In this document: positions 1 through 64,000 of the stretch, one piece after another
Layout: each line of letters opens with the position of its first letter
How positions within the stretch are numbered: the first letter of the stretch is position 1
From: Promethearchaeota archaeon
GTDB lineage: Archaea > Asgardarchaeota > Hermodarchaeia > Hermodarchaeales > Hermodarchaeaceae
NCBI GenBank assembly: GCA_048939625.1
Contig: JBHLPH010000002.1
Span: 87,559 to 151,558, forward strand
Direction: 5' to 3'
DNA length: 64,000 nt
Made by a program: the position numbers and the translations under genes
The notes under the pieces: model-generated
Told to the model about the DNA's origin: nothing
Database searches by the model: none
What the model saw: only the letters and a program-made list of their open reading frames with translations

Positions 1-1
1 A

Positions 2-1195
2 GAAAAGGCGGGAGCAGATGCGTGTCTGGTGGTCACACCGTATTATATGCGTCCAACACTTCGTGGGCTCTATGAGCATTACCGTCAAGTGAGTGAAGTC
101 GGTCTTCCAATTGTTCTGTATAATATCCCTCAATGTACCGGTCTTGATATGCCGTGGCAAATTGTTGAAGACCTTGCAGATCTTGAAAACATCGTCGGCA
201 TCAAAGATTCTAGTGGACAACTAAAGCTCATCCTAGCGGTCTTGGAGAAAGTTGGTTCGAAAATCAATGTGCTGGTGGGGCATGATGAAGTCGTATTCCC
301 TGCTCTTGCATCGGGTTGTTCGGGGGCTATTCTTGCGAGTGCCCAATTGATTGGGGATATTTGGTTAGATATGCTCAAGAAGGTACAAGCGAAGAAATTC
401 GATGAAGCCGTTGCACTCCAGTTGAAGGTCCAAAAACTCACGCGATTGATTGTGGGCTCAGGAGCTGCAGGAACAAAGGCTGGTCTCAAAATGATGGGTG
501 TTCCAGTCGGTAAACCTCGACTACCCTTAACCTTTGGCGGAGTTCTTACGTATGAGAATCGGGAAGAAATTCGAATCGAACTAGAAAAACTCGGTAAAAT
601 CAAGCCCAAAGATGTGATAATTGAAGTCGAACCCAAAGAACCTCTTAAAGCACGATTTGGGGCATTTGGTTTCTCACCCGACCAGGTTAAAGATTTCTCA
701 TTGAAGATTGGTGAAGGGCTCTCTGGGGGTGGAGCTGAAGTCGCACACATCGACTTGATGATTGGACGTAAGGACGGTCCTGTTGGTTTTGCCTTTGCGC
801 AAGCTAAGGCGGCACCCAAAGAGCGCATGGAACCTCTTCTCGCCATTCTGGAACCCAACCTCATGGTGAAGCCTGAAACACTGCTCGTTCCAACTGTTGC
901 CAACCGTAGTATGCATCAAGCCAGCCTCTTTGGAGGTCCCGCACAAACAGGGTGTGCCAAAGCCGTCATGGATTCCGTTGAAGAAGGTTTTATCCCCAAG
1001 TCAGCAGTCGACAAATTAGTAATAATTGCCACAGTCTTTGTCCATCCCACAGCAGTCGACCGGAAGCGCATCCAAATTAACAACTATAAAGCAATGCGAC
1101 ACGCCATCCGACGAGCCATTGAAGGCCGCCCAAGCATCGAAGAATTACTCCGCGACAAAGAATTTGCGAAACATCCGTTTCGCTGGGGACCCTGA
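2..1195 (+). CDS. DapA/DHDPS-family class I aldolase fused to a C-terminal formaldehyde-activating enzyme (Fae) domain; 5'-truncated by the window edge
   Basis: Frame is open from base 2 (EKAGADACLVVTPYY). DHDPS-family motifs LYNIPQ and GIKDSSG (Schiff-base Lys). The C-terminal ~165 aa (GEG...EVAHIDLMIG...GPAQTGCAKAV...VFVHP...NNYKA...HPF) match Fae. Confidence 0.88.
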   Translation, partial: EKAGADACLVVTPYYMRPTLRGLYEHYRQVSEVGLPIVLYNIPQCTGLDMPWQIVEDLADLENIVGIKDSSGQLKLILAVLEKVGSKINVLVGHDEVVFPALASGCSGAILASAQLIGDIWLDMLKKVQAKKFDEAVALQLKVQKLTRLIVGSGAAGTKAGLKMMGVPVGKPRLPLTFGGVLTYENREEIRIELEKLGKIKPKDVIIEVEPKEPLKARFGAFGFSPDQVKDFSLKIGEGLSGGGAEVAHIDLMIGRKDGPVGFAFAQAKAAPKERMEPLLAILEPNLMVKPETLLVPTVANRSMHQASLFGGPAQTGCAKAVMDSVEEGFIPKSAVDKLVIIATVFVHPTAVDRKRIQINNYKAMRHAIRRAIEGRPSIEELLRDKEFAKHPFRWGP

Positions 1196-1203
1196 GTCTC
1201 CTG

Positions 1204-2187
1204 TTAGAGGATAGATTTGATATTTCCAAGGAATAGGGCAAGAAAGAGTGCAGCTGAAAGTATGTCAGCAGTGGTTCCTGGATTCAGTTGAGAACCTTGT
1301 GAACGGAGGTACTCGTCGAAAGGTTCAGTTTGTGTCGCCCAGCTCGTTTCTTGCATTTTCATAATTCGTGTATACACTTTCTGGGCACGTTGCATGACAT
1401 CTTGTGCAACCTCGGCGCCATTTTTCCGTTGGATAAAGGAATCGGGGCGATTACTTAGAGCCCAAAGATAGGAGGCAAGGACAGCGTCTTCTGTGCGTGG
1501 ATGCTGGTTCAGCGCCTTGGTCACTTGAGGGTAGAGCGTATCAAAGGTGTAAGCGAAGTTCGTGGTATATTCATGGGCAACGGAATCATAACTTGCTGCT
1601 AAAGCTTGTAAGTCACAGAGTGTATATTTTTCGCGACGAATCAACTGAATGGTATGAGGTGATTGGAAATCAAAAGCCTGAGATTGTGGTTTCCATTTGG
1701 CTGTTTTAGGAATGGCGCCACCGGGACTAGCTGCCTGTAGGGCGTGAATAAGTTCAATGGCATCTTCAACAGTAGTATTTGTTAGAATCCGTTTGAGGCT
1801 TTGCTGCAATGTTGTTTTTGTGGATCGAGGTCGTGTGATTTCATGTCCAGCAGCGGCAGCGAGTGGAACAAGGAGTAGAATTGTGCCAAGTAATGTGTTC
1901 TTTCCATGGGGCTCCATTGAGGTTTGGACTGCGAATCTGATGAGTTTCCCAAGGCGCGAAGGTGTATAATCTGTCGTGCTAAACTCATAGCCCCACTCCG
2001 CACTTTGATGAAGGGGATATCCCAAGCTGTTGATGCTGGCAACAAAATGGATAAACCGAGTATCAGGGTGGTCCTTGTACCTATGCACATTGCCGGGTTT
2101 GGGAGTGAGAATGTCTAAGAACATGGCAAATTGTGCCTTCTCAGAAATGTCACACAGTTGCTCCTCAACCTTAACTCCCGGAACCAT
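1204..2187 (-). CDS. CitG-family triphosphoribosyl-dephospho-CoA synthase-like protein (archaeal type)
   Basis: TPKPGNVHR, NTLLGTILLLVPL and C-terminal LNPGTTAD motifs. Confidence 0.85.
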   Translation of the reverse strand: MVPGVKVEEQLCDISEKAQFAMFLDILTPKPGNVHRYKDHPDTRFIHFVASINSLGYPLHQSAEWGYEFSTTDYTPSRLGKLIRFAVQTSMEPHGKNTLLGTILLLVPLAAAAGHEITRPRSTKTTLQQSLKRILTNTTVEDAIELIHALQAASPGGAIPKTAKWKPQSQAFDFQSPHTIQLIRREKYTLCDLQALAASYDSVAHEYTTNFAYTFDTLYPQVTKALNQHPRTEDAVLASYLWALSNRPDSFIQRKNGAEVAQDVMQRAQKVYTRIMKMQETSWATQTEPFDEYLRSQGSQLNPGTTADILSAALFLALFLGNIKSIL

Positions 2188-2299
2188 TTGGGGATATCAC
2201 CTGTTATGAGAAAAGGGGGATTTGAGTGGTATAAGATGTTTGGTTGAATCCTTGGAACACCCTCAAGGTTTTTCTCCGGCAACAGAATAATGTCGCTTT

Positions 2300-3643
2300 G
2301 TGATGCCGATGCCTCCAAATGAATGGGAACAAAAGGTGCTTTCCCGGGTTGATGAGTTACGAGATGAGCTCGTAAAATTGTGTCAGGATATTATTCGCAT
2401 CCCGAGTTGGGATCGCGAGACCAGGGGTGAAGCGGAGGTAGCTCACCGGGTTGGGAAGACAATGGAAAAGAGGGGAATTCAAACTGAATATGTCACATCT
2501 CATCCGAGTATCGATAACCTTGTAGCAACTTGGGCAGCAAAGAATGGCAAACGCTTACTGTTTAATGGTCATGTAGATGTAGTGCCACCTGGCGAGGATT
2601 GGACGGTCGATCCCTTTGCTGCAGAAATCCGCGAGGGTCTCATTTATGGACGCGGTGCCATGGACATGAAAGGCGGAGTGGCCTGCATGACGATGGCTAT
2701 GAGCGCATTACATGATCTTGAGGTGCCATTGAAAGGATCCCTAATCGTTAATGCAGTTGGCGATGAAGAGCGGCAGGGGAAATTGGGAACAGCATATTGT
2801 ATTGAAAACGCTTGGAAGAAGATTAAAGCAGATGCAGCAATTGTTGCTGAGCCTTCAGGAATTGGGCAGTTCGGACACGCTGTTAATATTGGTGAGAAGG
2901 GGCCGGTGTGGATGAAGGTTACGACAAAGGGTGAGAAAGCACATGGCAGTATACCATCAGCCGGAAAGAATGCCATTATCATGATGTTTGAGTTGCTTGA
3001 AGCCCTCCGTCAAGCTAAACCTCCAACAATTCCACCTCCCATAACCCGTAAAGCAATTATTCACCAGTTCGCTGCCAGTTTAAACCTTGAACCAGAAGTG
3101 ATGGAGTCATTTATTGAAAAGGGAGGTGAATCTAATCCGTTCTCCGCAGGATTAGAGGGACTTACAGCAAGTACGATGAACATCGGAACAATAAACGGAG
3201 GAGTCGCTGCCAATGTAGTACCTGACCGCTGTAATGCCCAAATAGATTTTCGGATTCTCCCAGGCCAAACACCGCAGGAGATGGTTGAGTTCATTCAACA
3301 CTATGCGGAGAAGCTGGGAATCTCAGAGGTCTGTGACATCGAAATCATTGAAGCATTTGAGGGCAACTCCATTCCCAATTATGAACAAAACAAAATCGTA
3401 ACCACCATGTTTGATGCCTCAAAAGAAATCGCAGGACCTACTGTATATTTCCTAGTACCATATGCTACAGATGGTCGCCTTCTCCGCCGCGCGGGCATCG
3501 AGTCAACAGTGGTCTATGGACCCGGAAATTTATTCTTAGCGCATACAGCAGACGAAAACGTTGCTATTGAGGACTTGGTTAAAGTGACCAAAGTCTTTGC
3601 ACTGACTGCAATCCGCTATCTGGGAGTGAAGGACTATCGATAA
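2300..3643 (+). CDS. M20-family metallopeptidase / ArgE-DapE-like deacylase
   Basis: FNGHVDVVP, GRGAMDMKGG, GDEE, AEP, AHGS, NVVPD, ATDGR and AHTADE motifs; start may be the ATG at 2303. Confidence 0.9.
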   Translation: MMPMPPNEWEQKVLSRVDELRDELVKLCQDIIRIPSWDRETRGEAEVAHRVGKTMEKRGIQTEYVTSHPSIDNLVATWAAKNGKRLLFNGHVDVVPPGEDWTVDPFAAEIREGLIYGRGAMDMKGGVACMTMAMSALHDLEVPLKGSLIVNAVGDEERQGKLGTAYCIENAWKKIKADAAIVAEPSGIGQFGHAVNIGEKGPVWMKVTTKGEKAHGSIPSAGKNAIIMMFELLEALRQAKPPTIPPPITRKAIIHQFAASLNLEPEVMESFIEKGGESNPFSAGLEGLTASTMNIGTINGGVAANVVPDRCNAQIDFRILPGQTPQEMVEFIQHYAEKLGISEVCDIEIIEAFEGNSIPNYEQNKIVTTMFDASKEIAGPTVYFLVPYATDGRLLRRAGIESTVVYGPGNLFLAHTADENVAIEDLVKVTKVFALTAIRYLGVKDYR

Positions 3644-3646
3644 AAT

Positions 3647-4051
3647 CTAGGCAGGACGGAAAACCAGCCGCATCACCGCTTCACTGTCAGCAGATCCAGG
3701 GAATTCCTCAAAATCAGCTACTACCGCATCACCCACATGAATTTCTTCGGGTTTGAGGGGATCAACTCCTACTAACCGAGTACAGACAGATGGACCTTCC
3801 TTGAGTGCCACAATAGCAACGATATAGGGAACATCCTCCGAGTACTTGATTCCAGCAATGTGAATCACTGTAAAGGAACGAAGTGTCCCTTCTCCACTGA
3901 GTTGAGTCCAATCAGTAGTTTTACTATTACAATTTGGACAGAACAATCGTGGAGGCAGATGAAGTGCATCACAGCTCGAACAATGGGCTGCACATAGTTT
4001 CTGTTCATTGATTAACTCAAAGAATTTCTTGATAGTTGTTTCTTCACTCAT
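3647..4051 (-). CDS. DUF35 Zn-ribbon/OB-fold thiolase partner protein
   Basis: CSSC...PPRLFCPNC Zn ribbon plus OB fold (GTLRSFTVIH, PYIVAIV); directly downstream of the thiolase; ATG at 4051 preferred over 4063. Confidence 0.88.
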   Translation of the reverse strand: MSEETTIKKFFELINEQKLCAAHCSSCDALHLPPRLFCPNCNSKTTDWTQLSGEGTLRSFTVIHIAGIKYSEDVPYIVAIVALKEGPSVCTRLVGVDPLKPEEIHVGDAVVADFEEFPGSADSEAVMRLVFRPA

Positions 4052-4056
4052 CTCGA

Positions 4057-5217
4057 TTACCACCGTTCACAAATATGCACAACTGCCGTCGCTCCCGATC
4101 CACCAACATTATGAGCTAATGCCAAGTTAGGTGAATCAATTTGACGTTTACCAGCTTCGTTTCGAAGCTGATGGTATAATTCGATGATTTGAGCGACACC
4201 AGTAGCTCCGACCGGATGGCCTTTAGCTTTGAGACCACCACTAGGATTAATCGCAAATTCGCCATCGAGCGTAGTGTATTCTTCTTCGACGGCTTGTCCG
4301 CCCATGCCGGGGTTGAAGAAGCCGAGGTCTTCGGTGGCGATGATTTCAGCGATGGTGAAGCAGTCGTGGACTTCAGCAAAGTCAATGTCTTTTGGTCCGA
4401 TTTTAGCTTGCTTATAGGCATGGTAGGCTGCTGTTTTAGCGGAGTATAGTGTGGTGAGGTCGGTGCGGTCAGACATGTCCATATTGTCATTGGCTTGTGC
4501 GGAAGCGATAATTTTCACAGGGGCATCTGTAAATTTCTTAGCGTGTTTGTTACGGGTGAGAATTACGGCAGCAGCTCCGTCAGTGATTGGGGAGCAATCA
4601 TAGAGACCTAGAGGCCAAGCGACCATGCGGGCAGATAAGACTTGGTCTAGGGTGATAGCTTTTTGATATTGGGCTAAAGGATTATGGACGGCGTTGGCAT
4701 GGTTTTTGACAGCGACAGCTGCAAGTTGTTCTTTGGTGGTACCGTATTTTGCCATATGAGCAGTTGCGAAGAGAGCGAAGATTCCGGGGAAAGTGATGCC
4801 GGGTTCAGCTTCGAATGGCTGGTCCGCGGCCATGGCTAAAGTCTCAATGACACCGGGCGTTCTGAGATCGGTCATCTTCTCTACACCGGCAGCCATCACA
4901 ACGTCGTGTTGTCCGGATTCGATGGCAAGAATAGCAGCGCGTAATGCTGTAGCAGACGAAGCACATGCCGCTTCACATTTGGTTGCGGGAATGCCTTTCA
5001 TTCCAGCAGCATCCACCATCATCGGTGCAATGTGGGTTTGTCGATTGAATTGGTCGGCGGAAAGGTTACCGATAAATGCGGCTTCAACATCTTTGGGAGT
5101 GATACCCGCATCTTCGATGGCTTCATGGGCTGCAAGTGCAAAGAGCTCGCGCAAATTGTAATCGTCATGGCGTCCGAATTTAGTCTGTCCGGCGCCTACA
5201 ATGCTTACATTGATCAC
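4057..5217 (-). CDS. Archaeal/SCP2-type acetyl-CoA C-acetyltransferase (thiolase)
   Basis: EAACAS (catalytic Cys), EVHDCF, GHPVGATG. GTG at 5217 follows a GAGGTG SD, so the ORF-track start at 5298 is probably too long. Confidence 0.92.
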   Translation of the reverse strand: MINVSIVGAGQTKFGRHDDYNLRELFALAAHEAIEDAGITPKDVEAAFIGNLSADQFNRQTHIAPMMVDAAGMKGIPATKCEAACASSATALRAAILAIESGQHDVVMAAGVEKMTDLRTPGVIETLAMAADQPFEAEPGITFPGIFALFATAHMAKYGTTKEQLAAVAVKNHANAVHNPLAQYQKAITLDQVLSARMVAWPLGLYDCSPITDGAAAVILTRNKHAKKFTDAPVKIIASAQANDNMDMSDRTDLTTLYSAKTAAYHAYKQAKIGPKDIDFAEVHDCFTIAEIIATEDLGFFNPGMGGQAVEEEYTTLDGEFAINPSGGLKAKGHPVGATGVAQIIELYHQLRNEAGKRQIDSPNLALAHNVGGSGATAVVHICERW

Positions 5218-5275
5218 AATAGTACACCTCTGTTTAATGAGGAACGCTGAATGAGGCAACGGTAACCTCAAGGAA

Positions 5276-5282
5276 TTATAAA
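5276..5282 (-). promoter_or_regulatory. Candidate TATA box for the thiolase-DUF35 pair
   Basis: TTTATAA on the minus strand ~60 nt upstream of the GTG start, in the intergenic gap. Confidence 0.35.
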
Positions 5283-5332
5283 CTGTACCGTTGTCCAAGC
5301 TTGGTTGAAAAAGAGGTGGGGTATTTTGATTA

Positions 5333-6730
5333 TTATCGATTATGCCCTTTATGCAAATGTTGCCCGTATTCCACTAAGGCCCAAACAGCCTTTGCTGCCC
5401 TGGCAGGTGTGGGTAAAGCAGGAATTCCAGCTTCTTCAAGGAGTTGGGCACCTTTCATTGTGAAACGTCCTCCAGCTGTAAGGGCGACGAGAGGTTTCTG
5501 ATATTTCCGGACTACGGCAACTAATCGGTCAATGATATCTAGATTTAGTAAGGGGACCTGCATCATCACGATAGCAATTGCAGCATCATAATGGGGAGTG
5601 CCAAGTAGTGTATCGAAAGCTGTTTGGTATCGCTCGGCATTAGTGTCGCCGGTTAGATCAATGGGATTGTGGACACTACAATATCCAGGGAAGGCATCTC
5701 GTAGAACGCGTTTGAGTTTTTCTGGTGGCTCGGGAACAGTTAAGCCTAAGGCTTCGCAGGCGTCGACTGTCATTACTCCTGCGCCACCAGCATCGGTTAC
5801 AATAAGGATACGGTTCCCTTCAGCGGGAGGTTGAGAGGCGAGAGTTTTTGCCATTTCGAAACCATCTTCAAAGTCACGCGCAGACAGAATACCGGCTTGA
5901 CGGAAGGCAAAATCATAAAGTCGCGCGTCACCAGCAAGAGCCCCGGTGTGACTGGCAGCAGCGGCAGACCCACGTTTTGATCGACCCGATTTGACAACGA
6001 TGATGGGTTTTTGTTTGGTGACTCTTTGAGCCGTTTCGATATATGTTCCACCGGTACTTGGTGAGAGCCCTTCCAGATATTCGACGATTACACGCGTTTC
6101 GGGGTCGTCGCCGAGATAAGTGATTAGATCAATTTCGTTGACATCGGCTTTATTACCGAAACTGACGACACGACTGACTCCGAGACCTGATTGGGCATTC
6201 ATATCTAAAACGGCAGCTGCAAAAGCACCACTTTGGCTGATGAAACTGATGTAACCTTTTTCAGGCCGTCCCATTCGGGAAGCTGGGAGGAATGTGGTGT
6301 CGACGCCAGTATTTGTATCGTAGATTCCGACACAGTTCGGTCCAATTACACGGATCCCACTTCGTTTAGCGATCTCTACAACTTGTTGTTCAAGATAGGC
6401 GCCTTCAGGACCAGTTTCTTTGAATCCCCCACTAACTATGATGACCGCTTTCACGCCTTTTTTTTCACAATCTTTCATGATATTAGGAACAAGTCCTGCA
6501 GGAACAGCAATGACGGCGAGATCGACTAGTCCAGGTAAATCGGAAACTCGTTCATAACTTGGAATCCCGAGGACGTCAGTGGCACGGGGATTGATGGGAT
6601 ATACTGAACCTTTGAAGGCGGGTTTGAGGAAGTTTCGAAAGATAACTCCGCCTACGCTTGCTTTGCGTGCTGATGCTCCGACAACGGCGACCGTTTGAGG
6701 ATTGAAGAACGATTCCAAGTCAGACTTCAT
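5333..6730 (-). CDS. acdA: ADP-forming acyl-CoA synthetase, alpha subunit
   Basis: VAVVGAS CoA-binding fold, GPNCVG, SQSGA, FGNKAD, ASHTGAL (phospho-His), NPIDLTGD. Confidence 0.92.
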   Translation of the reverse strand: MKSDLESFFNPQTVAVVGASARKASVGGVIFRNFLKPAFKGSVYPINPRATDVLGIPSYERVSDLPGLVDLAVIAVPAGLVPNIMKDCEKKGVKAVIIVSGGFKETGPEGAYLEQQVVEIAKRSGIRVIGPNCVGIYDTNTGVDTTFLPASRMGRPEKGYISFISQSGAFAAAVLDMNAQSGLGVSRVVSFGNKADVNEIDLITYLGDDPETRVIVEYLEGLSPSTGGTYIETAQRVTKQKPIIVVKSGRSKRGSAAAASHTGALAGDARLYDFAFRQAGILSARDFEDGFEMAKTLASQPPAEGNRILIVTDAGGAGVMTVDACEALGLTVPEPPEKLKRVLRDAFPGYCSVHNPIDLTGDTNAERYQTAFDTLLGTPHYDAAIAIVMMQVPLLNLDIIDRLVAVVRKYQKPLVALTAGGRFTMKGAQLLEEAGIPALPTPARAAKAVWALVEYGQHLHKGHNR

Positions 6731-6774
6731 GACAGGCCTCCAGATGATCTCGATGTTTTTGTTTTATTTCTGGT

Positions 6775-7038
6775 TTAGAGAGGCGCTCCATGGACATCCA
6801 TTTCGAAATCCGCTACGAGGTTGGTTATAGTATCGAGGACGCCTTTGATGGCGCGGATTTTCCCAATTGTTTCCATGATATCGCGCATGCCTTTTCGTTC
6901 GATTTCAACAATCACATCATAAAGGCCGAATAGCTTGTGCGCTTCTGAGATAGCCGGGAATTTACTAATTTCGCGTAGGATTGTGTCTTCTTGTTGAGGG
7001 GCGACTTTGATGAGGACATATGCTTTGTAAATTGTTAT
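6775..7038 (-). CDS. Stand-alone Lrp/AsnC ligand-binding (RAM) domain protein, absent from the ORF track
   Basis: Hand translation: ITIYKAYVLIKVAPQQEDTILREISKFPAISEAHKLFGLYDVIVEIERKGMRDIMETIGKIRAIKGVLDTITNLVADFEMDVHGAPL*. Typical AYVLI...FGxYD...IRxIxGVxxTxT pattern. No ATG/GTG/TTG at the 5' end; ATA (7038) or ATT (7032) follow AGGAG. Confidence 0.85.
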   Translation of the reverse strand: MTIYKAYVLIKVAPQQEDTILREISKFPAISEAHKLFGLYDVIVEIERKGMRDIMETIGKIRAIKGVLDTITNLVADFEMDVHGAPL

Positions 7039-7044
7039 CGACTC

Positions 7045-8427
7045 CTAAGTATTGGATTTAAGCAGAGTGTGAAGGTGATACGCATTTTCTAACGTGGTTA
7101 CTGCTCGGTGGGAATTGGAGAATACAGGAATGTTCAGCCGCTCAAGGCTGTCGATAAGGAGATTGTCTCGTTCAGTAGCAGGTATGATTCCGATAATTGT
7201 TTTTGGTGATTTCAACGTTTTCAAACGTTGACGCAACATGACATAGAGGTAATCAGGATCGATATTAGGTGAATCAGGTAGGAGACTGATTAGGATACTA
7301 TGGGCAGTAGGATCAGCAAGTACAATGCGAAGAGCAATGTCTAGTCGTTCTTCATCAGCATTCGTGTATAACCCGATGGGATTTGCACTGCGGCAGTAAG
7401 GAGGAAGATTTTCTTTGAGAGTAGCAATCGTGTCTGGAAGCAACTTGGCTAGCTCCATTGGCGAATCATGGAGGGCGCTTGCAGCATATACACAGTACGC
7501 TCCGAAGTTTGAGATTGCTACAACACCTTTGCCTTCAGGGAGGGGTTGGTTCTGACAGAGAAGGGCTAAATCGACGGCACGCCCCCAAGAGGAAGTGACC
7601 ATAAGGTTGTGTTCTTTCGCTAGTGCAGCGGTAAGGGGTTGGATAGCTTTTCCCGTTCGTCGGTGTAATCCAAGTTGGTTGGTAATATTTTGCGGCCATA
7701 AGGATATGATGATTGGTTTCTTGACACGGTGGGCTTTTCGTACAGCGGTTCGGAATTTGGTAAGATTTGTAATCTGACCTACTCCGAGGAGAATCACGCG
7801 GGTTCCAGTATCTTGTGTAAGAAATGCAAGGAAGTCTGTTTCAGTAGTTCCAAGTGTTTCGCCAAGATCCATGAAAAGGGAAACGCCGCATCGGTATTTG
7901 GTGACTTGTTCGAGTAAGCCATATGCTACATCCCGATTATCTGTGATTACTCCTGTTGCCCCATTTCGGGGGCGAGGGAGGACTTCGGTAGGAAGTGGTA
8001 TCATGTCGATATTTGTTGAGGAACTGTAGAATCCGGCACTGCGGGGACCAATCACTGGTATAGATAGTTTTGCGATGGTCTTTCGCGCTGCGTCGAATTC
8101 AGTGGATTGAAGCTCAAAGAGTAAGAGGATTCCTACAGGTTGGCGTTTCCCAATGATTCGAAGCGTCTCTGTAAAATCTCTTGTAGGTGAAGCGATGATC
8201 CAAAGATGGCTTCCTTCCGGAACTTCATTGATGGTTGCAAAGGTTGGATATCCAAGAACTCGTGCTTCAGTTGGGTTTACATAGTGGACTGGACCTTCAA
8301 AATCTCGGATAAGAGAGCGGGCCACTTGGAACCCAAAGGAGAGTGGATTATCACTAGCACCAATTAGAACAATAGATGAGGGAGCCAAAAGTGATTGGAT
8401 TTGTTCGTGGGCGCTCTTTGAGACCAT
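7045..8427 (-). CDS. Degenerate ADP-forming acyl-CoA synthetase alpha-like protein (probable pseudoenzyme)
   Basis: Collinear with AcdA (VLIGAS, GPRSAG, LGET, NPIGLYTNA) but SQSG becomes TDNR and the SHTG loop becomes GLHRRTG. Confidence 0.75.
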   Translation of the reverse strand: MVSKSAHEQIQSLLAPSSIVLIGASDNPLSFGFQVARSLIRDFEGPVHYVNPTEARVLGYPTFATINEVPEGSHLWIIASPTRDFTETLRIIGKRQPVGILLLFELQSTEFDAARKTIAKLSIPVIGPRSAGFYSSSTNIDMIPLPTEVLPRPRNGATGVITDNRDVAYGLLEQVTKYRCGVSLFMDLGETLGTTETDFLAFLTQDTGTRVILLGVGQITNLTKFRTAVRKAHRVKKPIIISLWPQNITNQLGLHRRTGKAIQPLTAALAKEHNLMVTSSWGRAVDLALLCQNQPLPEGKGVVAISNFGAYCVYAASALHDSPMELAKLLPDTIATLKENLPPYCRSANPIGLYTNADEERLDIALRIVLADPTAHSILISLLPDSPNIDPDYLYVMLRQRLKTLKSPKTIIGIIPATERDNLLIDSLERLNIPVFSNSHRAVTTLENAYHLHTLLKSNT

Positions 8428-8606
8428 CTATGACACCGAGTAGTGTGTAACACGTTAGGGTAGTAGCTCGCCTTTGGCTGGTTTTACTTAAGAACCATTC
8501 GCAATTAGAAGAGGAATAACTGCAGGGATTTTCTTGTGTTTCAAAAAAGATAAAGGATGAGGAAAGGGAAGCTGAGTTAGGAGATAGCAGTAGGAGCCAA
8601 TCGACC

Positions 8607-9181
8607 TTGACTAAAGAATTGGAAGCTGCCGGATTAATCGTAAACTATAATCGCCGTGAATATTTGCGTTCTCCATTGACTCCAGATCGAGTTTGGATTT
8701 GGGATGAAACGCTCCGTGATGGCGAGCAAACCGCAGGAACTCTCTTGACCATCAATGAAAAGGTTGAGATCGCGAAACTAATGGATGAAGTTGGTGTAGC
8801 AATTATCGCTGCGGATTTCCGGTGGTCTCTGAAGAAGAGAAACGGACCATTAAGCTTCTGTCAGAAGAAGGGTTTAAACAAGCAAGACTAGCAGCTCCTG
8901 CTCGTGCGGTTATGGGCGACATTCAGGCGTGTTTAGATTCGGGTGCGGATATTATTCCGATTTTTATTGCTCCTAGTCGTCTCCGATTAGAATATCAGTT
9001 GAGAATGACTCTCGATGAGGCGATTGCCCAGGCTGTCAAACAGCATCATGCTAAACAGGATAAGAAAGATATTCTCAAGCGCTTTGATGAGTGCAAAAGT
9101 GAGTTTAGCCACTTGAAAGCAGATCTCAGTGAAGAAGAGCTTCTCGCCATCGCAAGACCCATTCTCCAAGGCAAGAAATAA
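8607..9181 (+). pseudogene. Disrupted LeuA/CimA/homocitrate-synthase (DRE-TIM) family gene
   Basis: DETLRDGEQ motif. One base is missing near 8813 (restoring a G gives [11 protein letters not shown] and joins ORFs 8607-8891 and 8822-9181). The combined ~190 aa lack the HxHND and GERAGN motifs, implying a large internal deletion. Confidence 0.85.
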
Positions 9182-9198
9182 ACAGTTGTCCTTGAACG

Positions 9199-9744
9199 CT
9201 ATTTGACCTTGAAAATGCAGGCTGGCGTTTTAGGCAATTTTTCGAGCTCTTTCTCAAGGTCTGTGATTTCTACTTTGGCCTTAGAATCAGTAGACCCATT
9301 GGCTTTCAGTTTCTTGAGCTTGTATTCAAGCTTCGCTCTCGTAACGTAAGCTAACCGAAGATTCGTTTCGACTTTCGCTTCCTTAGCTCCTAATGCATCC
9401 TTTATACCGGTTAAGTAGGGGGCACAAATAAAGTCCTCACAGCGCAGGGCATATTCCAGTTGGCCAGCGAGAATCCGATCCCAAATCGGACAAGTGGTTA
9501 CCCTGATAGTGTGATTGTTGACATCCACTGTTCTTCCAAACATGGAATGGGCCGCTTCTGCAGTTTTAATGATGTCGAGACCTTCAGTCTTTCCTATTTC
9601 GCCGACTTTCTTTCCAGCAGCTTGCCAAGAGTTTTGGAGACTTTCAATCATGGAGAGAGCACCGACGCGGTCGCGCATACTCCACCAGAGTTCATCCATC
9701 CAAGTGACAATGAATTCCTGTAACGTTTTGAACTGATCCATCAT
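9199..9744 (-). CDS. Hypothetical protein with a V4R/H-NOX-like Cys pattern and a coiled-coil insert
   Basis: TTCPIW...RCEDFIC...ACIFKV. ATG at 9744 follows GAGGAG, which removes the overlap with the upstream gene. Confidence 0.6.
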   Translation of the reverse strand: MMDQFKTLQEFIVTWMDELWWSMRDRVGALSMIESLQNSWQAAGKKVGEIGKTEGLDIIKTAEAAHSMFGRTVDVNNHTIRVTTCPIWDRILAGQLEYALRCEDFICAPYLTGIKDALGAKEAKVETNLRLAYVTRAKLEYKLKKLKANGSTDSKAKVEITDLEKELEKLPKTPACIFKVK

Positions 9745-9758
9745 TTGTTTCTCCTCGT

Positions 9759-10526
9759 TTATTTTGCAGCTTTCTTGTTGGGTTGCCAGTTTTGTCCCCA
9801 TTTATCAACATAGGTTATTTCTTCGGGAGTTTGACGGGGTGGGCCACGAGTTCGTGGGAATTTGGGATAACCTATAGCTAGACACATGATTGGCGTCCAA
9901 TGAGGTTGTGGGATATCGAGTAATTCGGAAATCTCTCGGATATCATCATAATGGTCCAGCTGGACACTTGATACACAAGCTCCAAGACCTAAAGCGGAAG
10001 CTGCCAACCAACAGTTCTGCAAAAACATACTACCCGCGATAATAGAATGGCGTAAGCTACTCCACCCGTAGACACCTCCAGTTCCTCGTAAAGTGGGTTG
10101 AGAATTACCCACATGGGTTGATTCAACGACTAACACCAGAAGAATGGGGGCTCCATCCGTTTCTGGTTCTCCTTTGATGTATTCAAAGCGCCTTCCAGTA
10201 ATGAGCCAATCAATAGTTCGTTCACGACTTGGTAAAGCTTTGACATATCCTAGACGCCGTTCAATCTCCTGACGCGGTGTGATACGGCCAAAGAGTTCGA
10301 TGGTTCGGATGACGGCTAATTCGCCGATGCGGCGCTGCTTGTCGGGATCCCGAACAATAATCACACGCCAGGGTTGTTGGTTTTCCGCGCTAGGCGCATA
10401 ACCACCTGCTTCGATGATTTTGTAGAGGAGTTCATCACTCACCGGTTTGTTTGTGTTAAAGTCCCGGATTGCGTGACGTTCCTTAATCAGATTTAACATC
10501 AATTCGCTGTCATCAGGCTTCGTCAT
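9759..10526 (-). CDS. Nitroreductase-family flavoprotein
   Basis: IKERHAIRDF, APSAENQQPW, QNCWLAASALGLGAC, AIGYP; ATG at 10526 preferred. Confidence 0.9.
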   Translation of the reverse strand: MTKPDDSELMLNLIKERHAIRDFNTNKPVSDELLYKIIEAGGYAPSAENQQPWRVIIVRDPDKQRRIGELAVIRTIELFGRITPRQEIERRLGYVKALPSRERTIDWLITGRRFEYIKGEPETDGAPILLVLVVESTHVGNSQPTLRGTGGVYGWSSLRHSIIAGSMFLQNCWLAASALGLGACVSSVQLDHYDDIREISELLDIPQPHWTPIMCLAIGYPKFPRTRGPPRQTPEEITYVDKWGQNWQPNKKAAK

Positions 10527-10649
10527 GCGTATGCCACCGTATAGCAACTTGTCCTAGGCAACATACGCAGGAATCCCACCTAATAGTATTACCGGTTACA
10601 CCTTGAAAGACAAATCGAAATCGTGTCGAATGGCGCTTAGGGTTTGTTT

Positions 10650-13600
10650 CTATTGCTTTTCGCCATCGATGACGAAGTCTTTCTTACCTTTAATCCGCTT
10701 CCCTTTGGGAGCATCGTCATCTCGTTTTTCTCGGAGGGTTTTAAGCACTTTTTGACGTTCGTCTTCTGTCAAATCCTTGATCTCTTCCATCAGTTTTTCT
10801 CGTTCTTCTTTGGTGAGGGAGGGGAGTTCAGCGGGACCAAGTGGTTCAGGTGCTTGTACGGTTTGGGGAGCGTGGGACATTGCCAGGGTCTCAAAGATTT
10901 CATTCCAGTCTTCCTTAGGCAATTTCCGCAGTTGTGCAGCGATTCGGGTTTTCTCAATATCACTGAGAGCAGGGAATAAGGCAAGCCGTGCTCGGAGGAG
11001 GGTTTCAAGGTCTTCGTCGAGTTCAGGTTCCTTGATCTTTCGGTCGAAGCGTGTGCCATCGGCCATTTGTTTCCTCAAGTCTTCAACGAACCAGACGCGC
11101 TCAGAGGGCGCGATTAGCTTCATTTGCTGAAAGAGTTCCAGTTTTTGCTCATATTCGATGAAGGGCAGTGCTTTGAGTTGGGCCCAGATGGCATCCTCTT
11201 CGGCTTCGCGTTCACTCCAATCGATTTCAGCAGGAATGACAACTGATGCGCCTCCTAACCCAACAGTTCGATAGGCCGTTTCTACAATTTCTTGCATGAT
11301 ATCGGGTCGACTAGAGATACGACCAATTTCGCCTTTGGAGAGTGACGGTGTTTGCCCTTTACTGATTGTACGAGCCATTTTCCGCATCTTTCGCACCACC
11401 CAAGGAATCGAGTAAACTCGTACATAAGCCAACCAAGTCACCAAGATTATAATGCCCAAAACAGCAATGATTGCCCCGATATTGATGACGTTTTGTACGA
11501 CTGGATTAGTCTCTGCAAAAAAGGTGATAGGTTCATCATTGATAGTAAATCGATCATCGACTTCAACATGGACTACGAACTCATGTCTTCCTGGTTGAGG
11601 GATACTAAAGAAGATTGAGTAGTTTCCATTATTGTGATTCTCAAATGGTAAGTTGAAAATACGTAGTGATTCACATGAGAGGGATACATTTGCATGTGTA
11701 ACCGGTAATTGGTGAAAGCTATCCGAAATATACAGGACTAACCGGAAGAGTGCCCCTGCCGTAACGCTCGTTACTCCTTCTAAAATTGTAATTTCTGTTT
11801 GGAATTTGGTGACAATTAATTCGAATGTGGAGGAACGTCTGGTCTCATAATTTTGTTTACTCATGGTAATCGTGAGTTGATAAGAAGCGGGAGTAACACC
11901 CGTCAGGTCAATCGAAGCAACATAGAAGCCGTCAATATACTCGAGTGGGCCTGTGCCGAAGCCCCAGTTATATACTCCGGTTGCGTTGGGGATACTCAAT
12001 CCGTTTTTGTCAGTGTAGTTAAAATATAACACCAGAGTATCACCCCATGGGATTTCCCAGGGTGTTGTGTTTAGGGTGCGAGTGGTGGTTTGGTAGTGGG
12101 CTTCAGCCTGCATTAAAACAAGATCGGTGCTTTGACGGCGAATATTCACTGTTACGATGGCAATACGGTATTCGTAGCTGGGGTGATCAGCGGTTAATGT
12201 GAGGGCATAGAAAGAGTCAGCAGGATAAAAAGTGCTTGAAAGCGTAATAGTATACCAGCCTAATGAACCATTAGGTAGAAGGGAGCCAGTTTGCTCAGCC
12301 CAATTAAAGGTAATATTAGCACTGGATATTGGTGAACCAGAGATATTATAGAAGTATGCATTCACGGTAAAGTCATCGCCCCAATCGACGTTAACTACGG
12401 GGGCTTCGGGATCAAGACTACATGGAATTAGAGATAGATGCACGGTGACTTGAATCCATTGAGTTTGCATGGTGGCTTTGCTTGCGCTGATGTAAAGCGT
12501 GTATGAGCCTACACCCATACCAGTTGAGCTAATGGTGGCGTTGTAGACGCCTTGAGTTTCGTCAATGAAAACACCATTGTGGGGGCCAAAACTGTATGTG
12601 ACCGTAGCGCCTTCAATGGGTTGACCATTTGTGGTGGTGAAGTTGACAAGGAAGGTAAAACTGGTATTAGCGATTGTAGTTACAGGGAACGGCGTTATTT
12701 GTTCTAGTTGAGTTGTGGTTTCTTGGATGATTAGTGCGATGGATGCTGATCCGATTCGATAGTTCGGGGGATTGGTGGCGATGATGGTGACAATCCAGCT
12801 CCCAGGTTCTGCGTCGGCAAGGAATGTAGCAGTCCATATTCCGTTCCCGAGGAAGGTCATAGTGACGTTGGGTCGACCAGCCCAAGCGTAGACTGCTGTT
12901 CCAGTATTTATGGGTCGTCCTAAATGATCAGTGACGTTGACCGTTAGGATTTGCATATCGTTATACCAAGTGATATTTTGTCCACTTAATGGACTGATAA
13001 TGTCGATGAGGATAGGGATTGGGTCAAGAGTTAGGAGAATCGTAATGGTTCTTTCCGCAAAATGAGGACTTAGATGGGAATCACTCAGAGTGATTTGGAC
13101 CGCGTGTTGACCTATTACTCGATTGGTAGTGTTTAAGACGAGGAGGTAGGTGCCGTTACCGTAATCATAGAAGGTGTAGAATCCGATATCCCAATCAGTT
13201 GTGGTTGTGGCATAGGGAATGTAGGTGCCTCCATGGTCTAAATCTTGATAGGTGAGGCGTATGGTGAGATTGTCTCCCCAAGGCCAAGAAGCGACATAGG
13301 AGGGAAGGGCGGAGAGGCTAGTTTGGATTTCTCGAATTACAAAACTTTGGATGTTGAATCCATTGGCGTAATGACTTTTGATTGCATATATTTGGATGGT
13401 ATAGCTACCTTCGATGCTATTGTCAGTGTAGATGGTTAGATAATAGGCATTATCAGTTGCATTATGGTAGACGTCCCAATAAGAAGCGTTCCAGTTACAT
13501 GAGATGCTCGCACTGGATATTTGGAGTTCATTTTCGGTATCATTGTAATGGATGATTATGGTAAGCGGTTCACCCCAGGGAATTGAAGTGGTGGTCTGTC

Positions 13601-16600
13601 CCATTACCTTAGCGTCGACGATGAAGAGAGTCGTTTGGATATCACGTACTTGAAATGTAACATCAATTTGGTCTGAATCATAGTGTGTTTTGGATAAAGT
13701 GAAGGACACAGTGAAACCTTGGGTGCCTGCGGTCACTTTGGAGGTATTTAGAATGAACGTGTATGTACCATCGCCATTATCACTGAGCCAATAATCTATT
13801 CCAGGTAGGTTATCCATCCAAGAAAAGGTTATCACAGCACCTGAGATGCCAATATACCCATTATCACTGTCATTATACTTGAGCGTGATGACAACAGCAG
13901 TTCCCCAAGGAACTGAAGGATTTTCTGTTGAAGCCCAAGTAGCTGTATGGATTGAACGTACAGTGAGTTCATAATATTTTGAGTTGATTACGTAATTACT
14001 CTCATTAAACAAGACGGTGACATAATAGATAGTTTCTGAGACATCTCCTTGGAAAGTAACAGTGTAGGTTCCATCACCATTGTTAGCAATCGAATACTTT
14101 CCGCTAATGTACCCAGAAACGGTTACCGTAGCCCCTGTGATCGGAACAGATGTTGAGACCACGTCAGTATAATTGAACATAACTGAAAGGTCACCACCAT
14201 ACGGAAATTGGGCAGTGGTTGGAGAGTATGAACTTGTAAGTTGGGTGGCGCGTGCATCAATATTAACTTGAATTCGAATTGTTTGGGCTGCATGATCCGT
14301 AAAAGTGGCAGTCACATAAAGGTCAATTACACCAACGGAAAAAGCGTGCGTATCAAACGTGTATAAATAATATCCACTTCCAAGGTCAGTCAAGGGATAT
14401 GATGAAGTATCGATGAGAATGTTGACAGTAGCAGATGCAATACCATGATGAGGTAAGGCGCTGATATTCTCATAATAGACATTGATATTGAAAGTTTCAT
14501 CCCAAAATACATGGACCTGATAACTATCGGTTACGTTGTTGTATTCAGTCCATCCATCTCCAGTCCCAGTGGGAGGGTAGGTGATTGAGGTTCGAACTGC
14601 ATCAAGATCGGTAGCCCAAGATACGACATTGATGATGATTGTGAAATTTTGTTGTTCAAATTCCCAAGAGGTTCCAATAATTCGCATGGTAACCTCATAT
14701 TTGACTCGATGAACGTCACCAAAAGAGGGATCTTCTTTATAGAAAACACGAGTTGTAGCGTTTTGGCTGAAGCTCCCCGAGGCTAGGGAACTTCCAAAAC
14801 CCGAGCCAGTGTCTTCATAATAGTCGTACTGAACCAAAACTGTTGGCCATAAAGAGGTCTTATTCAAGACATATGCTGATTGGAAGGGATCATAGAATTT
14901 AACCAAACTTGTGTAACCTTGGGATTTGGAAGTTTCAGCTGTAAATTCATCAGGGCCTGTTTGTTGGGTCGGTTTGATCATGGCATAGTTGATATTATTA
15001 ACGAGATTAATTGTGAAATCGACTTGGGATCCTTCATCAGAGCTTGCGTTAACGTATCCGTATCGGTATAGTTCGACAGAGAAAGTTGCTGTCATGCTTG
15101 GTTGCATAAGACTAGTGGAAAATTCAGTGGAGTAGCCTCCCAGCCCATCCGCTGTCATACCTACGGTTTGTAATTGCATATTCCGGTCATAATAGCGAAT
15201 TCTGGCACTGGCATCTCTGATGTATTCGCTCGTGTCGAGATTCTGCCATTTTACTTCGACTGTCACAGTGGAGCCAGAGATTACTCGTGTACCATCTGAT
15301 GGAGTCACTTTGGTAGCAGTGGTCTCGATGGCAACGGTTATGAACTTTTCTCGCATTCCACATTGACTTGACGAGTTATAGGATACAGTGATAAGCCAGC
15401 CACTTCCCGCTGCTGAAGCATTTATTGTTGGAATCAACCATATTTGACTAACCAAAGTGCCATTAGAATAAATGGTGGGATTGGTATCAGTTTGCCATAA
15501 CGAGCTGTTTGGAAAGAAAATAGAGACTTCACCATCATTATCAATTGGATCCCAAGCTTGTAGTTCCGCCACAACACGGATATAATCACCTTTCACGAAG
15601 TAATCGTCCGTTGATTGCGTGGTCCAGCCCCCAATCCCTGTGGCGCTAATTTGAGGAGATATGCTTTCAATATAGTTCGTGCTGGAGGCAAAAATCGAGA
15701 AATCCTCATTCGGCCCAGGAACATCCTCATCGATTTTAATGAATCGGCTTGAAGTGTTAAACTGATAATCGGAGATAGCGTCTCCTGTGTCATTTTCAAC
15801 AGAGCTCAGAGCCCAACCAGGTTTTAAAAATAATCCAAATGTGTAGCCTAAATGACCTGAAGGTGGAAGAGAACTGGGTGTAGTGTAACTAACCTCCCAT
15901 ATTGGACTCGCATTGACAGGTGCAGTGAAATGAGTTGATGCAGCATCAAGTTTCTCAGTTTTTACATACATTGAGTAATGATAATGGAAGTTCAGGTTAT
16001 ATGGGGAGTTGAATTGAAAGACTTGTGTTGTTGACCAGCAATTTGTAAGTAAAGCTTCATCTTTATTTGCTGGGTCAGCGTGAACTTCGACTTCGCCCTT
16101 ATTATTGCCAGTATTAACGAAAGCCGTATTGTTCAAGGTTAGAGCCACTTCAGTTGGACTCCGCTGGGTTAGAATTCGATAACGGAAGTTGTCGAAATAG
16201 ACATGACCAGTAAGCCAATTGGTTTTTCCCCCAGAATAAATAATGGAGATCCGAAGCTTGGCTGACCCGTTGATGGGTGCTGTACTAAAACTTAGATGGT
16301 CCCAATTTGTTGGCGCATAGATGTCAGTGGTTTCTGACCACCCTCCAATTTCAGTTGTATGATAGATGAGGGCTACTCTAATTTGTAGTTCTTTTTTATG
16401 AGTTATAGTAGGTGAGTATTTGATGTCAAATTCGAGGGTTGAGTTGTAAGGTTGTTTATCTGAAGAGTAGGTGAACGTGTTGTCAAAGCGGGCTTCGGCG
16501 GCATTATCTTCCCATCTATCATCAATATTTATATCTAGACAAGGGGCAGGATTGCCTTCGAAAATAGTTGTACCCCAGTGTTCAACAATACCACGAGTAT

Positions 16601-16961
16601 TGAGTTCTTCGGTCCAAGTGGTTCCTGGTTCAAATTGGTTGAACTCTCCGTTCGGTACCGGATTGTGGATTTCAAAGAGATTAGTGACCTCAGCATGAAG
16701 TTGATAGCCACGATAAACTGTTGGGGTTTGTGGAAACCAGCTACCAAGATAGCTAAATGCAGTATCATTGAGACCGTTCTGAAAGGTGAGGCTGCTTTCG
16801 TTTTTTGCAAACTCGTAAACATCGATTAATCCACCAACGCCCTCATAAGGAGAGTTTGGTGCTGCGGCTCCCAGTGGATTTGTAGTTAATCCGGATGGTG
16901 AGAGAATGATAACAGCGAAGAGTGCTACGATGGTAACCAGTCCTATCTTTAATCGGCTCAT
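10650..16961 (-). CDS. Giant type I membrane surface protein, array member 1 (~2100 aa): CBM-like head, ~12 Ig-like repeats, TM helix, conserved tail with 3 helical modules
   Basis: Signal-peptide-like MSRLKIGLVTIVALFAVIILS after GAGGTG SD. NGEFN...YFDNF jelly-roll signature. ~100-aa repeats with GxGxY hairpins, many NxS/T sequons, hydrophobic helix followed by IPWVVRKMRKM. Confidence 0.88.
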   Translation of the reverse strand: MSRLKIGLVTIVALFAVIILSPSGLTTNPLGAAAPNSPYEGVGGLIDVYEFAKNESSLTFQNGLNDTAFSYLGSWFPQTPTVYRGYQLHAEVTNLFEIHNPVPNGEFNQFEPGTTWTEELNTRGIVEHWGTTIFEGNPAPCLDINIDDRWEDNAAEARFDNTFTYSSDKQPYNSTLEFDIKYSPTITHKKELQIRVALIYHTTEIGGWSETTDIYAPTNWDHLSFSTAPINGSAKLRISIIYSGGKTNWLTGHVYFDNFRYRILTQRSPTEVALTLNNTAFVNTGNNKGEVEVHADPANKDEALLTNCWSTTQVFQFNSPYNLNFHYHYSMYVKTEKLDAASTHFTAPVNASPIWEVSYTTPSSLPPSGHLGYTFGLFLKPGWALSSVENDTGDAISDYQFNTSSRFIKIDEDVPGPNEDFSIFASSTNYIESISPQISATGIGGWTTQSTDDYFVKGDYIRVVAELQAWDPIDNDGEVSIFFPNSSLWQTDTNPTIYSNGTLVSQIWLIPTINASAAGSGWLITVSYNSSSQCGMREKFITVAIETTATKVTPSDGTRVISGSTVTVEVKWQNLDTSEYIRDASARIRYYDRNMQLQTVGMTADGLGGYSTEFSTSLMQPSMTATFSVELYRYGYVNASSDEGSQVDFTINLVNNINYAMIKPTQQTGPDEFTAETSKSQGYTSLVKFYDPFQSAYVLNKTSLWPTVLVQYDYYEDTGSGFGSSLASGSFSQNATTRVFYKEDPSFGDVHRVKYEVTMRIIGTSWEFEQQNFTIIINVVSWATDLDAVRTSITYPPTGTGDGWTEYNNVTDSYQVHVFWDETFNINVYYENISALPHHGIASATVNILIDTSSYPLTDLGSGYYLYTFDTHAFSVGVIDLYVTATFTDHAAQTIRIQVNIDARATQLTSSYSPTTAQFPYGGDLSVMFNYTDVVSTSVPITGATVTVSGYISGKYSIANNGDGTYTVTFQGDVSETIYYVTVLFNESNYVINSKYYELTVRSIHTATWASTENPSVPWGTAVVITLKYNDSDNGYIGISGAVITFSWMDNLPGIDYWLSDNGDGTYTFILNTSKVTAGTQGFTVSFTLSKTHYDSDQIDVTFQVRDIQTTLFIVDAKVMGQTTTSIPWGEPLTIIIHYNDTENELQISSASISCNWNASYWDVYHNATDNAYYLTIYTDNSIEGSYTIQIYAIKSHYANGFNIQSFVIREIQTSLSALPSYVASWPWGDNLTIRLTYQDLDHGGTYIPYATTTTDWDIGFYTFYDYGNGTYLLVLNTTNRVIGQHAVQITLSDSHLSPHFAERTITILLTLDPIPILIDIISPLSGQNITWYNDMQILTVNVTDHLGRPINTGTAVYAWAGRPNVTMTFLGNGIWTATFLADAEPGSWIVTIIATNPPNYRIGSASIALIIQETTTQLEQITPFPVTTIANTSFTFLVNFTTTNGQPIEGATVTYSFGPHNGVFIDETQGVYNATISSTGMGVGSYTLYISASKATMQTQWIQVTVHLSLIPCSLDPEAPVVNVDWGDDFTVNAYFYNISGSPISSANITFNWAEQTGSLLPNGSLGWYTITLSSTFYPADSFYALTLTADHPSYEYRIAIVTVNIRRQSTDLVLMQAEAHYQTTTRTLNTTPWEIPWGDTLVLYFNYTDKNGLSIPNATGVYNWGFGTGPLEYIDGFYVASIDLTGVTPASYQLTITMSKQNYETRRSSTFELIVTKFQTEITILEGVTSVTAGALFRLVLYISDSFHQLPVTHANVSLSCESLRIFNLPFENHNNGNYSIFFSIPQPGRHEFVVHVEVDDRFTINDEPITFFAETNPVVQNVINIGAIIAVLGIIILVTWLAYVRVYSIPWVVRKMRKMARTISKGQTPSLSKGEIGRISSRPDIMQEIVETAYRTVGLGGASVVIPAEIDWSEREAEEDAIWAQLKALPFIEYEQKLELFQQMKLIAPSERVWFVEDLRKQMADGTRFDRKIKEPELDEDLETLLRARLALFPALSDIEKTRIAAQLRKLPKEDWNEIFETLAMSHAPQTVQAPEPLGPAELPSLTKEEREKLMEEIKDLTEDERQKVLKTLREKRDDDAPKGKRIKGKKDFVIDGEKQ

Positions 16962-17340
16962 GCACCACACCTCATCGAAGATATCCCAATCGGTCAAAAA
17001 GCAAAGCTAGTTGCCGATCAATAATATATGTTGCAAGGAACTTTATGAGTATTTTCTGAATTATTCATCTAGACAACATAGCGGACATACTATGATTTTG
17101 TTTTGCAGAGATAGTTTGTTTACATTCTACCTAAGTCTTTATTCTTCAGTAAAATCAGCAGTTATTAAGCCTCAGTCTTAAGGGGGAAGAGATGTCTGAA
17201 CCAAATCAGATCCGAACTGCTGCGTTGCCAGATTAAGAACCGGATACAGGTAATACAATTTAACACCAAATTAGAAGTGGTCTTGGGGTTGTTTTTGCAA
17301 TTATTTTCAACACTTATCTTAATCGAATTATCCATCGAAT

Positions 17341-20300
17341 TTATTGTTCATCGTCTGGCTCGTCAACTTGAAATCTTTTTTTGCCTTTCACGACTTTCCC
17401 TTCTGCAGTGTCCTTAGTTTTCTTCTCCCGAAATGTTTGTAGAACCTTGTGGCGTTCTTCCTCAGTGAGATCCTTCAATTCTTCGAGTAATTTGTGGCGT
17501 TCTTCCTCAGTTATTGTTGGTAATTCATCTGGTCGGAGTATTTCATCATCTGAGACAACCTGGGGCTTCTCAGCGATGGCTAGAGTGCTAAAGATTTCAC
17601 TCCATTCTTCTTGGGGGACGTTGCGAAGTTGTTTGGCAATCCGTTCTTTTTCGTTAGAACTTAATTGAGGGAATTGTTTCAACCGGTCTTGTATTTCCTT
17701 TTCTAGTTCGGGAGACAAAGTGGGTTCTTTGGCTTTGCGGGCAAATCTGGTGCCGTCGGCCATTTGTTGTTTCAGGTCTTCGATGAACCACACACGTTCT
17801 GAGGCTGGTATTCGTTTCATTTCCTGAAATAATTCGAGTTTCTGATCGTGTTCGATATAGGGTAATTTCTTTAATTCAGCCCAGATGGCTTCATCTTCAG
17901 CATATCGTTCCTCGTAATCTAAGACAGCGGGAAGCACAGTGGAAGGAATTGGAATTTGAATGGTCTCGTATGCGGGTTCGATAATTTGGGTCATTAATTC
18001 AGGTCGAGCGCCTATACGACCTACATCACCCTTTGAGAGTTTAGGCGTTTTGCCTTTACCAATGGTGCGGCTCATTTTTCGCATTTTCCGGACCAGCCAA
18101 GGGATGGCAAGAACTCGCGTGTATGCGAGCCAAAAAATGATTATGAGTATCCCTATTACTGCGGCAATGAGGCCGATTTGAATTGAGGTTTGAACCATTT
18201 GACTTAGTGTGACCACAACAACGATGTTTTCTGTTGAAGAGCTATATTGTAAACCGCCAAGGGCGTTTATTTCAATGTGGAGTGTGTCAGCAAGGAAAAG
18301 AGGTAGAACTGTGAATGAATAATATCCATTTCCGCTGTCAACCATGTATTGTCTATCAATACCAAGTTCTGGAATGGTCACTGTGAGATTGCCCCCAATT
18401 ATTGGTAGATTGTGGTAAGTATCATTATAGTAGACTACTAAACTCCAAGATGTACCAGTGTCCACTGTTCCAGGATCTGTGATAACTTGGATTTCGGTGG
18501 GAACACGGATAACGAATAAATCATAGCGAGGACTTTGCCCAGTTGCGTAGTTTTGTAAGGTCAATGTGACTTGGATTGAATAGGAGCCAGGAGCAGCTAG
18601 CGTTAGATTTAGGGTAGCGACATAGAAGCCATTTTCATATACAAGGAGGCCTATGCCGTAATCCCAACTGTAGGATCCTGTTGCACCATCTATTGTTGTG
18701 TTGGTTGCGTCTGTGAAGTTGAAGTATAACGTGAGAATTTCACCCCGAGGAACAATCCAAGTAATTCCTGTCAAATTTGTTACAATATCTTGTGGTGCGA
18801 AATAGGTTTGAATTAGTACTAGGTCCAGGGTCGTCGGTTGTGCACGAATAAAAATCTCAGCAGAGGTAATAGCAAAGTCATATCCTTCGTGATCAACGGT
18901 AAGAGTTACTTGCCAGTGTCCTTCGGTGTAGATTGTAGAAGGTAATAATGTGATGTACCATCCAGATGTTCCATTTGGTTGAAGTATTCCAATCAGCGTG
19001 CCCCAGATATACGTGATGTTTGCTCCATCAATGGGTAAATCATGATGGGTGTCTTTGAAGAATACTTGAATTGTGAAATTTGATCCATAATATACCTCCT
19101 GGATGCTCGGAAAAGCTTGGAGTTCTGTTGGAATTAGCATTAGTGTCACGCTTATGGTCGTTGTTCGTTCGATGGCATTTGGCCCTCCGGCTGTGACATA
19201 GATGATATATTGGGCTTTTGTTAAACCAGCGCTAGTTAGCGTGGCATTATAGATATTGTTCCCAACAAATAGGAGGAATCCCGTTCGGTTAGATGCCCAA
19301 AGGTATGTTACAGTGGCATCCACAATGCCTGTGCCATAAATTGTTGTGAAGTTAAGTGATATTTCGAAGCTTTCGCCTACAACGACTTGGATACTTGAGG
19401 TTATTGGGCTAAGAATAGTGTCAGTGGGTAGGATATTAAGCATGATGAATCCGGTACCGATTTGGTAGCCAGTTTTGTTTGCTTGAATAGTTACGACATA
19501 GGCTCCTGTATCTGCGGCGGCTCCAAAAGAGACGTTGTATACTCCAGCTCCGACAAATACCATAGTTCCATTTCCTCCTAGCCAATGGTATGAGGTCATA
19601 GAGTCATTCATTAGTCGTCCATACAGGTCTGTGACACGCGCTGTGATTACTACCAATTCAGTCGAGTTATAAGTAGTCGTAACTGGTGAGGAGGAAATAA
19701 CTTCAACAAATAGCGGAATGGGTACTAAGGTGAGAGAGACTATTATGGTTCGTTGTGCAAAGTGGTCTCGCCAGAGTGTAATATTAACGGAATGGGTTCC
19801 AACGCCTCGACAAGTAGTGTTAAGAATTAAATCGTAGGTACCATTTCCATAGTAGATAATAGCATAATAGCTGGCATTCCAGTCGGTGGCAACTTCAGCA
19901 AAGGGTACTTGTCCTCCATGGTCTGTATCATTGTAGTCGATGCGGATTGTTATATTGAAGCTTAAAGGCCAATTCGGGATATAATCAGGATCCGCTTCAA
20001 GAGTTGTTTGGATTTTCCGTATAACAAAATTTTCAATTATTGAAAAGTCTTGGTAGTGAGCCTTGCTGGCACTTATCGTGACTGTATAACTTCCTTCTAA
20101 TCGGCTTGCTGTTTGGATAATAAGCACATAAGCCTGTAGGGTAGTGTTATAGTAATAGCTCCAATAAAATTCGTCCCAATCACAGTCAATGCTGGCTCCA
20201 GGAATTGGAGAACCACTATCATCTAGATTAGAGTATGTAAAAACAATGACTAGGTTATCACCCCAGGGAACGGTGGTTCCTGGATCAAGGGATTGCCGCT

Positions 20301-23300
20301 GTAGTACAGTGAGATTATCACGGACTTGGAAGGACACAAAAACATCAGCAGTGTTGTAATGATTTTTGCCTAAGGTAATGATAAGCGTAAATGGATGCAT
20401 ACCCGATCCTACTCGTGTTGTATTGAGAATCAAAGTATAGGATCCATCAGGATTATAGAATAGCCAATAATCGATGCCTAGAATATCAGTTGAAGAGTTA
20501 AAGAATCCAGTGGTTGAAACGTATGCCAAATCTGCTCCATAAACGGGAATAATGCCGTGGTCGGTGTCATTGTATGATAACGTGATAGTTACATTTTGGC
20601 TCCAAGGAATTGAAACCGAGTCAGCAAGACCGAACCCAGTGGTTTGTATCGGGCGTACCGTAATTTCAAAGTACTTAGATTGAGTTGTACAATTGGTGCG
20701 GCTGAACATGACAGTTACATAGTAAGTGGTTTCGGTAATGTTTCCCCAGAATGTAATGGTATAAGTTCCATCCCCATTATTAGAGACAGTAAAGTTACCA
20801 CTAGGATAACCTAGTATGGATTCAACAGCATCGGTTATTGAAGAAGGAATACCTGTAACAATATCGCTGAACGTAAAGGTTACGGTGAAATCATCCTCAT
20901 ACGGAAGATCAACTAAGGAGCTAAAATAGTCCTTCGAGAGTTCTGTTTTCCGTGCTTCGACAATCATTCTAATCTGAATTGTTTGGGATGCAAAGGTGGG
21001 ATAGCTTGCATTCACTAAAATATCAGTGATTCCAAGTCCAACATCATTGGTGTCTAGTATGATGCCATAATACCCATTTGAGAGCGAATTTAGGGTTCGT
21101 TTCGACGTTCCAATCATGAGATGTGCTGTCGCACCCGGAATTCCCGTGCCGTTCTCTGCGAAGTGATAAAACACTGTGATATTAAAATTTTCATTCCAAT
21201 AGAGACGCACTTCGTATGTATCAGTATTGTTGTTATATTGGCTCCATCCATCACCGGATGGTGGATATGAGGTTGTTGTTCGCACGGCATCCATGTCTGT
21301 AGCGATTAGAACAATTTGGATGATAATTGTGAAGTTTTGCTGTTGATAATCCCATGCTGCGTTTTCAATTCGCATAGTGACTTCATATTTTACTCGTGTA
21401 ACACCAGAATATTGGGAATCAACCTTCTCGAAAATAGTTGGAGCAGAAGCGTTAGGAGTGAAACTTCCTTGAGCAATATAAGTCCAGTCGGGTTCGGACC
21501 AATGATAGCGAGTAAAGTTTACCCGCACTTTTTCATTCCATGCTCCTGTATCATTACGCACATAGGCTTGTTCATATAAATCGTAGAATTTAACTTGGCT
21601 AATATAGCCTTCAGCACTGGTTGTTTCTGCCGTATATTCAGTGGGCCCTGTTTGCTGGGAAGGTCGAATCAATGTGTATTCTAAATCATTAACTAAATTG
21701 ATCGTGTAGCGGAGTTGGGTTCCTGTCACGTTCACATATCCATAATGGAATAATTCAACAAAGAATTCAGCAGCCCGATCAGGACTCATCAAATTTGTGC
21801 TAAAGTCTAGCTCATATGCACCTTGGCCATTTGCGGTCATATTTTCATATCGGGTTTGGAGATTACGATCAATGTATCGAATCCGTGCAGAAGCACCCGG
21901 GATGAATGCTCCAGTATCATTGTTCGCCCAGGTTACATTTACAAAGACTGTTTCCCCCCAGAGAACACGCGTGCCTGGGTCGGGATCGATTTTTTCTACA
22001 GCTGTCTCGATGGCGACTGTGAAGAATTGTGCACGCATACCACATTGTGTGTCATTATCAAAGGAGATAGAAATCTGCCACTTACTACCTGCATTATCTG
22101 TGTCGATTTGGTTGATTTGCCACGCTGAGCTCGTAATGGTAGCCTTAGTTGAATCAATTGTCGGGGAGGAATCAGTATTCCAAAGCGTTCCGTTGGGATA
22201 GAATATCGACACATCGGCGGTATTATCTGAAGATCCGATGGGTCGTAATGTAGCAAGGATTCTTAGCCAGTCATCCTTTAGATAATAGTCATTTGAGGAT
22301 AGATTGGTCCAAGGACCAGATCCACTGCTACTCTTTTGGGGGTATATTTCCAAGACATAATTCAGGCTAGAAGCAATAATTCGGAATGTGTCACCGACAG
22401 AGGCTAGACCTTCATTGAATTTGAAGAACTGACTGGTTGTGTTATAGGTGTATTGGCTTATGGGAATAATATCATTAGTACCATTTCTTACCTCAATGAG
22501 GTTCCAAGTTGAACGTAAGTACAAACCAAAACTATAGCCCGTATATCCATCGGGAGGACGTGAGTCTGGAATTGTATAGTTGATATGCCAAGAGGGGAGT
22601 TCATCGGCAATCGTTGAGAAATCGGTAGAGGCCGCAGCAAGATTCTCACTCTTTATGTACATGGAATATTCGTAATGAAAGCTGATGTCACCGTAAGTAG
22701 ACGAACTGAATTCAAAGAAGCTATCCGAAGCCCAGCATGATGCTAAGGGTATCTGATCTTTTGAGCTTGGATCAGCATAAATGTCAACTTCTCCTGCATT
22801 GCCCACAGTATCGGAGATTGCGGTTCCGTTAAGAGACAATCCTACTTCACTAGGCTTACTGTCTGTGCCAATGACGTATTGAAAATTATCAAAGTAAATA
22901 TGTCCTTTTGTGTTAGCACCGCCACCACCCTGTTTTTCAATCGTGATGCGAATAGTCACGGTTCCATTGACTGCAGCTGTTAGAAAACTGAGAGAATCCC
23001 AAGTTGTTGGATTATAGAGATCAGTCGTATTCGTCCAGCTTCCAACTTCTGAAGCTTGGTATCTGACTGATACTTTGATATGTAACCATCCGGCTTGGGA
23101 AATATCTTGAGAAAAGCGGATATCAAAATATAGACGAAGGCTATCCGGGGTGATGGATGAAGTATAGGTAAAGTCGTTATCTATCCAAGCGTAGGCAGTA
23201 TTTGGAACATTTCCATATTTTAGTTCAGCGTCAAGACAATAACCAGGATTCCCACCAGTCGCATTATCAATTGATTTGACCAATCCACCTGTAGAATCTT

Positions 23301-23661
23301 TTAATGTCCAATTATTCCCAGGTTCATCATATTGGTCAAAATCACCGTTGGGGACAGGGTCTTCTGTTCGGCGAAGGTTAGACACTAATGTGTGTAAGTG
23401 ATAACCATAATATGTTGTAGGACTCGTGGGGTACCAGCTACTAAGATACGAAAATGTAGTGCCATTAATTCCATTTGTAAAGAGGGTACTGTCATTTTTT
23501 GCAAATTCTGTTACATCGAGGTAATCACCCAAACCTTCATAGGGAGAATTTGGAGGTGCAGCAGCCCGCACAGAATGATCTGGTGTCATTTCGTTTGGTT
23601 GAGAGAAGAGAATCAGAGCCATAAACAAAAAAATCGTTAAAAGACCCACTTTTTTATCCAT
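17341..23661 (-). CDS. Giant type I membrane surface protein, array member 2 (~2100 aa), full-length paralogue of member 1
   Basis: Collinear with member 1 from PNSPYEG to KGKKxFxxD; signal-peptide-like MDKKVGLLTIFLFMALILFS; ATG at 23661 preferred over TTG at 23682. Confidence 0.88.
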   Translation of the reverse strand: MDKKVGLLTIFLFMALILFSQPNEMTPDHSVRAAAPPNSPYEGLGDYLDVTEFAKNDSTLFTNGINGTTFSYLSSWYPTSPTTYYGYHLHTLVSNLRRTEDPVPNGDFDQYDEPGNNWTLKDSTGGLVKSIDNATGGNPGYCLDAELKYGNVPNTAYAWIDNDFTYTSSITPDSLRLYFDIRFSQDISQAGWLHIKVSVRYQASEVGSWTNTTDLYNPTTWDSLSFLTAAVNGTVTIRITIEKQGGGGANTKGHIYFDNFQYVIGTDSKPSEVGLSLNGTAISDTVGNAGEVDIYADPSSKDQIPLASCWASDSFFEFSSSTYGDISFHYEYSMYIKSENLAAASTDFSTIADELPSWHINYTIPDSRPPDGYTGYSFGLYLRSTWNLIEVRNGTNDIIPISQYTYNTTSQFFKFNEGLASVGDTFRIIASSLNYVLEIYPQKSSSGSGPWTNLSSNDYYLKDDWLRILATLRPIGSSDNTADVSIFYPNGTLWNTDSSPTIDSTKATITSSAWQINQIDTDNAGSKWQISISFDNDTQCGMRAQFFTVAIETAVEKIDPDPGTRVLWGETVFVNVTWANNDTGAFIPGASARIRYIDRNLQTRYENMTANGQGAYELDFSTNLMSPDRAAEFFVELFHYGYVNVTGTQLRYTINLVNDLEYTLIRPSQQTGPTEYTAETTSAEGYISQVKFYDLYEQAYVRNDTGAWNEKVRVNFTRYHWSEPDWTYIAQGSFTPNASAPTIFEKVDSQYSGVTRVKYEVTMRIENAAWDYQQQNFTIIIQIVLIATDMDAVRTTTSYPPSGDGWSQYNNNTDTYEVRLYWNENFNITVFYHFAENGTGIPGATAHLMIGTSKRTLNSLSNGYYGIILDTNDVGLGITDILVNASYPTFASQTIQIRMIVEARKTELSKDYFSSLVDLPYEDDFTVTFTFSDIVTGIPSSITDAVESILGYPSGNFTVSNNGDGTYTITFWGNITETTYYVTVMFSRTNCTTQSKYFEITVRPIQTTGFGLADSVSIPWSQNVTITLSYNDTDHGIIPVYGADLAYVSTTGFFNSSTDILGIDYWLFYNPDGSYTLILNTTRVGSGMHPFTLIITLGKNHYNTADVFVSFQVRDNLTVLQRQSLDPGTTVPWGDNLVIVFTYSNLDDSGSPIPGASIDCDWDEFYWSYYYNTTLQAYVLIIQTASRLEGSYTVTISASKAHYQDFSIIENFVIRKIQTTLEADPDYIPNWPLSFNITIRIDYNDTDHGGQVPFAEVATDWNASYYAIIYYGNGTYDLILNTTCRGVGTHSVNITLWRDHFAQRTIIVSLTLVPIPLFVEVISSSPVTTTYNSTELVVITARVTDLYGRLMNDSMTSYHWLGGNGTMVFVGAGVYNVSFGAAADTGAYVVTIQANKTGYQIGTGFIMLNILPTDTILSPITSSIQVVVGESFEISLNFTTIYGTGIVDATVTYLWASNRTGFLLFVGNNIYNATLTSAGLTKAQYIIYVTAGGPNAIERTTTISVTLMLIPTELQAFPSIQEVYYGSNFTIQVFFKDTHHDLPIDGANITYIWGTLIGILQPNGTSGWYITLLPSTIYTEGHWQVTLTVDHEGYDFAITSAEIFIRAQPTTLDLVLIQTYFAPQDIVTNLTGITWIVPRGEILTLYFNFTDATNTTIDGATGSYSWDYGIGLLVYENGFYVATLNLTLAAPGSYSIQVTLTLQNYATGQSPRYDLFVIRVPTEIQVITDPGTVDTGTSWSLVVYYNDTYHNLPIIGGNLTVTIPELGIDRQYMVDSGNGYYSFTVLPLFLADTLHIEINALGGLQYSSSTENIVVVVTLSQMVQTSIQIGLIAAVIGILIIIFWLAYTRVLAIPWLVRKMRKMSRTIGKGKTPKLSKGDVGRIGARPELMTQIIEPAYETIQIPIPSTVLPAVLDYEERYAEDEAIWAELKKLPYIEHDQKLELFQEMKRIPASERVWFIEDLKQQMADGTRFARKAKEPTLSPELEKEIQDRLKQFPQLSSNEKERIAKQLRNVPQEEWSEIFSTLAIAEKPQVVSDDEILRPDELPTITEEERHKLLEELKDLTEEERHKVLQTFREKKTKDTAEGKVVKGKKRFQVDEPDDEQ
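17447..17511. repeat. 20-bp direct repeat (ttgtggcgttcttcctcagt) at 45-nt spacing, encoding TEEERHK twice
   Basis: Identical copies at 17447-17466 and 17492-17511. Confidence 0.9.
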
Positions 23662-23798
23662 TTTAATACACCCTATTCTCAAATTGATGAATTTACTGTT
23701 GAATACCCCGCTAAATTAAGAACATACTTTTGAGGTTTTATCAGTTTTTCTTGAAATGTTTCTTTTACAAAATAATATCGTGGAATAAATATTAAGGG

Positions 23799-23823
23799 AT
23801 GAGAGTGCAAGTCGCACCCTCAT
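23799..23823 (-). terminator. Stem-loop just downstream of array member 3
   Basis: Minus strand ATGAGGGTGC-GACTT-GCACTCTCAT: 10-bp stem with one G-U pair, ~10 nt after the stop, followed by an AT-rich tract. Confidence 0.5.
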
Positions 23824-23832
23824 TAAGATATG

Positions 23833-26800
23833 TTAGTCATTTTTACGTGTGGTTTCTTCGAGGGCTTTGATGACTTCTTCTTGTTCTTCTTTGGAGAGTC
23901 CACGGAGCTGTTCGACGACCGCTGCTTTTTCTTCAGCTCCAAGGGCGTCAAGGGATTGGAGTCGGGCATGGATTAGGGGATCGACGCCTTCAGGTACGGG
24001 GGTCGGTTCTACTGAAACCCGTCCAAACCGGGTGCCGTCGGCCATTTGTTCTTTGAGGTCTTCGATGAACCAGACCCGGTCCTTGGCAGGGATGCGTTTC
24101 ATCTCTTCGAAGAGTTCGAGTTTCTGGTCGTGACCGAGGCCTTCGAGTTTTTCGAGTTCGGTCCAAATCATTTCGTCTTCGGCTTCCCGTTCTTCGATGG
24201 TTATGGCAGCGGGGAGCACGGTTACTCCAATGGGGAGACCGATGGCGCCATAGGAGGGTTCGATGATGGTTTCCATGGATTCAGGACGGGTGGCAATGCG
24301 GTTGATGTCGCGGTTGGAGAGATGGGTGCTCCCGCCTTTTCCGAGGGTTATGGACATCTTGCGCATCTTGCGGACAAGCCATGGAATAGCGAAGACTCGT
24401 GTGTAGGCGAGCCAGGCAATAAGGATGATGATGCCTAGGATGGCAATAACTAAGCCGAGGCGAAGACCTGTTTGGACGAGAGGATGAAGTGTGACTGTGA
24501 TACTCGTCTGGTGGGTTGCGATGGAATAAATAAGACCTGTTTCAGCGGTGAATTCCATTATATAGCTTTGTTCGATTGGAAAACTGACGGAGGGGAGTGT
24601 GTAAGTGCCATCTCCATTATCGGTCAGGATCCAACCAGTCTCATCGGTGATACCAGGGATTATGACGGTGATTGTTGAACCAGGGATAGTTATGTTGTGA
24701 TCGAGGTCCCAAAGTGTGAGGGTAAAGGTCATGGCAGTTCCTGTATAAGCGGACATGGCAGGAGGGAGGCCGCGAATTTCGGTTCGAACAAGGGTCACGG
24801 TGAGTGGGAGATTGAGTATCTGGGCGGTTTCGTAATTTTGTCGAGTCATTGTGACATCTAGGAGATAATTGGCGGGAGTGACTTGTGTCATATTCAGAAT
24901 CGCGTAGTATAAGCCGTCTTCGTAGATCAGGGGACCGCTACCTTGTTGCCAGTTGAAGGACCCAAGGGCATTGAGAATTGTCTGGTTGGCATAGTCGGTG
25001 AAATTGAAATAAAGATAGAGAACATCACTGCGGGGTACAGTCCAAGGTTCTGAAATGTTCAGCCATGTGATTGTGTCGGTGTCGGGGAAATACATCCATG
25101 CATTGACAAGTTCCAGTTGTGTGGGGCGGGCTTCGATATAGATTGTAGCTGAGCTTACCACGAATTCAAAGCTGGGTTCATTGGCAGCAAATGTGGCTGT
25201 GTATACTGCGCCAGCTGAAAAGGCAGTACTTGGAAGGGTGACTGTATACCAGCCGAGACTGCCATTGGGTTGAAGGGTTCCTGAAAAAGGTCCCCAGAAG
25301 TATTCAATGGATGCGCCCGTGACTGGGGTGTCATTGAATAGATTGCGGAAGTAGATGTTGATGGTGAAATTCAAACCCCAATAGACCACATAGGTGGTGG
25401 TTTCGGGTTCAAGGGCTGCTGGGAGTAAGGTTAGGACAAGGCTAATGGCACGGGATTGCGAATCCACGTTAGGTGAAGAAGCGGTAATATAAATTGTGTA
25501 AGACCCAGCTATGAGCCCAGTAGTGTCGATGGTGACGTTGTAGATACCGCCTCCAACTTCTGCATAGTTACCAGACAAAGTACCGACAGAATAGGTGACG
25601 ATTGCACCGAGTACAGGTCCTCCAAGTAGGGTGCTGTAATTGACTGGGAGACTGAAGCTAGATCCAATTGTAAAGTTTAGAGAATAGCGACCCGTGGGCA
25701 CAGTATCGAGGAAGCTGGGGATTTGTTGGACATTAACAACAATGGAGGCAAAGCTTTGGGCACAGTTGGTGCGGTTTACAAACGCAGTAATATAGTGTAC
25801 GCCGATGGTACCTGTGGAGGAAGCGAACCACGTACCATAATATCCTCCGGGTCCACTGGAGTTCATTGCAGATCCACCAACCCAGGAGAATGTGACTTCT
25901 GCATCTGAAATTGGGTCACCGAATATGGTCTCCACATAGATTTCAACCCAGAAGTTTTCGCCATAAACGATGTTTATGGGTTCTGAGACGGTGACCGTCA
26001 AATCGAGAGGCAGAGGATTAACATAAAATTGAACAATAATTTGTCGAGTATTATAGAAGGTTTTACTGACAGTGATAGTAACTGTGTGTAGCCCGACACC
26101 GACATTGTCTGTTCGAAGTGTGAGAAGATACATATCGGAGACAAAGTAAACATCGCCCCAGTCACAAGTGACTAAAGCACCGGGGATGCTGATGCCGCCG
26201 TGATCGGTGTCATTGTAGAAGAGAGGAATGGTGGTGTTTTGGCTCCAGTAGATATTGGTAGGATTGGTAAAGTCAAGGTCGGTGAGGATTTCGCGGACAG
26301 TCACTGTTAGATAGAATTGCTGGAACTGATAACGTTCCTTGTAGATGGTGATGTTAAGCGTGTAAGATCCGAGTGCTCCGGGTCCAGTTCCGTTAAGTTC
26401 TATTTCATACCATCCACTACCAGTTTCGGTGATGGTGTAATATCCGGCTGTCCAGTTTGCTGTGACTTCAATATAAGGAATACAGCCAGTGATTCCTACA
26501 CTGTCAGTTTTTCTCGTATATTGGAGTTGGACGGTTGCATTGTCTCCCCAGGGAACGTATACCCCAGCAGCTTGAGGTGAATAGATAACCGTTTCTGCCA
26601 CAATGTCGATTATAATATAACAAAAGGCATCATCATAGTGGCTTTTGCTTGCGTTGACACGAATCGTAAACTGGCCTACATCGCCTGGATCCAAGGCATT
26701 GATTTCGGCTTCCCAATACCCAGTTCCTGAGACATAATGGAAGGAGATTGTGCCGGTGGTCCAGTTACCCTCTACTAATGCCGGAGGTTCAAGCCAATCA

Positions 26801-28662
26801 TCACTATCAACATCTAAATATCGGACTTTGGGGAATAGAGGTTGATCTTCGAAATAAGCTTCAATGAGAGATTCACGTGGTGTTAGGCTAGTTGCATGGC
26901 GCACGGTATAAGAGAGGCTAAATTCACCTGCTTCTGTGGAGTTGTCCCATCTTACGAAGATTTGATAGGTTCCACCGGTTGTGTTCCATCCATCATTATA
27001 AATGCTTGAGGTGTAGACCCAGCCGGCTGCCGTGGGAGTGACCAATTCGGAGTACCAAAGCCCGCCGCCAGGTTGAAAGATAGTCACATTCGCTTGAGTG
27101 CTTGTGACTCCTGAAGGTGGATTATCTGTCCCATCGAGAATCCGTGCGGCAACTCGGGTTGTATTATCTACACGAATCGCTGAAGTTGGCGTCCAGCCGC
27201 CATCCCATATTTGGAGCTCAGCCGAATCAACATAATTATGCGATTCTGCTTGAATCATCCAGTAGCCATCGGGACTGTTGGTGATTGTGGTAGCCGGGAT
27301 AATCAGATAGCCATCACCTAGATCACCACCCGAGCATTGCCCAACTTTGTTAGTAGTGGGGAGTTGGGGTTCGGATACAAATGTGATATCCCAGTCAACG
27401 GGAATGGTGAAGTTGAAAACATCATTCCAGTATTGCGAAGGCAAGGCAAGCTGGTAGTAGAAGGTCCAGGTTGTATTCTGTCCACTCATTGCGGTAAAGC
27501 CAACGCCGACTGCAGAGGGATTCTGTGCATACACTGTTGTGGAAGTCTTATTGGCAAAAAGGTTCAAGTCACAAAGGGCCGTGACTTCGATGTCTAAGTC
27601 AGGATCTGGCGGATTCGGAGTGGGTGCCCAGACAAGGTTGGAAATCACAGGACTGGAAGTCCAGACTGTGGTGGGATATTGTCGGACAAAACCAGTCCCA
27701 CGGCTGCCTTGATCCTCAACATCGAGACCATTCATCTGGAGGTTAAGTTCAGAGGGGTACACTTTGGTCTCCATGTATAGCCAAACATTATCAAAGTCAA
27801 CACGCATCCAATTGTTGGAGCTGTAACCCACACTCATGGTGGAAAACATGCCGATTTCAAGTTCTACCGCGCTATTCGGGAGATCAAATAACCCGGTATC
27901 AAGAGAAAGGAAACCAGTATTGTGCCAGTTTGTATCGCCTACAGATTGAAAGCCTTTCGCCCATACCTGTGAGCCGTTGATGCGGACATAGACGTTGAAG
28001 AGGGCGTTGCTTCCCCAGGCGCTATCGACTCGATAATCCATCTTTACAGCGACCCAAGCTAGATCTGATCGGTTAACAGTGAAAGTTTGGGTCCACCAAG
28101 TTCGATCGTTGTTATCATAACGGTAATAGGATCCATCCCATCGTCCATTCTCTTGTACTCGAACAAAGCCGTTGCCATCAATTCCGCCACTTTCCCACGT
28201 CTGAGAGAACGTATTTGCACCGCCTAGATCACTATAGCCACTTGTCCAAGAGGTGGCAGCACCGTTAAAGCTGGGGTTTAGGACCCATGTTCGATTTTCA
28301 TACAAATCGTAAATGGAATAATCAAGCCGATACCCTGTCCATCCCGGTGGAAGGACTACATCTGCAGAATCCGTACCTGGAGTCTGAGTTACACTATCAT
28401 AAAGCAAATACACGCTTTGAGAGCCATCGGTCCGATTCGCGACTTCAAGAACCGATCGGGCATTACCAACACCAGCATAATCAGGATTTGGAACAGGTGG
28501 TGTGCCTCCCGGAAGTGGAGCTTGGGAACTAGCAGTTGGAAAGGGAATGTTTGCCGGAGAAGGCAGGATAGCTTCGGGTGCGCCTAAAGCAGAAACTGGC
28601 TGGGCCAGTAATGGAAGGGCAATACAAAATAAAGCTAGAAGAATAAGATACCGGGATTTCAT
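23833..28662 (-). CDS. Giant type I membrane surface protein, array member 3 (1609 aa): CBM-like head, ~8 Ig-like repeats, TM helix, tail with 2 helical modules
   Basis: AGGTGA SD; signal peptide MKSRYLILLALFCIALPLLAQPVSA; NPSFN...VDFDNV head; same tail motifs as members 1 and 2. Confidence 0.88.
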   Translation of the reverse strand: MKSRYLILLALFCIALPLLAQPVSALGAPEAILPSPANIPFPTASSQAPLPGGTPPVPNPDYAGVGNARSVLEVANRTDGSQSVYLLYDSVTQTPGTDSADVVLPPGWTGYRLDYSIYDLYENRTWVLNPSFNGAATSWTSGYSDLGGANTFSQTWESGGIDGNGFVRVQENGRWDGSYYRYDNNDRTWWTQTFTVNRSDLAWVAVKMDYRVDSAWGSNALFNVYVRINGSQVWAKGFQSVGDTNWHNTGFLSLDTGLFDLPNSAVELEIGMFSTMSVGYSSNNWMRVDFDNVWLYMETKVYPSELNLQMNGLDVEDQGSRGTGFVRQYPTTVWTSSPVISNLVWAPTPNPPDPDLDIEVTALCDLNLFANKTSTTVYAQNPSAVGVGFTAMSGQNTTWTFYYQLALPSQYWNDVFNFTIPVDWDITFVSEPQLPTTNKVGQCSGGDLGDGYLIIPATTITNSPDGYWMIQAESHNYVDSAELQIWDGGWTPTSAIRVDNTTRVAARILDGTDNPPSGVTSTQANVTIFQPGGGLWYSELVTPTAAGWVYTSSIYNDGWNTTGGTYQIFVRWDNSTEAGEFSLSYTVRHATSLTPRESLIEAYFEDQPLFPKVRYLDVDSDDWLEPPALVEGNWTTGTISFHYVSGTGYWEAEINALDPGDVGQFTIRVNASKSHYDDAFCYIIIDIVAETVIYSPQAAGVYVPWGDNATVQLQYTRKTDSVGITGCIPYIEVTANWTAGYYTITETGSGWYEIELNGTGPGALGSYTLNITIYKERYQFQQFYLTVTVREILTDLDFTNPTNIYWSQNTTIPLFYNDTDHGGISIPGALVTCDWGDVYFVSDMYLLTLRTDNVGVGLHTVTITVSKTFYNTRQIIVQFYVNPLPLDLTVTVSEPINIVYGENFWVEIYVETIFGDPISDAEVTFSWVGGSAMNSSGPGGYYGTWFASSTGTIGVHYITAFVNRTNCAQSFASIVVNVQQIPSFLDTVPTGRYSLNFTIGSSFSLPVNYSTLLGGPVLGAIVTYSVGTLSGNYAEVGGGIYNVTIDTTGLIAGSYTIYITASSPNVDSQSRAISLVLTLLPAALEPETTTYVVYWGLNFTINIYFRNLFNDTPVTGASIEYFWGPFSGTLQPNGSLGWYTVTLPSTAFSAGAVYTATFAANEPSFEFVVSSATIYIEARPTQLELVNAWMYFPDTDTITWLNISEPWTVPRSDVLYLYFNFTDYANQTILNALGSFNWQQGSGPLIYEDGLYYAILNMTQVTPANYLLDVTMTRQNYETAQILNLPLTVTLVRTEIRGLPPAMSAYTGTAMTFTLTLWDLDHNITIPGSTITVIIPGITDETGWILTDNGDGTYTLPSVSFPIEQSYIMEFTAETGLIYSIATHQTSITVTLHPLVQTGLRLGLVIAILGIIILIAWLAYTRVFAIPWLVRKMRKMSITLGKGGSTHLSNRDINRIATRPESMETIIEPSYGAIGLPIGVTVLPAAITIEEREAEDEMIWTELEKLEGLGHDQKLELFEEMKRIPAKDRVWFIEDLKEQMADGTRFGRVSVEPTPVPEGVDPLIHARLQSLDALGAEEKAAVVEQLRGLSKEEQEEVIKALEETTRKND

Positions 28663-29155
28663 TTATGTGCTCACCTTTTCTCGCAGTTTTGCGGTCTCTG
28701 AGCTGGTGTAGCCACTTAGCTAGACACACGTAGGGAATTTAAATAGATTTCCTGAAATCTTCTCTTGAAGAAACTGGCTTAAGGATAAGGTCAAGGGACG
28801 TGAGACGCTTTAAACAACAGCGCGATTCAATCCAGAAGAAGGAAGAGAGCTACTCTTCCTCTTCACTGGGAGTCTCGTATTGATCTTTGAGGGTTTCAAA
28901 GACTTCTTCGCGATCTTCGGGGGGTAGACTGCTAATTTGTTTAAAGAGGGTTTTCTTCTCGCGTTCACTGAGCGTGGGAATCGCATCCAGGCGAGCCTGG
29001 ATGATTTGTTCCTCTGCGGTCTTATCGAGGAGCCCTTCTGGTGGGAGGGCTGGAGCACGTTTAAAACGGGTGCCGTCAGCCATCTGGTGCTTCAGGTCTT
29101 CGAGGAACCAGATGCGGTCCTTGGCAGGGATGCGTTTCATCTCTTCGAAGAGTTC
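24077..29155. repeat. 41-bp exact repeat shared by the tails of array members 3 and 4
   Basis: cggtccttggcagggatgcgtttcatctcttcgaagagttc at 24077-24117 and 29115-29155. Confidence 0.9.
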
Positions 29156-32100
29156 CAGTTTCTGGTCTCGACCGAGACCTTCGAGTTGATCGAGTTCATG
29201 CCAGATATCAACTTCTTCGGCTTCTCGTTCATCAACTGAGAGCGCGATTGGAACGGCGCTTGTAACAAAGGCAATGTTGACGTTGCCATAGGCGTCTTCC
29301 ATTATATCGCCCATTTGGTCAAGGCGATCGGATATCCGTCGCTGATCCCGACCGGAAAGTTTTGTCATCTTTCCTTTACCAAGAGTAGTTGACATTTTTC
29401 GCATTTTGCGAACCAGCCAAGGAATCGCGAACACGCGCGTATATGCAACCCATGCAATGAGAATGATGATACCAATCAAAGCCGCTATGAGCCCCCAAGT
29501 GATGATATTTCGGGAGAATTCGGGGACTTGGACGATAAGTTGGAGCTGGAATGTCGCTGGTGCGTAGTTCGTCTTTGAAGCCACGATATTGAGCTCCCAA
29601 ACTCCTTCGAAGAGTACACTGAGCCCAATTGCTTCATAGACACCAGGTTCGACTTCTTGCATGAGAATGGGGCCAAGAGTCACCCCGGGAATATCAAGAG
29701 TCAAAACTGCTCCCGATATGTATGTAAAGTGGGCGAGGTCAGTGAAATTAACCCGGATTCGAAAGAGGTCTCCAACATTAAGCTCATGAAAGTCAGTGTC
29801 AAGAATTGGATTAAGCAGAAATAAATCTGTAGGGATTAGAGTTACCTCGATTGTAAAACTAAGAATTGATATTTCATAATTTTGCCCTGAGAATCCCGCA
29901 GCTGCAGAGTAGGAACCTATAGGTACTGTGCTGGAATTGATGATAACGCGGTAGAGACCATTGCCGATATATTCAATGGATTGGAAGCCTACTTGGTAAC
30001 TGATTTGTGCTGTTGCATTGTGAATAAGTTGGTTCCACATTCCTGAGTAATTGAATGTGAGAATTAACAGGTCATTTATAGGCACCTGTAAGGTGCTGAA
30101 GTCAGTGATGCTATTGTTGCTGAGCCCTGCTTGATCTGCAGTGTATGCGTCGATGAGGGCAGCAGTAGTTGGTTGAGGAGCGACGTATAACAAAACTTGT
30201 GCAGTGGCATCTTCATATGCTGCAATTTGCGCGCGTATCGTAATGGTGTATGTGCCTACCGTGATTGCTTCAACTCGGAATGTGGTGGCGTACCAGCCAT
30301 CGGTTCCGTTGGGCTGAAGAATTCCGGAAAACCCAATGCCAAAGAACTGCGGTGCCGCCCCTGTAATTGGTTGATTGGTTGCCGTATCATTAAGATACAC
30401 AGTAAGGGTAATTGAGTCGTTCCAAAACACACCATACGATTGGTATTCTGGGATAATCTGGACTTCGCGACCTCGAATAACAATACTAATTGAGAGGAAA
30501 GCTTGCCAGTAGTCCACGGGGGCGTTGACATCGAGTAGAATCCGGAGCTGGTATGTCTCATTGACCAAATAGCCTGCAGCATTGAAGGTAACAGAATAAT
30601 TACCGGGTTCACCGCCAATAGGATTGAGAGTTCCTGAATCAACATTGCTGTGAGTAGAGTTGGATAAAGTCCAGTTCGCGACATAGGGAATCGATGTTAA
30701 AGTTGCATCAATCGGAGCTCCGGCGACAAGGTCCCAGTACTGGACGACGAATTGGGTTGTGGTGTTGTAGCCCACTTCGATGTAGGGGATAGTGCTGGGG
30801 CGGACCAGTTGGAGTTCAGTGGGATGTTCCGTAGCCACAACCCCGATCGGCACATTAGTGCTGGTGGTATCGCTGACAGAAATAGGGGTGGTTTGGTTAT
30901 GGACGCGGAATTGATTGATGTAGCGGATATTGACATCATAAAGACCAGGAAGCAGATACGTGGAAGCTGTCCCTGTTGGTAGTGTTGCATTTAAGGCAAA
31001 CACTGGCTTGCCGGTTGTGGCATTATCAAGGAATATTTCTGCAAATGTAACTAGGTTGTTGTTAGTATACCAATCCACGACGTGAACGGTTGTGTCGCTG
31101 AGCTGGCAGTGTATAGTTTGTTGCCATCCACGTTGGGTAGTATGATTTAATGTAATCTGGGTGGTGTTAACGAGAAAGGTGACTGAACCTCCATAAGTCG
31201 AAAGTAGGGTATAGTTAGAGATAATCGTGTAGAGTCCATCTTCTAATTTGAGGAATGTCACATTAGCGTTTACAGTGGGACCGCTTTGCACGAGGTCCAT
31301 GGAGCTGTTGTAGATGTAGACGTTAATATTGGATATATTAGAGCCTTCGACGTCTTTAGTCGTGCAGTTTAAGATGTTGTGCCGGAATAGTTCCTGTTCT
31401 CCCAATTCAATGGTTATTGGATTATTAATTTGAAAGGTAAGTGATCGCACATCGGTATAATTTGTGCCATATGCACTGGTAAAGACGGTATAATCATAGG
31501 TGAAGGTCTCACCAGTAGGCATAATGAAGAGGTCGCCTTGATGACCTTCACGGAGAATCTGTTCGAGCATGGTGTTATCGCCCATATTAAGCACAGCAAG
31601 TGACAGAACTTCCCAGCCCACAGGATTAACCTTGGCAATGAGACCAAGAGTAGGGTGCTGGGTTCCATCGTAACCGGCTTCTCCCGAGTCATCATACCAA
31701 ACCATCCAAGGTTCAATTGGGAAGTCTCGACGGCGCCCATCAACCGATTCATTATATAATCCATATTTTGAGCCGATCCAAGCCTTGCGGTTTTGAACGG
31801 CATCAATTGTGCCTGGGGTACCAGACCCACAAGTGAAGGTCATAATATGCGGCCAGTCACCATAATTTTTCACATGACATTGTGTGTTTTGCCATTGTGG
31901 ATTCGCTGTTATTTCAAGAATCACATTTACTAGGGCACTATCACCATGCCAATAGAAGGTATATGTAATTGTATAATTCAGGAAGCCAGCTGCGCCATTA
32001 TTTCCACGATTAACAGTGTCAGATGTCTGATTACACCATGGCGAATTTTGATTACAGTAACCACCATCACTAGTAATAATTTTGATTCTTGTGAAAAGAG

Positions 32101-33094
32101 AGCCGTCTTCAATAATCCAAACTCCTGCTCCTGCAATCCAAGCCTCTGCAGGATTATCAGGAGCAACATTTGCTCGATTGAAAATAGTTGATCCCGATCC
32201 AGTTGTTGAATCGACGCCCTCAGGATCTAATGCGAATTCACCTAATAACATGTATTGTAGATTTGTTCCAGATCCCGTTCCGTTATTCGTGTCAAGAGCA
32301 TCGGTATCACCGTAGCGTACAGCAATTAGACCACAACAGGGTCCGCCCCAGTCAGAGCCTCCACGGAGCATGTCAGTGAGGAGAATGGCAGCGTGTTCGC
32401 TTGAAGTTGCAGCGGAGCGGATGTAGACTATGTCAACATTAGTGTAGTTTGTTGAGGTCACGTCCGAGTAGACCCATGGCATGGTCGAATCGTCATTGAT
32501 AGGACCGTTGGCGGGTATAGCAGTAATCTGGTCTATATATGTGGGGGCAACGGAATAATCATCATCATAGTAGATGTAAAAGACTTCTTGATGATTCAGC
32601 GTGATGTTGACCAGAAAACAGATAGTGAGTGAGTCATAGAAGGTCGTAGGGCCTGTTGTGTGAGTGGTGGTATTCCACACTTGGGAGGGTACTTCGTGCC
32701 AAGTCATGAGATCCCAGTAGGCGACGGCGATGATGTTTTCACGGGCAACATCACCTGAAAAGGTGAGGTAAACATGAACTGGTTCCATTGTTCTGGATGC
32801 GATATCCGGTTCGATGATGGTGATTTCGCGACGATAATCGTAATTAGTATCCCACCACTCGACGAGTGTTTCTCGACCTGTTCCTTGTGGATTGTCGGGA
32901 ACGGGAGGTGCCCCAGCTTCTGAAGGAATTACGATGAGGTTGTTCTGAGGTTGAAAAGAACTAGCAATAGTGGTTGTTTCGAGTTCTGGATTTCCCTCCG
33001 CGGTAAGGGGTGTGGCGGGTATCATGGCGGGGACTGTAAATTCGAGTAAGAAGAAGATTAGAAAGAGCCCTAGGGCTAGATGTGTTTTTCGCAT
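28850..33094 (-). CDS. Giant type I membrane surface protein, array member 4 (1414 aa): DUF2341-like N-terminus, distinct head, ~4 Ig-like repeats, TM helix, tail with 2 helical modules
   Basis: AGGAG SD; signal peptide; WWDTNYDYRREITI...EVPSQV...YIYYD pattern typical of DUF2341-type domains; LQPNGTDGWY repeat and tail shared with the other three. Confidence 0.85.
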   Translation of the reverse strand: MRKTHLALGLFLIFFLLEFTVPAMIPATPLTAEGNPELETTTIASSFQPQNNLIVIPSEAGAPPVPDNPQGTGRETLVEWWDTNYDYRREITIIEPDIASRTMEPVHVYLTFSGDVARENIIAVAYWDLMTWHEVPSQVWNTTTHTTGPTTFYDSLTICFLVNITLNHQEVFYIYYDDDYSVAPTYIDQITAIPANGPINDDSTMPWVYSDVTSTNYTNVDIVYIRSAATSSEHAAILLTDMLRGGSDWGGPCCGLIAVRYGDTDALDTNNGTGSGTNLQYMLLGEFALDPEGVDSTTGSGSTIFNRANVAPDNPAEAWIAGAGVWIIEDGSLFTRIKIITSDGGYCNQNSPWCNQTSDTVNRGNNGAAGFLNYTITYTFYWHGDSALVNVILEITANPQWQNTQCHVKNYGDWPHIMTFTCGSGTPGTIDAVQNRKAWIGSKYGLYNESVDGRRRDFPIEPWMVWYDDSGEAGYDGTQHPTLGLIAKVNPVGWEVLSLAVLNMGDNTMLEQILREGHQGDLFIMPTGETFTYDYTVFTSAYGTNYTDVRSLTFQINNPITIELGEQELFRHNILNCTTKDVEGSNISNINVYIYNSSMDLVQSGPTVNANVTFLKLEDGLYTIISNYTLLSTYGGSVTFLVNTTQITLNHTTQRGWQQTIHCQLSDTTVHVVDWYTNNNLVTFAEIFLDNATTGKPVFALNATLPTGTASTYLLPGLYDVNIRYINQFRVHNQTTPISVSDTTSTNVPIGVVATEHPTELQLVRPSTIPYIEVGYNTTTQFVVQYWDLVAGAPIDATLTSIPYVANWTLSNSTHSNVDSGTLNPIGGEPGNYSVTFNAAGYLVNETYQLRILLDVNAPVDYWQAFLSISIVIRGREVQIIPEYQSYGVFWNDSITLTVYLNDTATNQPITGAAPQFFGIGFSGILQPNGTDGWYATTFRVEAITVGTYTITIRAQIAAYEDATAQVLLYVAPQPTTAALIDAYTADQAGLSNNSITDFSTLQVPINDLLILTFNYSGMWNQLIHNATAQISYQVGFQSIEYIGNGLYRVIINSSTVPIGSYSAAAGFSGQNYEISILSFTIEVTLIPTDLFLLNPILDTDFHELNVGDLFRIRVNFTDLAHFTYISGAVLTLDIPGVTLGPILMQEVEPGVYEAIGLSVLFEGVWELNIVASKTNYAPATFQLQLIVQVPEFSRNIITWGLIAALIGIIILIAWVAYTRVFAIPWLVRKMRKMSTTLGKGKMTKLSGRDQRRISDRLDQMGDIMEDAYGNVNIAFVTSAVPIALSVDEREAEEVDIWHELDQLEGLGRDQKLELFEEMKRIPAKDRIWFLEDLKHQMADGTRFKRAPALPPEGLLDKTAEEQIIQARLDAIPTLSEREKKTLFKQISSLPPEDREEVFETLKDQYETPSEEEE

Positions 33095-33252
33095 CCCAAA
33101 TCGCTCCTTAGTGGAGTGTTGACATATGTCGGTAGTGACTAGCCAGAAATTGTGCTTTAACGGTTTTGCCTTTAACTGAGATGGTTCCGTTTAACTGTGG
33201 ATTCTGCGAGGTAATTTCTTCACGCGTTGGATGAATATTGGTGTGGAAAATC

Positions 33253-34017
33253 CTATTTATCCACCACTTTGGGATCACGTTTTTCGAAAAACGCTTTGAT
33301 TCCTTCTTTGGCATCTTCGGTTTCAAATACTTCTCCGAAATAGCGGGCTTCCAGTTTCAAGCCATCTTCGATGGGCGTGTACAGAGCACGTTTGAGGGCT
33401 TTCTTAGCAAGTTTGATTGCCTCAAGGCCACGAGCCGCTATCCGTTCGGCAAGGTGCAGGGCAGTAGGCATGAGTTGGCTAGGGGGAACGACTTTGTAGA
33501 CGAAGTTGCCCATTTCAGCAGCTGGGATGATGTCACCGGTGAAGATGAGTTCACGTGCGCGTTGGGGGTCCATCCAGCGTTGGAGGCGTTGGGTTCCACC
33601 CCATCCGGGGATAATGCCAAGTTTGATTTCGGTTTGTCCGAAGCGGGCGTTTTCAGAGGCGATGATGAAATCACACGCTTGTGAGAGTTCCATGCCACCA
33701 CCGAGACAGAAACCATTAACAGCCATGATGATGACTTTGCTGTGTTGCTCTAAGAAGAGAGTAAAATCTTGACCCATTCGTGATACCTTTTCAGCACCCT
33801 TAGCGTCTAGCCCTTCGAATTGTTTGATGTTGGCACCGCCAATGAAGAAGCGATCGCCAGCGCCGGTGATGATGATGACTTTGGTGTCATCTGAATCCAA
33901 TTCCGTGAGGACTTTTTTGAGTTGGTTGAAGATCTCTTGGTTTAATGCATTTGCGGGAGGGTTGTTGATGGTGATGGTTGCTATCTGATTTTCTTTTTTG
34001 ACTTCAATTTGGGACAT
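33253..34017 (-). CDS. Enoyl-CoA hydratase (crotonase family)
   Basis: NNPPANAL, FIGGANI, GGGMEL, QTEIKLGIIPGWGGTQRL. Confidence 0.93.
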   Translation of the reverse strand: MSQIEVKKENQIATITINNPPANALNQEIFNQLKKVLTELDSDDTKVIIITGAGDRFFIGGANIKQFEGLDAKGAEKVSRMGQDFTLFLEQHSKVIIMAVNGFCLGGGMELSQACDFIIASENARFGQTEIKLGIIPGWGGTQRLQRWMDPQRARELIFTGDIIPAAEMGNFVYKVVPPSQLMPTALHLAERIAARGLEAIKLAKKALKRALYTPIEDGLKLEARYFGEVFETEDAKEGIKAFFEKRDPKVVDK

Positions 34018-34111
34018 GATATGTTTCTCCCGAGGGTTTCTTGATGGTTCTTACCGGTTTGAAGTTCCTTTTACTTGTTTGCCTTTTGAAATGTGATGAA
34101 TAACCCTGACC

Positions 34112-34150
34112 TTTATAGAAGAGACCGTGGCAAAGAAGAACAAAGAGGTG
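34112..34150 (+). promoter_or_regulatory. Candidate TATA box and SD for the TIM-barrel/PHP gene pair
   Basis: TTTATA at 34112-34117 and GAGGTG at 34145-34150 ahead of TTG/ATG at 34155/34158. Confidence 0.4.
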
Positions 34151-34154
34151 GACG

Positions 34155-35048
34155 TTGATGCGCTTTGGTATTACAGCATTGGATTGGGCTACAGTCTTTA
34201 ACCAATTGACCGAAGGTGGCTTCTTTGATTTAAGCAAGTTTGACTTTGCTGAAATTGTACGGTTAACTCATCAACACGGATTCTCCTTAATGGAACTAAC
34301 CCTTGATCTTGGGTATGTAGTTCCAGGCGCTTTATCCGAGGACCAGATTACTAATTTGCTGGTGGCGAAAGAAGAACTGGATTTAACCTATACGGCGCAT
34401 CTTCCCTTATGGTCTATTGAACCAGCGAGTCCCAATCCTTTTATTCGTGAAGCGTCTGTTGCCTGCCTTGTTGAAGCGGTTCAACGTGCAAAGCCACTGG
34501 ACCCAGAAGCATACGTGGTACATAATGCGGGTTGGATTGGTGCGGAATTCAGCGAATTCGATATTGGTGGAGATGACCAACCCATTATTTCGTTGATAAT
34601 GGGGAATCTAGCTGAACAAAGTATTCGCGAAGTAATCAAGCAGACGAACGTCCCATCACGCAAGTTCGCTTTAGAATCCATCGAGTTTCCCTTTGAAATC
34701 ACATGGGCCATTGCAGAAAAGCTCGATACATCGGTGTGTCTCGATACGGGCCACGTTTTATCAGGACAGTCAGGGTCGACGGATGTTCTCGAGTTTGTAA
34801 ACCAATATTATAACCGATTACTGGAGATTCATCTACACGATGGATCTCTGAAGCGTGTGGAAGGGAAACGATTCCCCTACTATGATCATAAGGTGTTGGG
34901 TCAAGGTGACTTACCGATCGTAGAGTTTTTAACTGCCCTGGACGAGCGGAGGTTTGATGGCCCCATAATATTTGAATTGAACCGAGTTGATGCATTAGAA
35001 TCACTGAAGGTCATCCGAAAACTTTTACCTGATTTTGCGATTGACTGA
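34155..35048 (+). CDS. Xylose-isomerase-like/AP-endonuclease-2 TIM-barrel metalloenzyme (possibly CbiR-like phosphodiesterase)
   Basis: YTAHLP, YVVH, ALES, CLDTGH, IHLHDG, DH and IFE metal-ligand pattern. Confidence 0.75.
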   Translation: MMRFGITALDWATVFNQLTEGGFFDLSKFDFAEIVRLTHQHGFSLMELTLDLGYVVPGALSEDQITNLLVAKEELDLTYTAHLPLWSIEPASPNPFIREASVACLVEAVQRAKPLDPEAYVVHNAGWIGAEFSEFDIGGDDQPIISLIMGNLAEQSIREVIKQTNVPSRKFALESIEFPFEITWAIAEKLDTSVCLDTGHVLSGQSGSTDVLEFVNQYYNRLLEIHLHDGSLKRVEGKRFPYYDHKVLGQGDLPIVEFLTALDERRFDGPIIFELNRVDALESLKVIRKLLPDFAID

Positions 35049-35072
35049 TATGATTGTGAGGGAAGCCCTGCT

Positions 35073-35972
35073 GTGATACGATTCGTGGATTTGCATACCC
35101 ATACAACCGCCTCAGATGGGACTGAGTCGCCAACACAAGTGGTTAGTAAAGCGCATGCCTTGGGATTGGTAGGAGTGGCTATCACCGATCATGATACGAT
35201 TCAAGGTGTGGATGAAGGCATACGTGCGGGCATCAATATGGGGATAGAAGTGATTCCCGGAGTCGAAATTAGCTGCAACTGGCTAGAGCACCAACTCCAT
35301 CTCCTGGGATTCTACATTAACACCCAAGATTCAGAATTGCAGGCTCTGCTGGACTGGATGCGTGTTGGACGAGAACAACGCCTATCGAAAATGATTGCAA
35401 AGCTTAGAACCTTAGGCATTGTGGTTGACCCCCAGGAGGTGGAAGCCGAGGCGAAAGGCGAATCCACTGGACGCCCCCATTTAGCCCGTGTCCTCATGCG
35501 TCATAATCATGTTGCCACGCTTGAAGAAGCCTTTGACAAATATCTGGGGTATGGTCGTCCAGCTTACGTGGATCGTCCACGACCGACAATTAAACAGGGA
35601 ATTCAAACTATCTTGCATGCGAAGGGCGTGCCAATAATTGCCCATCCCCTGACGGTTGATGCTGATTTAGGAGTGATGCTTGCAGAACTCAAACCGCTTC
35701 ACATCCAGGGAGTTGAGTATTATTATCCATATAAGCAGGTTGCAGGTAAATCAGACCACTGGTATGCGACCATAGAACCCCGGCAAACCGAGCTAATGAA
35801 ACTCGCAAAAGGTTATGAACTGATTATTACAGGAGGCTCTGATTACCACGGGGCGATTCCAGAGAAAGCCGATTTGGGATCCGTTGCAGTTCCCGTGGAA
35901 ACGCTTGAGATGCTTCGGCGTCGGTATAAGGAGCTTTTCGGAAGCCTTCCGTTCGCCAAAGGCCCTGCTTAA
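35073..35972 (+). CDS. PHP-domain phosphoesterase (TrpH/YciV-like)
   Basis: DLHTHTTASDG, AITDHD, GVEIS, HLLG, GRPHLA, AHP, GGSDYHG. Confidence 0.92.
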   Translation: MIRFVDLHTHTTASDGTESPTQVVSKAHALGLVGVAITDHDTIQGVDEGIRAGINMGIEVIPGVEISCNWLEHQLHLLGFYINTQDSELQALLDWMRVGREQRLSKMIAKLRTLGIVVDPQEVEAEAKGESTGRPHLARVLMRHNHVATLEEAFDKYLGYGRPAYVDRPRPTIKQGIQTILHAKGVPIIAHPLTVDADLGVMLAELKPLHIQGVEYYYPYKQVAGKSDHWYATIEPRQTELMKLAKGYELIITGGSDYHGAIPEKADLGSVAVPVETLEMLRRRYKELFGSLPFAKGPA

Positions 35973-36035
35973 TGATTGACAAGATTTAAAAACCTGTTTT
36001 CCTGTCACACCCTTAGACAAGAGATACGTGTTCCA

Positions 36036-36213
36036 CGTCGTGTCTCGATCATTTGATTTACATGATTTGATTCGAGACGGAACGACGGTAATTCACCTGC
36101 ACGAAGAATACAGCGAAAAGACTGATTCTTCAGATGAGGCAGCGTGAACGAAACACCTAGCTAACCTGGAATACCTGAATCAGTAGAGCTTGATTCAGAG
36201 TCAAGGGTTGACT
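36036..36213. other. Intergenic cluster of four successive inverted repeats; candidate structured RNA or regulatory element
   Basis: Stems at 36036-36087, 36092-36148, 36175-36198 (CTGAATCA-N8-TGATTCAG) and 36199-36213 (AGTCAA-GGG-TTGACT). Confidence 0.45.
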
Positions 36214-36248
36214 TGTCACACTTACCTAACAGAGGGAATGAAAGAAAA

Positions 36249-37562
36249 ATGACAAAAACAACCTTCCTCGGCGGCTGCCGTCAAGTAGGAGCCTCAGCAG
36301 TTCTCATTGAACAAGCAGGCACCCGCGTCGTTATGGATTATGGTACTGCCTTCAATGGTACCCAACGTGTGCCGCTACCAATTTCCACACGGAATCTCGT
36401 TAGCGTGCTTTCTCACGCACATTTAGACCATAGTGGAAGCCTACCACTAATTGCTGGGAGTCAGACGCATAAGGTCCCCATGTATTCAACGACTTTGACC
36501 AAGGAGTTAACCCAACTTTTGCTTATGGATATGCTCCGTATCGGAGGAGAGACCCTGGCATTTGAGCGACCGGAGATTCAAGCCCTTCTTCGTAATACCA
36601 ACACTCTCTCTTATGGAGAACCTGTTCAGATCCACCCGAAAATCAAACTCACCTTATACGATGCCGGTCATATCCCAGGAAGCGCCTCCATTCTCGTCGA
36701 AACCGAAGCCAATGGCGGACCTGCAGTCCGAATCCTTTACACCGGCGACCTTAACACAACCAATACCCGTTTAGTGAACGGCGCTCCATCCCTGCGAGCA
36801 CTCGGAGATCTTGATGCCATTATCGTTGAAAGCACATATGCACAAGAAGAACATCCAACACGCCGTAATGTTGAAACCGAATTTGTAGAAACAGCTCGGT
36901 CCTCATTAGAATCAGGAGGTACCGTCCTAATCCCTTCTTTTGCCGTTGGACGAGCTCAAGAAATACTTGCAGTTCTATATCAGCACCGTCATCGTGGTTT
37001 AGACTTCCCAATTTTCATTGATGGAATGGCGCGGAAAGTCACTCGAATAATGCAACAGCACTCACACTCTTTTACAGGTGGATCACTTGTATCCAAAGCT
37101 GCAAAACAATCTGTCTTTATTCGAAATAGGGCTGACCGAAAGGTAGCACTCGATGAGCCAGCAGTTATCATTGCACCCGCGGGTATGCTCAAAGGCGGGA
37201 CTGCACAATTGTATCTTCGTAATATCGCGAGCGATTCACGTAGTAGTGTCTTATTGGTAGGAAAGCAGCTCCCTGGAACACCCGGTGCTGAACTTCTTGA
37301 TACTGGAAAAATCCAACTGAGCGATAAAGGTCAAGCGCCTGAAACATTTCAGGTTAAAGGAAAAGTGAGGAGCTTCGATTTTTCCTGTCATGTTGGGCGC
37401 CAAGAAGTCTTGAACTATCTTAAGCAGGCGAAAGGAAACCCGACAATCTTAACGATGCATGGAGAACCAGCATCCTGTGAAAATCTAGCACACACTCTTC
37501 GAATGCAGTTTGGATTCAAGGCAAAAGCCGCGACATGTGGCGAGACTATTCGATTCAACTAG
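36249..37562 (+). CDS. Beta-CASP metallo-beta-lactamase-fold ribonuclease (archaeal CPSF-like, no KH domains)
   Basis: LGGCRQVGAS, SHAHLDHSG, AGHIPGS, YTGD, ESTY, FAVGRAQE, FSCH, MHGE; ATG at 36249 preferred. Confidence 0.9.
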   Translation: MTKTTFLGGCRQVGASAVLIEQAGTRVVMDYGTAFNGTQRVPLPISTRNLVSVLSHAHLDHSGSLPLIAGSQTHKVPMYSTTLTKELTQLLLMDMLRIGGETLAFERPEIQALLRNTNTLSYGEPVQIHPKIKLTLYDAGHIPGSASILVETEANGGPAVRILYTGDLNTTNTRLVNGAPSLRALGDLDAIIVESTYAQEEHPTRRNVETEFVETARSSLESGGTVLIPSFAVGRAQEILAVLYQHRHRGLDFPIFIDGMARKVTRIMQQHSHSFTGGSLVSKAAKQSVFIRNRADRKVALDEPAVIIAPAGMLKGGTAQLYLRNIASDSRSSVLLVGKQLPGTPGAELLDTGKIQLSDKGQAPETFQVKGKVRSFDFSCHVGRQEVLNYLKQAKGNPTILTMHGEPASCENLAHTLRMQFGFKAKAATCGETIRFN

Positions 37563-39244
37563 ATAGGTGCGGAATTAGTAGTCTTAGATTCACGTAGTTC
37601 GCGCCGAAGAATTTTCCCAACAGCTGATTTGGGTAAGTCAGTATGGAATTCGATAATGCGTGGATATTTGTAAGCTGCCATTTCCTGTTTCGCCCAATTT
37701 CGCAGTTCATCAGTGGTGAGATGGTCTTGATATTCGGTTTTGAGCACAACCACGGCTTTGACTTCCTCGCCCACCCTTGGAGAAGGAACTCCAATTACGG
37801 CGCATTCCGCAACCGCAGGGTGCCGATGAAGTAGGGCTTCAACTTCAGCGGGGAACACGGAGTAACCACTTCGTTTAATAAGATCTTTCTTGCGGTCTCC
37901 AATGTATAGATAGCCATCTTCATCAAAGCGCCCAATATCACCTGTGTGGATCCAACCTCCACGAATCGTTGTTTTGGTAGCTTCAGGAGCATTCCAATAA
38001 CCTTGGAAGATTTGGGGTCCTTTAGCTAGAATTTCGCCCCATTCCCCAATACGTAGTTCCTTCGTACTGTCAACTTGATCAACAATTTTAATGTCGGTAT
38101 TAAAGGTGGGAATGCCGACAGCCCCTGGACGCAGAACCCCTTGAGGAATCAGAGTCAGAATGGGAGAAGTTTCGGTCATCCCATAGCCTTCTACAATATA
38201 ACTGCCTGTTTCACGTTGAAACTGCTCTAATACTTGTACTGGGAGTGAAGCGGCACCAGAGAAGCAATTTTCCAAGCTACTGATATCATACTTCTTCAAT
38301 AAGGGACTGGCAAGCATTGACACATAGAGTGTTGGGACTCCCACAAGGACTGTTGCCTGATAATGTTCAATGCTTTTTAGAATCTCTTTGATCTCTGGTC
38401 GAGGAATGAGCACCACTGATGCAGCGATTAGAGTTGCAAGAATGATAATGCATGAAAAGCCAAAAGCATGAAAGGCAGGTAGTACTCCGATGAAACATTC
38501 TTCACCCTCTCGAACCTTAAACCACTGGCTTCCCACTTTCGCATTAAACATGAAATTTTGATGACTCAGCATTGCACCCTTCGGTGGACCTGTAGTTCCT
38601 CCCGTAAACAGTAAGGCTGCAATATCATTAGAGCCAATCTTCAGCGAAGGATTTTCTGGTGCTTGCTTTTTCAACAAATCACTAAAGAAATGAATATCAT
38701 CACTTTTAGGAAGCTTTGGATAAGGAATTTTCCCTGCTAACCGTCCCAGAATCGCTTTGACTTTGCTAAGGTATTCTCCTGTTCGGGTGTATACTACTGA
38801 TTCAAGAGAGGTTTCTTGTTTTCCGGCTTCCACAACCTCATGAAACAGATCTAAGGCGATGAGGTGCTTTACATTTGCAGAATTTAACTGATAATGTAGT
38901 TCGTGGTGTTTGAATAGCGGATTAATGGGAGTGACAATGGCGCCTGCTTTGAGTATACCAAAAATAGTGATAGGCGCTTGGGGAATGTTAGGAAGCATAA
39001 ATGCAACAGAATCACCCTTTTTCACTCCCATTTCAATGAGCGCATTGGCAAATTGATTGGAAAGCCGATCCAGTTCCAGGTAAGTCAACGCTTTGCCTTG
39101 GAAGTGATATGCAGGATTTTGGGGGTATTTTTTTGCCGTCACTGTAAGGGTTTCATGAATTGTCGTAGTTGGTATTTCGATGTCGTAGGGTAATCCATCA
39201 GGCCAACTCTTATGCCAAAACCGTTTCATCATAATAACATCCAC
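37559..39244 (-). CDS. fadD: Long-chain fatty acid-CoA ligase
   Basis: FTGGTTGPPKG, EGYGMTETSP, HTGDIG, DRKKDLI, PKSAVGKILRR. Confidence 0.92.
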   Translation of the reverse strand: MDVIMMKRFWHKSWPDGLPYDIEIPTTTIHETLTVTAKKYPQNPAYHFQGKALTYLELDRLSNQFANALIEMGVKKGDSVAFMLPNIPQAPITIFGILKAGAIVTPINPLFKHHELHYQLNSANVKHLIALDLFHEVVEAGKQETSLESVVYTRTGEYLSKVKAILGRLAGKIPYPKLPKSDDIHFFSDLLKKQAPENPSLKIGSNDIAALLFTGGTTGPPKGAMLSHQNFMFNAKVGSQWFKVREGEECFIGVLPAFHAFGFSCIIILATLIAASVVLIPRPEIKEILKSIEHYQATVLVGVPTLYVSMLASPLLKKYDISSLENCFSGAASLPVQVLEQFQRETGSYIVEGYGMTETSPILTLIPQGVLRPGAVGIPTFNTDIKIVDQVDSTKELRIGEWGEILAKGPQIFQGYWNAPEATKTTIRGGWIHTGDIGRFDEDGYLYIGDRKKDLIKRSGYSVFPAEVEALLHRHPAVAECAVIGVPSPRVGEEVKAVVVLKTEYQDHLTTDELRNWAKQEMAAYKYPRIIEFHTDLPKSAVGKILRRELRESKTTNSAPI

Positions 39245-39409
39245 TGGAGTAGTAAGATACTCAAGCTATCAATATCATCCAGTATAAATGCTGATGAATC
39301 ATTCCGCTCGGATTTTACAGATACATTCGTAAGGCTTTTTGATTCAAAGCAATATTCTTAGGGAAACTCATCAGTATCTCCGTATTATTCAAACTTTGAG
39401 GAAGTCCCC

Positions 39410-40198
39410 ATGACTAATGCAGTTCTTTTGAAGAAAGAGCCAGAGAGAAAAATCGCATGGCTTGTTTTGAATCGTCCCAAAAAATTGAACACCATCAACG
39501 AGGATCTTACTCGCGAACTTCAAGCGGCCCTCGCCAGTGTTGAGCAGGACAAAGAAATCCGTGTTCTCATCATTACAGGTGCGGGAGAGAAAGCCTTCTC
39601 AGGTGGCGCAGATTTATCGGTTTTTATGAGCGGAGTAACTCCACTCTACGCCCAATATATTGCCGCAAAGGGACATGAGATTCTGGCGATGATTGACCGT
39701 CTTCCCCAGCCCGTAATTGCTGCAATCAACGGATACGCGTATGGTGGAGGTTGTGAAATCGCGCTTGCGTGTGATTTTCGATTAGCAAGCAAACGGGCGA
39801 AAATCGGTCTTATTGAAGTCAACCTAGGATTAATTCCTGCTTGGGGAGGTACACAGCGAATGCCTCGGGTCATTGGGTTAGCAAAAGCGCGGGAAGCGAT
39901 TATGTTTGGTAAACAATTCTCTGCTGATGAGGCGTTGGAAATTGGATTAGTCGATCGTGTGTTTTCAGATACGTCTTTTGAAAAGGAGGTTCGGGAGTTC
40001 GCAGAGTCATTGGCAGCTCAAGCACCGATAGCTTTGCAGCTAGTTAAGCAATGCCTAAACTATGGCACTCAGGTGCCATTGGAGGTTGGATTAGCCTATG
40101 AAGCTCAGGCATTCTCAAAAACATTCACAACAAAAGACATTTTTGAGGGAATCACTGCATTTCTGCAAAAACGAAAACCCGAATACAAAGGCGAATGA
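39410..40198 (+). CDS. Enoyl-CoA hydratase (crotonase family)
   Basis: LNRPKKLN, FSGGAD, GGGCEIA, EVNLGLIPAWGGTQR. Confidence 0.93.
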   Translation: MTNAVLLKKEPERKIAWLVLNRPKKLNTINEDLTRELQAALASVEQDKEIRVLIITGAGEKAFSGGADLSVFMSGVTPLYAQYIAAKGHEILAMIDRLPQPVIAAINGYAYGGGCEIALACDFRLASKRAKIGLIEVNLGLIPAWGGTQRMPRVIGLAKAREAIMFGKQFSADEALEIGLVDRVFSDTSFEKEVREFAESLAAQAPIALQLVKQCLNYGTQVPLEVGLAYEAQAFSKTFTTKDIFEGITAFLQKRKPEYKGE

Positions 40199-40210
40199 AA
40201 TTCAACAAAG

Positions 40211-41389
40211 GTGAATAGTATGAAAGAACTCCGTGAAACTGTTATTGTTGATGCGATTCGAACACCGATTGGTCGTAAAGATCGTGCCTATGTTAAGACA
40301 CGACCCGACGAATTGGCTTCTCATGTCCTTCGAGAGATTACAAAGCGCACTAAGGTAGATCCGAAAGACGTGGATGATGTGATGATGGGCTGTAACACCC
40401 AAACGGCTTGGCAAGGCGCTAACATTGGTCGGCTTGCTCTTCTTGGTGCAGATTTCCCCTATACGGTTCCTGGGTGTTCAATCAATCGTGCCTGTGGTTC
40501 ATCACAACAAGCAGTAAACTTTGCAGCCCAATCAATATCAACCTATAATGCAGATATTGTGATTGCTGCAGGGGTTGAGCATATGTCTTGGCTTCCTATC
40601 GGTGCGGATTTCGGTGAAGGATGGGCTGCTTTCAATCCCGAGTTGCTCAAGAAGTATCAGTTTATTCCCATGCCAATGAGCGCAGAACGTATGGCTGAAA
40701 AGTACAAGATTCCCCGCGAGGATCTTGATAAGTTTGCATTATGGAGTCATCAGAAAGCTGTTGCTGCATGGGATGCAGGGAAGTTCAAGAATGAAGTTGT
40801 CCCCACTCCTGCGCGACAAGAGGATGATAGCTGGATTACAATCGAGAAAGATGAGAGCCCTCGCCCTAATACTTCAATGGAGAAATTAGCTAGTCTCCCA
40901 CCCTTATTCGGAGGAGTTGTGACTGCAGGAAATAGTTGCCCGATTAATGATGGTGCCGCGGCTGTGATGTTGATGTCCCGTGAAAAAGCCGATGAACACG
41001 GATTGAAGACTCGCGCCATTATCAAAGCCCAAGCTGTTGTTGGTACAGAACCTGTGGTCTGCCTTGAAGGACCAATTTTTTCAACACCCCCTTGCTTGGA
41101 ACGAGCAAATCTCACCATTGACGACCTTCACGCCATTGAAGTGAACGAAGCTTTCGCAAGCGTTGTCATTGCGGCTGGAAAGATGCTTGGTTTTGATCCC
41201 CTCACTGATCCCCGATTAAATGTCCATGGTGGCTCGATTGCATTAGGTCACCCCCTAGGTGCTTCAGGAGCGCGCGTCATAACAACCTTGCTCAACGTTT
41301 TAGAGCACAACAAGGGACAATATGGGCTTGCAACATTCTGTTGTGGTCTAGGTCTTGGAACAGCGACAATACTTGAGATACCTAAATAG
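40211..41389 (+). CDS. fadA: Bacterial-type 3-ketoacyl-CoA thiolase (acetyl-CoA C-acyltransferase)
   Basis: RTPIG, NRACGS, NDGAAA, NEAF, GHPLGASG, CCGLGLG; start may be ATG at 40220. Confidence 0.9.
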   Translation: MNSMKELRETVIVDAIRTPIGRKDRAYVKTRPDELASHVLREITKRTKVDPKDVDDVMMGCNTQTAWQGANIGRLALLGADFPYTVPGCSINRACGSSQQAVNFAAQSISTYNADIVIAAGVEHMSWLPIGADFGEGWAAFNPELLKKYQFIPMPMSAERMAEKYKIPREDLDKFALWSHQKAVAAWDAGKFKNEVVPTPARQEDDSWITIEKDESPRPNTSMEKLASLPPLFGGVVTAGNSCPINDGAAAVMLMSREKADEHGLKTRAIIKAQAVVGTEPVVCLEGPIFSTPPCLERANLTIDDLHAIEVNEAFASVVIAAGKMLGFDPLTDPRLNVHGGSIALGHPLGASGARVITTLLNVLEHNKGQYGLATFCCGLGLGTATILEIPK

Positions 41390-41412
41390 AAACTGTAGGC
41401 TAAAACAAGATT

Positions 41413-42276
41413 GTGGTAGTAATGGACGCGCTCTTTTTATGGGTAGCTCGGGGTTTACTACTAATTCTAATTGCTGTTTTCATCCTTGGGTCAAGGCCAG
41501 TCCAGCAGCGAATAGGAACATACCCAGGTAGATCAGCAACTAGGCTCCTGTGGCTAGCCGTAAAGGCACCCTGGCGAGCTCAAGAAGTTGAAACGGATTT
41601 TCTTCGTCAAGGATTTCCCACTCTAATATGGCTATTTACAATTACACTTCTGAGCGTTGGTGCTGCAACCTTCTTTGTATCATTCCTTCTCTTACTTGGT
41701 GTCTTCCAATTCCTTCTTTTTTTGGTTGTATTGCTTTTGGTCTTTTTTGTTTCAACCCGAATCAACGAAAAGGGATCTTATATTATCGCGGCCCTTAATC
41801 CCTCTCTTCTCTTCGTTGGTCTACTTTTAGCCTTGGGGAGCATTTATGGTTTTTCAGAATTTTTCTTCCTGTTTTCAATCAATCCTTTCTTTCAATATTC
41901 AATAATTATCATATCGATGATTCTGCTGGGTTGGCAATTCTTTGCGATAGTCATTATCAGCCATAAGGCAGTTGAACTCACTATTGTTTCATCAGTAGCG
42001 CGCCTGCTTATTGTCATTGGATTCGTGTTGTTAATGATTGGAGTGACAACCAGGACCATTGGAGTGGACCTAATTTATAGCCTACTCAATGACTTATCGA
42101 TACTCCCAACGGTATTTGTAGTGACTCTAGAGGGAGTAGTTCTAACGTATCTTACGATATTTACTCCTTGGAATTTGATCAGTATAGGAGGAATTTTGAT
42201 TACCGTTGGAGTGCTTCTGTGGATACTTGATTCTCTCAGAACTCGTCGAATGATGTTATCTAAAATGAAGGGTTAA
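41413..42276 (+). CDS. Polytopic membrane protein, unknown function (weak Yip1-like pattern)
   Basis: About 7 hydrophobic helices; co-oriented with fadA. Confidence 0.65.
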   Translation: MVVMDALFLWVARGLLLILIAVFILGSRPVQQRIGTYPGRSATRLLWLAVKAPWRAQEVETDFLRQGFPTLIWLFTITLLSVGAATFFVSFLLLLGVFQFLLFLVVLLLVFFVSTRINEKGSYIIAALNPSLLFVGLLLALGSIYGFSEFFFLFSINPFFQYSIIIISMILLGWQFFAIVIISHKAVELTIVSSVARLLIVIGFVLLMIGVTTRTIGVDLIYSLLNDLSILPTVFVVTLEGVVLTYLTIFTPWNLISIGGILITVGVLLWILDSLRTRRMMLSKMKG

Positions 42277-42959
42277 GAGATCTGTTCTAACAGCCCGAAA
42301 ATAAATTGGCGAACAGCAGATTTTCCGCGATATACACCATAATGCCCTTCACAAAGAATATCAGCTTCTAAGGCTAGCACGAGTTTCATTGAAGTTTGCC
42401 ATTGCTTGATATCGCTACCCCATGCAGAATTAAAAGGTCCATGTAAATCTTGTCCGAATAGCACACGCCGATCTCCATCCGAAAAATATAGCACGATACT
42501 GCCTGGCGTATGCCCAGGAATATGGAGATAGCGCAAATCACCAGCTCCAATCGGAATCACACCTGCGCCCTTGGTTAACGGTAAATCAATATGAGTTGGT
42601 GATATGTTCATTCGATAGTGATTGGCAGCCGTAATGACTGGATCTCCTTGGCTAATAGGTCGAACGGCTTTTTCGTGGGCAGCGATTCTAAACTTTAGTC
42701 GTTTCTGTAAGGGAAGCGCTCCTCCTATATGGTCAATGTGTTCATGGGTTAAAATCAGAAGTTCAATCTTAGAAGGGTCTAAGCCTAGTTTTTTTAGATT
42801 ATCGAGAAGCCGATCAGTACTTCGGCCAATCCCGGCATCAATCAAGACTAGGTGACCTGCTAGGTCAGCGAGATAGATGAAACAGTCATCGGGATCTGTG
42901 ATGTTAGGTCCACCAATGCAGTAGGTGTTACGGGTGATTCGCTGGGGTGTAGCTTCCAC
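42273..42959 (-). CDS. Metallo-beta-lactamase-fold hydrolase
   Basis: THEHIDHIG, PGHTPGS, FGQD, EGH. Confidence 0.9.
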   Translation of the reverse strand: MEATPQRITRNTYCIGGPNITDPDDCFIYLADLAGHLVLIDAGIGRSTDRLLDNLKKLGLDPSKIELLILTHEHIDHIGGALPLQKRLKFRIAAHEKAVRPISQGDPVITAANHYRMNISPTHIDLPLTKGAGVIPIGAGDLRYLHIPGHTPGSIVLYFSDGDRRVLFGQDLHGPFNSAWGSDIKQWQTSMKLVLALEADILCEGHYGVYRGKSAVRQFIFGLLEQIS

Positions 42960-43072
42960 GATAATATCCCTCGGTACGTATATAGTTGAGGTGGTTGAAT
43001 ATAGTGTTTCAGGTGTGTGAATAGCAAAAAGCCTTTTCTAGCTTCAAGATAGAGTGACCATTCCTAAGGTAG

Positions 43073-43993
43073 GTGAAGCATTTGCCCTTCATCATGCAAC
43101 CACAAGCACTAACAGACCACATTGAACTCATCGATGTGCAGGGATGGGATTTTCATCACACTACGGGCAGTCTACTCATTCGAGGTAATGAGGTTGCAGT
43201 GGTCGAAACGGGTCACCATCGATGCGGCGAACAAATTCTCACTGCATTAAAGGAACGGGCAATTGCCTTGGATAATCTGCGGTACATCTGCGTGACCCAT
43301 CGCCATGGCGATCATTGTGGCGGAGCAACTCCTCTAGAGTCAGCCGTTCCGAAGGCAACAGTTGTGGGGCACAAGTATGCCATTGCTACCCTTCGAAATC
43401 CGAGTCGACTAAACGAAGGAGCTCAAGCACTTTTTGGGGAGTTTGCCCAAGCGATTCATCCCCTCCGGAAAACTGCTAAAACTTGGGAAGTTACACAAGG
43501 AGACACAATCAACCTTGGCAGGGGTGTGAGTGTGGAAGTGATTAGTACACCAGGTCACACCTCTGATCACTTAGCGTATTTCGAGCCAAGCTCACGTACC
43601 GTTTACACCGGGGATGCAATGGGATTGTTGGGTCCCATACATTTCACGGTAACTCCAACCTCTTTTCCTCCGAGTTTCAAATTTGACCTCTACAAAGCCT
43701 CGATTGAGAAAATCGCCAGACATGACCCAACAGTGCTCGTCTTTTCCCATTTTGGTGCTGTGACTGGGCCAGATATACCTGTGATAATTGACCGGGCATT
43801 ATCGACCCTAGACTCGTGGAAAGACACCGTTGAACAAGCCTGGAACACACACGCTTCACAAGACGCAGTAATAGCAGCAATTAGTCAACGATTTCTTGAG
43901 GAACTTGAAGTCTTTCCCCCTGAAGCCCGTCAACTCTTCATTCAAGTCATGGCGCAAGGTCTTTCTCAAAGTCTGATTCCTGATAGCACCTAA
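43073..43993 (+). CDS. Metallo-beta-lactamase-fold hydrolase
   Basis: THRHGDHCG, PGHTSDH, YTGDA, SHFG. Confidence 0.9.
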   Translation: MKHLPFIMQPQALTDHIELIDVQGWDFHHTTGSLLIRGNEVAVVETGHHRCGEQILTALKERAIALDNLRYICVTHRHGDHCGGATPLESAVPKATVVGHKYAIATLRNPSRLNEGAQALFGEFAQAIHPLRKTAKTWEVTQGDTINLGRGVSVEVISTPGHTSDHLAYFEPSSRTVYTGDAMGLLGPIHFTVTPTSFPPSFKFDLYKASIEKIARHDPTVLVFSHFGAVTGPDIPVIIDRALSTLDSWKDTVEQAWNTHASQDAVIAAISQRFLEELEVFPPEARQLFIQVMAQGLSQSLIPDST

Positions 43994-44045
43994 CAAACCC
44001 GTTTATTGGTAAAACCGAAGACCTCAAAACCAAAATGCGTAGGAA

Positions 44046-44345
44046 GTGTATTCTATGTCAGTACCACCAGATGCAATAAGCAAAGCGATTGCCAACTTCA
44101 ACCGACTTCGCAGCCCTGAAGCTTTTGCTGAATTCATTGGCTTTGACAACAATGAACTCTTTGTCCGATTCACGGGTTCCTTCTGTCGCACCTGTGGCGT
44201 ACTCGATTATTTTGAAGACCTGATCTTCGAAGTCGACTCACGGTCCCCGATAAGCCTCGCGGTAATCGATTTCGAAGCTGAAGACGAAGTCACGTTCCAG
44301 GTCAGATACCGACTCACCTATCAGAAACCAAGCTGCGCTCGTTAA
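44046..44345 (+). CDS. Small archaeal CxxC protein (NifU C-terminal-like)
   Basis: RSPEA...VRFTGSFCRTCGVLDYFEDL; resembles the GxCxxC motif of NifU-like domains. Confidence 0.6.
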   Translation: MYSMSVPPDAISKAIANFNRLRSPEAFAEFIGFDNNELFVRFTGSFCRTCGVLDYFEDLIFEVDSRSPISLAVIDFEAEDEVTFQVRYRLTYQKPSCAR

Positions 44346-44379
44346 GTTATCGATCGAGCCCACTGAAACTACAAACCCA

Positions 44380-44417
44380 TAAAAAGGAAAAGCGGAGCAG
44401 CCGCAATAAGGCTGCTC
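44380..44417 (-). terminator. Hairpin plus U-rich tract ending the thiolase-like operon
   Basis: Perfect 8-bp stem GAGCAGCC/GGCTGCTC (44395-44417) right after the stop at 44419, then CGCTTTTCCTTTTT on the minus strand. Confidence 0.65.
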
Positions 44418-44418
44418 T

Positions 44419-44889
44419 TTAGGCGGGTTTGAAGTATTTGATATCGGTTAAGGCGCCTTTACGTTTATTCTTTGCCTCGAAAACCGCTGTGACCTTCGTG
44501 CCTATTTTCAGGGATTCCGGCTTGATTTCCCCAATCCGATGAATGAGCCCACCATCCGTCTTGTCGATTTTCACAAACGCCAAGACTTCAGGTTCAGGTA
44601 GGGGTGCCCCATCACGATCAAAGTAAGTAATCGTATAGGACTCAATAACCCCAGTCGAAGGTACCTCATCGAACTTGGTGAGTTCAGCGAAACACTGGTC
44701 ACAATACATTCGCGGAGGCATAAACGTGATATTACATTTCTCACACTGCGTCGCTAGAAACTTCGCCTCATCCCGTAATGCGATGTAGAAGCGTTCACCA
44801 GCCACGCCAGCCGTGTAGATGTAGTCACATTCCATATCTCCAATTTGATGACGAATCTTTCGCGGATCACGGATCTTATCAAATGACAT
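44419..44889 (-). CDS. DUF35 Zn-ribbon/OB-fold protein
   Basis: CEKC...PPRMYCDQC, DGGLIH, AVF...RKGALTDIKYFKP. Confidence 0.9.
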   Translation of the reverse strand: MSFDKIRDPRKIRHQIGDMECDYIYTAGVAGERFYIALRDEAKFLATQCEKCNITFMPPRMYCDQCFAELTKFDEVPSTGVIESYTITYFDRDGAPLPEPEVLAFVKIDKTDGGLIHRIGEIKPESLKIGTKVTAVFEAKNKRKGALTDIKYFKPA

Positions 44890-44893
44890 CTTC

Positions 44894-45412
44894 TCATTCC
44901 TCCAACGGTTCCCAATACAGTATGTCGGTCACGGCCCCCTCACGTTCCTTTGGAGGCTTCCAGACCGCTTTCACTCGCATTCCGACATCGATTTTCTCTG
45001 GGTCAACGTTTCCCAGGATGTGGAGCAACCCCACACCAGGACTCGCGCCATCAATGTCGATGACTGCAACCGGAATCGGTTCTTTGATACGATTCGCGTC
45101 GGCATCAAGATAGGACAACGAGAAAGTGTTGATGGTGCCTGTATCCTTACAGTACACCCATTCATTCGTGGCGACAAAGCATTGTTCACAGAACATCCGT
45201 GGGGGGACGATGATTCGCTCACAGCGACTACACTTCCTTCCGATGATTCGTCCCTCTTTGAGTTCATCGAGGAACCGACCATACGCAATACCAGCGCTCC
45301 AAGCATACTTGGCGTTTGGTCGCCATTCAAAGGTAATGACCTTATCGGATTTGAGTTCCTTGCTCGAAAGTGGGGTTCCTGGTACTTCTTTCATATCTTT
45401 ACTCATTGTCAT
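44894..45412 (-). CDS. DUF35 Zn-ribbon/OB-fold protein
   Basis: CSRC...PPRMFCEQC, GTINTFS, AVWKP...REGAVTDILYWEP. Confidence 0.9.
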   Translation of the reverse strand: MTMSKDMKEVPGTPLSSKELKSDKVITFEWRPNAKYAWSAGIAYGRFLDELKEGRIIGRKCSRCERIIVPPRMFCEQCFVATNEWVYCKDTGTINTFSLSYLDADANRIKEPIPVAVIDIDGASPGVGLLHILGNVDPEKIDVGMRVKAVWKPPKEREGAVTDILYWEPLEE

Positions 45413-45418
45413 TCCTCC

Positions 45419-46588
45419 TTAGCTATCCCTCTTGAAGACGCAGACCGTCCCGACCTGCATCAAATCACCCCATGCCTGGCAGACACCTGTCTCTGCCTTG
45501 GGGACTTGTCGTTTACCAGCTTCATCACGAAGCTGCCAAAAGGCTTCACAACACTTCATAAGTCCAGCTGCAGCAATTGGATTACCCACACCGAGTAATC
45601 CACCTGATGGACAAATTGGCATATCACCATCCCGTGCTGTTACCCCTTCAACGGTTAATTTAGGCGCCTCACCTTTATCAGCAAGCAACAACCCCTCAGT
45701 GTGATGCAGCTCCTTGTAAGTAAATGGATCATAGGGTTCAGCGAAATTAACTTCTTTGCGAGGTTCATTGATTTTGGCCATCTTGTAGGCCATTTTGGCG
45801 GCTTCGGCGACGTATTGGGGGAAGTAGAGGTCGCGGTTAGTCCAGTAGGCGCTATCGAGGGACCAGCCGACGCCGTCAAGCCAGACAGGAGCGTCTGTAT
45901 ATTTCCGGGCTACATCTTCGGATGCAAGGACGAGTGCTGCGGCGCCGTCGCTGGGTGGGCTGATGTCAAGACGGTTGACGGGGTAGACCATGATTTCGGA
46001 GTTGAGGACGTCGTCGACGGTGATTTTGGCAGCGAGTTGTGCACTGGGGTGGTCGAGAGCGTTACCTTTGTTTTTGACTGCGACTTGGGCGATGTGTTCT
46101 TTGGGGATGCCATGGACTTTCATGTAGCGGTGCATTTCGAGAGCGAAAATCCAGACGAGGTTGGGGTTGAGTGGGCGACTGATGATGGGGTCCCAGATTG
46201 TCCTGAAAGCAGTTTGTGGGTGAGGAAAACAGGGGCTCATTTTTTCTTCACAGACGACAAGACATGTGTCGTGCATACCGGAGGCGATGTGCCACCAGCC
46301 ACCGATGGGTGAAAAGACACCGGTGCCTCCACCGACGTAGACATGCGTGTAGGGTTTTCTGGTTGCGCCTGCACCGTCCAGGAGGTTTTGAGATTTCATG
46401 TGGATGCCATCAAAGGCGTCGGGGGCGGTGCCCATGACAACTGCATCGATATCGTTACGGGTCATGCCTGCAGCTTCGAGGGCTATTTTAGAAGCGTGGA
46501 AAGACAACTCTTTGCCGGACTCTTTCAGGCGTCGGCGGTAGAGCGTGATTCCTGCGCCAATTACGGCTACACGTTTTTTGATATTCAT
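45419..46588 (-). CDS. Thiolase-superfamily protein lacking the catalytic Cys (Ltp3-like, putative aldolase subunit)
   Basis: Thiolase fold with VGGGTG at the Cys position, EPYDPF in place of EVHDCF and GNPIAAAG in place of GHPxGAxG; ATG at 46588 follows GGAGG. Confidence 0.85.
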   Translation of the reverse strand: MNIKKRVAVIGAGITLYRRRLKESGKELSFHASKIALEAAGMTRNDIDAVVMGTAPDAFDGIHMKSQNLLDGAGATRKPYTHVYVGGGTGVFSPIGGWWHIASGMHDTCLVVCEEKMSPCFPHPQTAFRTIWDPIISRPLNPNLVWIFALEMHRYMKVHGIPKEHIAQVAVKNKGNALDHPSAQLAAKITVDDVLNSEIMVYPVNRLDISPPSDGAAALVLASEDVARKYTDAPVWLDGVGWSLDSAYWTNRDLYFPQYVAEAAKMAYKMAKINEPRKEVNFAEPYDPFTYKELHHTEGLLLADKGEAPKLTVEGVTARDGDMPICPSGGLLGVGNPIAAAGLMKCCEAFWQLRDEAGKRQVPKAETGVCQAWGDLMQVGTVCVFKRDS

Positions 46589-46605
46589 ATTTTGTTCCTC
46601 CTGGG

Positions 46606-47772
46606 TTACAGTTGGTTGCTTAGTACAGCGACGCAACCACTGGCGGTTGGGACACCTCTCCAACTCTGCGCGAGTGCGGTTTTCGCGTTCTTTATTTGGC
46701 GTTTTCCTGCATGCCCGCGGAGTTGTTGGACGCATTCAAGGACAGATTGTAGAGCAGAACCCTCAAGGAGGTTACCTGCCCCTAGTCGTCCACCTGAGAC
46801 GTTGACTGGGAAGGCGCCGTCATGGCTGAATTCGCCTTCTTCGGCGAGTTTGCCGGCTTTGCCGGGTTCGCAGATTTGGAGAGCTTCAAGGTGTTGAAGC
46901 TCTTTGTAACTGAATGAATCGTCAACTTCAGCAAGGTCAAGGTCTTTGCGGGGATCTTTGATTCCCGCTTGTTTGAAGGCTCGATCCCGTGCCTGATTAG
47001 CATAGCGTGCGACGCTCCAGTCACGTGCTTCGAGCCAAGGTGTATCTGAACACCATCCGAGCCCTTTGACCCAGATTGGGTGGTCGGAGAGGTCCTTGGC
47101 TTTCTTTTCGGAAGCAAGGACTATCACTATCATACCATCAGCGAGGGGGCTGATGTCGCGTTGGGTAAGGGGGTGAGAGACCATCGTGGAGTTGATGACC
47201 TCGTCAACTGTAATGTCTGCAGGAAATGCTGCCAGGGGATTGTTCATGGCGTTGTGTTTATTCTTGACAACGATGGCAGCACATTGTTCCCGCGTTGTTT
47301 TGGTCTCATGCAAGTAGCGCTGCATTTCTAATCCCGCGATGAAGTAGGGATGGGCATTGAATGCGCGATTATAGACTGGGTCTAAGGCATGAGCCAAAAT
47401 ACCATCAAAGGTGAGCATATCCGAGGCTTTGCTGTGCGCCTCGATTGCCACCACATCAAATAATCCGGTTTCAATCTGCATCGCCCCATTAGCGAGGGCA
47501 AGCAGACCGTCACCACCGATCGTACAGACGGATCGTAGAACAGCTCCGAGTTGGTCGGGTACAAACTCGTCAAAGATTGAGTACCCTTCCCAGTAATCTT
47601 CTGCAGCAGTGAGAAAGCTTCCAATATCTTTACGGGCGTTAACTCCAGCATCCGCATAAGCTTTGACAGCAGCTTCAAACATCTGCTCCTTAAAAGACAC
47701 ATCGGGCGAAGTTGAACGAAAATCCGTATGTCCGACACCGACTATGGCCACAGTCAAGTGGAGTCCCTTCAA
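46606..47772 (-). CDS. Thiolase-superfamily protein lacking catalytic Cys and His (Ltp4-like partner subunit)
   Basis: VAIVGVG, GGDG, EVDDSF, VNVSGGRLG, AQSWRG; start uncertain within ~20 nt. Confidence 0.85.
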   Translation of the reverse strand: MKGLHLTVAIVGVGHTDFRSTSPDVSFKEQMFEAAVKAYADAGVNARKDIGSFLTAAEDYWEGYSIFDEFVPDQLGAVLRSVCTIGGDGLLALANGAMQIETGLFDVVAIEAHSKASDMLTFDGILAHALDPVYNRAFNAHPYFIAGLEMQRYLHETKTTREQCAAIVVKNKHNAMNNPLAAFPADITVDEVINSTMVSHPLTQRDISPLADGMIVIVLASEKKAKDLSDHPIWVKGLGWCSDTPWLEARDWSVARYANQARDRAFKQAGIKDPRKDLDLAEVDDSFSYKELQHLEALQICEPGKAGKLAEEGEFSHDGAFPVNVSGGRLGAGNLLEGSALQSVLECVQQLRGHAGKRQIKNAKTALAQSWRGVPTASGCVAVLSNQL

Positions 47773-47964
47773 TTTTCAGTAGGTTGAGGTTACCTCATGA
47801 TTGATCTTCATGATTTTACCTCGAAGTGACTTTGATTGAAAAGTTGTTCCTCAAAAGCCTTCCGCAACTAAAGTGAATCCGATAGCGCTTCGAGACTCGT
47901 GGAGATGTGGAAACGAGGCAAACCGTTAAAAGATGGCACCCATCCCTTGTGCAAATATTAGTGA

Positions 47965-49050
47965 ATGAGGCTGATAGGATTGGTTGATCCACGAATCAAA
48001 GAACACGCTCGCATCCTAGTTGAGTACTCAACGAAAGTTCAAGCAGGTGAGATGGTCTACTTAATTTCAGACCTCGATGCTCATCCCCTTGCAGTTGAAG
48101 TCGTGAAAAAATGCGCAGAACGAGGTGCTGCAACAATGACGATTATGGATTCGTCGGAGCTTAGTCGAGGTTATATGGATGCAGCGACAGATGCTGCCTT
48201 GGACTTGTTTCCCCAACATCAAATGGAAGCAATCAAAGCTTCAGATATTCTCATTCGACTACGTTCACCCTCAAATACCCGAGGCTTTGCTGGCTTAGAT
48301 CCAAAGCGACTTATGCAGCGACATAAAATCACCAAACCCATTTCAGAGGAAATTCTCACGAAACGATGGTGCCTCACAATTCATCCCAACTCCGCTTTAG
48401 CTCAGGAGGCGAAAATGAGTCTCACAGATTATCAGGAATTTGTGTATAGGGCTACACTCTTGGACTGGGAGAAAGAAGCCAAGCTTATGCGCAAGTTACG
48501 TGATAAGCTCCAAGAGAACTCAACTATTAACTTCATCGGGAAAGAAACCGATTTGAAGGCTTCGATTAAAGGGCGGTTATGGGTCTCCTCTGAGGGCACC
48601 CATAACATGCCGAGTGGAGAAGTCTTTACAAGCCCTATTGAAAAGTCAGTTGAAGGCCACATCTACTTTGATATCCCCTTCCTGTATGCCGGTAAGGAAG
48701 TGGAAGGAGTTCGATTAGAATTCAAAGAAGGCAAAGTCATCAAATACTCAGCAGAGAAAGGGCATGATGCATTGGATGCAGCCTTGAATGCTGATGAAGG
48801 AGCCAAGTACCTAGGTGAAATGGCTATCGGAACCAACCGTGGAATCCAACAATACACCTTGAACATGCTCTTCGACGAAAAAATCGGGGACACCATCCAT
48901 TGTGCCTTAGGAAACGCATACCCCGAATGCAAAGGCACGAACCAAAGTGCTGTTCATGTTGATATCATCAAGAACATGAAAAAGGATGGAAAAATTCTTG
49001 CAGGCGATTTCGTAATCTACGAGAAAGGCAAATACTTCTGGGAGAATTAA
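47965..49050 (+). CDS. M29-family aminopeptidase (AmpS/PepS-like)
   Basis: NMPSGEVFTSP, LGEMAIG, LFDEKIGDTIHCALGNAY, SAVHVD. Confidence 0.92.
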   Translation: MRLIGLVDPRIKEHARILVEYSTKVQAGEMVYLISDLDAHPLAVEVVKKCAERGAATMTIMDSSELSRGYMDAATDAALDLFPQHQMEAIKASDILIRLRSPSNTRGFAGLDPKRLMQRHKITKPISEEILTKRWCLTIHPNSALAQEAKMSLTDYQEFVYRATLLDWEKEAKLMRKLRDKLQENSTINFIGKETDLKASIKGRLWVSSEGTHNMPSGEVFTSPIEKSVEGHIYFDIPFLYAGKEVEGVRLEFKEGKVIKYSAEKGHDALDAALNADEGAKYLGEMAIGTNRGIQQYTLNMLFDEKIGDTIHCALGNAYPECKGTNQSAVHVDIIKNMKKDGKILAGDFVIYEKGKYFWEN

Positions 49051-49142
49051 CGAAACTCAATGAGCTGGTCCTCGTCATATCAAGGAAAACCCGCATATGA
49101 GTACGCCTTTTAGGGAATAACTAAGATACCCAGCCTGATTTT

Positions 49143-50585
49143 ATGACAGTCATTGATTTAGTACACCATGGAGTTGACTATGGTACTGCCCAAGGAGGCA
49201 AATACATCGAACTTCGTTACGTCAACTACGTAGTTAATGGTTATAGTACTCGAAATGGCGATATTCTCGCAGCAGGATCAACTGAGACAGCGGGAATCGG
49301 AATCCGTGCATTAGCGAATGGTGGCATCGGATTCGCTGCGACAGCAAAGTTGGAAAAACAAGAAATCGAACGCGCAGTTAAAAAAGCCATTCAGCTCGCA
49401 CGAGCCACAAAACGGAAAACCCCACTAGTGCTTTCAGAGGAGCCTAGCGTTCGGACTAAATGGGAAGTCCCAGTAAAAACGCCATTCGCTGATATCGCGT
49501 CTGAGGATAAACTTGACCGAGTATTAGAAGCGGATAAAGCTCTGAAGAATTCCTTAGGTGATAAAGCCCTCCCCTACCGCGCTCTTATTGTCTCCTTAGA
49601 GACCCAGAAAAAATTCATCGCTACTAGCGAAGGAACTCAAGTTGAATCAGACTACAGCCTTAGCCGTTACCTCGCATTGCTTACTGCCCAAGGTGAAAAA
49701 GGAACTGAACAGCGCTTCCTAATGCGAGGAGCCACAGGTGGGTGGGAGATGCTCGAGTCTTCTGATTTCACTCAAACCTTTGTAGATGAGGCTAGGGACG
49801 CCAAAGAAGTTGCTGACAAAGCCAAACACATCACCTTTGACGAACCCATTGATGTGGTTGTTGGTCCCGAAGTTGCTGGCATCATCGCCCATGAAAACTG
49901 CGGACATCCATCGGAAGCAGACCGTATTCAAGGTCGGGAAGGGATGAACGCAGGTGAATCGTTCTGGATGGACATCGAAGTAGGAACCACACGAGTCGGA
50001 TCTCCAGCAGTTACCGTTATTGACGACCCAACCATACCGAAAAGCGGGGGATTCTATCTCTATGATGATGAAGGGGTTAAAGCCCGCCCGCGATATCTCA
50101 TCAAAGATGGTATCGCCAATGAAATGCTCCACGACCGCTTATCTGCTGGGCGAGCCGGTGTCAAATCCAACGGTTCGTCACGAGCCACAAATTACGATCG
50201 TGAACCCATCCCTCGGATGGCTAATACCTACATTGCCCCTGGTGAATTTACATTCGACGAACTAATTGAAGACGTTAAGTATGGAATATACATGCACTCA
50301 TTCACGGAATGGAACATTGACGATCGTCGGTATCAGTCGAAGTACGTGGGCTCATATGCTCGTATTATCGAAAATGGCGAAATAACTGATAGGTTTGTAC
50401 GGAGACCGATACTGGAAATAACATCCCGCGGCTTATTTGACGCCGTTGATGCTTGTTCAAAGGGCTTCGCGGCATGGCAGGCGATTTGTGGAAAGTCGGA
50501 CCCAGGACAGGGCATCCCTGTGTGGACGGCAGGTCCAGACGCGGTAAGATTACGTGAGATCCGCTTGGGAGGTGCTCCAGCATGA
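49143..50585 (+). CDS. tldD: TldD metalloprotease subunit
   Basis: HENCGH (HExxxH), YDDEG, PRMANT, CGK. Confidence 0.9.
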   Translation: MTVIDLVHHGVDYGTAQGGKYIELRYVNYVVNGYSTRNGDILAAGSTETAGIGIRALANGGIGFAATAKLEKQEIERAVKKAIQLARATKRKTPLVLSEEPSVRTKWEVPVKTPFADIASEDKLDRVLEADKALKNSLGDKALPYRALIVSLETQKKFIATSEGTQVESDYSLSRYLALLTAQGEKGTEQRFLMRGATGGWEMLESSDFTQTFVDEARDAKEVADKAKHITFDEPIDVVVGPEVAGIIAHENCGHPSEADRIQGREGMNAGESFWMDIEVGTTRVGSPAVTVIDDPTIPKSGGFYLYDDEGVKARPRYLIKDGIANEMLHDRLSAGRAGVKSNGSSRATNYDREPIPRMANTYIAPGEFTFDELIEDVKYGIYMHSFTEWNIDDRRYQSKYVGSYARIIENGEITDRFVRRPILEITSRGLFDAVDACSKGFAAWQAICGKSDPGQGIPVWTAGPDAVRLREIRLGGAPA

Positions 50586-51955
50586 GTAATCTAGATACTG
50601 TGCAGAGGATTGTTGACCATGTTTTGAAGGTAGCTGCGAAGGATGGGCAGGCAGTTGTTCGTGCTCGTGATGTGTTGGAGCATCAGGTGCGGATTAGTAA
50701 TTCAGAGATTGACATTTTCAAGCAGTGGAAGTATACTGTTCTTGAAGTGTTCGTTGCCATTGAGGGGCGAATTGGTACAACAGAGATTTACAATCCAACC
50801 ATCAAGTCTGTGGATGCGGAAGTAGCTCGTTTGACAAAATTTGTACAGAGTTTACAGCCCACTCCACTATTTTCAGGTTTGCAGGATGAAATCAAGCCAC
50901 CAACAAAAGTGGACCAACTTTATGATAAGCGAATTCGTGATTTCCCAGACAAAGCACCGGATGTAGTGACCGAAGCCCTTAATCGTGCGCAGAAATCGGG
51001 CGCCAGACGAACAGCAGGGTCATTCTTTTTCGATGAAACACAAAATGTACTGGAGACATCTCAAGGGTTTAGTGGGCGTTATCCGGCATCATCCTATCGA
51101 ATGACCTTACGAAGCTTCGTAGATCCTGAAAGTTCTGGACAAGGAGTGGCTGTGGGCCGAAGTTTGAAAGACATAGAGACACACATCGCACAAGCAGGAG
51201 AGGAATCTGGAGAAATTGCAAAACAAGCCGTTGGCGGAAAACAAGGCAAAGCTGGAATCTATGATCTGGTCTTGCATCCAACGGTTGCGGCCTCGGTGTT
51301 AGGGAGCCTCGCAGAATCAGCTAATCCTTTACTGATGATGTTGGGAATGAGTCCGTTAAAGGATAAAATTGGAGAAAAACTTGCTCCAGAAAACGTGAAT
51401 ATTTGGGATGATGGTCGTATTTCGAATGGACTAGGAAGTGCGCCTTTTGATTTTGAAGGAACACCTACCCAGAAATCCCCCATTTTCCAACAAGGTGTAT
51501 TACAGGGCATTGTTCATAATGTGACATCGGCTCGAATGACACAAGCAAAGAGCACTGGGAATTGTCAACTGGTGAACTTCGGAATGGGCTCAAAACTTGT
51601 CGTTCCAGCAAACACCAATATTGTCTTTTCAGAAGGAGATGCGTCTTTTGAAGAGCTCCTCGAATCCAAGAGACCAACCATCTATGTGACATCAAACTGG
51701 TACTTACGCTACACGAGTCAGCTCGAAGGAACCTTTTCAACAATTCCCCGTGATGGGATGTTCTTGATCGAAAAAGGGGAAATTAGTCAACCTATCCAAA
51801 AACTTCGCATCGCAGATAACCTTCTTCGGATGTATGCCAATATTGAAGCGATAGGGAAGACAGCGCGACAAGTACAATGGTGGGAAGTAGAGACTCCGAC
51901 CTTTATTCCATATATCCGTGTCAAGGATGTGCCCATGACTGCAGCAACTCAGTAA
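50582..51955 (+). CDS. tldE: TldE/PmbA non-catalytic subunit
   Basis: ATGA overlap with tldD; PFDFEG and STGN motifs; no HExxxH. Confidence 0.88.
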   Translation: MSNLDTVQRIVDHVLKVAAKDGQAVVRARDVLEHQVRISNSEIDIFKQWKYTVLEVFVAIEGRIGTTEIYNPTIKSVDAEVARLTKFVQSLQPTPLFSGLQDEIKPPTKVDQLYDKRIRDFPDKAPDVVTEALNRAQKSGARRTAGSFFFDETQNVLETSQGFSGRYPASSYRMTLRSFVDPESSGQGVAVGRSLKDIETHIAQAGEESGEIAKQAVGGKQGKAGIYDLVLHPTVAASVLGSLAESANPLLMMLGMSPLKDKIGEKLAPENVNIWDDGRISNGLGSAPFDFEGTPTQKSPIFQQGVLQGIVHNVTSARMTQAKSTGNCQLVNFGMGSKLVVPANTNIVFSEGDASFEELLESKRPTIYVTSNWYLRYTSQLEGTFSTIPRDGMFLIEKGEISQPIQKLRIADNLLRMYANIEAIGKTARQVQWWEVETPTFIPYIRVKDVPMTAATQ

Positions 51956-52117
51956 TGCTCTTAAAGTACCAAAAAGTCTAGTCACGTTTATAAGGTCAGG
52001 ACAATTGGGACCTACAATTCGACGAAAGACATAAGAAGTAAAAAATAACCGAACATTAACCCTCCACTCTCTGACCAACAAAGAATCGTATACACACAGG
52101 TTCCATGGGATGATAAG

Positions 52118-53842
52118 ATGGGTAGAAACGGTGGCAAAAAAGTTGTATTGACTGCATCTGTTGCCGAAATGGCTGGATGGGATGCAGACCCCTTTATCGC
52201 ATTTGCAGGTGGATTTCCAGGTCGGCTCGTTCCATCCTTCTTATTACGACAAGGATACAAACCTGATCCACCGAATGCGGATCACTCAGCGCCCTTTGCA
52301 CCCTATGGACTTCGGAAAATCGAAGCGACCCTTTTAGAAAACGGCTTCGACGAAGATGACGTAATGACTGTGCATCCTTCACAACTGAAGCATGTAATGG
52401 GACCGAAGACAAAGGTTGTCGGTGTTTCAAGCATGGACCCCTTAGGGATGGCCTATGTAAGTGTGACTTATTCTTCTCTTACTGGAATGGGATACACCCC
52501 CGCAACCGGATTAGAGTTTTGGCGACTTACTCAAAACTCTGCCCTCCAAAAGCACAAAGTGCCACGTATTCTGGGCGGTGCCGGATCTTGGCAATTGAAG
52601 AACCCAAAACTTCGTAAACAGTACGGATTCGACTGTGTCGTCATGGGTGAATCAGAAAGAATAGCAGCGCAATTATTTGAAAAGGCGATTCGCGGTGAAA
52701 AATTACCAGGAATAGTCAGAGCAGAGCGACCAGCCGATGAGGATATTCCAGCTATTAAAAACGGTGCAATATATGGTGCTGTTGAAATTTCGCGAGGTTG
52801 TGGTCGTGGCTGTCAGTTCTGCTCCCCCACAATGAAATTTCGACGCACATTCCCAATCAAGAAAATTCTCCAAGAAGTTCGCGCGAATCTTAACTGCGGC
52901 GCCAATATGATTCTACTAAACACTGATGACGTCTTTTTATACGGATCCAAGGAACGCTTCCTTCCCAACCGGGATGCTGTTCTTAGTTTGTATGAAGCGG
53001 TTGTAAACGAACCGGGTGTTAAATACGTGCAAACCGCTCATGCGTCCCTAGCCCCCGCAATCGTCGACCCAATAATGGTTCAAAGAATTACAGAAATTAT
53101 CGGTGATAAGTGTCGATATCGCTTCAAAGGCGATCCTGTTGTTACCGTTGAAGTAGGTGTTGAGACTGGTAGTCCGCGACTGATGCAAGAGCACATGCGG
53201 GGCAAAGCATTACCCTATGATGTCAGTGAATGGCCTGAAATCGTCTGCGAAGCCTATGGGATTCTCAATGATGCTAATTGGGTCCCATTATGCACCCTCG
53301 TAACTGGTCTACCAAAGGAAACCGAAGAGGATGTCTTACACACACTTGACCTAATTCATCGGATGCGACGTTTCAAAACGTTCTTTGTACCCCTCTTCTT
53401 TGTCTCGTTGGAAGATTGTGCATTGAACAAAGAAAAAACCTTGGATCTTCGACGTCTCACAGAGTTGCAGTGGGAAGTTTTCATTGAGTGCTGGGACCAT
53501 AACCTCCATCATTGGCGAGAAAGTTGGCTAGGTGAACTCAAAGAAACCTGGATTAACCGCCAACTCATCAAACTGATTGGCGGGTTCCTTTACCTCAGCT
53601 ACTACAAATTCAAGCATGGTGGAAAATCCAAACGAATGCTTTCACGAATCTCAGGAATTTTAGGTAAGGATTATCGATTTCTGTTACCCTTCAAACATCC
53701 CTTTGGTGGAGAGCTACCTGAATCCCTCAAAAAACAGCAATCACATCAAATCAGGCTATTACCAGTCATATCGGGAAGCGAGGATGTGCCCCGGGAAATG
53801 CAATATGCAAATCAAGAGGCTCAGTACCGTCTCCGACAATAA
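52118..53842 (+). CDS. Class B-like radical SAM protein (possible GDGT-modifying Grs/Gms/Gmm family)
   Basis: RGCGRGCQFC (CxxxCxxC), N-terminal Rossmann-like domain with APYGLRKIEA and GGAGSWQ, VGVETGS. Confidence 0.8.
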   Translation: MGRNGGKKVVLTASVAEMAGWDADPFIAFAGGFPGRLVPSFLLRQGYKPDPPNADHSAPFAPYGLRKIEATLLENGFDEDDVMTVHPSQLKHVMGPKTKVVGVSSMDPLGMAYVSVTYSSLTGMGYTPATGLEFWRLTQNSALQKHKVPRILGGAGSWQLKNPKLRKQYGFDCVVMGESERIAAQLFEKAIRGEKLPGIVRAERPADEDIPAIKNGAIYGAVEISRGCGRGCQFCSPTMKFRRTFPIKKILQEVRANLNCGANMILLNTDDVFLYGSKERFLPNRDAVLSLYEAVVNEPGVKYVQTAHASLAPAIVDPIMVQRITEIIGDKCRYRFKGDPVVTVEVGVETGSPRLMQEHMRGKALPYDVSEWPEIVCEAYGILNDANWVPLCTLVTGLPKETEEDVLHTLDLIHRMRRFKTFFVPLFFVSLEDCALNKEKTLDLRRLTELQWEVFIECWDHNLHHWRESWLGELKETWINRQLIKLIGGFLYLSYYKFKHGGKSKRMLSRISGILGKDYRFLLPFKHPFGGELPESLKKQQSHQIRLLPVISGSEDVPREMQYANQEAQYRLRQ

Positions 53843-53847
53843 TCACT

Positions 53848-54606
53848 TCAACGCTGAGATTTTATCACTTCGACAATAGCAGCGAGTGTTTCTCCTGCTT
53901 CAGCAGTAAAAACAAGATCTGAGACTGGATCAAAGGGTGTCGGTTCTTGGTTTATAATTATCAATTTCGAACCACTTTGTTTTGCGATGGTCGGGAGTGA
54001 GGCCACAGGATAGACAACAAGGTATGAACCGATTGCAAGCATTAGTTGACAATGTCTTGCAAACTCAATCGAAGTAGCCAGCTCCTTTTGGGGTAATGCT
54101 TCACCAAAAAAGACGGTATCCAATTTTACAAGCCCACCACAACTGGGACACATCACCGGAATTTGTCGTTTTTTCATAGCTTTTTCCAAGAGTTTACGGT
54201 CTACTTTGAACTGGCACACTGTACATGTACCACTAAAGAGGCTCCCATGAACTTCAAGAACACGCTGACTCCCTGCCTGTTGATGGAGACCATCAACATT
54301 TTGTGTAATTACCACGTCTAAGAGATTCATTCTCTCAAGTTCAGCAAGTGTCGTGTGGGCAGGATTAGGCTTTGCATACATAACAGTGGGTGCCATTTCC
54401 AACGCCATTTCCCACCAACCCTTCGGATCACTAAGAAATCCATCAACATTCGCGAATATGGTGGGGTCCACTTTTGTCCAAAGCCCATCTGGTCCGCGAA
54501 AATCAGGTATCCCACTTTTTGTCGAGACCCCAGCACCGGTGAGTGCAATGGTAGACGGGGATTCCAGTATCATCTGAGCTGCTCGCTCTATATTGGTAAT
54601 TGACAA
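53848..54606 (-). CDS. cobB: Sir2-family NAD-dependent protein deacylase
   Basis: TGAGVSTKSGIPDFRG, ITQNVDGLH, VHGS, CTVC/CPSC, FFGE; TTG at 54606 follows AGGTGA. Confidence 0.92.
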   Translation of the reverse strand: MSITNIERAAQMILESPSTIALTGAGVSTKSGIPDFRGPDGLWTKVDPTIFANVDGFLSDPKGWWEMALEMAPTVMYAKPNPAHTTLAELERMNLLDVVITQNVDGLHQQAGSQRVLEVHGSLFSGTCTVCQFKVDRKLLEKAMKKRQIPVMCPSCGGLVKLDTVFFGEALPQKELATSIEFARHCQLMLAIGSYLVVYPVASLPTIAKQSGSKLIIINQEPTPFDPVSDLVFTAEAGETLAAIVEVIKSQR

Positions 54607-54724
54607 AGAACGGTCACCTATAATAAAAAAGGAAGCTTCGTGGTGTGTCATAAACCTGTGGGTGCTTCGAGGTCAAAACAAATTATAACGGCTAATAGAA
54701 CAAGTATGGCAGGGTGTACTGTAT

Positions 54725-56272
54725 TTGACAAAAGAAACGCTTGTGATGGCAATAGATGTCGGAACTAGTGGAACCAAAACCGCGGTATTTGATGCAACGA
54801 CGGGTGAACTGATTTCGCAAACTCATCAAGAGTATTTTTCTGTATTTCCCCGACCCACTTGGGTGGAACAGGATGCTGAGGATTGGTGGCGAACCACTTG
54901 CATTACAGCGAAGACAACGGTGAAAAAGCTTAGAAAGAAGCTGAAAAATCTCGCAGCCATAAGTATTACAAATCAACGGGAGACCATCGTTCCAGTAAAT
55001 CAACAGGGTGAACCTATTCACAACGCCCTGGTGTGGCAGGATCGTCGAACCGTACCCCAATGCACACTCATCAAAGAGTCATTGGGAGCAGAAAAAGTGT
55101 ATTCGGAAACAGGCCTCACTATTGACCCATATTTTTCCGCGCCTAAGATTCTATGGTTTAAAAAGGAACAACCACAGGTCTTCCAACACGCACACAAATT
55201 CTTGCTTGTTCACGATTTCATTCTTCATCGCCTAACAGACCAATTTGCTACCGATTACAGTAACGCGTCCCGAACAATGCTATTTGCAGTTAAACAAATG
55301 GAATGGTCCAATCTGATATGTGACACGTTAGAAATTCCTAAAGAGAAATTACCAGTCGCTCATCCCTCAGGATTTAGAATAGGAGAAGTAACATCAGCTG
55401 CTGCAAAAGACACAGGACTACCCGAAGGACTGCCAGTTATTATTGGCGGAGGTGATCAACAGTGTGGGGCAGTGGGAGTTGGAGTAGTCAAACCGGGCCG
55501 TGTAAAAGCTACGATCGGGACTGGAACCTTCATTCTTGCATTTGAAGCCCAGCCACGATTTGATCCTCAGCGGCGTCTTCTCTGTAGTTGCCATGCTGTT
55601 CCTAATCGATGGGTAATTGAAGCAAGCATATTCACAAGCGGGATTATTTACCGCTGGTTCCGAGACCAATTTGGACATGAAGAGAAGCAACTCGCGAAAC
55701 TTCTGGATGCAGATGCATATGAATTAATGGATGAACAAGCAAAGCAATCACCACCTGGCGCACGGGGAATTATCGTCTTACCACATTTTGTTGGAGCAGG
55801 TGCGCCTCATTGGAACCCCGAGGCAAGAGGCGTAATTTTGGGACTAGCTTTGGGCCATTCGAGATCAGATATTATCCGGGCAATAATGGAAGGAACTGCA
55901 TTTGAGGTGCGGCTAAATCTCGAAACCATGAAAAGTATCGGGATTTCGATAAAGGAACTGCGACTCACTGGTGGGGCGACAAGGAGTGCAATATGGAATC
56001 AAATCCAATCTGATATTGTACACCTTCGAGTCCAACGGAGTAAAATCGAAGAAGCAACGGCACTAGGAGCTGCAATCCTCGCTGCTACGGGCGTTGGAGT
56101 GTATCGCGAAGTTAGCCAAGCTGCTGAAGCAATGGTTTCAATAGGTGAACAATACACACCCAGAAAAGAACTAGAATCACGATATAATCAATTATTTACA
56201 ATCCACAATGATGCGTATAGTGCCTTAGAGAAGGCAAAGGTTTTTTCACAGCTGAGCACACTTGACCATTGA
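54725..56272 (+). CDS. FGGY-family carbohydrate kinase (xylulokinase/glycerol kinase-like)
   Basis: AIDVGTS, ITNQRET, WQDRR, SNASRT, GGGDQ, IGTG, GGATRS. Confidence 0.9.
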   Translation: MTKETLVMAIDVGTSGTKTAVFDATTGELISQTHQEYFSVFPRPTWVEQDAEDWWRTTCITAKTTVKKLRKKLKNLAAISITNQRETIVPVNQQGEPIHNALVWQDRRTVPQCTLIKESLGAEKVYSETGLTIDPYFSAPKILWFKKEQPQVFQHAHKFLLVHDFILHRLTDQFATDYSNASRTMLFAVKQMEWSNLICDTLEIPKEKLPVAHPSGFRIGEVTSAAAKDTGLPEGLPVIIGGGDQQCGAVGVGVVKPGRVKATIGTGTFILAFEAQPRFDPQRRLLCSCHAVPNRWVIEASIFTSGIIYRWFRDQFGHEEKQLAKLLDADAYELMDEQAKQSPPGARGIIVLPHFVGAGAPHWNPEARGVILGLALGHSRSDIIRAIMEGTAFEVRLNLETMKSIGISIKELRLTGGATRSAIWNQIQSDIVHLRVQRSKIEEATALGAAILAATGVGVYREVSQAAEAMVSIGEQYTPRKELESRYNQLFTIHNDAYSALEKAKVFSQLSTLDH

Positions 56273-56278
56273 GCATTA

Positions 56279-57574
56279 ATGACCGAACTTCAACTGCGTT
56301 ATGGCAACGATCATATCCAATTGTCAGTTCCTGAGAAAAACATCGGTGAAATTATTCAACCACGCAAACAGCAAGCCTCTACAGACGTTCCTGGAACACT
56401 TCGTAAGGCACTTGATAGTCCATTGGGGCAGAGTGTCCAAGAGATAATTGCTAACCGTCGTGTTGGTGTCCTGATTGAAGACGGAACCCGTGCGGAACCG
56501 CATGAGATTTTTCTTGAAGAGCTGACTCCGTATCTTGAAGCAGCCAAGCATTTGACTTTTATGATAGCGACCGGCTCGCACGAACCTAATAGTGTACGAA
56601 ATCAAGAGATTATCCGAACAATCGAAAAGAGCTGTAAAGTGAATAATCTCGATCCGTATCAGGTTATTGTTCATGATGCACTCCAGTCACCGTGTAAGTT
56701 AGTTGGAGCCACAACCCGAGGAACTGAGGTGAGGGTTAATGAAATCGCGTTACAATTGGATGCTTTTGTAGTTGCAGCCGATATGAAGAACCATTACTTC
56801 GCGGGCTACTCTAATGTTCTCAAAAACTTCTTACCAGGAATATGTGATTTCAACACAATTGAAGCTAATCATAGTCTAGCATTGAATTCTGAATCAACCT
56901 TTGGTCGCCACCCGTTTCACCCAGATCCCACCCGGCGAACCAACCCTGTCGCCGAGGACATGTTTGAGGGAATGAATCTAATCTTAGGTAACCGACCTGT
57001 TTTTCTGCTCGCTACAGTTACGAGTGGTCCCTATATCATATGGGCGAAGAGTGGTGAGATGCGTCCTGTTACACGCGAAGGTATTCGAGTGATCGATGAG
57101 TCGGCGTCTTTCACCGTTCCAGTAACAGATCATATCATTGTTACGCCTGGGGGAAATCCCCAAGATGAAAGCCTTTACAATGCTCAACGAGGGTTGGAGT
57201 TGACAAAGAATGCAGTTCGAGATAACGGGGAAATCTTGTTATTAGCTGAATGCCCGAAGGGCATCGCTCCAACTCCGAAAGCCCGTGAATTCTTCTATGA
57301 CTATTTGATTATGCCACTTCCGGAAATGATGGCAAAAATTCGAGACAACTACAGGCTTTATACACATAAGAGTTGGAAATTTGGCGAGTTAATCCAGCGA
57401 CTTAAGCGAGTCTGGCTCTACACATCGCTAGATAAAGATCAAGTTGAGACCGCTCACATTTCCTACGCTATCAACCCCCAGAAAGTTGTGGATTCATGGT
57501 TGCAGGCCGATTCGTCTGCTCAAATTCATATCTTTCATGACGCAAACAAAATCGCTGTTTATGGAAGAGACTAA
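56279..57574 (+). CDS. LarA-family (nickel-pincer) alpha-hydroxy-acid racemase/epimerase homologue
   Basis: EDGTR, ATGSH, VHDA, GATTRGT, HYFAGYS..K.FLPG, NHS, GGNPQD, AECPKG. Confidence 0.82.
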   Translation: MTELQLRYGNDHIQLSVPEKNIGEIIQPRKQQASTDVPGTLRKALDSPLGQSVQEIIANRRVGVLIEDGTRAEPHEIFLEELTPYLEAAKHLTFMIATGSHEPNSVRNQEIIRTIEKSCKVNNLDPYQVIVHDALQSPCKLVGATTRGTEVRVNEIALQLDAFVVAADMKNHYFAGYSNVLKNFLPGICDFNTIEANHSLALNSESTFGRHPFHPDPTRRTNPVAEDMFEGMNLILGNRPVFLLATVTSGPYIIWAKSGEMRPVTREGIRVIDESASFTVPVTDHIIVTPGGNPQDESLYNAQRGLELTKNAVRDNGEILLLAECPKGIAPTPKAREFFYDYLIMPLPEMMAKIRDNYRLYTHKSWKFGELIQRLKRVWLYTSLDKDQVETAHISYAINPQKVVDSWLQADSSAQIHIFHDANKIAVYGRD

Positions 57575-57697
57575 GAGTCGATAGATATTTTGCATTCACG
57601 AGTAACTCGAATCTGTGCCGACTTAAAGTAATTCAGAAGCAAATGTTAAGAACCGTTTCTGTGCTATATACTCGGAAACAATCCTGGGAGCTCGCTG

Positions 57698-58183
57698 ATG
57701 CCTGTCGTTTACACCTATTGTGAAAAATGTAAGGCGTATATCGCAATAGACGTCCCGCCGGACATCATTCAGCGGCAAAATGTCTTTCCGTTTCCTTACT
57801 CCTACGTGCATGGCGAGCCTTCCCATGTCATAACGATTTATTTGGACCAGGATCTTGTTGAACGAGGGCACGAAGTCTCAGAAATCCATGCAGGCAACCA
57901 AGTCGAGGTTACCCAAACTGAACCTGGTGCGGCTCCCCAGCCTCCCACACCAAGTCCAACACCTATGGTTGGAACCAAAAGCCGCCGAATTGTTCCTCGA
58001 GTAGTCGCAGACTTGGAGAAACAAAAATTATCGATTACTGAGTTCCGAATGCTCAGTTTATGTGATGGTAAAGCAACTCTTCAAGAGATTGCTGAAAAAA
58101 TGGGACTCCAGTTTTTCATTGCAATGCGGATGTTGTTAGACCTCCAGAAACGAAAACTTGTAGATTTCGAAAAACGAGTTTAA
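57698..58183 (+). CDS. Zn-finger-like N-terminal domain, Pro-rich linker and winged-HTH protein
   Basis: CEKC...YVHGEPSH...YLD...RG; PQPPTPSPTP linker; LSLCDGKATLQEIAEKMG...LQKRKLV. Confidence 0.7.
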   Translation: MPVVYTYCEKCKAYIAIDVPPDIIQRQNVFPFPYSYVHGEPSHVITIYLDQDLVERGHEVSEIHAGNQVEVTQTEPGAAPQPPTPSPTPMVGTKSRRIVPRVVADLEKQKLSITEFRMLSLCDGKATLQEIAEKMGLQFFIAMRMLLDLQKRKLVDFEKRV

Positions 58184-58248
58184 TTCAACCAATAGGAACG
58201 AATGATTCATAACGCTAGTTGTTGAGTACAATTATGTGGTGAAATAAT

Positions 58249-58758
58249 ATGGGTGTCAAAGGTTGGATTGGTTGGCACTTCAAGATGCAAAAAACCTCAT
58301 TGAACGCGTTCCAAGCCTTGGTCGCAGCAGTGATAGATGATGTGCTACAGAGCAGTAAAGGCGACATAAATATGGCAAACGAAAAGCTCTTGCGGCTAGG
58401 TAGCGCAATGGCTGAAACCCTGTTGTTTGAATACAGCGATACAATTGGACAACACGCGACCACCTTTGATGGATTTCTTGAAACATTCACCTTAGCTACC
58501 AGGGTTATGCTTGGTAGAGCCTTTGACAATGCCTACTACGATAAGGCAGAAAGAAAAATCGTCTATGTTTTTGAAGACTGCCCAATTTGTCAAAATATCC
58601 GCATGTCTGATGAATTTCGTGGCCTCAAATATTGTAACATTCTCAGTGGTGTCTTTCAACACGTTCTGACCCTGCGTGGCTTTAGTAGCGAATGTGAAGA
58701 AGTGCAATGCCGAACGTGGGGAGACGACGCCTGTGTTTGGGAGCTTCGAGAGAAGTAG
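58249..58758 (+). CDS. Bet3/TRAPP-like V4R-fold protein
   Basis: Aligns by eye along its length with eukaryotic Bet3; retains the V4R Cys pattern CP...C...C...GDDAC; start may be ATG at 58285. Confidence 0.8.
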   Translation: MGVKGWIGWHFKMQKTSLNAFQALVAAVIDDVLQSSKGDINMANEKLLRLGSAMAETLLFEYSDTIGQHATTFDGFLETFTLATRVMLGRAFDNAYYDKAERKIVYVFEDCPICQNIRMSDEFRGLKYCNILSGVFQHVLTLRGFSSECEEVQCRTWGDDACVWELREK

Positions 58759-58852
58759 AGTATTATTTACCTACCTGAATTCTGTCATAGCACTCGATTT
58801 TGAAATTGGGAAGAAAGTTTGATAAGTGAACTGATGAGAGAGACACGATGAA

Positions 58853-60142
58853 GTGAACAGCGTGTCGAAAAAGACATCAGCCATTAGTGGATTTTACCGT
58901 CTATCAATTCGTGAGCGGGTTGAGAAACTGCGCGCTTTTGCTAACCTTTCAGATGAGGAGGTTTCCATCTTAGAAGCCTTCGGGGCGTTAGATCCAGCCA
59001 CTGCGAATCGGATGATAGAGAATGTTGTAGGGTCTTACGGTTTTCCCTTAGGCATTGCAACAAATTTCAAAATAAACGGGGAGGACTATCTCATTCCAAT
59101 GGTCCTTGAGGAACCTTCAGTGGTAGCAGCAGCTTCTAATGCTGCCCGTATGGCTCGTGAAACAGGAGGCTTCATAGCCACAGCAACCGATCCCGTAATG
59201 ATTGGGCAAATTCAGGTTGCTGATATTCCTGATTTAGAAAAGGCCCTTGAATCTTTGATTCACCAGAGAGTAAATTTACTCAAGGTTGCAAATGCCCAAG
59301 ACCCTGTTCTCGTCAAATTTGGAGGAGGAGCCCGTGACCTTCAAGTTCGAAAGATCGATACGATAATGGGGCCCATGTTGGTTGTTCATCTTTTAGTCGA
59401 TGCCCGTGATGCAATGGGCGCAAATGCGGTCAACACAATGTGTGAAGCCCTTGCACCCTTAATCGAGGATTTTACCAAAGGGAAAGTGTATTTACGAATA
59501 CTTTCGAATCTCGCAGTGCATCGATTAGCGCGCGCAGAAGCAATCTTTCCTGCAAAGGCACTTGGAGGGCCAAAGGTTGTGGAAGGAATTTTGAAAGCCT
59601 ATGCTTTCGCCCAGGCAGACCCGTATCGTTGTGCAACGCATAATAAGGGGATAATGAATGGTATCGATGCAGTACTGTTAGCTACTGGACAAGATTTTCG
59701 CGCAGTGGAAGCAGGCGCTCACACCTACGCTGCTACGCAAAGTGGTGGATATCAATCCCTTACGCAGTATGAAGAAACAGCAGAGGGAGATCTCCGAGGT
59801 ACGATTGAACTCCCCATGGCTGTGGGACTAGTTGGAGGAGCAACACGAACCCATCCTGTCGCGCGATTATGTGTGAAAATCTTGGGTGTCAAAACTGCTA
59901 CAGAACTTGCTCAAATCATTGTCAGTGTAGGTCTAGCACAAAACCTTGCAGCTTTACGCGCTCTAAGTCAGGAAGGGATTCAAACAGGTCATATGAAGCT
60001 TCACGCACGGAACCTTGCTGTAGCAGCAGGGGCATCGAGAGATGAAGTAGACCAGGTTGCTAAAAAGATGATTGCGGAAAAACGGGTTCGATATGATCAA
60101 GCAGAAGAAATCCTCGCTGAGCTTCGAAAGAAAAAGCCATGA
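58853..60142 (+). CDS. mvaA: Class II HMG-CoA reductase
   Basis: IENVVG, EEPSVVAA, DAMGANAVN, THNKGIMNG, GIQTGHMKLH. Confidence 0.95.
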   Translation: MNSVSKKTSAISGFYRLSIRERVEKLRAFANLSDEEVSILEAFGALDPATANRMIENVVGSYGFPLGIATNFKINGEDYLIPMVLEEPSVVAAASNAARMARETGGFIATATDPVMIGQIQVADIPDLEKALESLIHQRVNLLKVANAQDPVLVKFGGGARDLQVRKIDTIMGPMLVVHLLVDARDAMGANAVNTMCEALAPLIEDFTKGKVYLRILSNLAVHRLARAEAIFPAKALGGPKVVEGILKAYAFAQADPYRCATHNKGIMNGIDAVLLATGQDFRAVEAGAHTYAATQSGGYQSLTQYEETAEGDLRGTIELPMAVGLVGGATRTHPVARLCVKILGVKTATELAQIIVSVGLAQNLAALRALSQEGIQTGHMKLHARNLAVAAGASRDEVDQVAKKMIAEKRVRYDQAEEILAELRKKKP

Positions 60143-60241
60143 CACAACAATTTCTTATAGACCTCATTACTTCATATTTAGTTGAAACACCCGATGTGTG
60201 GCTGCACAAGGGTGACACAGGCTCTTGCGGTGATGTGCTAA

Positions 60242-61168
60242 ATGAAGCAATACCTTGGGATGATTGAAATCCTTGGTGAAGGGGGCGAAATGCAACCCCT
60301 GCATTGGAATCCAAAACATCTTGTTGATGGTCGTGCCATCCTCATCGTTGATGAGGCTGAAGGTATCGTATGGGTGTGGTTAGGACGAGGAACCTCGATG
60401 CTCCAACGAACAACCGCCCTTCGGCAGGCGCGCTTTATTATGAAAAATGGAACACATGTAGACGAAATTCATTATGGCACCAAATGCACAACTTTCATTG
60501 AGGTGCCTGGTGATTTACAGAATCCAAAGACCTCACTATTACAGAAACTTCTCGAAACGCATCAAAAGACCTCAGATTTTCTTGTGGTCATTGATGAGGA
60601 AGCACCAATTTCCACCTTTGAAGAAACTTTTCAGGAAAAGGTTGAGGTCATTGAGCAGACTATTGTTCCTGAACCAGTCCGTAAAGCCACTCCGATTCGG
60701 CGACGAATTTTGACATATGAGGAACAACTTGCCTCAAAGGTTCTTTTTGCGGTTGCTGATTGTTATGGACAAGCGAATATGATCCCGGTTGGTCCCAATG
60801 AATTTCAGGTTTCTGTTCTGCGATTACAATTACGATTCTTCTGTCAAGGCGAAGCAATACTTTTCTCAGAAATTCGAGCCGCTGCACAGGAAGACATCAA
60901 TGCATTTGTACGTTGTTTTGGCCAACAACCTCAATTGACAGCAGAGGGACAATTGATAGTCACTTCACCGGGACCCATCTCAGAATCAGCGCCCTCTGAG
61001 GATTCTAAGCCGGTTTCAGTGGTTGAATCAATGCGTGAACAATTATCGCAGATAACTCAGAATCCTCAGAATGAAGAGGACGAAGCGACGCTTGAAGAGA
61101 ATGAAGAGGAGGCACCAGAAAGAGAGGAGGAGAAAGGCGGATCCTCTGATTTCGAACTGTTCAGCTAG
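60242..61168 (+). CDS. Gelsolin-like-domain protein with a second alpha/beta domain and acidic tail
   Basis: AILIVDEAEGIVWVWLGRGTSMLQRTTALRQARFI fits the gelsolin strand-strand-WxG-long-helix core; E-rich tail ends DFELFS. Confidence 0.65.
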   Translation: MKQYLGMIEILGEGGEMQPLHWNPKHLVDGRAILIVDEAEGIVWVWLGRGTSMLQRTTALRQARFIMKNGTHVDEIHYGTKCTTFIEVPGDLQNPKTSLLQKLLETHQKTSDFLVVIDEEAPISTFEETFQEKVEVIEQTIVPEPVRKATPIRRRILTYEEQLASKVLFAVADCYGQANMIPVGPNEFQVSVLRLQLRFFCQGEAILFSEIRAAAQEDINAFVRCFGQQPQLTAEGQLIVTSPGPISESAPSEDSKPVSVVESMREQLSQITQNPQNEEDEATLEENEEEAPEREEEKGGSSDFELFS

Positions 61169-61207
61169 TCTTCACATTTGTTATCTCAGCCATAGGAGCC
61201 TTAGGCA

Positions 61208-62614
61208 TTGGAACTAACCATTCACGGTGCAGGACAGACTGTCACAGGAAGTTTATTTCAGGTAAAAACACAATCAGTATCGTTTCTTATTGATTGTGGG
61301 CTGTTTCAAGGAAATGCTGCAGAGAAGGTAAAACGGAATTCCGCTTTTAGATTCGATGCATCGAAAATTAATTTTGTGGTATTATCGCATGCGCATTTAG
61401 ACCATTGTGGGCGTCTGCCCATTTTGATGCAATCTGGTTTTCGTGGACCAATCTACGTTACCTCTGCTACCGCAGAACTTTGCGCACTTTTACTAAGAGA
61501 TGTTGCAGAATGTGAAGAAGAAGACGCAGCACGAGCAGAAAGCCGTCGAAAGTCATCGCAGATACATCAAGACTATGATTTTCAACCATTGTTTACCACT
61601 CATGATGCTGAAAACGTGATCAAGCTATTCCGTGTAATGAAATACGGAGTAAAGAAAAGCATCCCTGGCAATATCACACTCCAATTTCGCGATGCAGGTC
61701 ATATCCTGGGATCAGCTATTGTTGAACTATGGATTGAAGAACGAGATAAAGTGATTCATCTAGTTGGCTCAGGTGATGTTGGGCGGAAGAGTGCGCCTAT
61801 CATTCGGGATCCTGATTTTCCTAGTTCAGCCCGGTATTTGCTCTGTGAATCCACTTATGCGAATCGCACCCATGAACACTTATCAAAGACTATCAAAAGG
61901 TTTGAACGAATCATCATCAAAGCCTATCGGCATCGAAGCCATATACTGGTTCCAGCCTTTGCTATCGGTCGGACTCAGGCCTTAATTTATGCACTCAATC
62001 TCCTCGTTGAAAACGCGAGGATTCCTGTCATTCCTGTTGCAATAGATTCCCCGCTAGCTATCAAGGCAACAGAGATATTCAGAAGACACCGCGAATGCTT
62101 TGACGAAGAAACCTGGGATCTAATCGAATCGGGTGATGCCCCTCTTGATTTCAAGGGTTTGCAGTATGTCGAACGCCAATATGATAGTGATAATTTAAGC
62201 CAGCAGCAAGGTCCAATTATGATTATCGCGGGTTCAGGCATGATGAATGGTGGTCGCATTCTGAGACATCTCTATCGGCGCATTGAAGATAAAAATACCC
62301 ATATCATGATAATTGGATTTCAAGCTCCAGGAACTCTCGGTCATCGAATTGTCCATGGAGCTCACTCTGTCACAATCTATGGAAAAAGGAAACGAGTTAG
62401 GGCCCAGCTTGAGCGATTATATGGATTTTCTGCCCATGCAGATAAGACTGAATTAAAGGCGTTTCTGACAATGCTTCGAGAACATCCGCCCCAATCCGTT
62501 TTCTGCGTTCATGGAAGCTCACAGGCATGTAAAAGTCTAGCAAATACGGCGCGACGTCTTTTAGGAGTCCCCGCAATAGCCCCCCGAATAGGCCAACGAT
62601 TTATTCTCGGATAA
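61208..62614 (+). CDS. Beta-CASP ribonuclease, bacterial-type (TTHA0252-like)
   Basis: GAGQTVTGS, DCGLFQG, SHAHLDHCG, AGHILGS, ESTY, FAIGRTQ, FSAHAD, VHG. Confidence 0.9.
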   Translation: MELTIHGAGQTVTGSLFQVKTQSVSFLIDCGLFQGNAAEKVKRNSAFRFDASKINFVVLSHAHLDHCGRLPILMQSGFRGPIYVTSATAELCALLLRDVAECEEEDAARAESRRKSSQIHQDYDFQPLFTTHDAENVIKLFRVMKYGVKKSIPGNITLQFRDAGHILGSAIVELWIEERDKVIHLVGSGDVGRKSAPIIRDPDFPSSARYLLCESTYANRTHEHLSKTIKRFERIIIKAYRHRSHILVPAFAIGRTQALIYALNLLVENARIPVIPVAIDSPLAIKATEIFRRHRECFDEETWDLIESGDAPLDFKGLQYVERQYDSDNLSQQQGPIMIIAGSGMMNGGRILRHLYRRIEDKNTHIMIIGFQAPGTLGHRIVHGAHSVTIYGKRKRVRAQLERLYGFSAHADKTELKAFLTMLREHPPQSVFCVHGSSQACKSLANTARRLLGVPAIAPRIGQRFILG

Positions 62615-62631
62615 AAAAAGAGATTGGAACC

Positions 62632-62874
62632 CTACGCGTGGGTTGAAACTTTTTCTACTCGAAGCCATGGATTTTGGCGGGTGAACTCAAAGAGCGACTG
62701 AGTGAAACGTTCCAAATCATCGAGTTCGATGACAAAATTGAACCGCCCGTCTCCTAGAGGTAGTTTGCTAATAATCCGTCCATGTTGGTTGAGGAGAAGA
62801 TTAATCCATCCTGTTTTCGTTGCGTTTTCTTCACGTGTCGAACCTCGATAGGATAGGGAGATATTTGCTTTCAT
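62632..62874 (-). CDS. Small hypothetical protein (80 aa, possibly ferredoxin-like alpha/beta fold)
   Basis: Fills the intergenic gap; GTGAGG SD-like motif upstream of the ATG. Confidence 0.55.
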   Translation of the reverse strand: MKANISLSYRGSTREENATKTGWINLLLNQHGRIISKLPLGDGRFNFVIELDDLERFTQSLFEFTRQNPWLRVEKVSTHA

Positions 62875-62918
62875 CGGATAGCCTCACCAGTATGTCTTTT
62901 CTTGGCATCCGAGCCGAC

Positions 62919-63548
62919 TTAAACCTTTCCAAAAAGGCTCAGGAGGCTTAATTCCAGAGTATTATCGGAAGGCACCTTGGCTGGAGGCGCGTGAAAGGCG
63001 CTGAAATAGTATGCCACCAAATCATAGGCAATATCAAAAGCCCAAAACGCAGCAGTATGAAAGATCGTTAACCAACCGAAGAAAGGGAGAAGTAATACGG
63101 TGATTTTCAGTATTGGACGATGAGCGAATATATAGTAAAACAATTTGCTCTGGAACTTGGAGGACCTTGAGTGCAGCAATTCATCCAGCGCTGAAGTAAC
63201 AATGACCAAGACCAAAGTAGGAAGGATGAGCAGGAAAATAGCCGGTTCTAAAATCCGGAACACGCTGATGGGAAAAACAAACACTGCGAGAGTAATGAAG
63301 TATATATTGTCAACTTTCCGAGCGATAATCAATCCCACTACAAGAGCTAACACGAGAACAGCTGAGTAGATATCAAACAACACTAGTAAATTTACAAGAC
63401 AGGCTAGCCCAATAGTAACAACCCAGATATGAAGGGGACGAAATGAAGGTAGAGCAGCTGTGTCAGCCACAGAATCTATGAGTTTAATGCCAGCGCCTAT
63501 GACGGCATAGGACCCAACTAGCACTAAGGCAAAAAGAAAAACACTCAT
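62919..63548 (-). CDS. Polytopic membrane protein with intramembrane acidic motifs, unknown function
   Basis: About 7 hydrophobic helices; KLIDSVAD, KVDN, ALDE, AFDIAYD. Confidence 0.7.
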   Translation of the reverse strand: MSVFLFALVLVGSYAVIGAGIKLIDSVADTAALPSFRPLHIWVVTIGLACLVNLLVLFDIYSAVLVLALVVGLIIARKVDNIYFITLAVFVFPISVFRILEPAIFLLILPTLVLVIVTSALDELLHSRSSKFQSKLFYYIFAHRPILKITVLLLPFFGWLTIFHTAAFWAFDIAYDLVAYYFSAFHAPPAKVPSDNTLELSLLSLFGKV

Positions 63549-63574
63549 TTTTTTAGCCTAGAATCATCGTTGGA

Positions 63575-64000
63575 TTATCCAGCCAGGGATTTAAGTTCGT
63601 GAGCAACGAGCTCTTTGAGTTCTTTTGGTGTCTTGGGATCCCATTTGAAGGATAATCGGCCTTTAGACCGTTTCATTTTGTGGCTAAGTCCATCGACGCT
63701 TTCAATAATTACTTCCTCAGAATCCCCTTTACCCTTGTATTCAATGTGCACTTGCTTATGAACCCGAATGATGGCCATCAAGGCAGCTTCCAAATCTAGT
63801 TTTGTGACTTTCCTTGGAGCGGCAGGAGTAGGGGTAGCGACAGTAGGTTGTACCGATACTTCTTCTGTGGGCGTTGGAGCACCTGTGACCACTGGGGCTG
63901 TTGGCGCACCTCCTTGAAGGTGTCCTATAATCAGTGTGCCTTTCGGATTTGCTATCGACTGCACTTCCATAGGTGATTCTAACAAGGCGATAAGGGTTGA
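63575..64000 (-). CDS. C-terminal part of a probable paralogue of the 60242 gelsolin-like protein; 5'-truncated by the window edge
   Basis: Frame open to base 64000 (STLIALLESPM...). Pro/Thr linker then helix-plus-strands domain (AALMAIIRVHKQVHI...) resembling KVLFAVADCYGQANM... of 60242. Confidence 0.55.
   Translation of the reverse strand, partial: STLIALLESPMEVQSIANPKGTLIIGHLQGGAPTAPVVTGAPTPTEEVSVQPTVATPTPAAPRKVTKLDLEAALMAIIRVHKQVHIEYKGKGDSEEVIIESVDGLSHKMKRSKGRLSFKWDPKTPKELKELVAHELKSLAG

Follow-up and report, generated by a model that had tools for sequence, protein, structure and literature searches.

Giant surface proteins encoded in tandem by an Asgard archaeon share a predicted cytoplasmic cassette

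Introduction

The S-layer and surface glycoproteins of archaea, such as SlaB of the Sulfolobales, tetrabrachion of Staphylothermus or the PGF-CTERM proteins of haloarchaea, are the closest described systems to the proteins analyzed here, with which they have in common a Sec signal peptide, a large sequon-rich ectodomain made of beta-sandwich repeats, C-terminal anchoring and a wall-less envelope (PMC8559796). They finish a few basic residues past the transmembrane (TM) helix or are processed by archaeosortase, whereas the present proteins continue into a folded cassette of 182–252 aa, which is found on many unrelated ectodomains and in several paralogues per genome.

The fibrillar adhesins of bacteria (invasin, intimin and other Big-domain proteins) offer another parallel: a distal head on a rod of Ig-like repeats, a repeat of the Invasin_D3 type, variable stalk length and divergence toward the tip. 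Their anchors are different, being an outer-membrane beta-barrel, LPXTG/sortase or a T1SS retention module. The proteins of our window, by which we mean the whole stretch of 64,000 nucleotides that was analyzed, contain no LPXTG and no beta-barrel or LysM Pfam domain, and have a single C-terminal TM helix instead. We know of no bacterial fibrillar adhesin in which a lone TM helix leads into a conserved domain in the cytoplasm.

By analogy, the design may also be compared with that of the type-I adhesion receptors of eukaryotes (cadherins, Ig-CAMs, integrin beta subunits, protocadherin clusters whose cytoplasmic region is constant), where tandem paralogues combine a variable ectodomain built of repeats with a single TM helix, a basic stretch next to the membrane and a conserved cytoplasmic tail. 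This likeness would be one of logic, unaccompanied by any relationship in sequence or fold, and the constant tail is here encoded in each gene and not by shared exons. No cadherin, integrin or FN3/I-set family was found in the window proteins (Pfam, E up to 0.1), and their tails contain no NPxY, no catenin-binding domain and no other Pfam match.

Tandem genes and their ectodomains

The four adjacent, co-oriented genes of the preliminary description are confirmed by the open reading frames, all on the minus strand between positions 10650 and 33094 (Table 1). The frame of member 1 (10650–16997) opens at a TTG at 16997, and the likely true start is the ATG at 16961; that of member 2 (17341–23682) has its likely true start at the ATG at 23661. 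The protein database holds products of the same lengths as members 1 and 2 from these ATG codons (P0053 and P0030, respectively). Besides the four genes first noted, a fifth paralogue is encoded by the same genome on a different contig, as an ORF of 2694 aa.

Table 1. Positions in the window of the four genes and of the parts of their products
Feature	Position	Strand	Evidence or remark
Member 1, giant type-I surface protein, 2103 aa	10650..16961	(-)	ORF listing, translation; Invasin_D3 above Pfam cut-off
TM helix of member 1 (approximate limits)	11406..11504	(-)	Kyte-Doolittle 2.6; conserved G..A..G and WLAY.RV
Cytoplasmic tail (predicted) of member 1, 251 aa, three modules	10650..11405	(-)	Invariant RKMRKM at 11376-11393
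Member 2, giant type-I surface protein, 2106 aa	17341..23661	(-)	ORF listing, translation, BLAST
TM helix of member 2 (approximate limits)	18100..18198	(-)	Kyte-Doolittle, tail alignment
Cytoplasmic tail (predicted) of member 2, 252 aa, three modules	17341..18099	(-)	RKMRKM at 18073-18090
Member 3, type-I surface protein, 1609 aa	23833..28662	(-)	Head distantly related to members 1 and 2; stalk shorter
TM helix of member 3 (approximate limits)	24382..24483	(-)	Kyte-Doolittle, alignment; AF2 helix 8-38, pLDDT 95-98
Cytoplasmic tail (predicted) of member 3, 182 aa, two modules	23833..24381	(-)	RKMRKM at 24355-24372
Module 1 of member 3, QKLELF inside, QMADGTRF at end	24037..24198	(-)	AF2 helices 103-118, 125-137, 140-156
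Module 2 of member 3, second three-helix copy	23839..23979	(-)	AF2 helices 176-184, 190-200, 205-222, pLDDT about 90
Member 4, type-I surface protein, 1414 aa	28850..33094	(-)	Head unrelated to others; about 5 Ig-like repeats
TM helix of member 4 (approximate limits)	29420..29518	(-)	Kyte-Doolittle, tail alignment
Cytoplasmic tail (predicted) of member 4, 189 aa, two modules	28850..29419	(-)	RKMRKM at 29393-29410

All four products follow the layout that had been proposed for them, with a signal peptide, a beta-rich head, 5–10 Ig-like repeats, one TM helix and a C-terminal tail. The signal-like segment exceeds 1.8 in a Kyte-Doolittle window in members 1, 3 and 4; in member 2 it is a shorter stretch of about 15 aa that was read by eye. 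Members 1 and 2 are 45% identical over their full length. The heads of members 1–3 and of the fifth paralogue are related by descent: when 15 such sequences are aligned, 37 columns are invariant. As had been claimed, the head of member 4 is unrelated to them: it gives no BLAST similarity to the other three, and similarity of this protein to the other members begins only at about residue 750–870.

No head could be assigned to a named family. A Pfam search with 15 heads of members 1, 2, 3 and 5 returned no family, and sequence searches of the PDB returned nothing for the head of member 4 and only chance-level lipocalin rows (E 0.04) for that of member 3. An AF2 model of the member-4 head, built from 11 orthologues, had a pLDDT of 30. 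In the language model this head has unnamed bacterial clusters as its neighbours, and PcRGLX lyase domains turn up at low rank only; the member-3 head has Big_1 proteins as neighbours, whose scores of 0.82–0.83 stay below the threshold of 0.9 for a lead.

As to the stalk, Invasin_D3 is matched in member 1 with 39.1 bits against a Pfam cut-off of 33, and PF09134 is precomputed for many relatives. Self-BLAST gave no off-diagonal hits for stalk repeats and a motif-spacing count was used in its place, by which the strand motif G-x-Y-x-[ATV]-x-[ILF] recurs at intervals of 85–120 residues in all four members. Between members, the stalks are linked by off-diagonal BLAST matches. The Invasin_D3 match and the recurring motif support the Ig-like stalk of the preliminary description, with tandem Ig-like repeats of about 100 aa in the ectodomains. 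The ectodomains also contain 31–57 N-glycosylation sequons each, about twice the shuffled expectation, from which we infer that the ectodomains are glycosylated and that N-glycosylation of the stalk is probably heavy.

Membrane anchor and topology

Near the C-terminus of each protein there is one strong hydrophobic helix (Kyte-Doolittle 2.6–2.8), which is rich in Gly and Ala and has a conserved G..A..G face with its small residues on one side. The 15 residues ahead of it have a net charge of -3 to 0, and the first 35 residues after it one of +6 to +9, while the remainder of the tail is acidic (-11 to -19). There is not a single sequon in the 874 residues of the four tails, which are also devoid of Cys and in which K, R, D and E together make up 34–39% of the residues. 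The topology was derived from such sequence rules (charge, sequons, hydropathy), and charge, sequon distribution and composition agree in placing the tail inside the cell, as had been proposed, and not outside.

A C-terminal cassette in which a TM helix is followed by basic residues, and which is common to many surface proteins, brings to mind the archaeosortase-type sorting signals (PGF-, PEF- or VPXXXP-CTERM), which are removed by cleavage, a lipid anchor taking their place. We find this explanation hardly credible. Such signals stop within a few basic residues of the helix (PMC8559796), compared with 182–252 conserved and folded residues in our proteins; no PGF, PEF or VPXXXP lies within 40 residues ahead of the helix in members 1–3, and member 4 has an isolated P-E-F just ahead of its own; and NCBIfam has no match for these proteins. 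Since the features that define an archaeosortase signal, the motif and the short basic end, are not present, the sorting-signal reading fails on them.

The tail as a modular cassette

The preliminary description considered the four tails to align almost without gaps. This holds for about 165 columns, beyond which members 1 and 2 have an extra stretch of about 70 aa. The motifs RKMRKM, QKLELF and QMADGTRF are invariant in the four tails, as had been stated, and the mean column identity is 61%. Among the paralogues 75 tail positions are invariant; many of them are charged or polar, which suggests a surface in use.

According to the model and the alignments, the tail is composed of a basic juxtamembrane helix and two or three copies of one three-helix module of about 45 aa. 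In the juxtamembrane segment a proline kink leads into the basic helix, which is amphipathic (..IPWLVRKMRKM.., muH 0.44–0.82). The modules are acidic and connected by short or Pro/Glu-rich linkers, and a conserved non-helical motif comes after module 1. That the modules are copies of each other is supported by hhalign, both for module 1 against 2 (probability 97%, E 3e-11) and for module 2 against 3 (E 8e-12); in relatives their number ranges from 1 to 5 or more. Modelled with AF2, the tail is all helical (pLDDT 82), and the pTM of 0.32 leaves the mutual placement of the parts undefined.

In Foldseek the modules of the model resemble simple three-helix protein-binding domains (the B domain of Protein A, the XD of paramyxovirus P, Embp), with Z of 5–6.2 only; searches of the PDB, VIA-wide and the ESM Atlas gave only generic three-helix bundles. 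The modelled modules are similar to the B domain of staphylococcal Protein A, GA/FIVAR and XD in fold, in size and in their arrangement as beads on flexible linkers. The likeness is generic, with Z no higher than 6.2 and a TM-score of 0.6 over 51 residues, and has no counterpart in sequence, and the bacterial modules of the Protein A type are extracellular whereas those of the tail are predicted to be cytoplasmic. As modelled, the three-helix fold is a generic one, with Z well below the level of kinship for helical models.

Nothing rose above threshold for the tail in profile searches of Pfam, NCBIfam and the PDB, which agrees with the earlier statement that it belongs to no named family and includes no kinase, cyclase or HTH output domain. 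Nor did these searches reveal an output domain of the kinds known from histidine kinases, MCPs, Ser/Thr kinases or anti-sigma factors. The sub-threshold Pfam rows (BET, HAAS, YqbF_HeH, RecX_HTH1, FliG_C, DUF3106) were set aside as generic helical or compositional similarity. Literature searches gave no published description of the tail. As far as these searches can tell, it is a cassette without enzymatic or DNA-binding output. We regard it as a cytoplasmic cassette not described before, borne by proteins of a known kind.

These results bear on the idea of signaling by regulated proteolysis, in which ligand or shear would trigger shedding and intramembrane cleavage, so that the freed tail acts in the cytoplasm with a logic like that of Notch or anti-sigma factors. 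The Gly/Ala-rich TM helix is as in substrates of intramembrane proteases, and some members have Pfam similarity to HAAS, RskA_N, RecX_HTH1 and YqbF HeH. Those matches are all below the cut-offs, though, the tail bears a net negative charge and lacks any recognizable DNA-binding or enzymatic domain, and no protease or regulator gene linked to the locus was found among its neighbours, so that we consider this mechanism very improbable.

Conservation and distribution

The tail was expected to be conserved above the adjacent Ig-like stalk, and this is what the paralogues show, with identities of 25–37% in the stalk, 53–77% in the juxtamembrane segment and 46–67% in the tail core. In the orthologue pair P0003/P0006 the tail is 93–95% identical and the distal ectodomain 11–34%; divergence of the ectodomain grows toward the tip. 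Between paralogue tails pS is 0.66–0.77 and dN/dS 0.08–0.19, at a nucleotide identity of 57–66%, values that indicate old purifying selection on the tail with saturated synonymous sites. A match of the tail to a described domain or sorting signal, its placement outside the cell and a conservation equal to that of the Ig-like repeats had been named beforehand as grounds for refutation; all three were examined and none refuted the tail finding.

We define the family by a cassette with which a large secreted protein ends, and in which a TM helix, a basic helix with x-P-[WFK]-x-[VL]-R and one or more E-L-x-x-[IL]-P-x-L-[SGT]-x-x-E modules follow one another. The four window proteins and the fifth paralogue match with E of 1e-63 to 1e-122, and P41 and R45 are invariant in the 22 diverse members of alignment A2. 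Among 1.84 billion representative proteins only 197 match, almost always at the extreme C-terminus, in proteins of up to 5543 aa; the weak hits P0286 and P0301 are alanine/glutamine-rich repeat proteins and probably not homologues. All 18 genomes searched of the window's family carry the cassette in its strong form, as do all 40 genomes of at least 90% completeness in the neighbouring family f6, whose named relatives are Thorarchaeota. There are 1–10 copies per genome, in ORFs of up to 7129 aa, and remote homologues occur in other Asgard families. Across the clade, the cassette is found C-terminally on varied ectodomains.

In the window, two orthologous contigs, the site of the fifth paralogue's orthologue and two f6 genomes, the search for a conserved partner gene beside the arrays gave only metabolic or lipid-related neighbours; the genes conserved near the locus, an Acd-type CoA ligase and PHP, do not point to a partner. 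The module was found in no other protein of the genome, soluble ones included.

The tail might be a passive anchor, in which the basic helix grips acidic lipids and the folded acidic modules serve as a stopper against pull-out from a wall-less membrane, with no specific partner. The basic, amphipathic nature of the juxtamembrane helix, the strongly dipolar charge of the tail and the presence of the cassette almost exclusively on very large ectodomains fit this explanation, as does the outcome of the searches for a partner gene and for other module-bearing proteins. We nevertheless regard it as unlikely, because a stopper does not need 75 invariant positions, given saturated synonymous sites, nor invariant polar residues and a conserved non-helical motif after module 1, and because a recognizable module is retained in distant Asgard lineages.

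The paralogues are ancient and their gene order is fixed across the genus, which fits stable components of the envelope at least as well as a receptor repertoire. This suits a lateral assembly, in which TM helices and tails of the four to five paralogues would bind one another and organize a hetero-oligomeric, S-layer-like coat from the membrane and the inner face, the genes encoding subunits of one structure instead of alternative receptors. The conserved G..A..G face of the TM helix, the complementary charges of basic juxtamembrane segment and acidic modules, and the conserved tandem pair of family f6, of nearly constant length (~2590 aa) and at a partly syntenic locus, point in the same direction. 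A predicted two-copy complex of the tail (alignment A2) scored 0.00 without controls and weighs neither way on self-association. Head and stalk lengths vary strongly among members and even among orthologues, those of member 3 measuring 1515–2325 aa, which is unusual for subunits of a lattice, and we think that such an assembly is decidedly doubtful.

Conclusions and outlook

In our opinion, a little better than even in its favor, these are membrane-anchored, stalked surface glycoproteins of the coat or adhesin type, from a Thor-type Asgard archaeon, in which the constant tail works as a shared handle for docking or anchoring. The proteins would be exported by means of the N-terminal signal peptide and would display a beta-rich head on a stalk of 5–10 Ig-like repeats, with the single TM helix holding them in the membrane. 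The basic amphipathic juxtamembrane helix would rest on the acidic inner leaflet, a membrane binding that we infer from its character, while the modules and the conserved loop after module 1 would make protein–protein contacts. Such contacts might tie many different giant ectodomains to one intracellular partner or to each other. The coupling of different extracellular ligands to one shared partner that the preliminary description put forward, in the style of cadherins and integrins, is conjectural, and any intracellular partner is here a putative one.

In a more specific version, the constant tail would provide the docking site for a link between surface and interior that originated in Asgard archaea. 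Its three-helix modules and the conserved loop would recruit a component of the cytoskeleton or of membrane trafficking, for example actin regulators, ESCRT proteins or a protein resembling a coat or an adaptor. We think that this is rather unlikely. If it were true, the cell would control the position or clustering of giant adhesive glycoproteins, or their mechanical coupling, from within, and the proteins would be the prokaryotic equivalent of adhesion receptors whose tails bind adaptors.

In cultured Asgard archaea a single membrane bears complex surface proteins, and there is no ordered S-layer (PMC9834061). A conserved, folded cytoplasmic cassette common to many different giant ectodomains is out of the ordinary for the surface proteins of prokaryotes, which as a rule stop at the membrane, and even if read in the plainest way it constitutes a new domain family. 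As a soluble piece of about 190 aa, the cassette could serve as a bait for probing whether and how the Asgard surface is connected with the cytoplasm. Moreover, with the cassette as a simple sequence marker, the surface proteome of these uncultured organisms can be catalogued.

Architecture and Topology

The four giant surface-protein paralogues, numbered here as members 1–4 in order of window coordinate, are encoded by adjacent and co-oriented ORFs. The ATG-start products of members 1 and 2 are equal in length to entries in public protein collections. All four N-termini have the basic n-region and the hydrophobic h-region that are typical of a Sec signal peptide, and besides this segment each protein contains exactly one strong hydrophobic helix, the transmembrane (TM) helix, located 180–250 residues before the C-terminus. 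In the four proteins, the only Pfam recognition above the curated cut-off is an Ig-like Invasin_D3 repeat in the stalk of member 1. A strand motif spaced 85–120 residues gives around 9–10 repeats for members 1 and 2, 7–8 for member 3, and 5 for member 4, and BLAST finds off-register stalk matches between the paralogues. Over their whole lengths members 1 and 2 are 45% identical; member 3 has the stalk in common with them, as well as a weakly similar head. Member 4 resembles the others in its membrane-proximal repeats and its tail alone, with no detectable similarity between its head and those of the other members.

A short Pro-rich motif ending in G-x-G follows the signal peptide at about residues 45–75 in all four members, including the head-unrelated member 4 (for example, P-N-S-P-Y-E-G-x-G in members 1 and 2; P-D-N-P-x-G-T-G in member 4); it may serve in processing, glycosylation or docking. 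Members 1 and 2 are separated by a spacer of 343 nt (window 16998–17340), and the other two spacers have 150 and 187 nt; since all of them are AT-rich, each gene may have its own promoter.

Coordinates in the window of the surface-protein genes and of the flanking genes shared with a neighbouring family
Feature	Window position	Strand	Remarks
Member 1 ORF	10650-16997	minus	Listed from upstream TTG; likely start ATG 16961; product 2103 aa
Member 2 ORF	17341-23682	minus	Listed from upstream TTG; likely start ATG 23661; product 2106 aa
Member 3 ORF	23833-28662	minus	Product 1609 aa; tail at residues 1428-1609
Member 4 ORF	28850-33094	minus	Product 1414 aa
Acd-type CoA-ligase and PHP-domain genes flanking the array	5333-8427, 35073-35972		Shared with f6

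The net charge is −3 to 0 over the 15 residues preceding the TM helix and +6 to +9 over the first 35 residues following it, while the remainder of the tail is acidic (−11 to −19). Each ectodomain carries 31–57 N-X-S/T sequons (2.3–3.2 per 100 aa, roughly double what shuffled sequences would give) and 6–9 cysteines; the 874 tail residues contain none of either, and charged residues (K+R+D+E) make up 34–39% of them. The charge, sequon and cysteine patterns are all concordant and, by these sequence rules, members 1–4 are predicted to be type-I proteins with the tail in the cytoplasm and the ectodomain outside.

Conservation of the Tail

Alignment of the four C-terminal regions gives 61% mean column identity and 75 invariant columns, among which are found all three of the motifs that the preliminary description had singled out as invariant, RKMRKM, QKLELF and QMADGTRF. 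Among the paralogues, identity amounts to 25–37% in the last 200 stalk residues, 47–56% in the TM helix, 53–77% in the 30 juxtamembrane residues and 46–67% in the tail core, so the tail is better conserved than the neighbouring Ig-like repeats, a point set beforehand as a check. The comparison of member 3 with its orthologue P0006, which is about 600 residues longer, shows a steady rise of identity from head to tail: 11–34% in the outer part, 58% in the proximal stalk and 93–95% in the tail. Charged or polar residues occupy many of the invariant tail positions, and the first module is followed by a motif that is non-helical in the structural model; this suggests a surface in use rather than conservation of the fold alone.

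Similar tails in a tandem array might also result from concerted evolution. This is rejected because the paralogue tails have just 57–66% nucleotide identity, with saturated synonymous differences (pS 0.66–0.77) and a dN/dS of 0.08–0.19. The one exception to the divergence is a 41-nt identical run in the tails of members 3 and 4 (window 24077–24117 and 29115–29155, minus strand), which are otherwise 66% identical in DNA. It encodes ELFEEMKRIPAKD in module 1, and may be a small gene-conversion tract or reflect a constraint at the RNA level.

A Repeated Three-Helix Module

The tail of member 3 was modelled with AlphaFold2 from a 22-sequence alignment as all-helical, with a mean pLDDT of 82. A break at an invariant proline separates the TM helix (pLDDT 95–98) from a basic, amphipathic juxtamembrane helix; two more helices lead on to a pair of three-helix units joined by a poorly ordered linker. 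With a pTM of 0.32, the model does not define how these parts are placed relative to one another. Profile–profile comparison matches module 1 to module 2 with 97% probability (E 3e-11), and module 2 to the extra third copy in members 1 and 2 with E 8e-12, which indicates that the three-helix units are copies of one module of about 45 aa.

Across relatives, the number of modules per protein goes from 1 to 5 or more and the linkers between them from a few residues up to about 200 Pro/Glu-rich ones. P0175, a 647-aa fragment from a JGI metagenome, has at least five tandem C-terminal modules after the TM helix, so that module number is highly variable; one of its copies has a precomputed Pfam match to the RecX three-helix domain (PF21982). 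In a sister subfamily (L019 on G018:C29, L017, L018 and L025), the same cassette of TM helix, basic helix and modules is found on ORFs of 3500–7129 aa, with a Pro/Glu-rich linker of about 50–200 residues between modules 1 and 2 that contains runs such as PPPK as well as a conserved A-P-T-V-L-P-P-E-L-Q, and to which poly-proline readers might bind.

Searches for Known Domains

The preliminary description had recognised neither a named family nor an output domain in the tail, and both statements are borne out. For the four proteins and 22 diverse tails, Pfam gave only sub-threshold helical rows for the tails, and NCBIfam gave no match of any kind. A profile search of all PDB sequences returned nothing below E 0.5, and Foldseek found no PDB match at E 0.001 or better, the best being engineered Protein A three-helix repeats. 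Exhaustive structural alignment reached Z scores up to 6.2 with small three-helix interaction domains, well inside the noise for helical models, and in the ESM Atlas the whole tail model had TM-scores of at most 0.31. No description of the tail was found in the literature searched. Classical signalling is thus unlikely, because the tail has no output domain.

An archaeosortase-type sorting signal was ruled out on its defining features (PMC8559796). Member 4 alone has a P-E-F directly before the TM helix (window 29519–29527) that resembles the PEF-CTERM motif; it is probably a chance occurrence, since NCBIfam does not match it and 189 residues follow.

Distribution and Genomic Context

In the window's genome (a 2.3-Mb assembly, 88% complete, with about 2300 predicted proteins) the module is confined to five tail proteins and was not found in the others. 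The fifth member, a 2694-aa ORF, lies outside the array on another contig (G000 C58:38208–38942, L028) and its tail is 43% identical to that of member 3; on an orthologous contig (L031), its gene is upstream of large multi-PAS proteins and a dual-specificity phosphatase.

At E 0.001 or better, the tail profile matches only 197 proteins in a representative set of 1.84 billion. The matching stretch ends almost always at the C-terminus of large proteins of up to 5543 aa; short matches are mostly short-contig fragments, and a few look like complete small proteins. All named relatives are hypothetical proteins from Asgard assemblies, mostly labelled Thorarchaeota, including the original SMTZ1-83 and AB_25 bins, and otherwise Promethearchaeota, Hermod-, Hod-, Sif- or Odinarchaeota.

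Species-representative genomes from across the phylum were surveyed. Within the window's family the other 18 all carry the tail, in 1–10 copies per genome and on ORFs of up to 7129 aa. Where only genomes with a completeness of at least 90% are counted, strong matches are present in 40 of 40 from f6, a neighbouring family whose named relatives are Thorarchaeota, and in the single one of a third family. Weaker matches (E 1e-6 to 1e-13) appear in 68 of the 89 genomes of f9, the largest family, and in several small families, and other families searched gave none (e.g., 0/7, 0/11 and 0/5 genomes). On inspection, the weak matches prove to be real remote homologues that keep the plan of the strong ones, formed by a TM helix, a proline and then a basic helix, a K-G-K-like turn and at least one E-L-x-x-I-P-x-L-S-x-x-E module; one, of Loki type, is the end of the 1805-aa protein P0402, labelled Promethearchaeia.

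The array in the window has metabolic flanks: Acd-type CoA ligases, a nitroreductase, an enoyl-CoA hydratase, a xylose-isomerase-like TIM barrel and a PHP protein. Relatives in the genus keep the same order (1414-type gene, 1515–2325-type, 2105-type and, in some, a fourth), and the same enoyl-CoA hydratase gene lies upstream. The f6 genomes have a tandem pair of nearly constant length (about 2590 aa), adjoined by an Acd-type CoA ligase on one side and by a PHP gene on the other, where UbiA prenyltransferase, LPG_synthase_TM and DUF362 genes are also found (L043–L046; G374:C1, G391:C12). With Acd and PHP genes at the arrays of both families, the locus looks old and positionally conserved, and its neighbour genes are partly lipid-related. 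This fits stable components of the envelope better than a receptor repertoire in rapid change, even though orthologues vary in their heads and stalk lengths.

Interpretation

In the best-supported reading, members 1–4 would be stalked surface glycoproteins of the lineage, each held by its conserved TM helix, and the cytoplasmic cassette would serve as their common docking or anchoring handle. Three versions of this reading remain: a specific cytoplasmic partner may bind the tail, the tails and TM helices may associate laterally, or the cassette may be a purely mechanical anchor. The receptor logic of the cadherin/integrin type that had been proposed holds at the level of design only; no feature of those families is shared.

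Cultured Lokiarchaeia have a single membrane with complex surface proteins and lack an ordered S-layer (PMC9834061), and in P. syntrophicum no putative S-layer proteins were detected (PMC11284389). We think that the tail family gives a concrete starting point for asking what the Asgard surface proteins are and how they are anchored.
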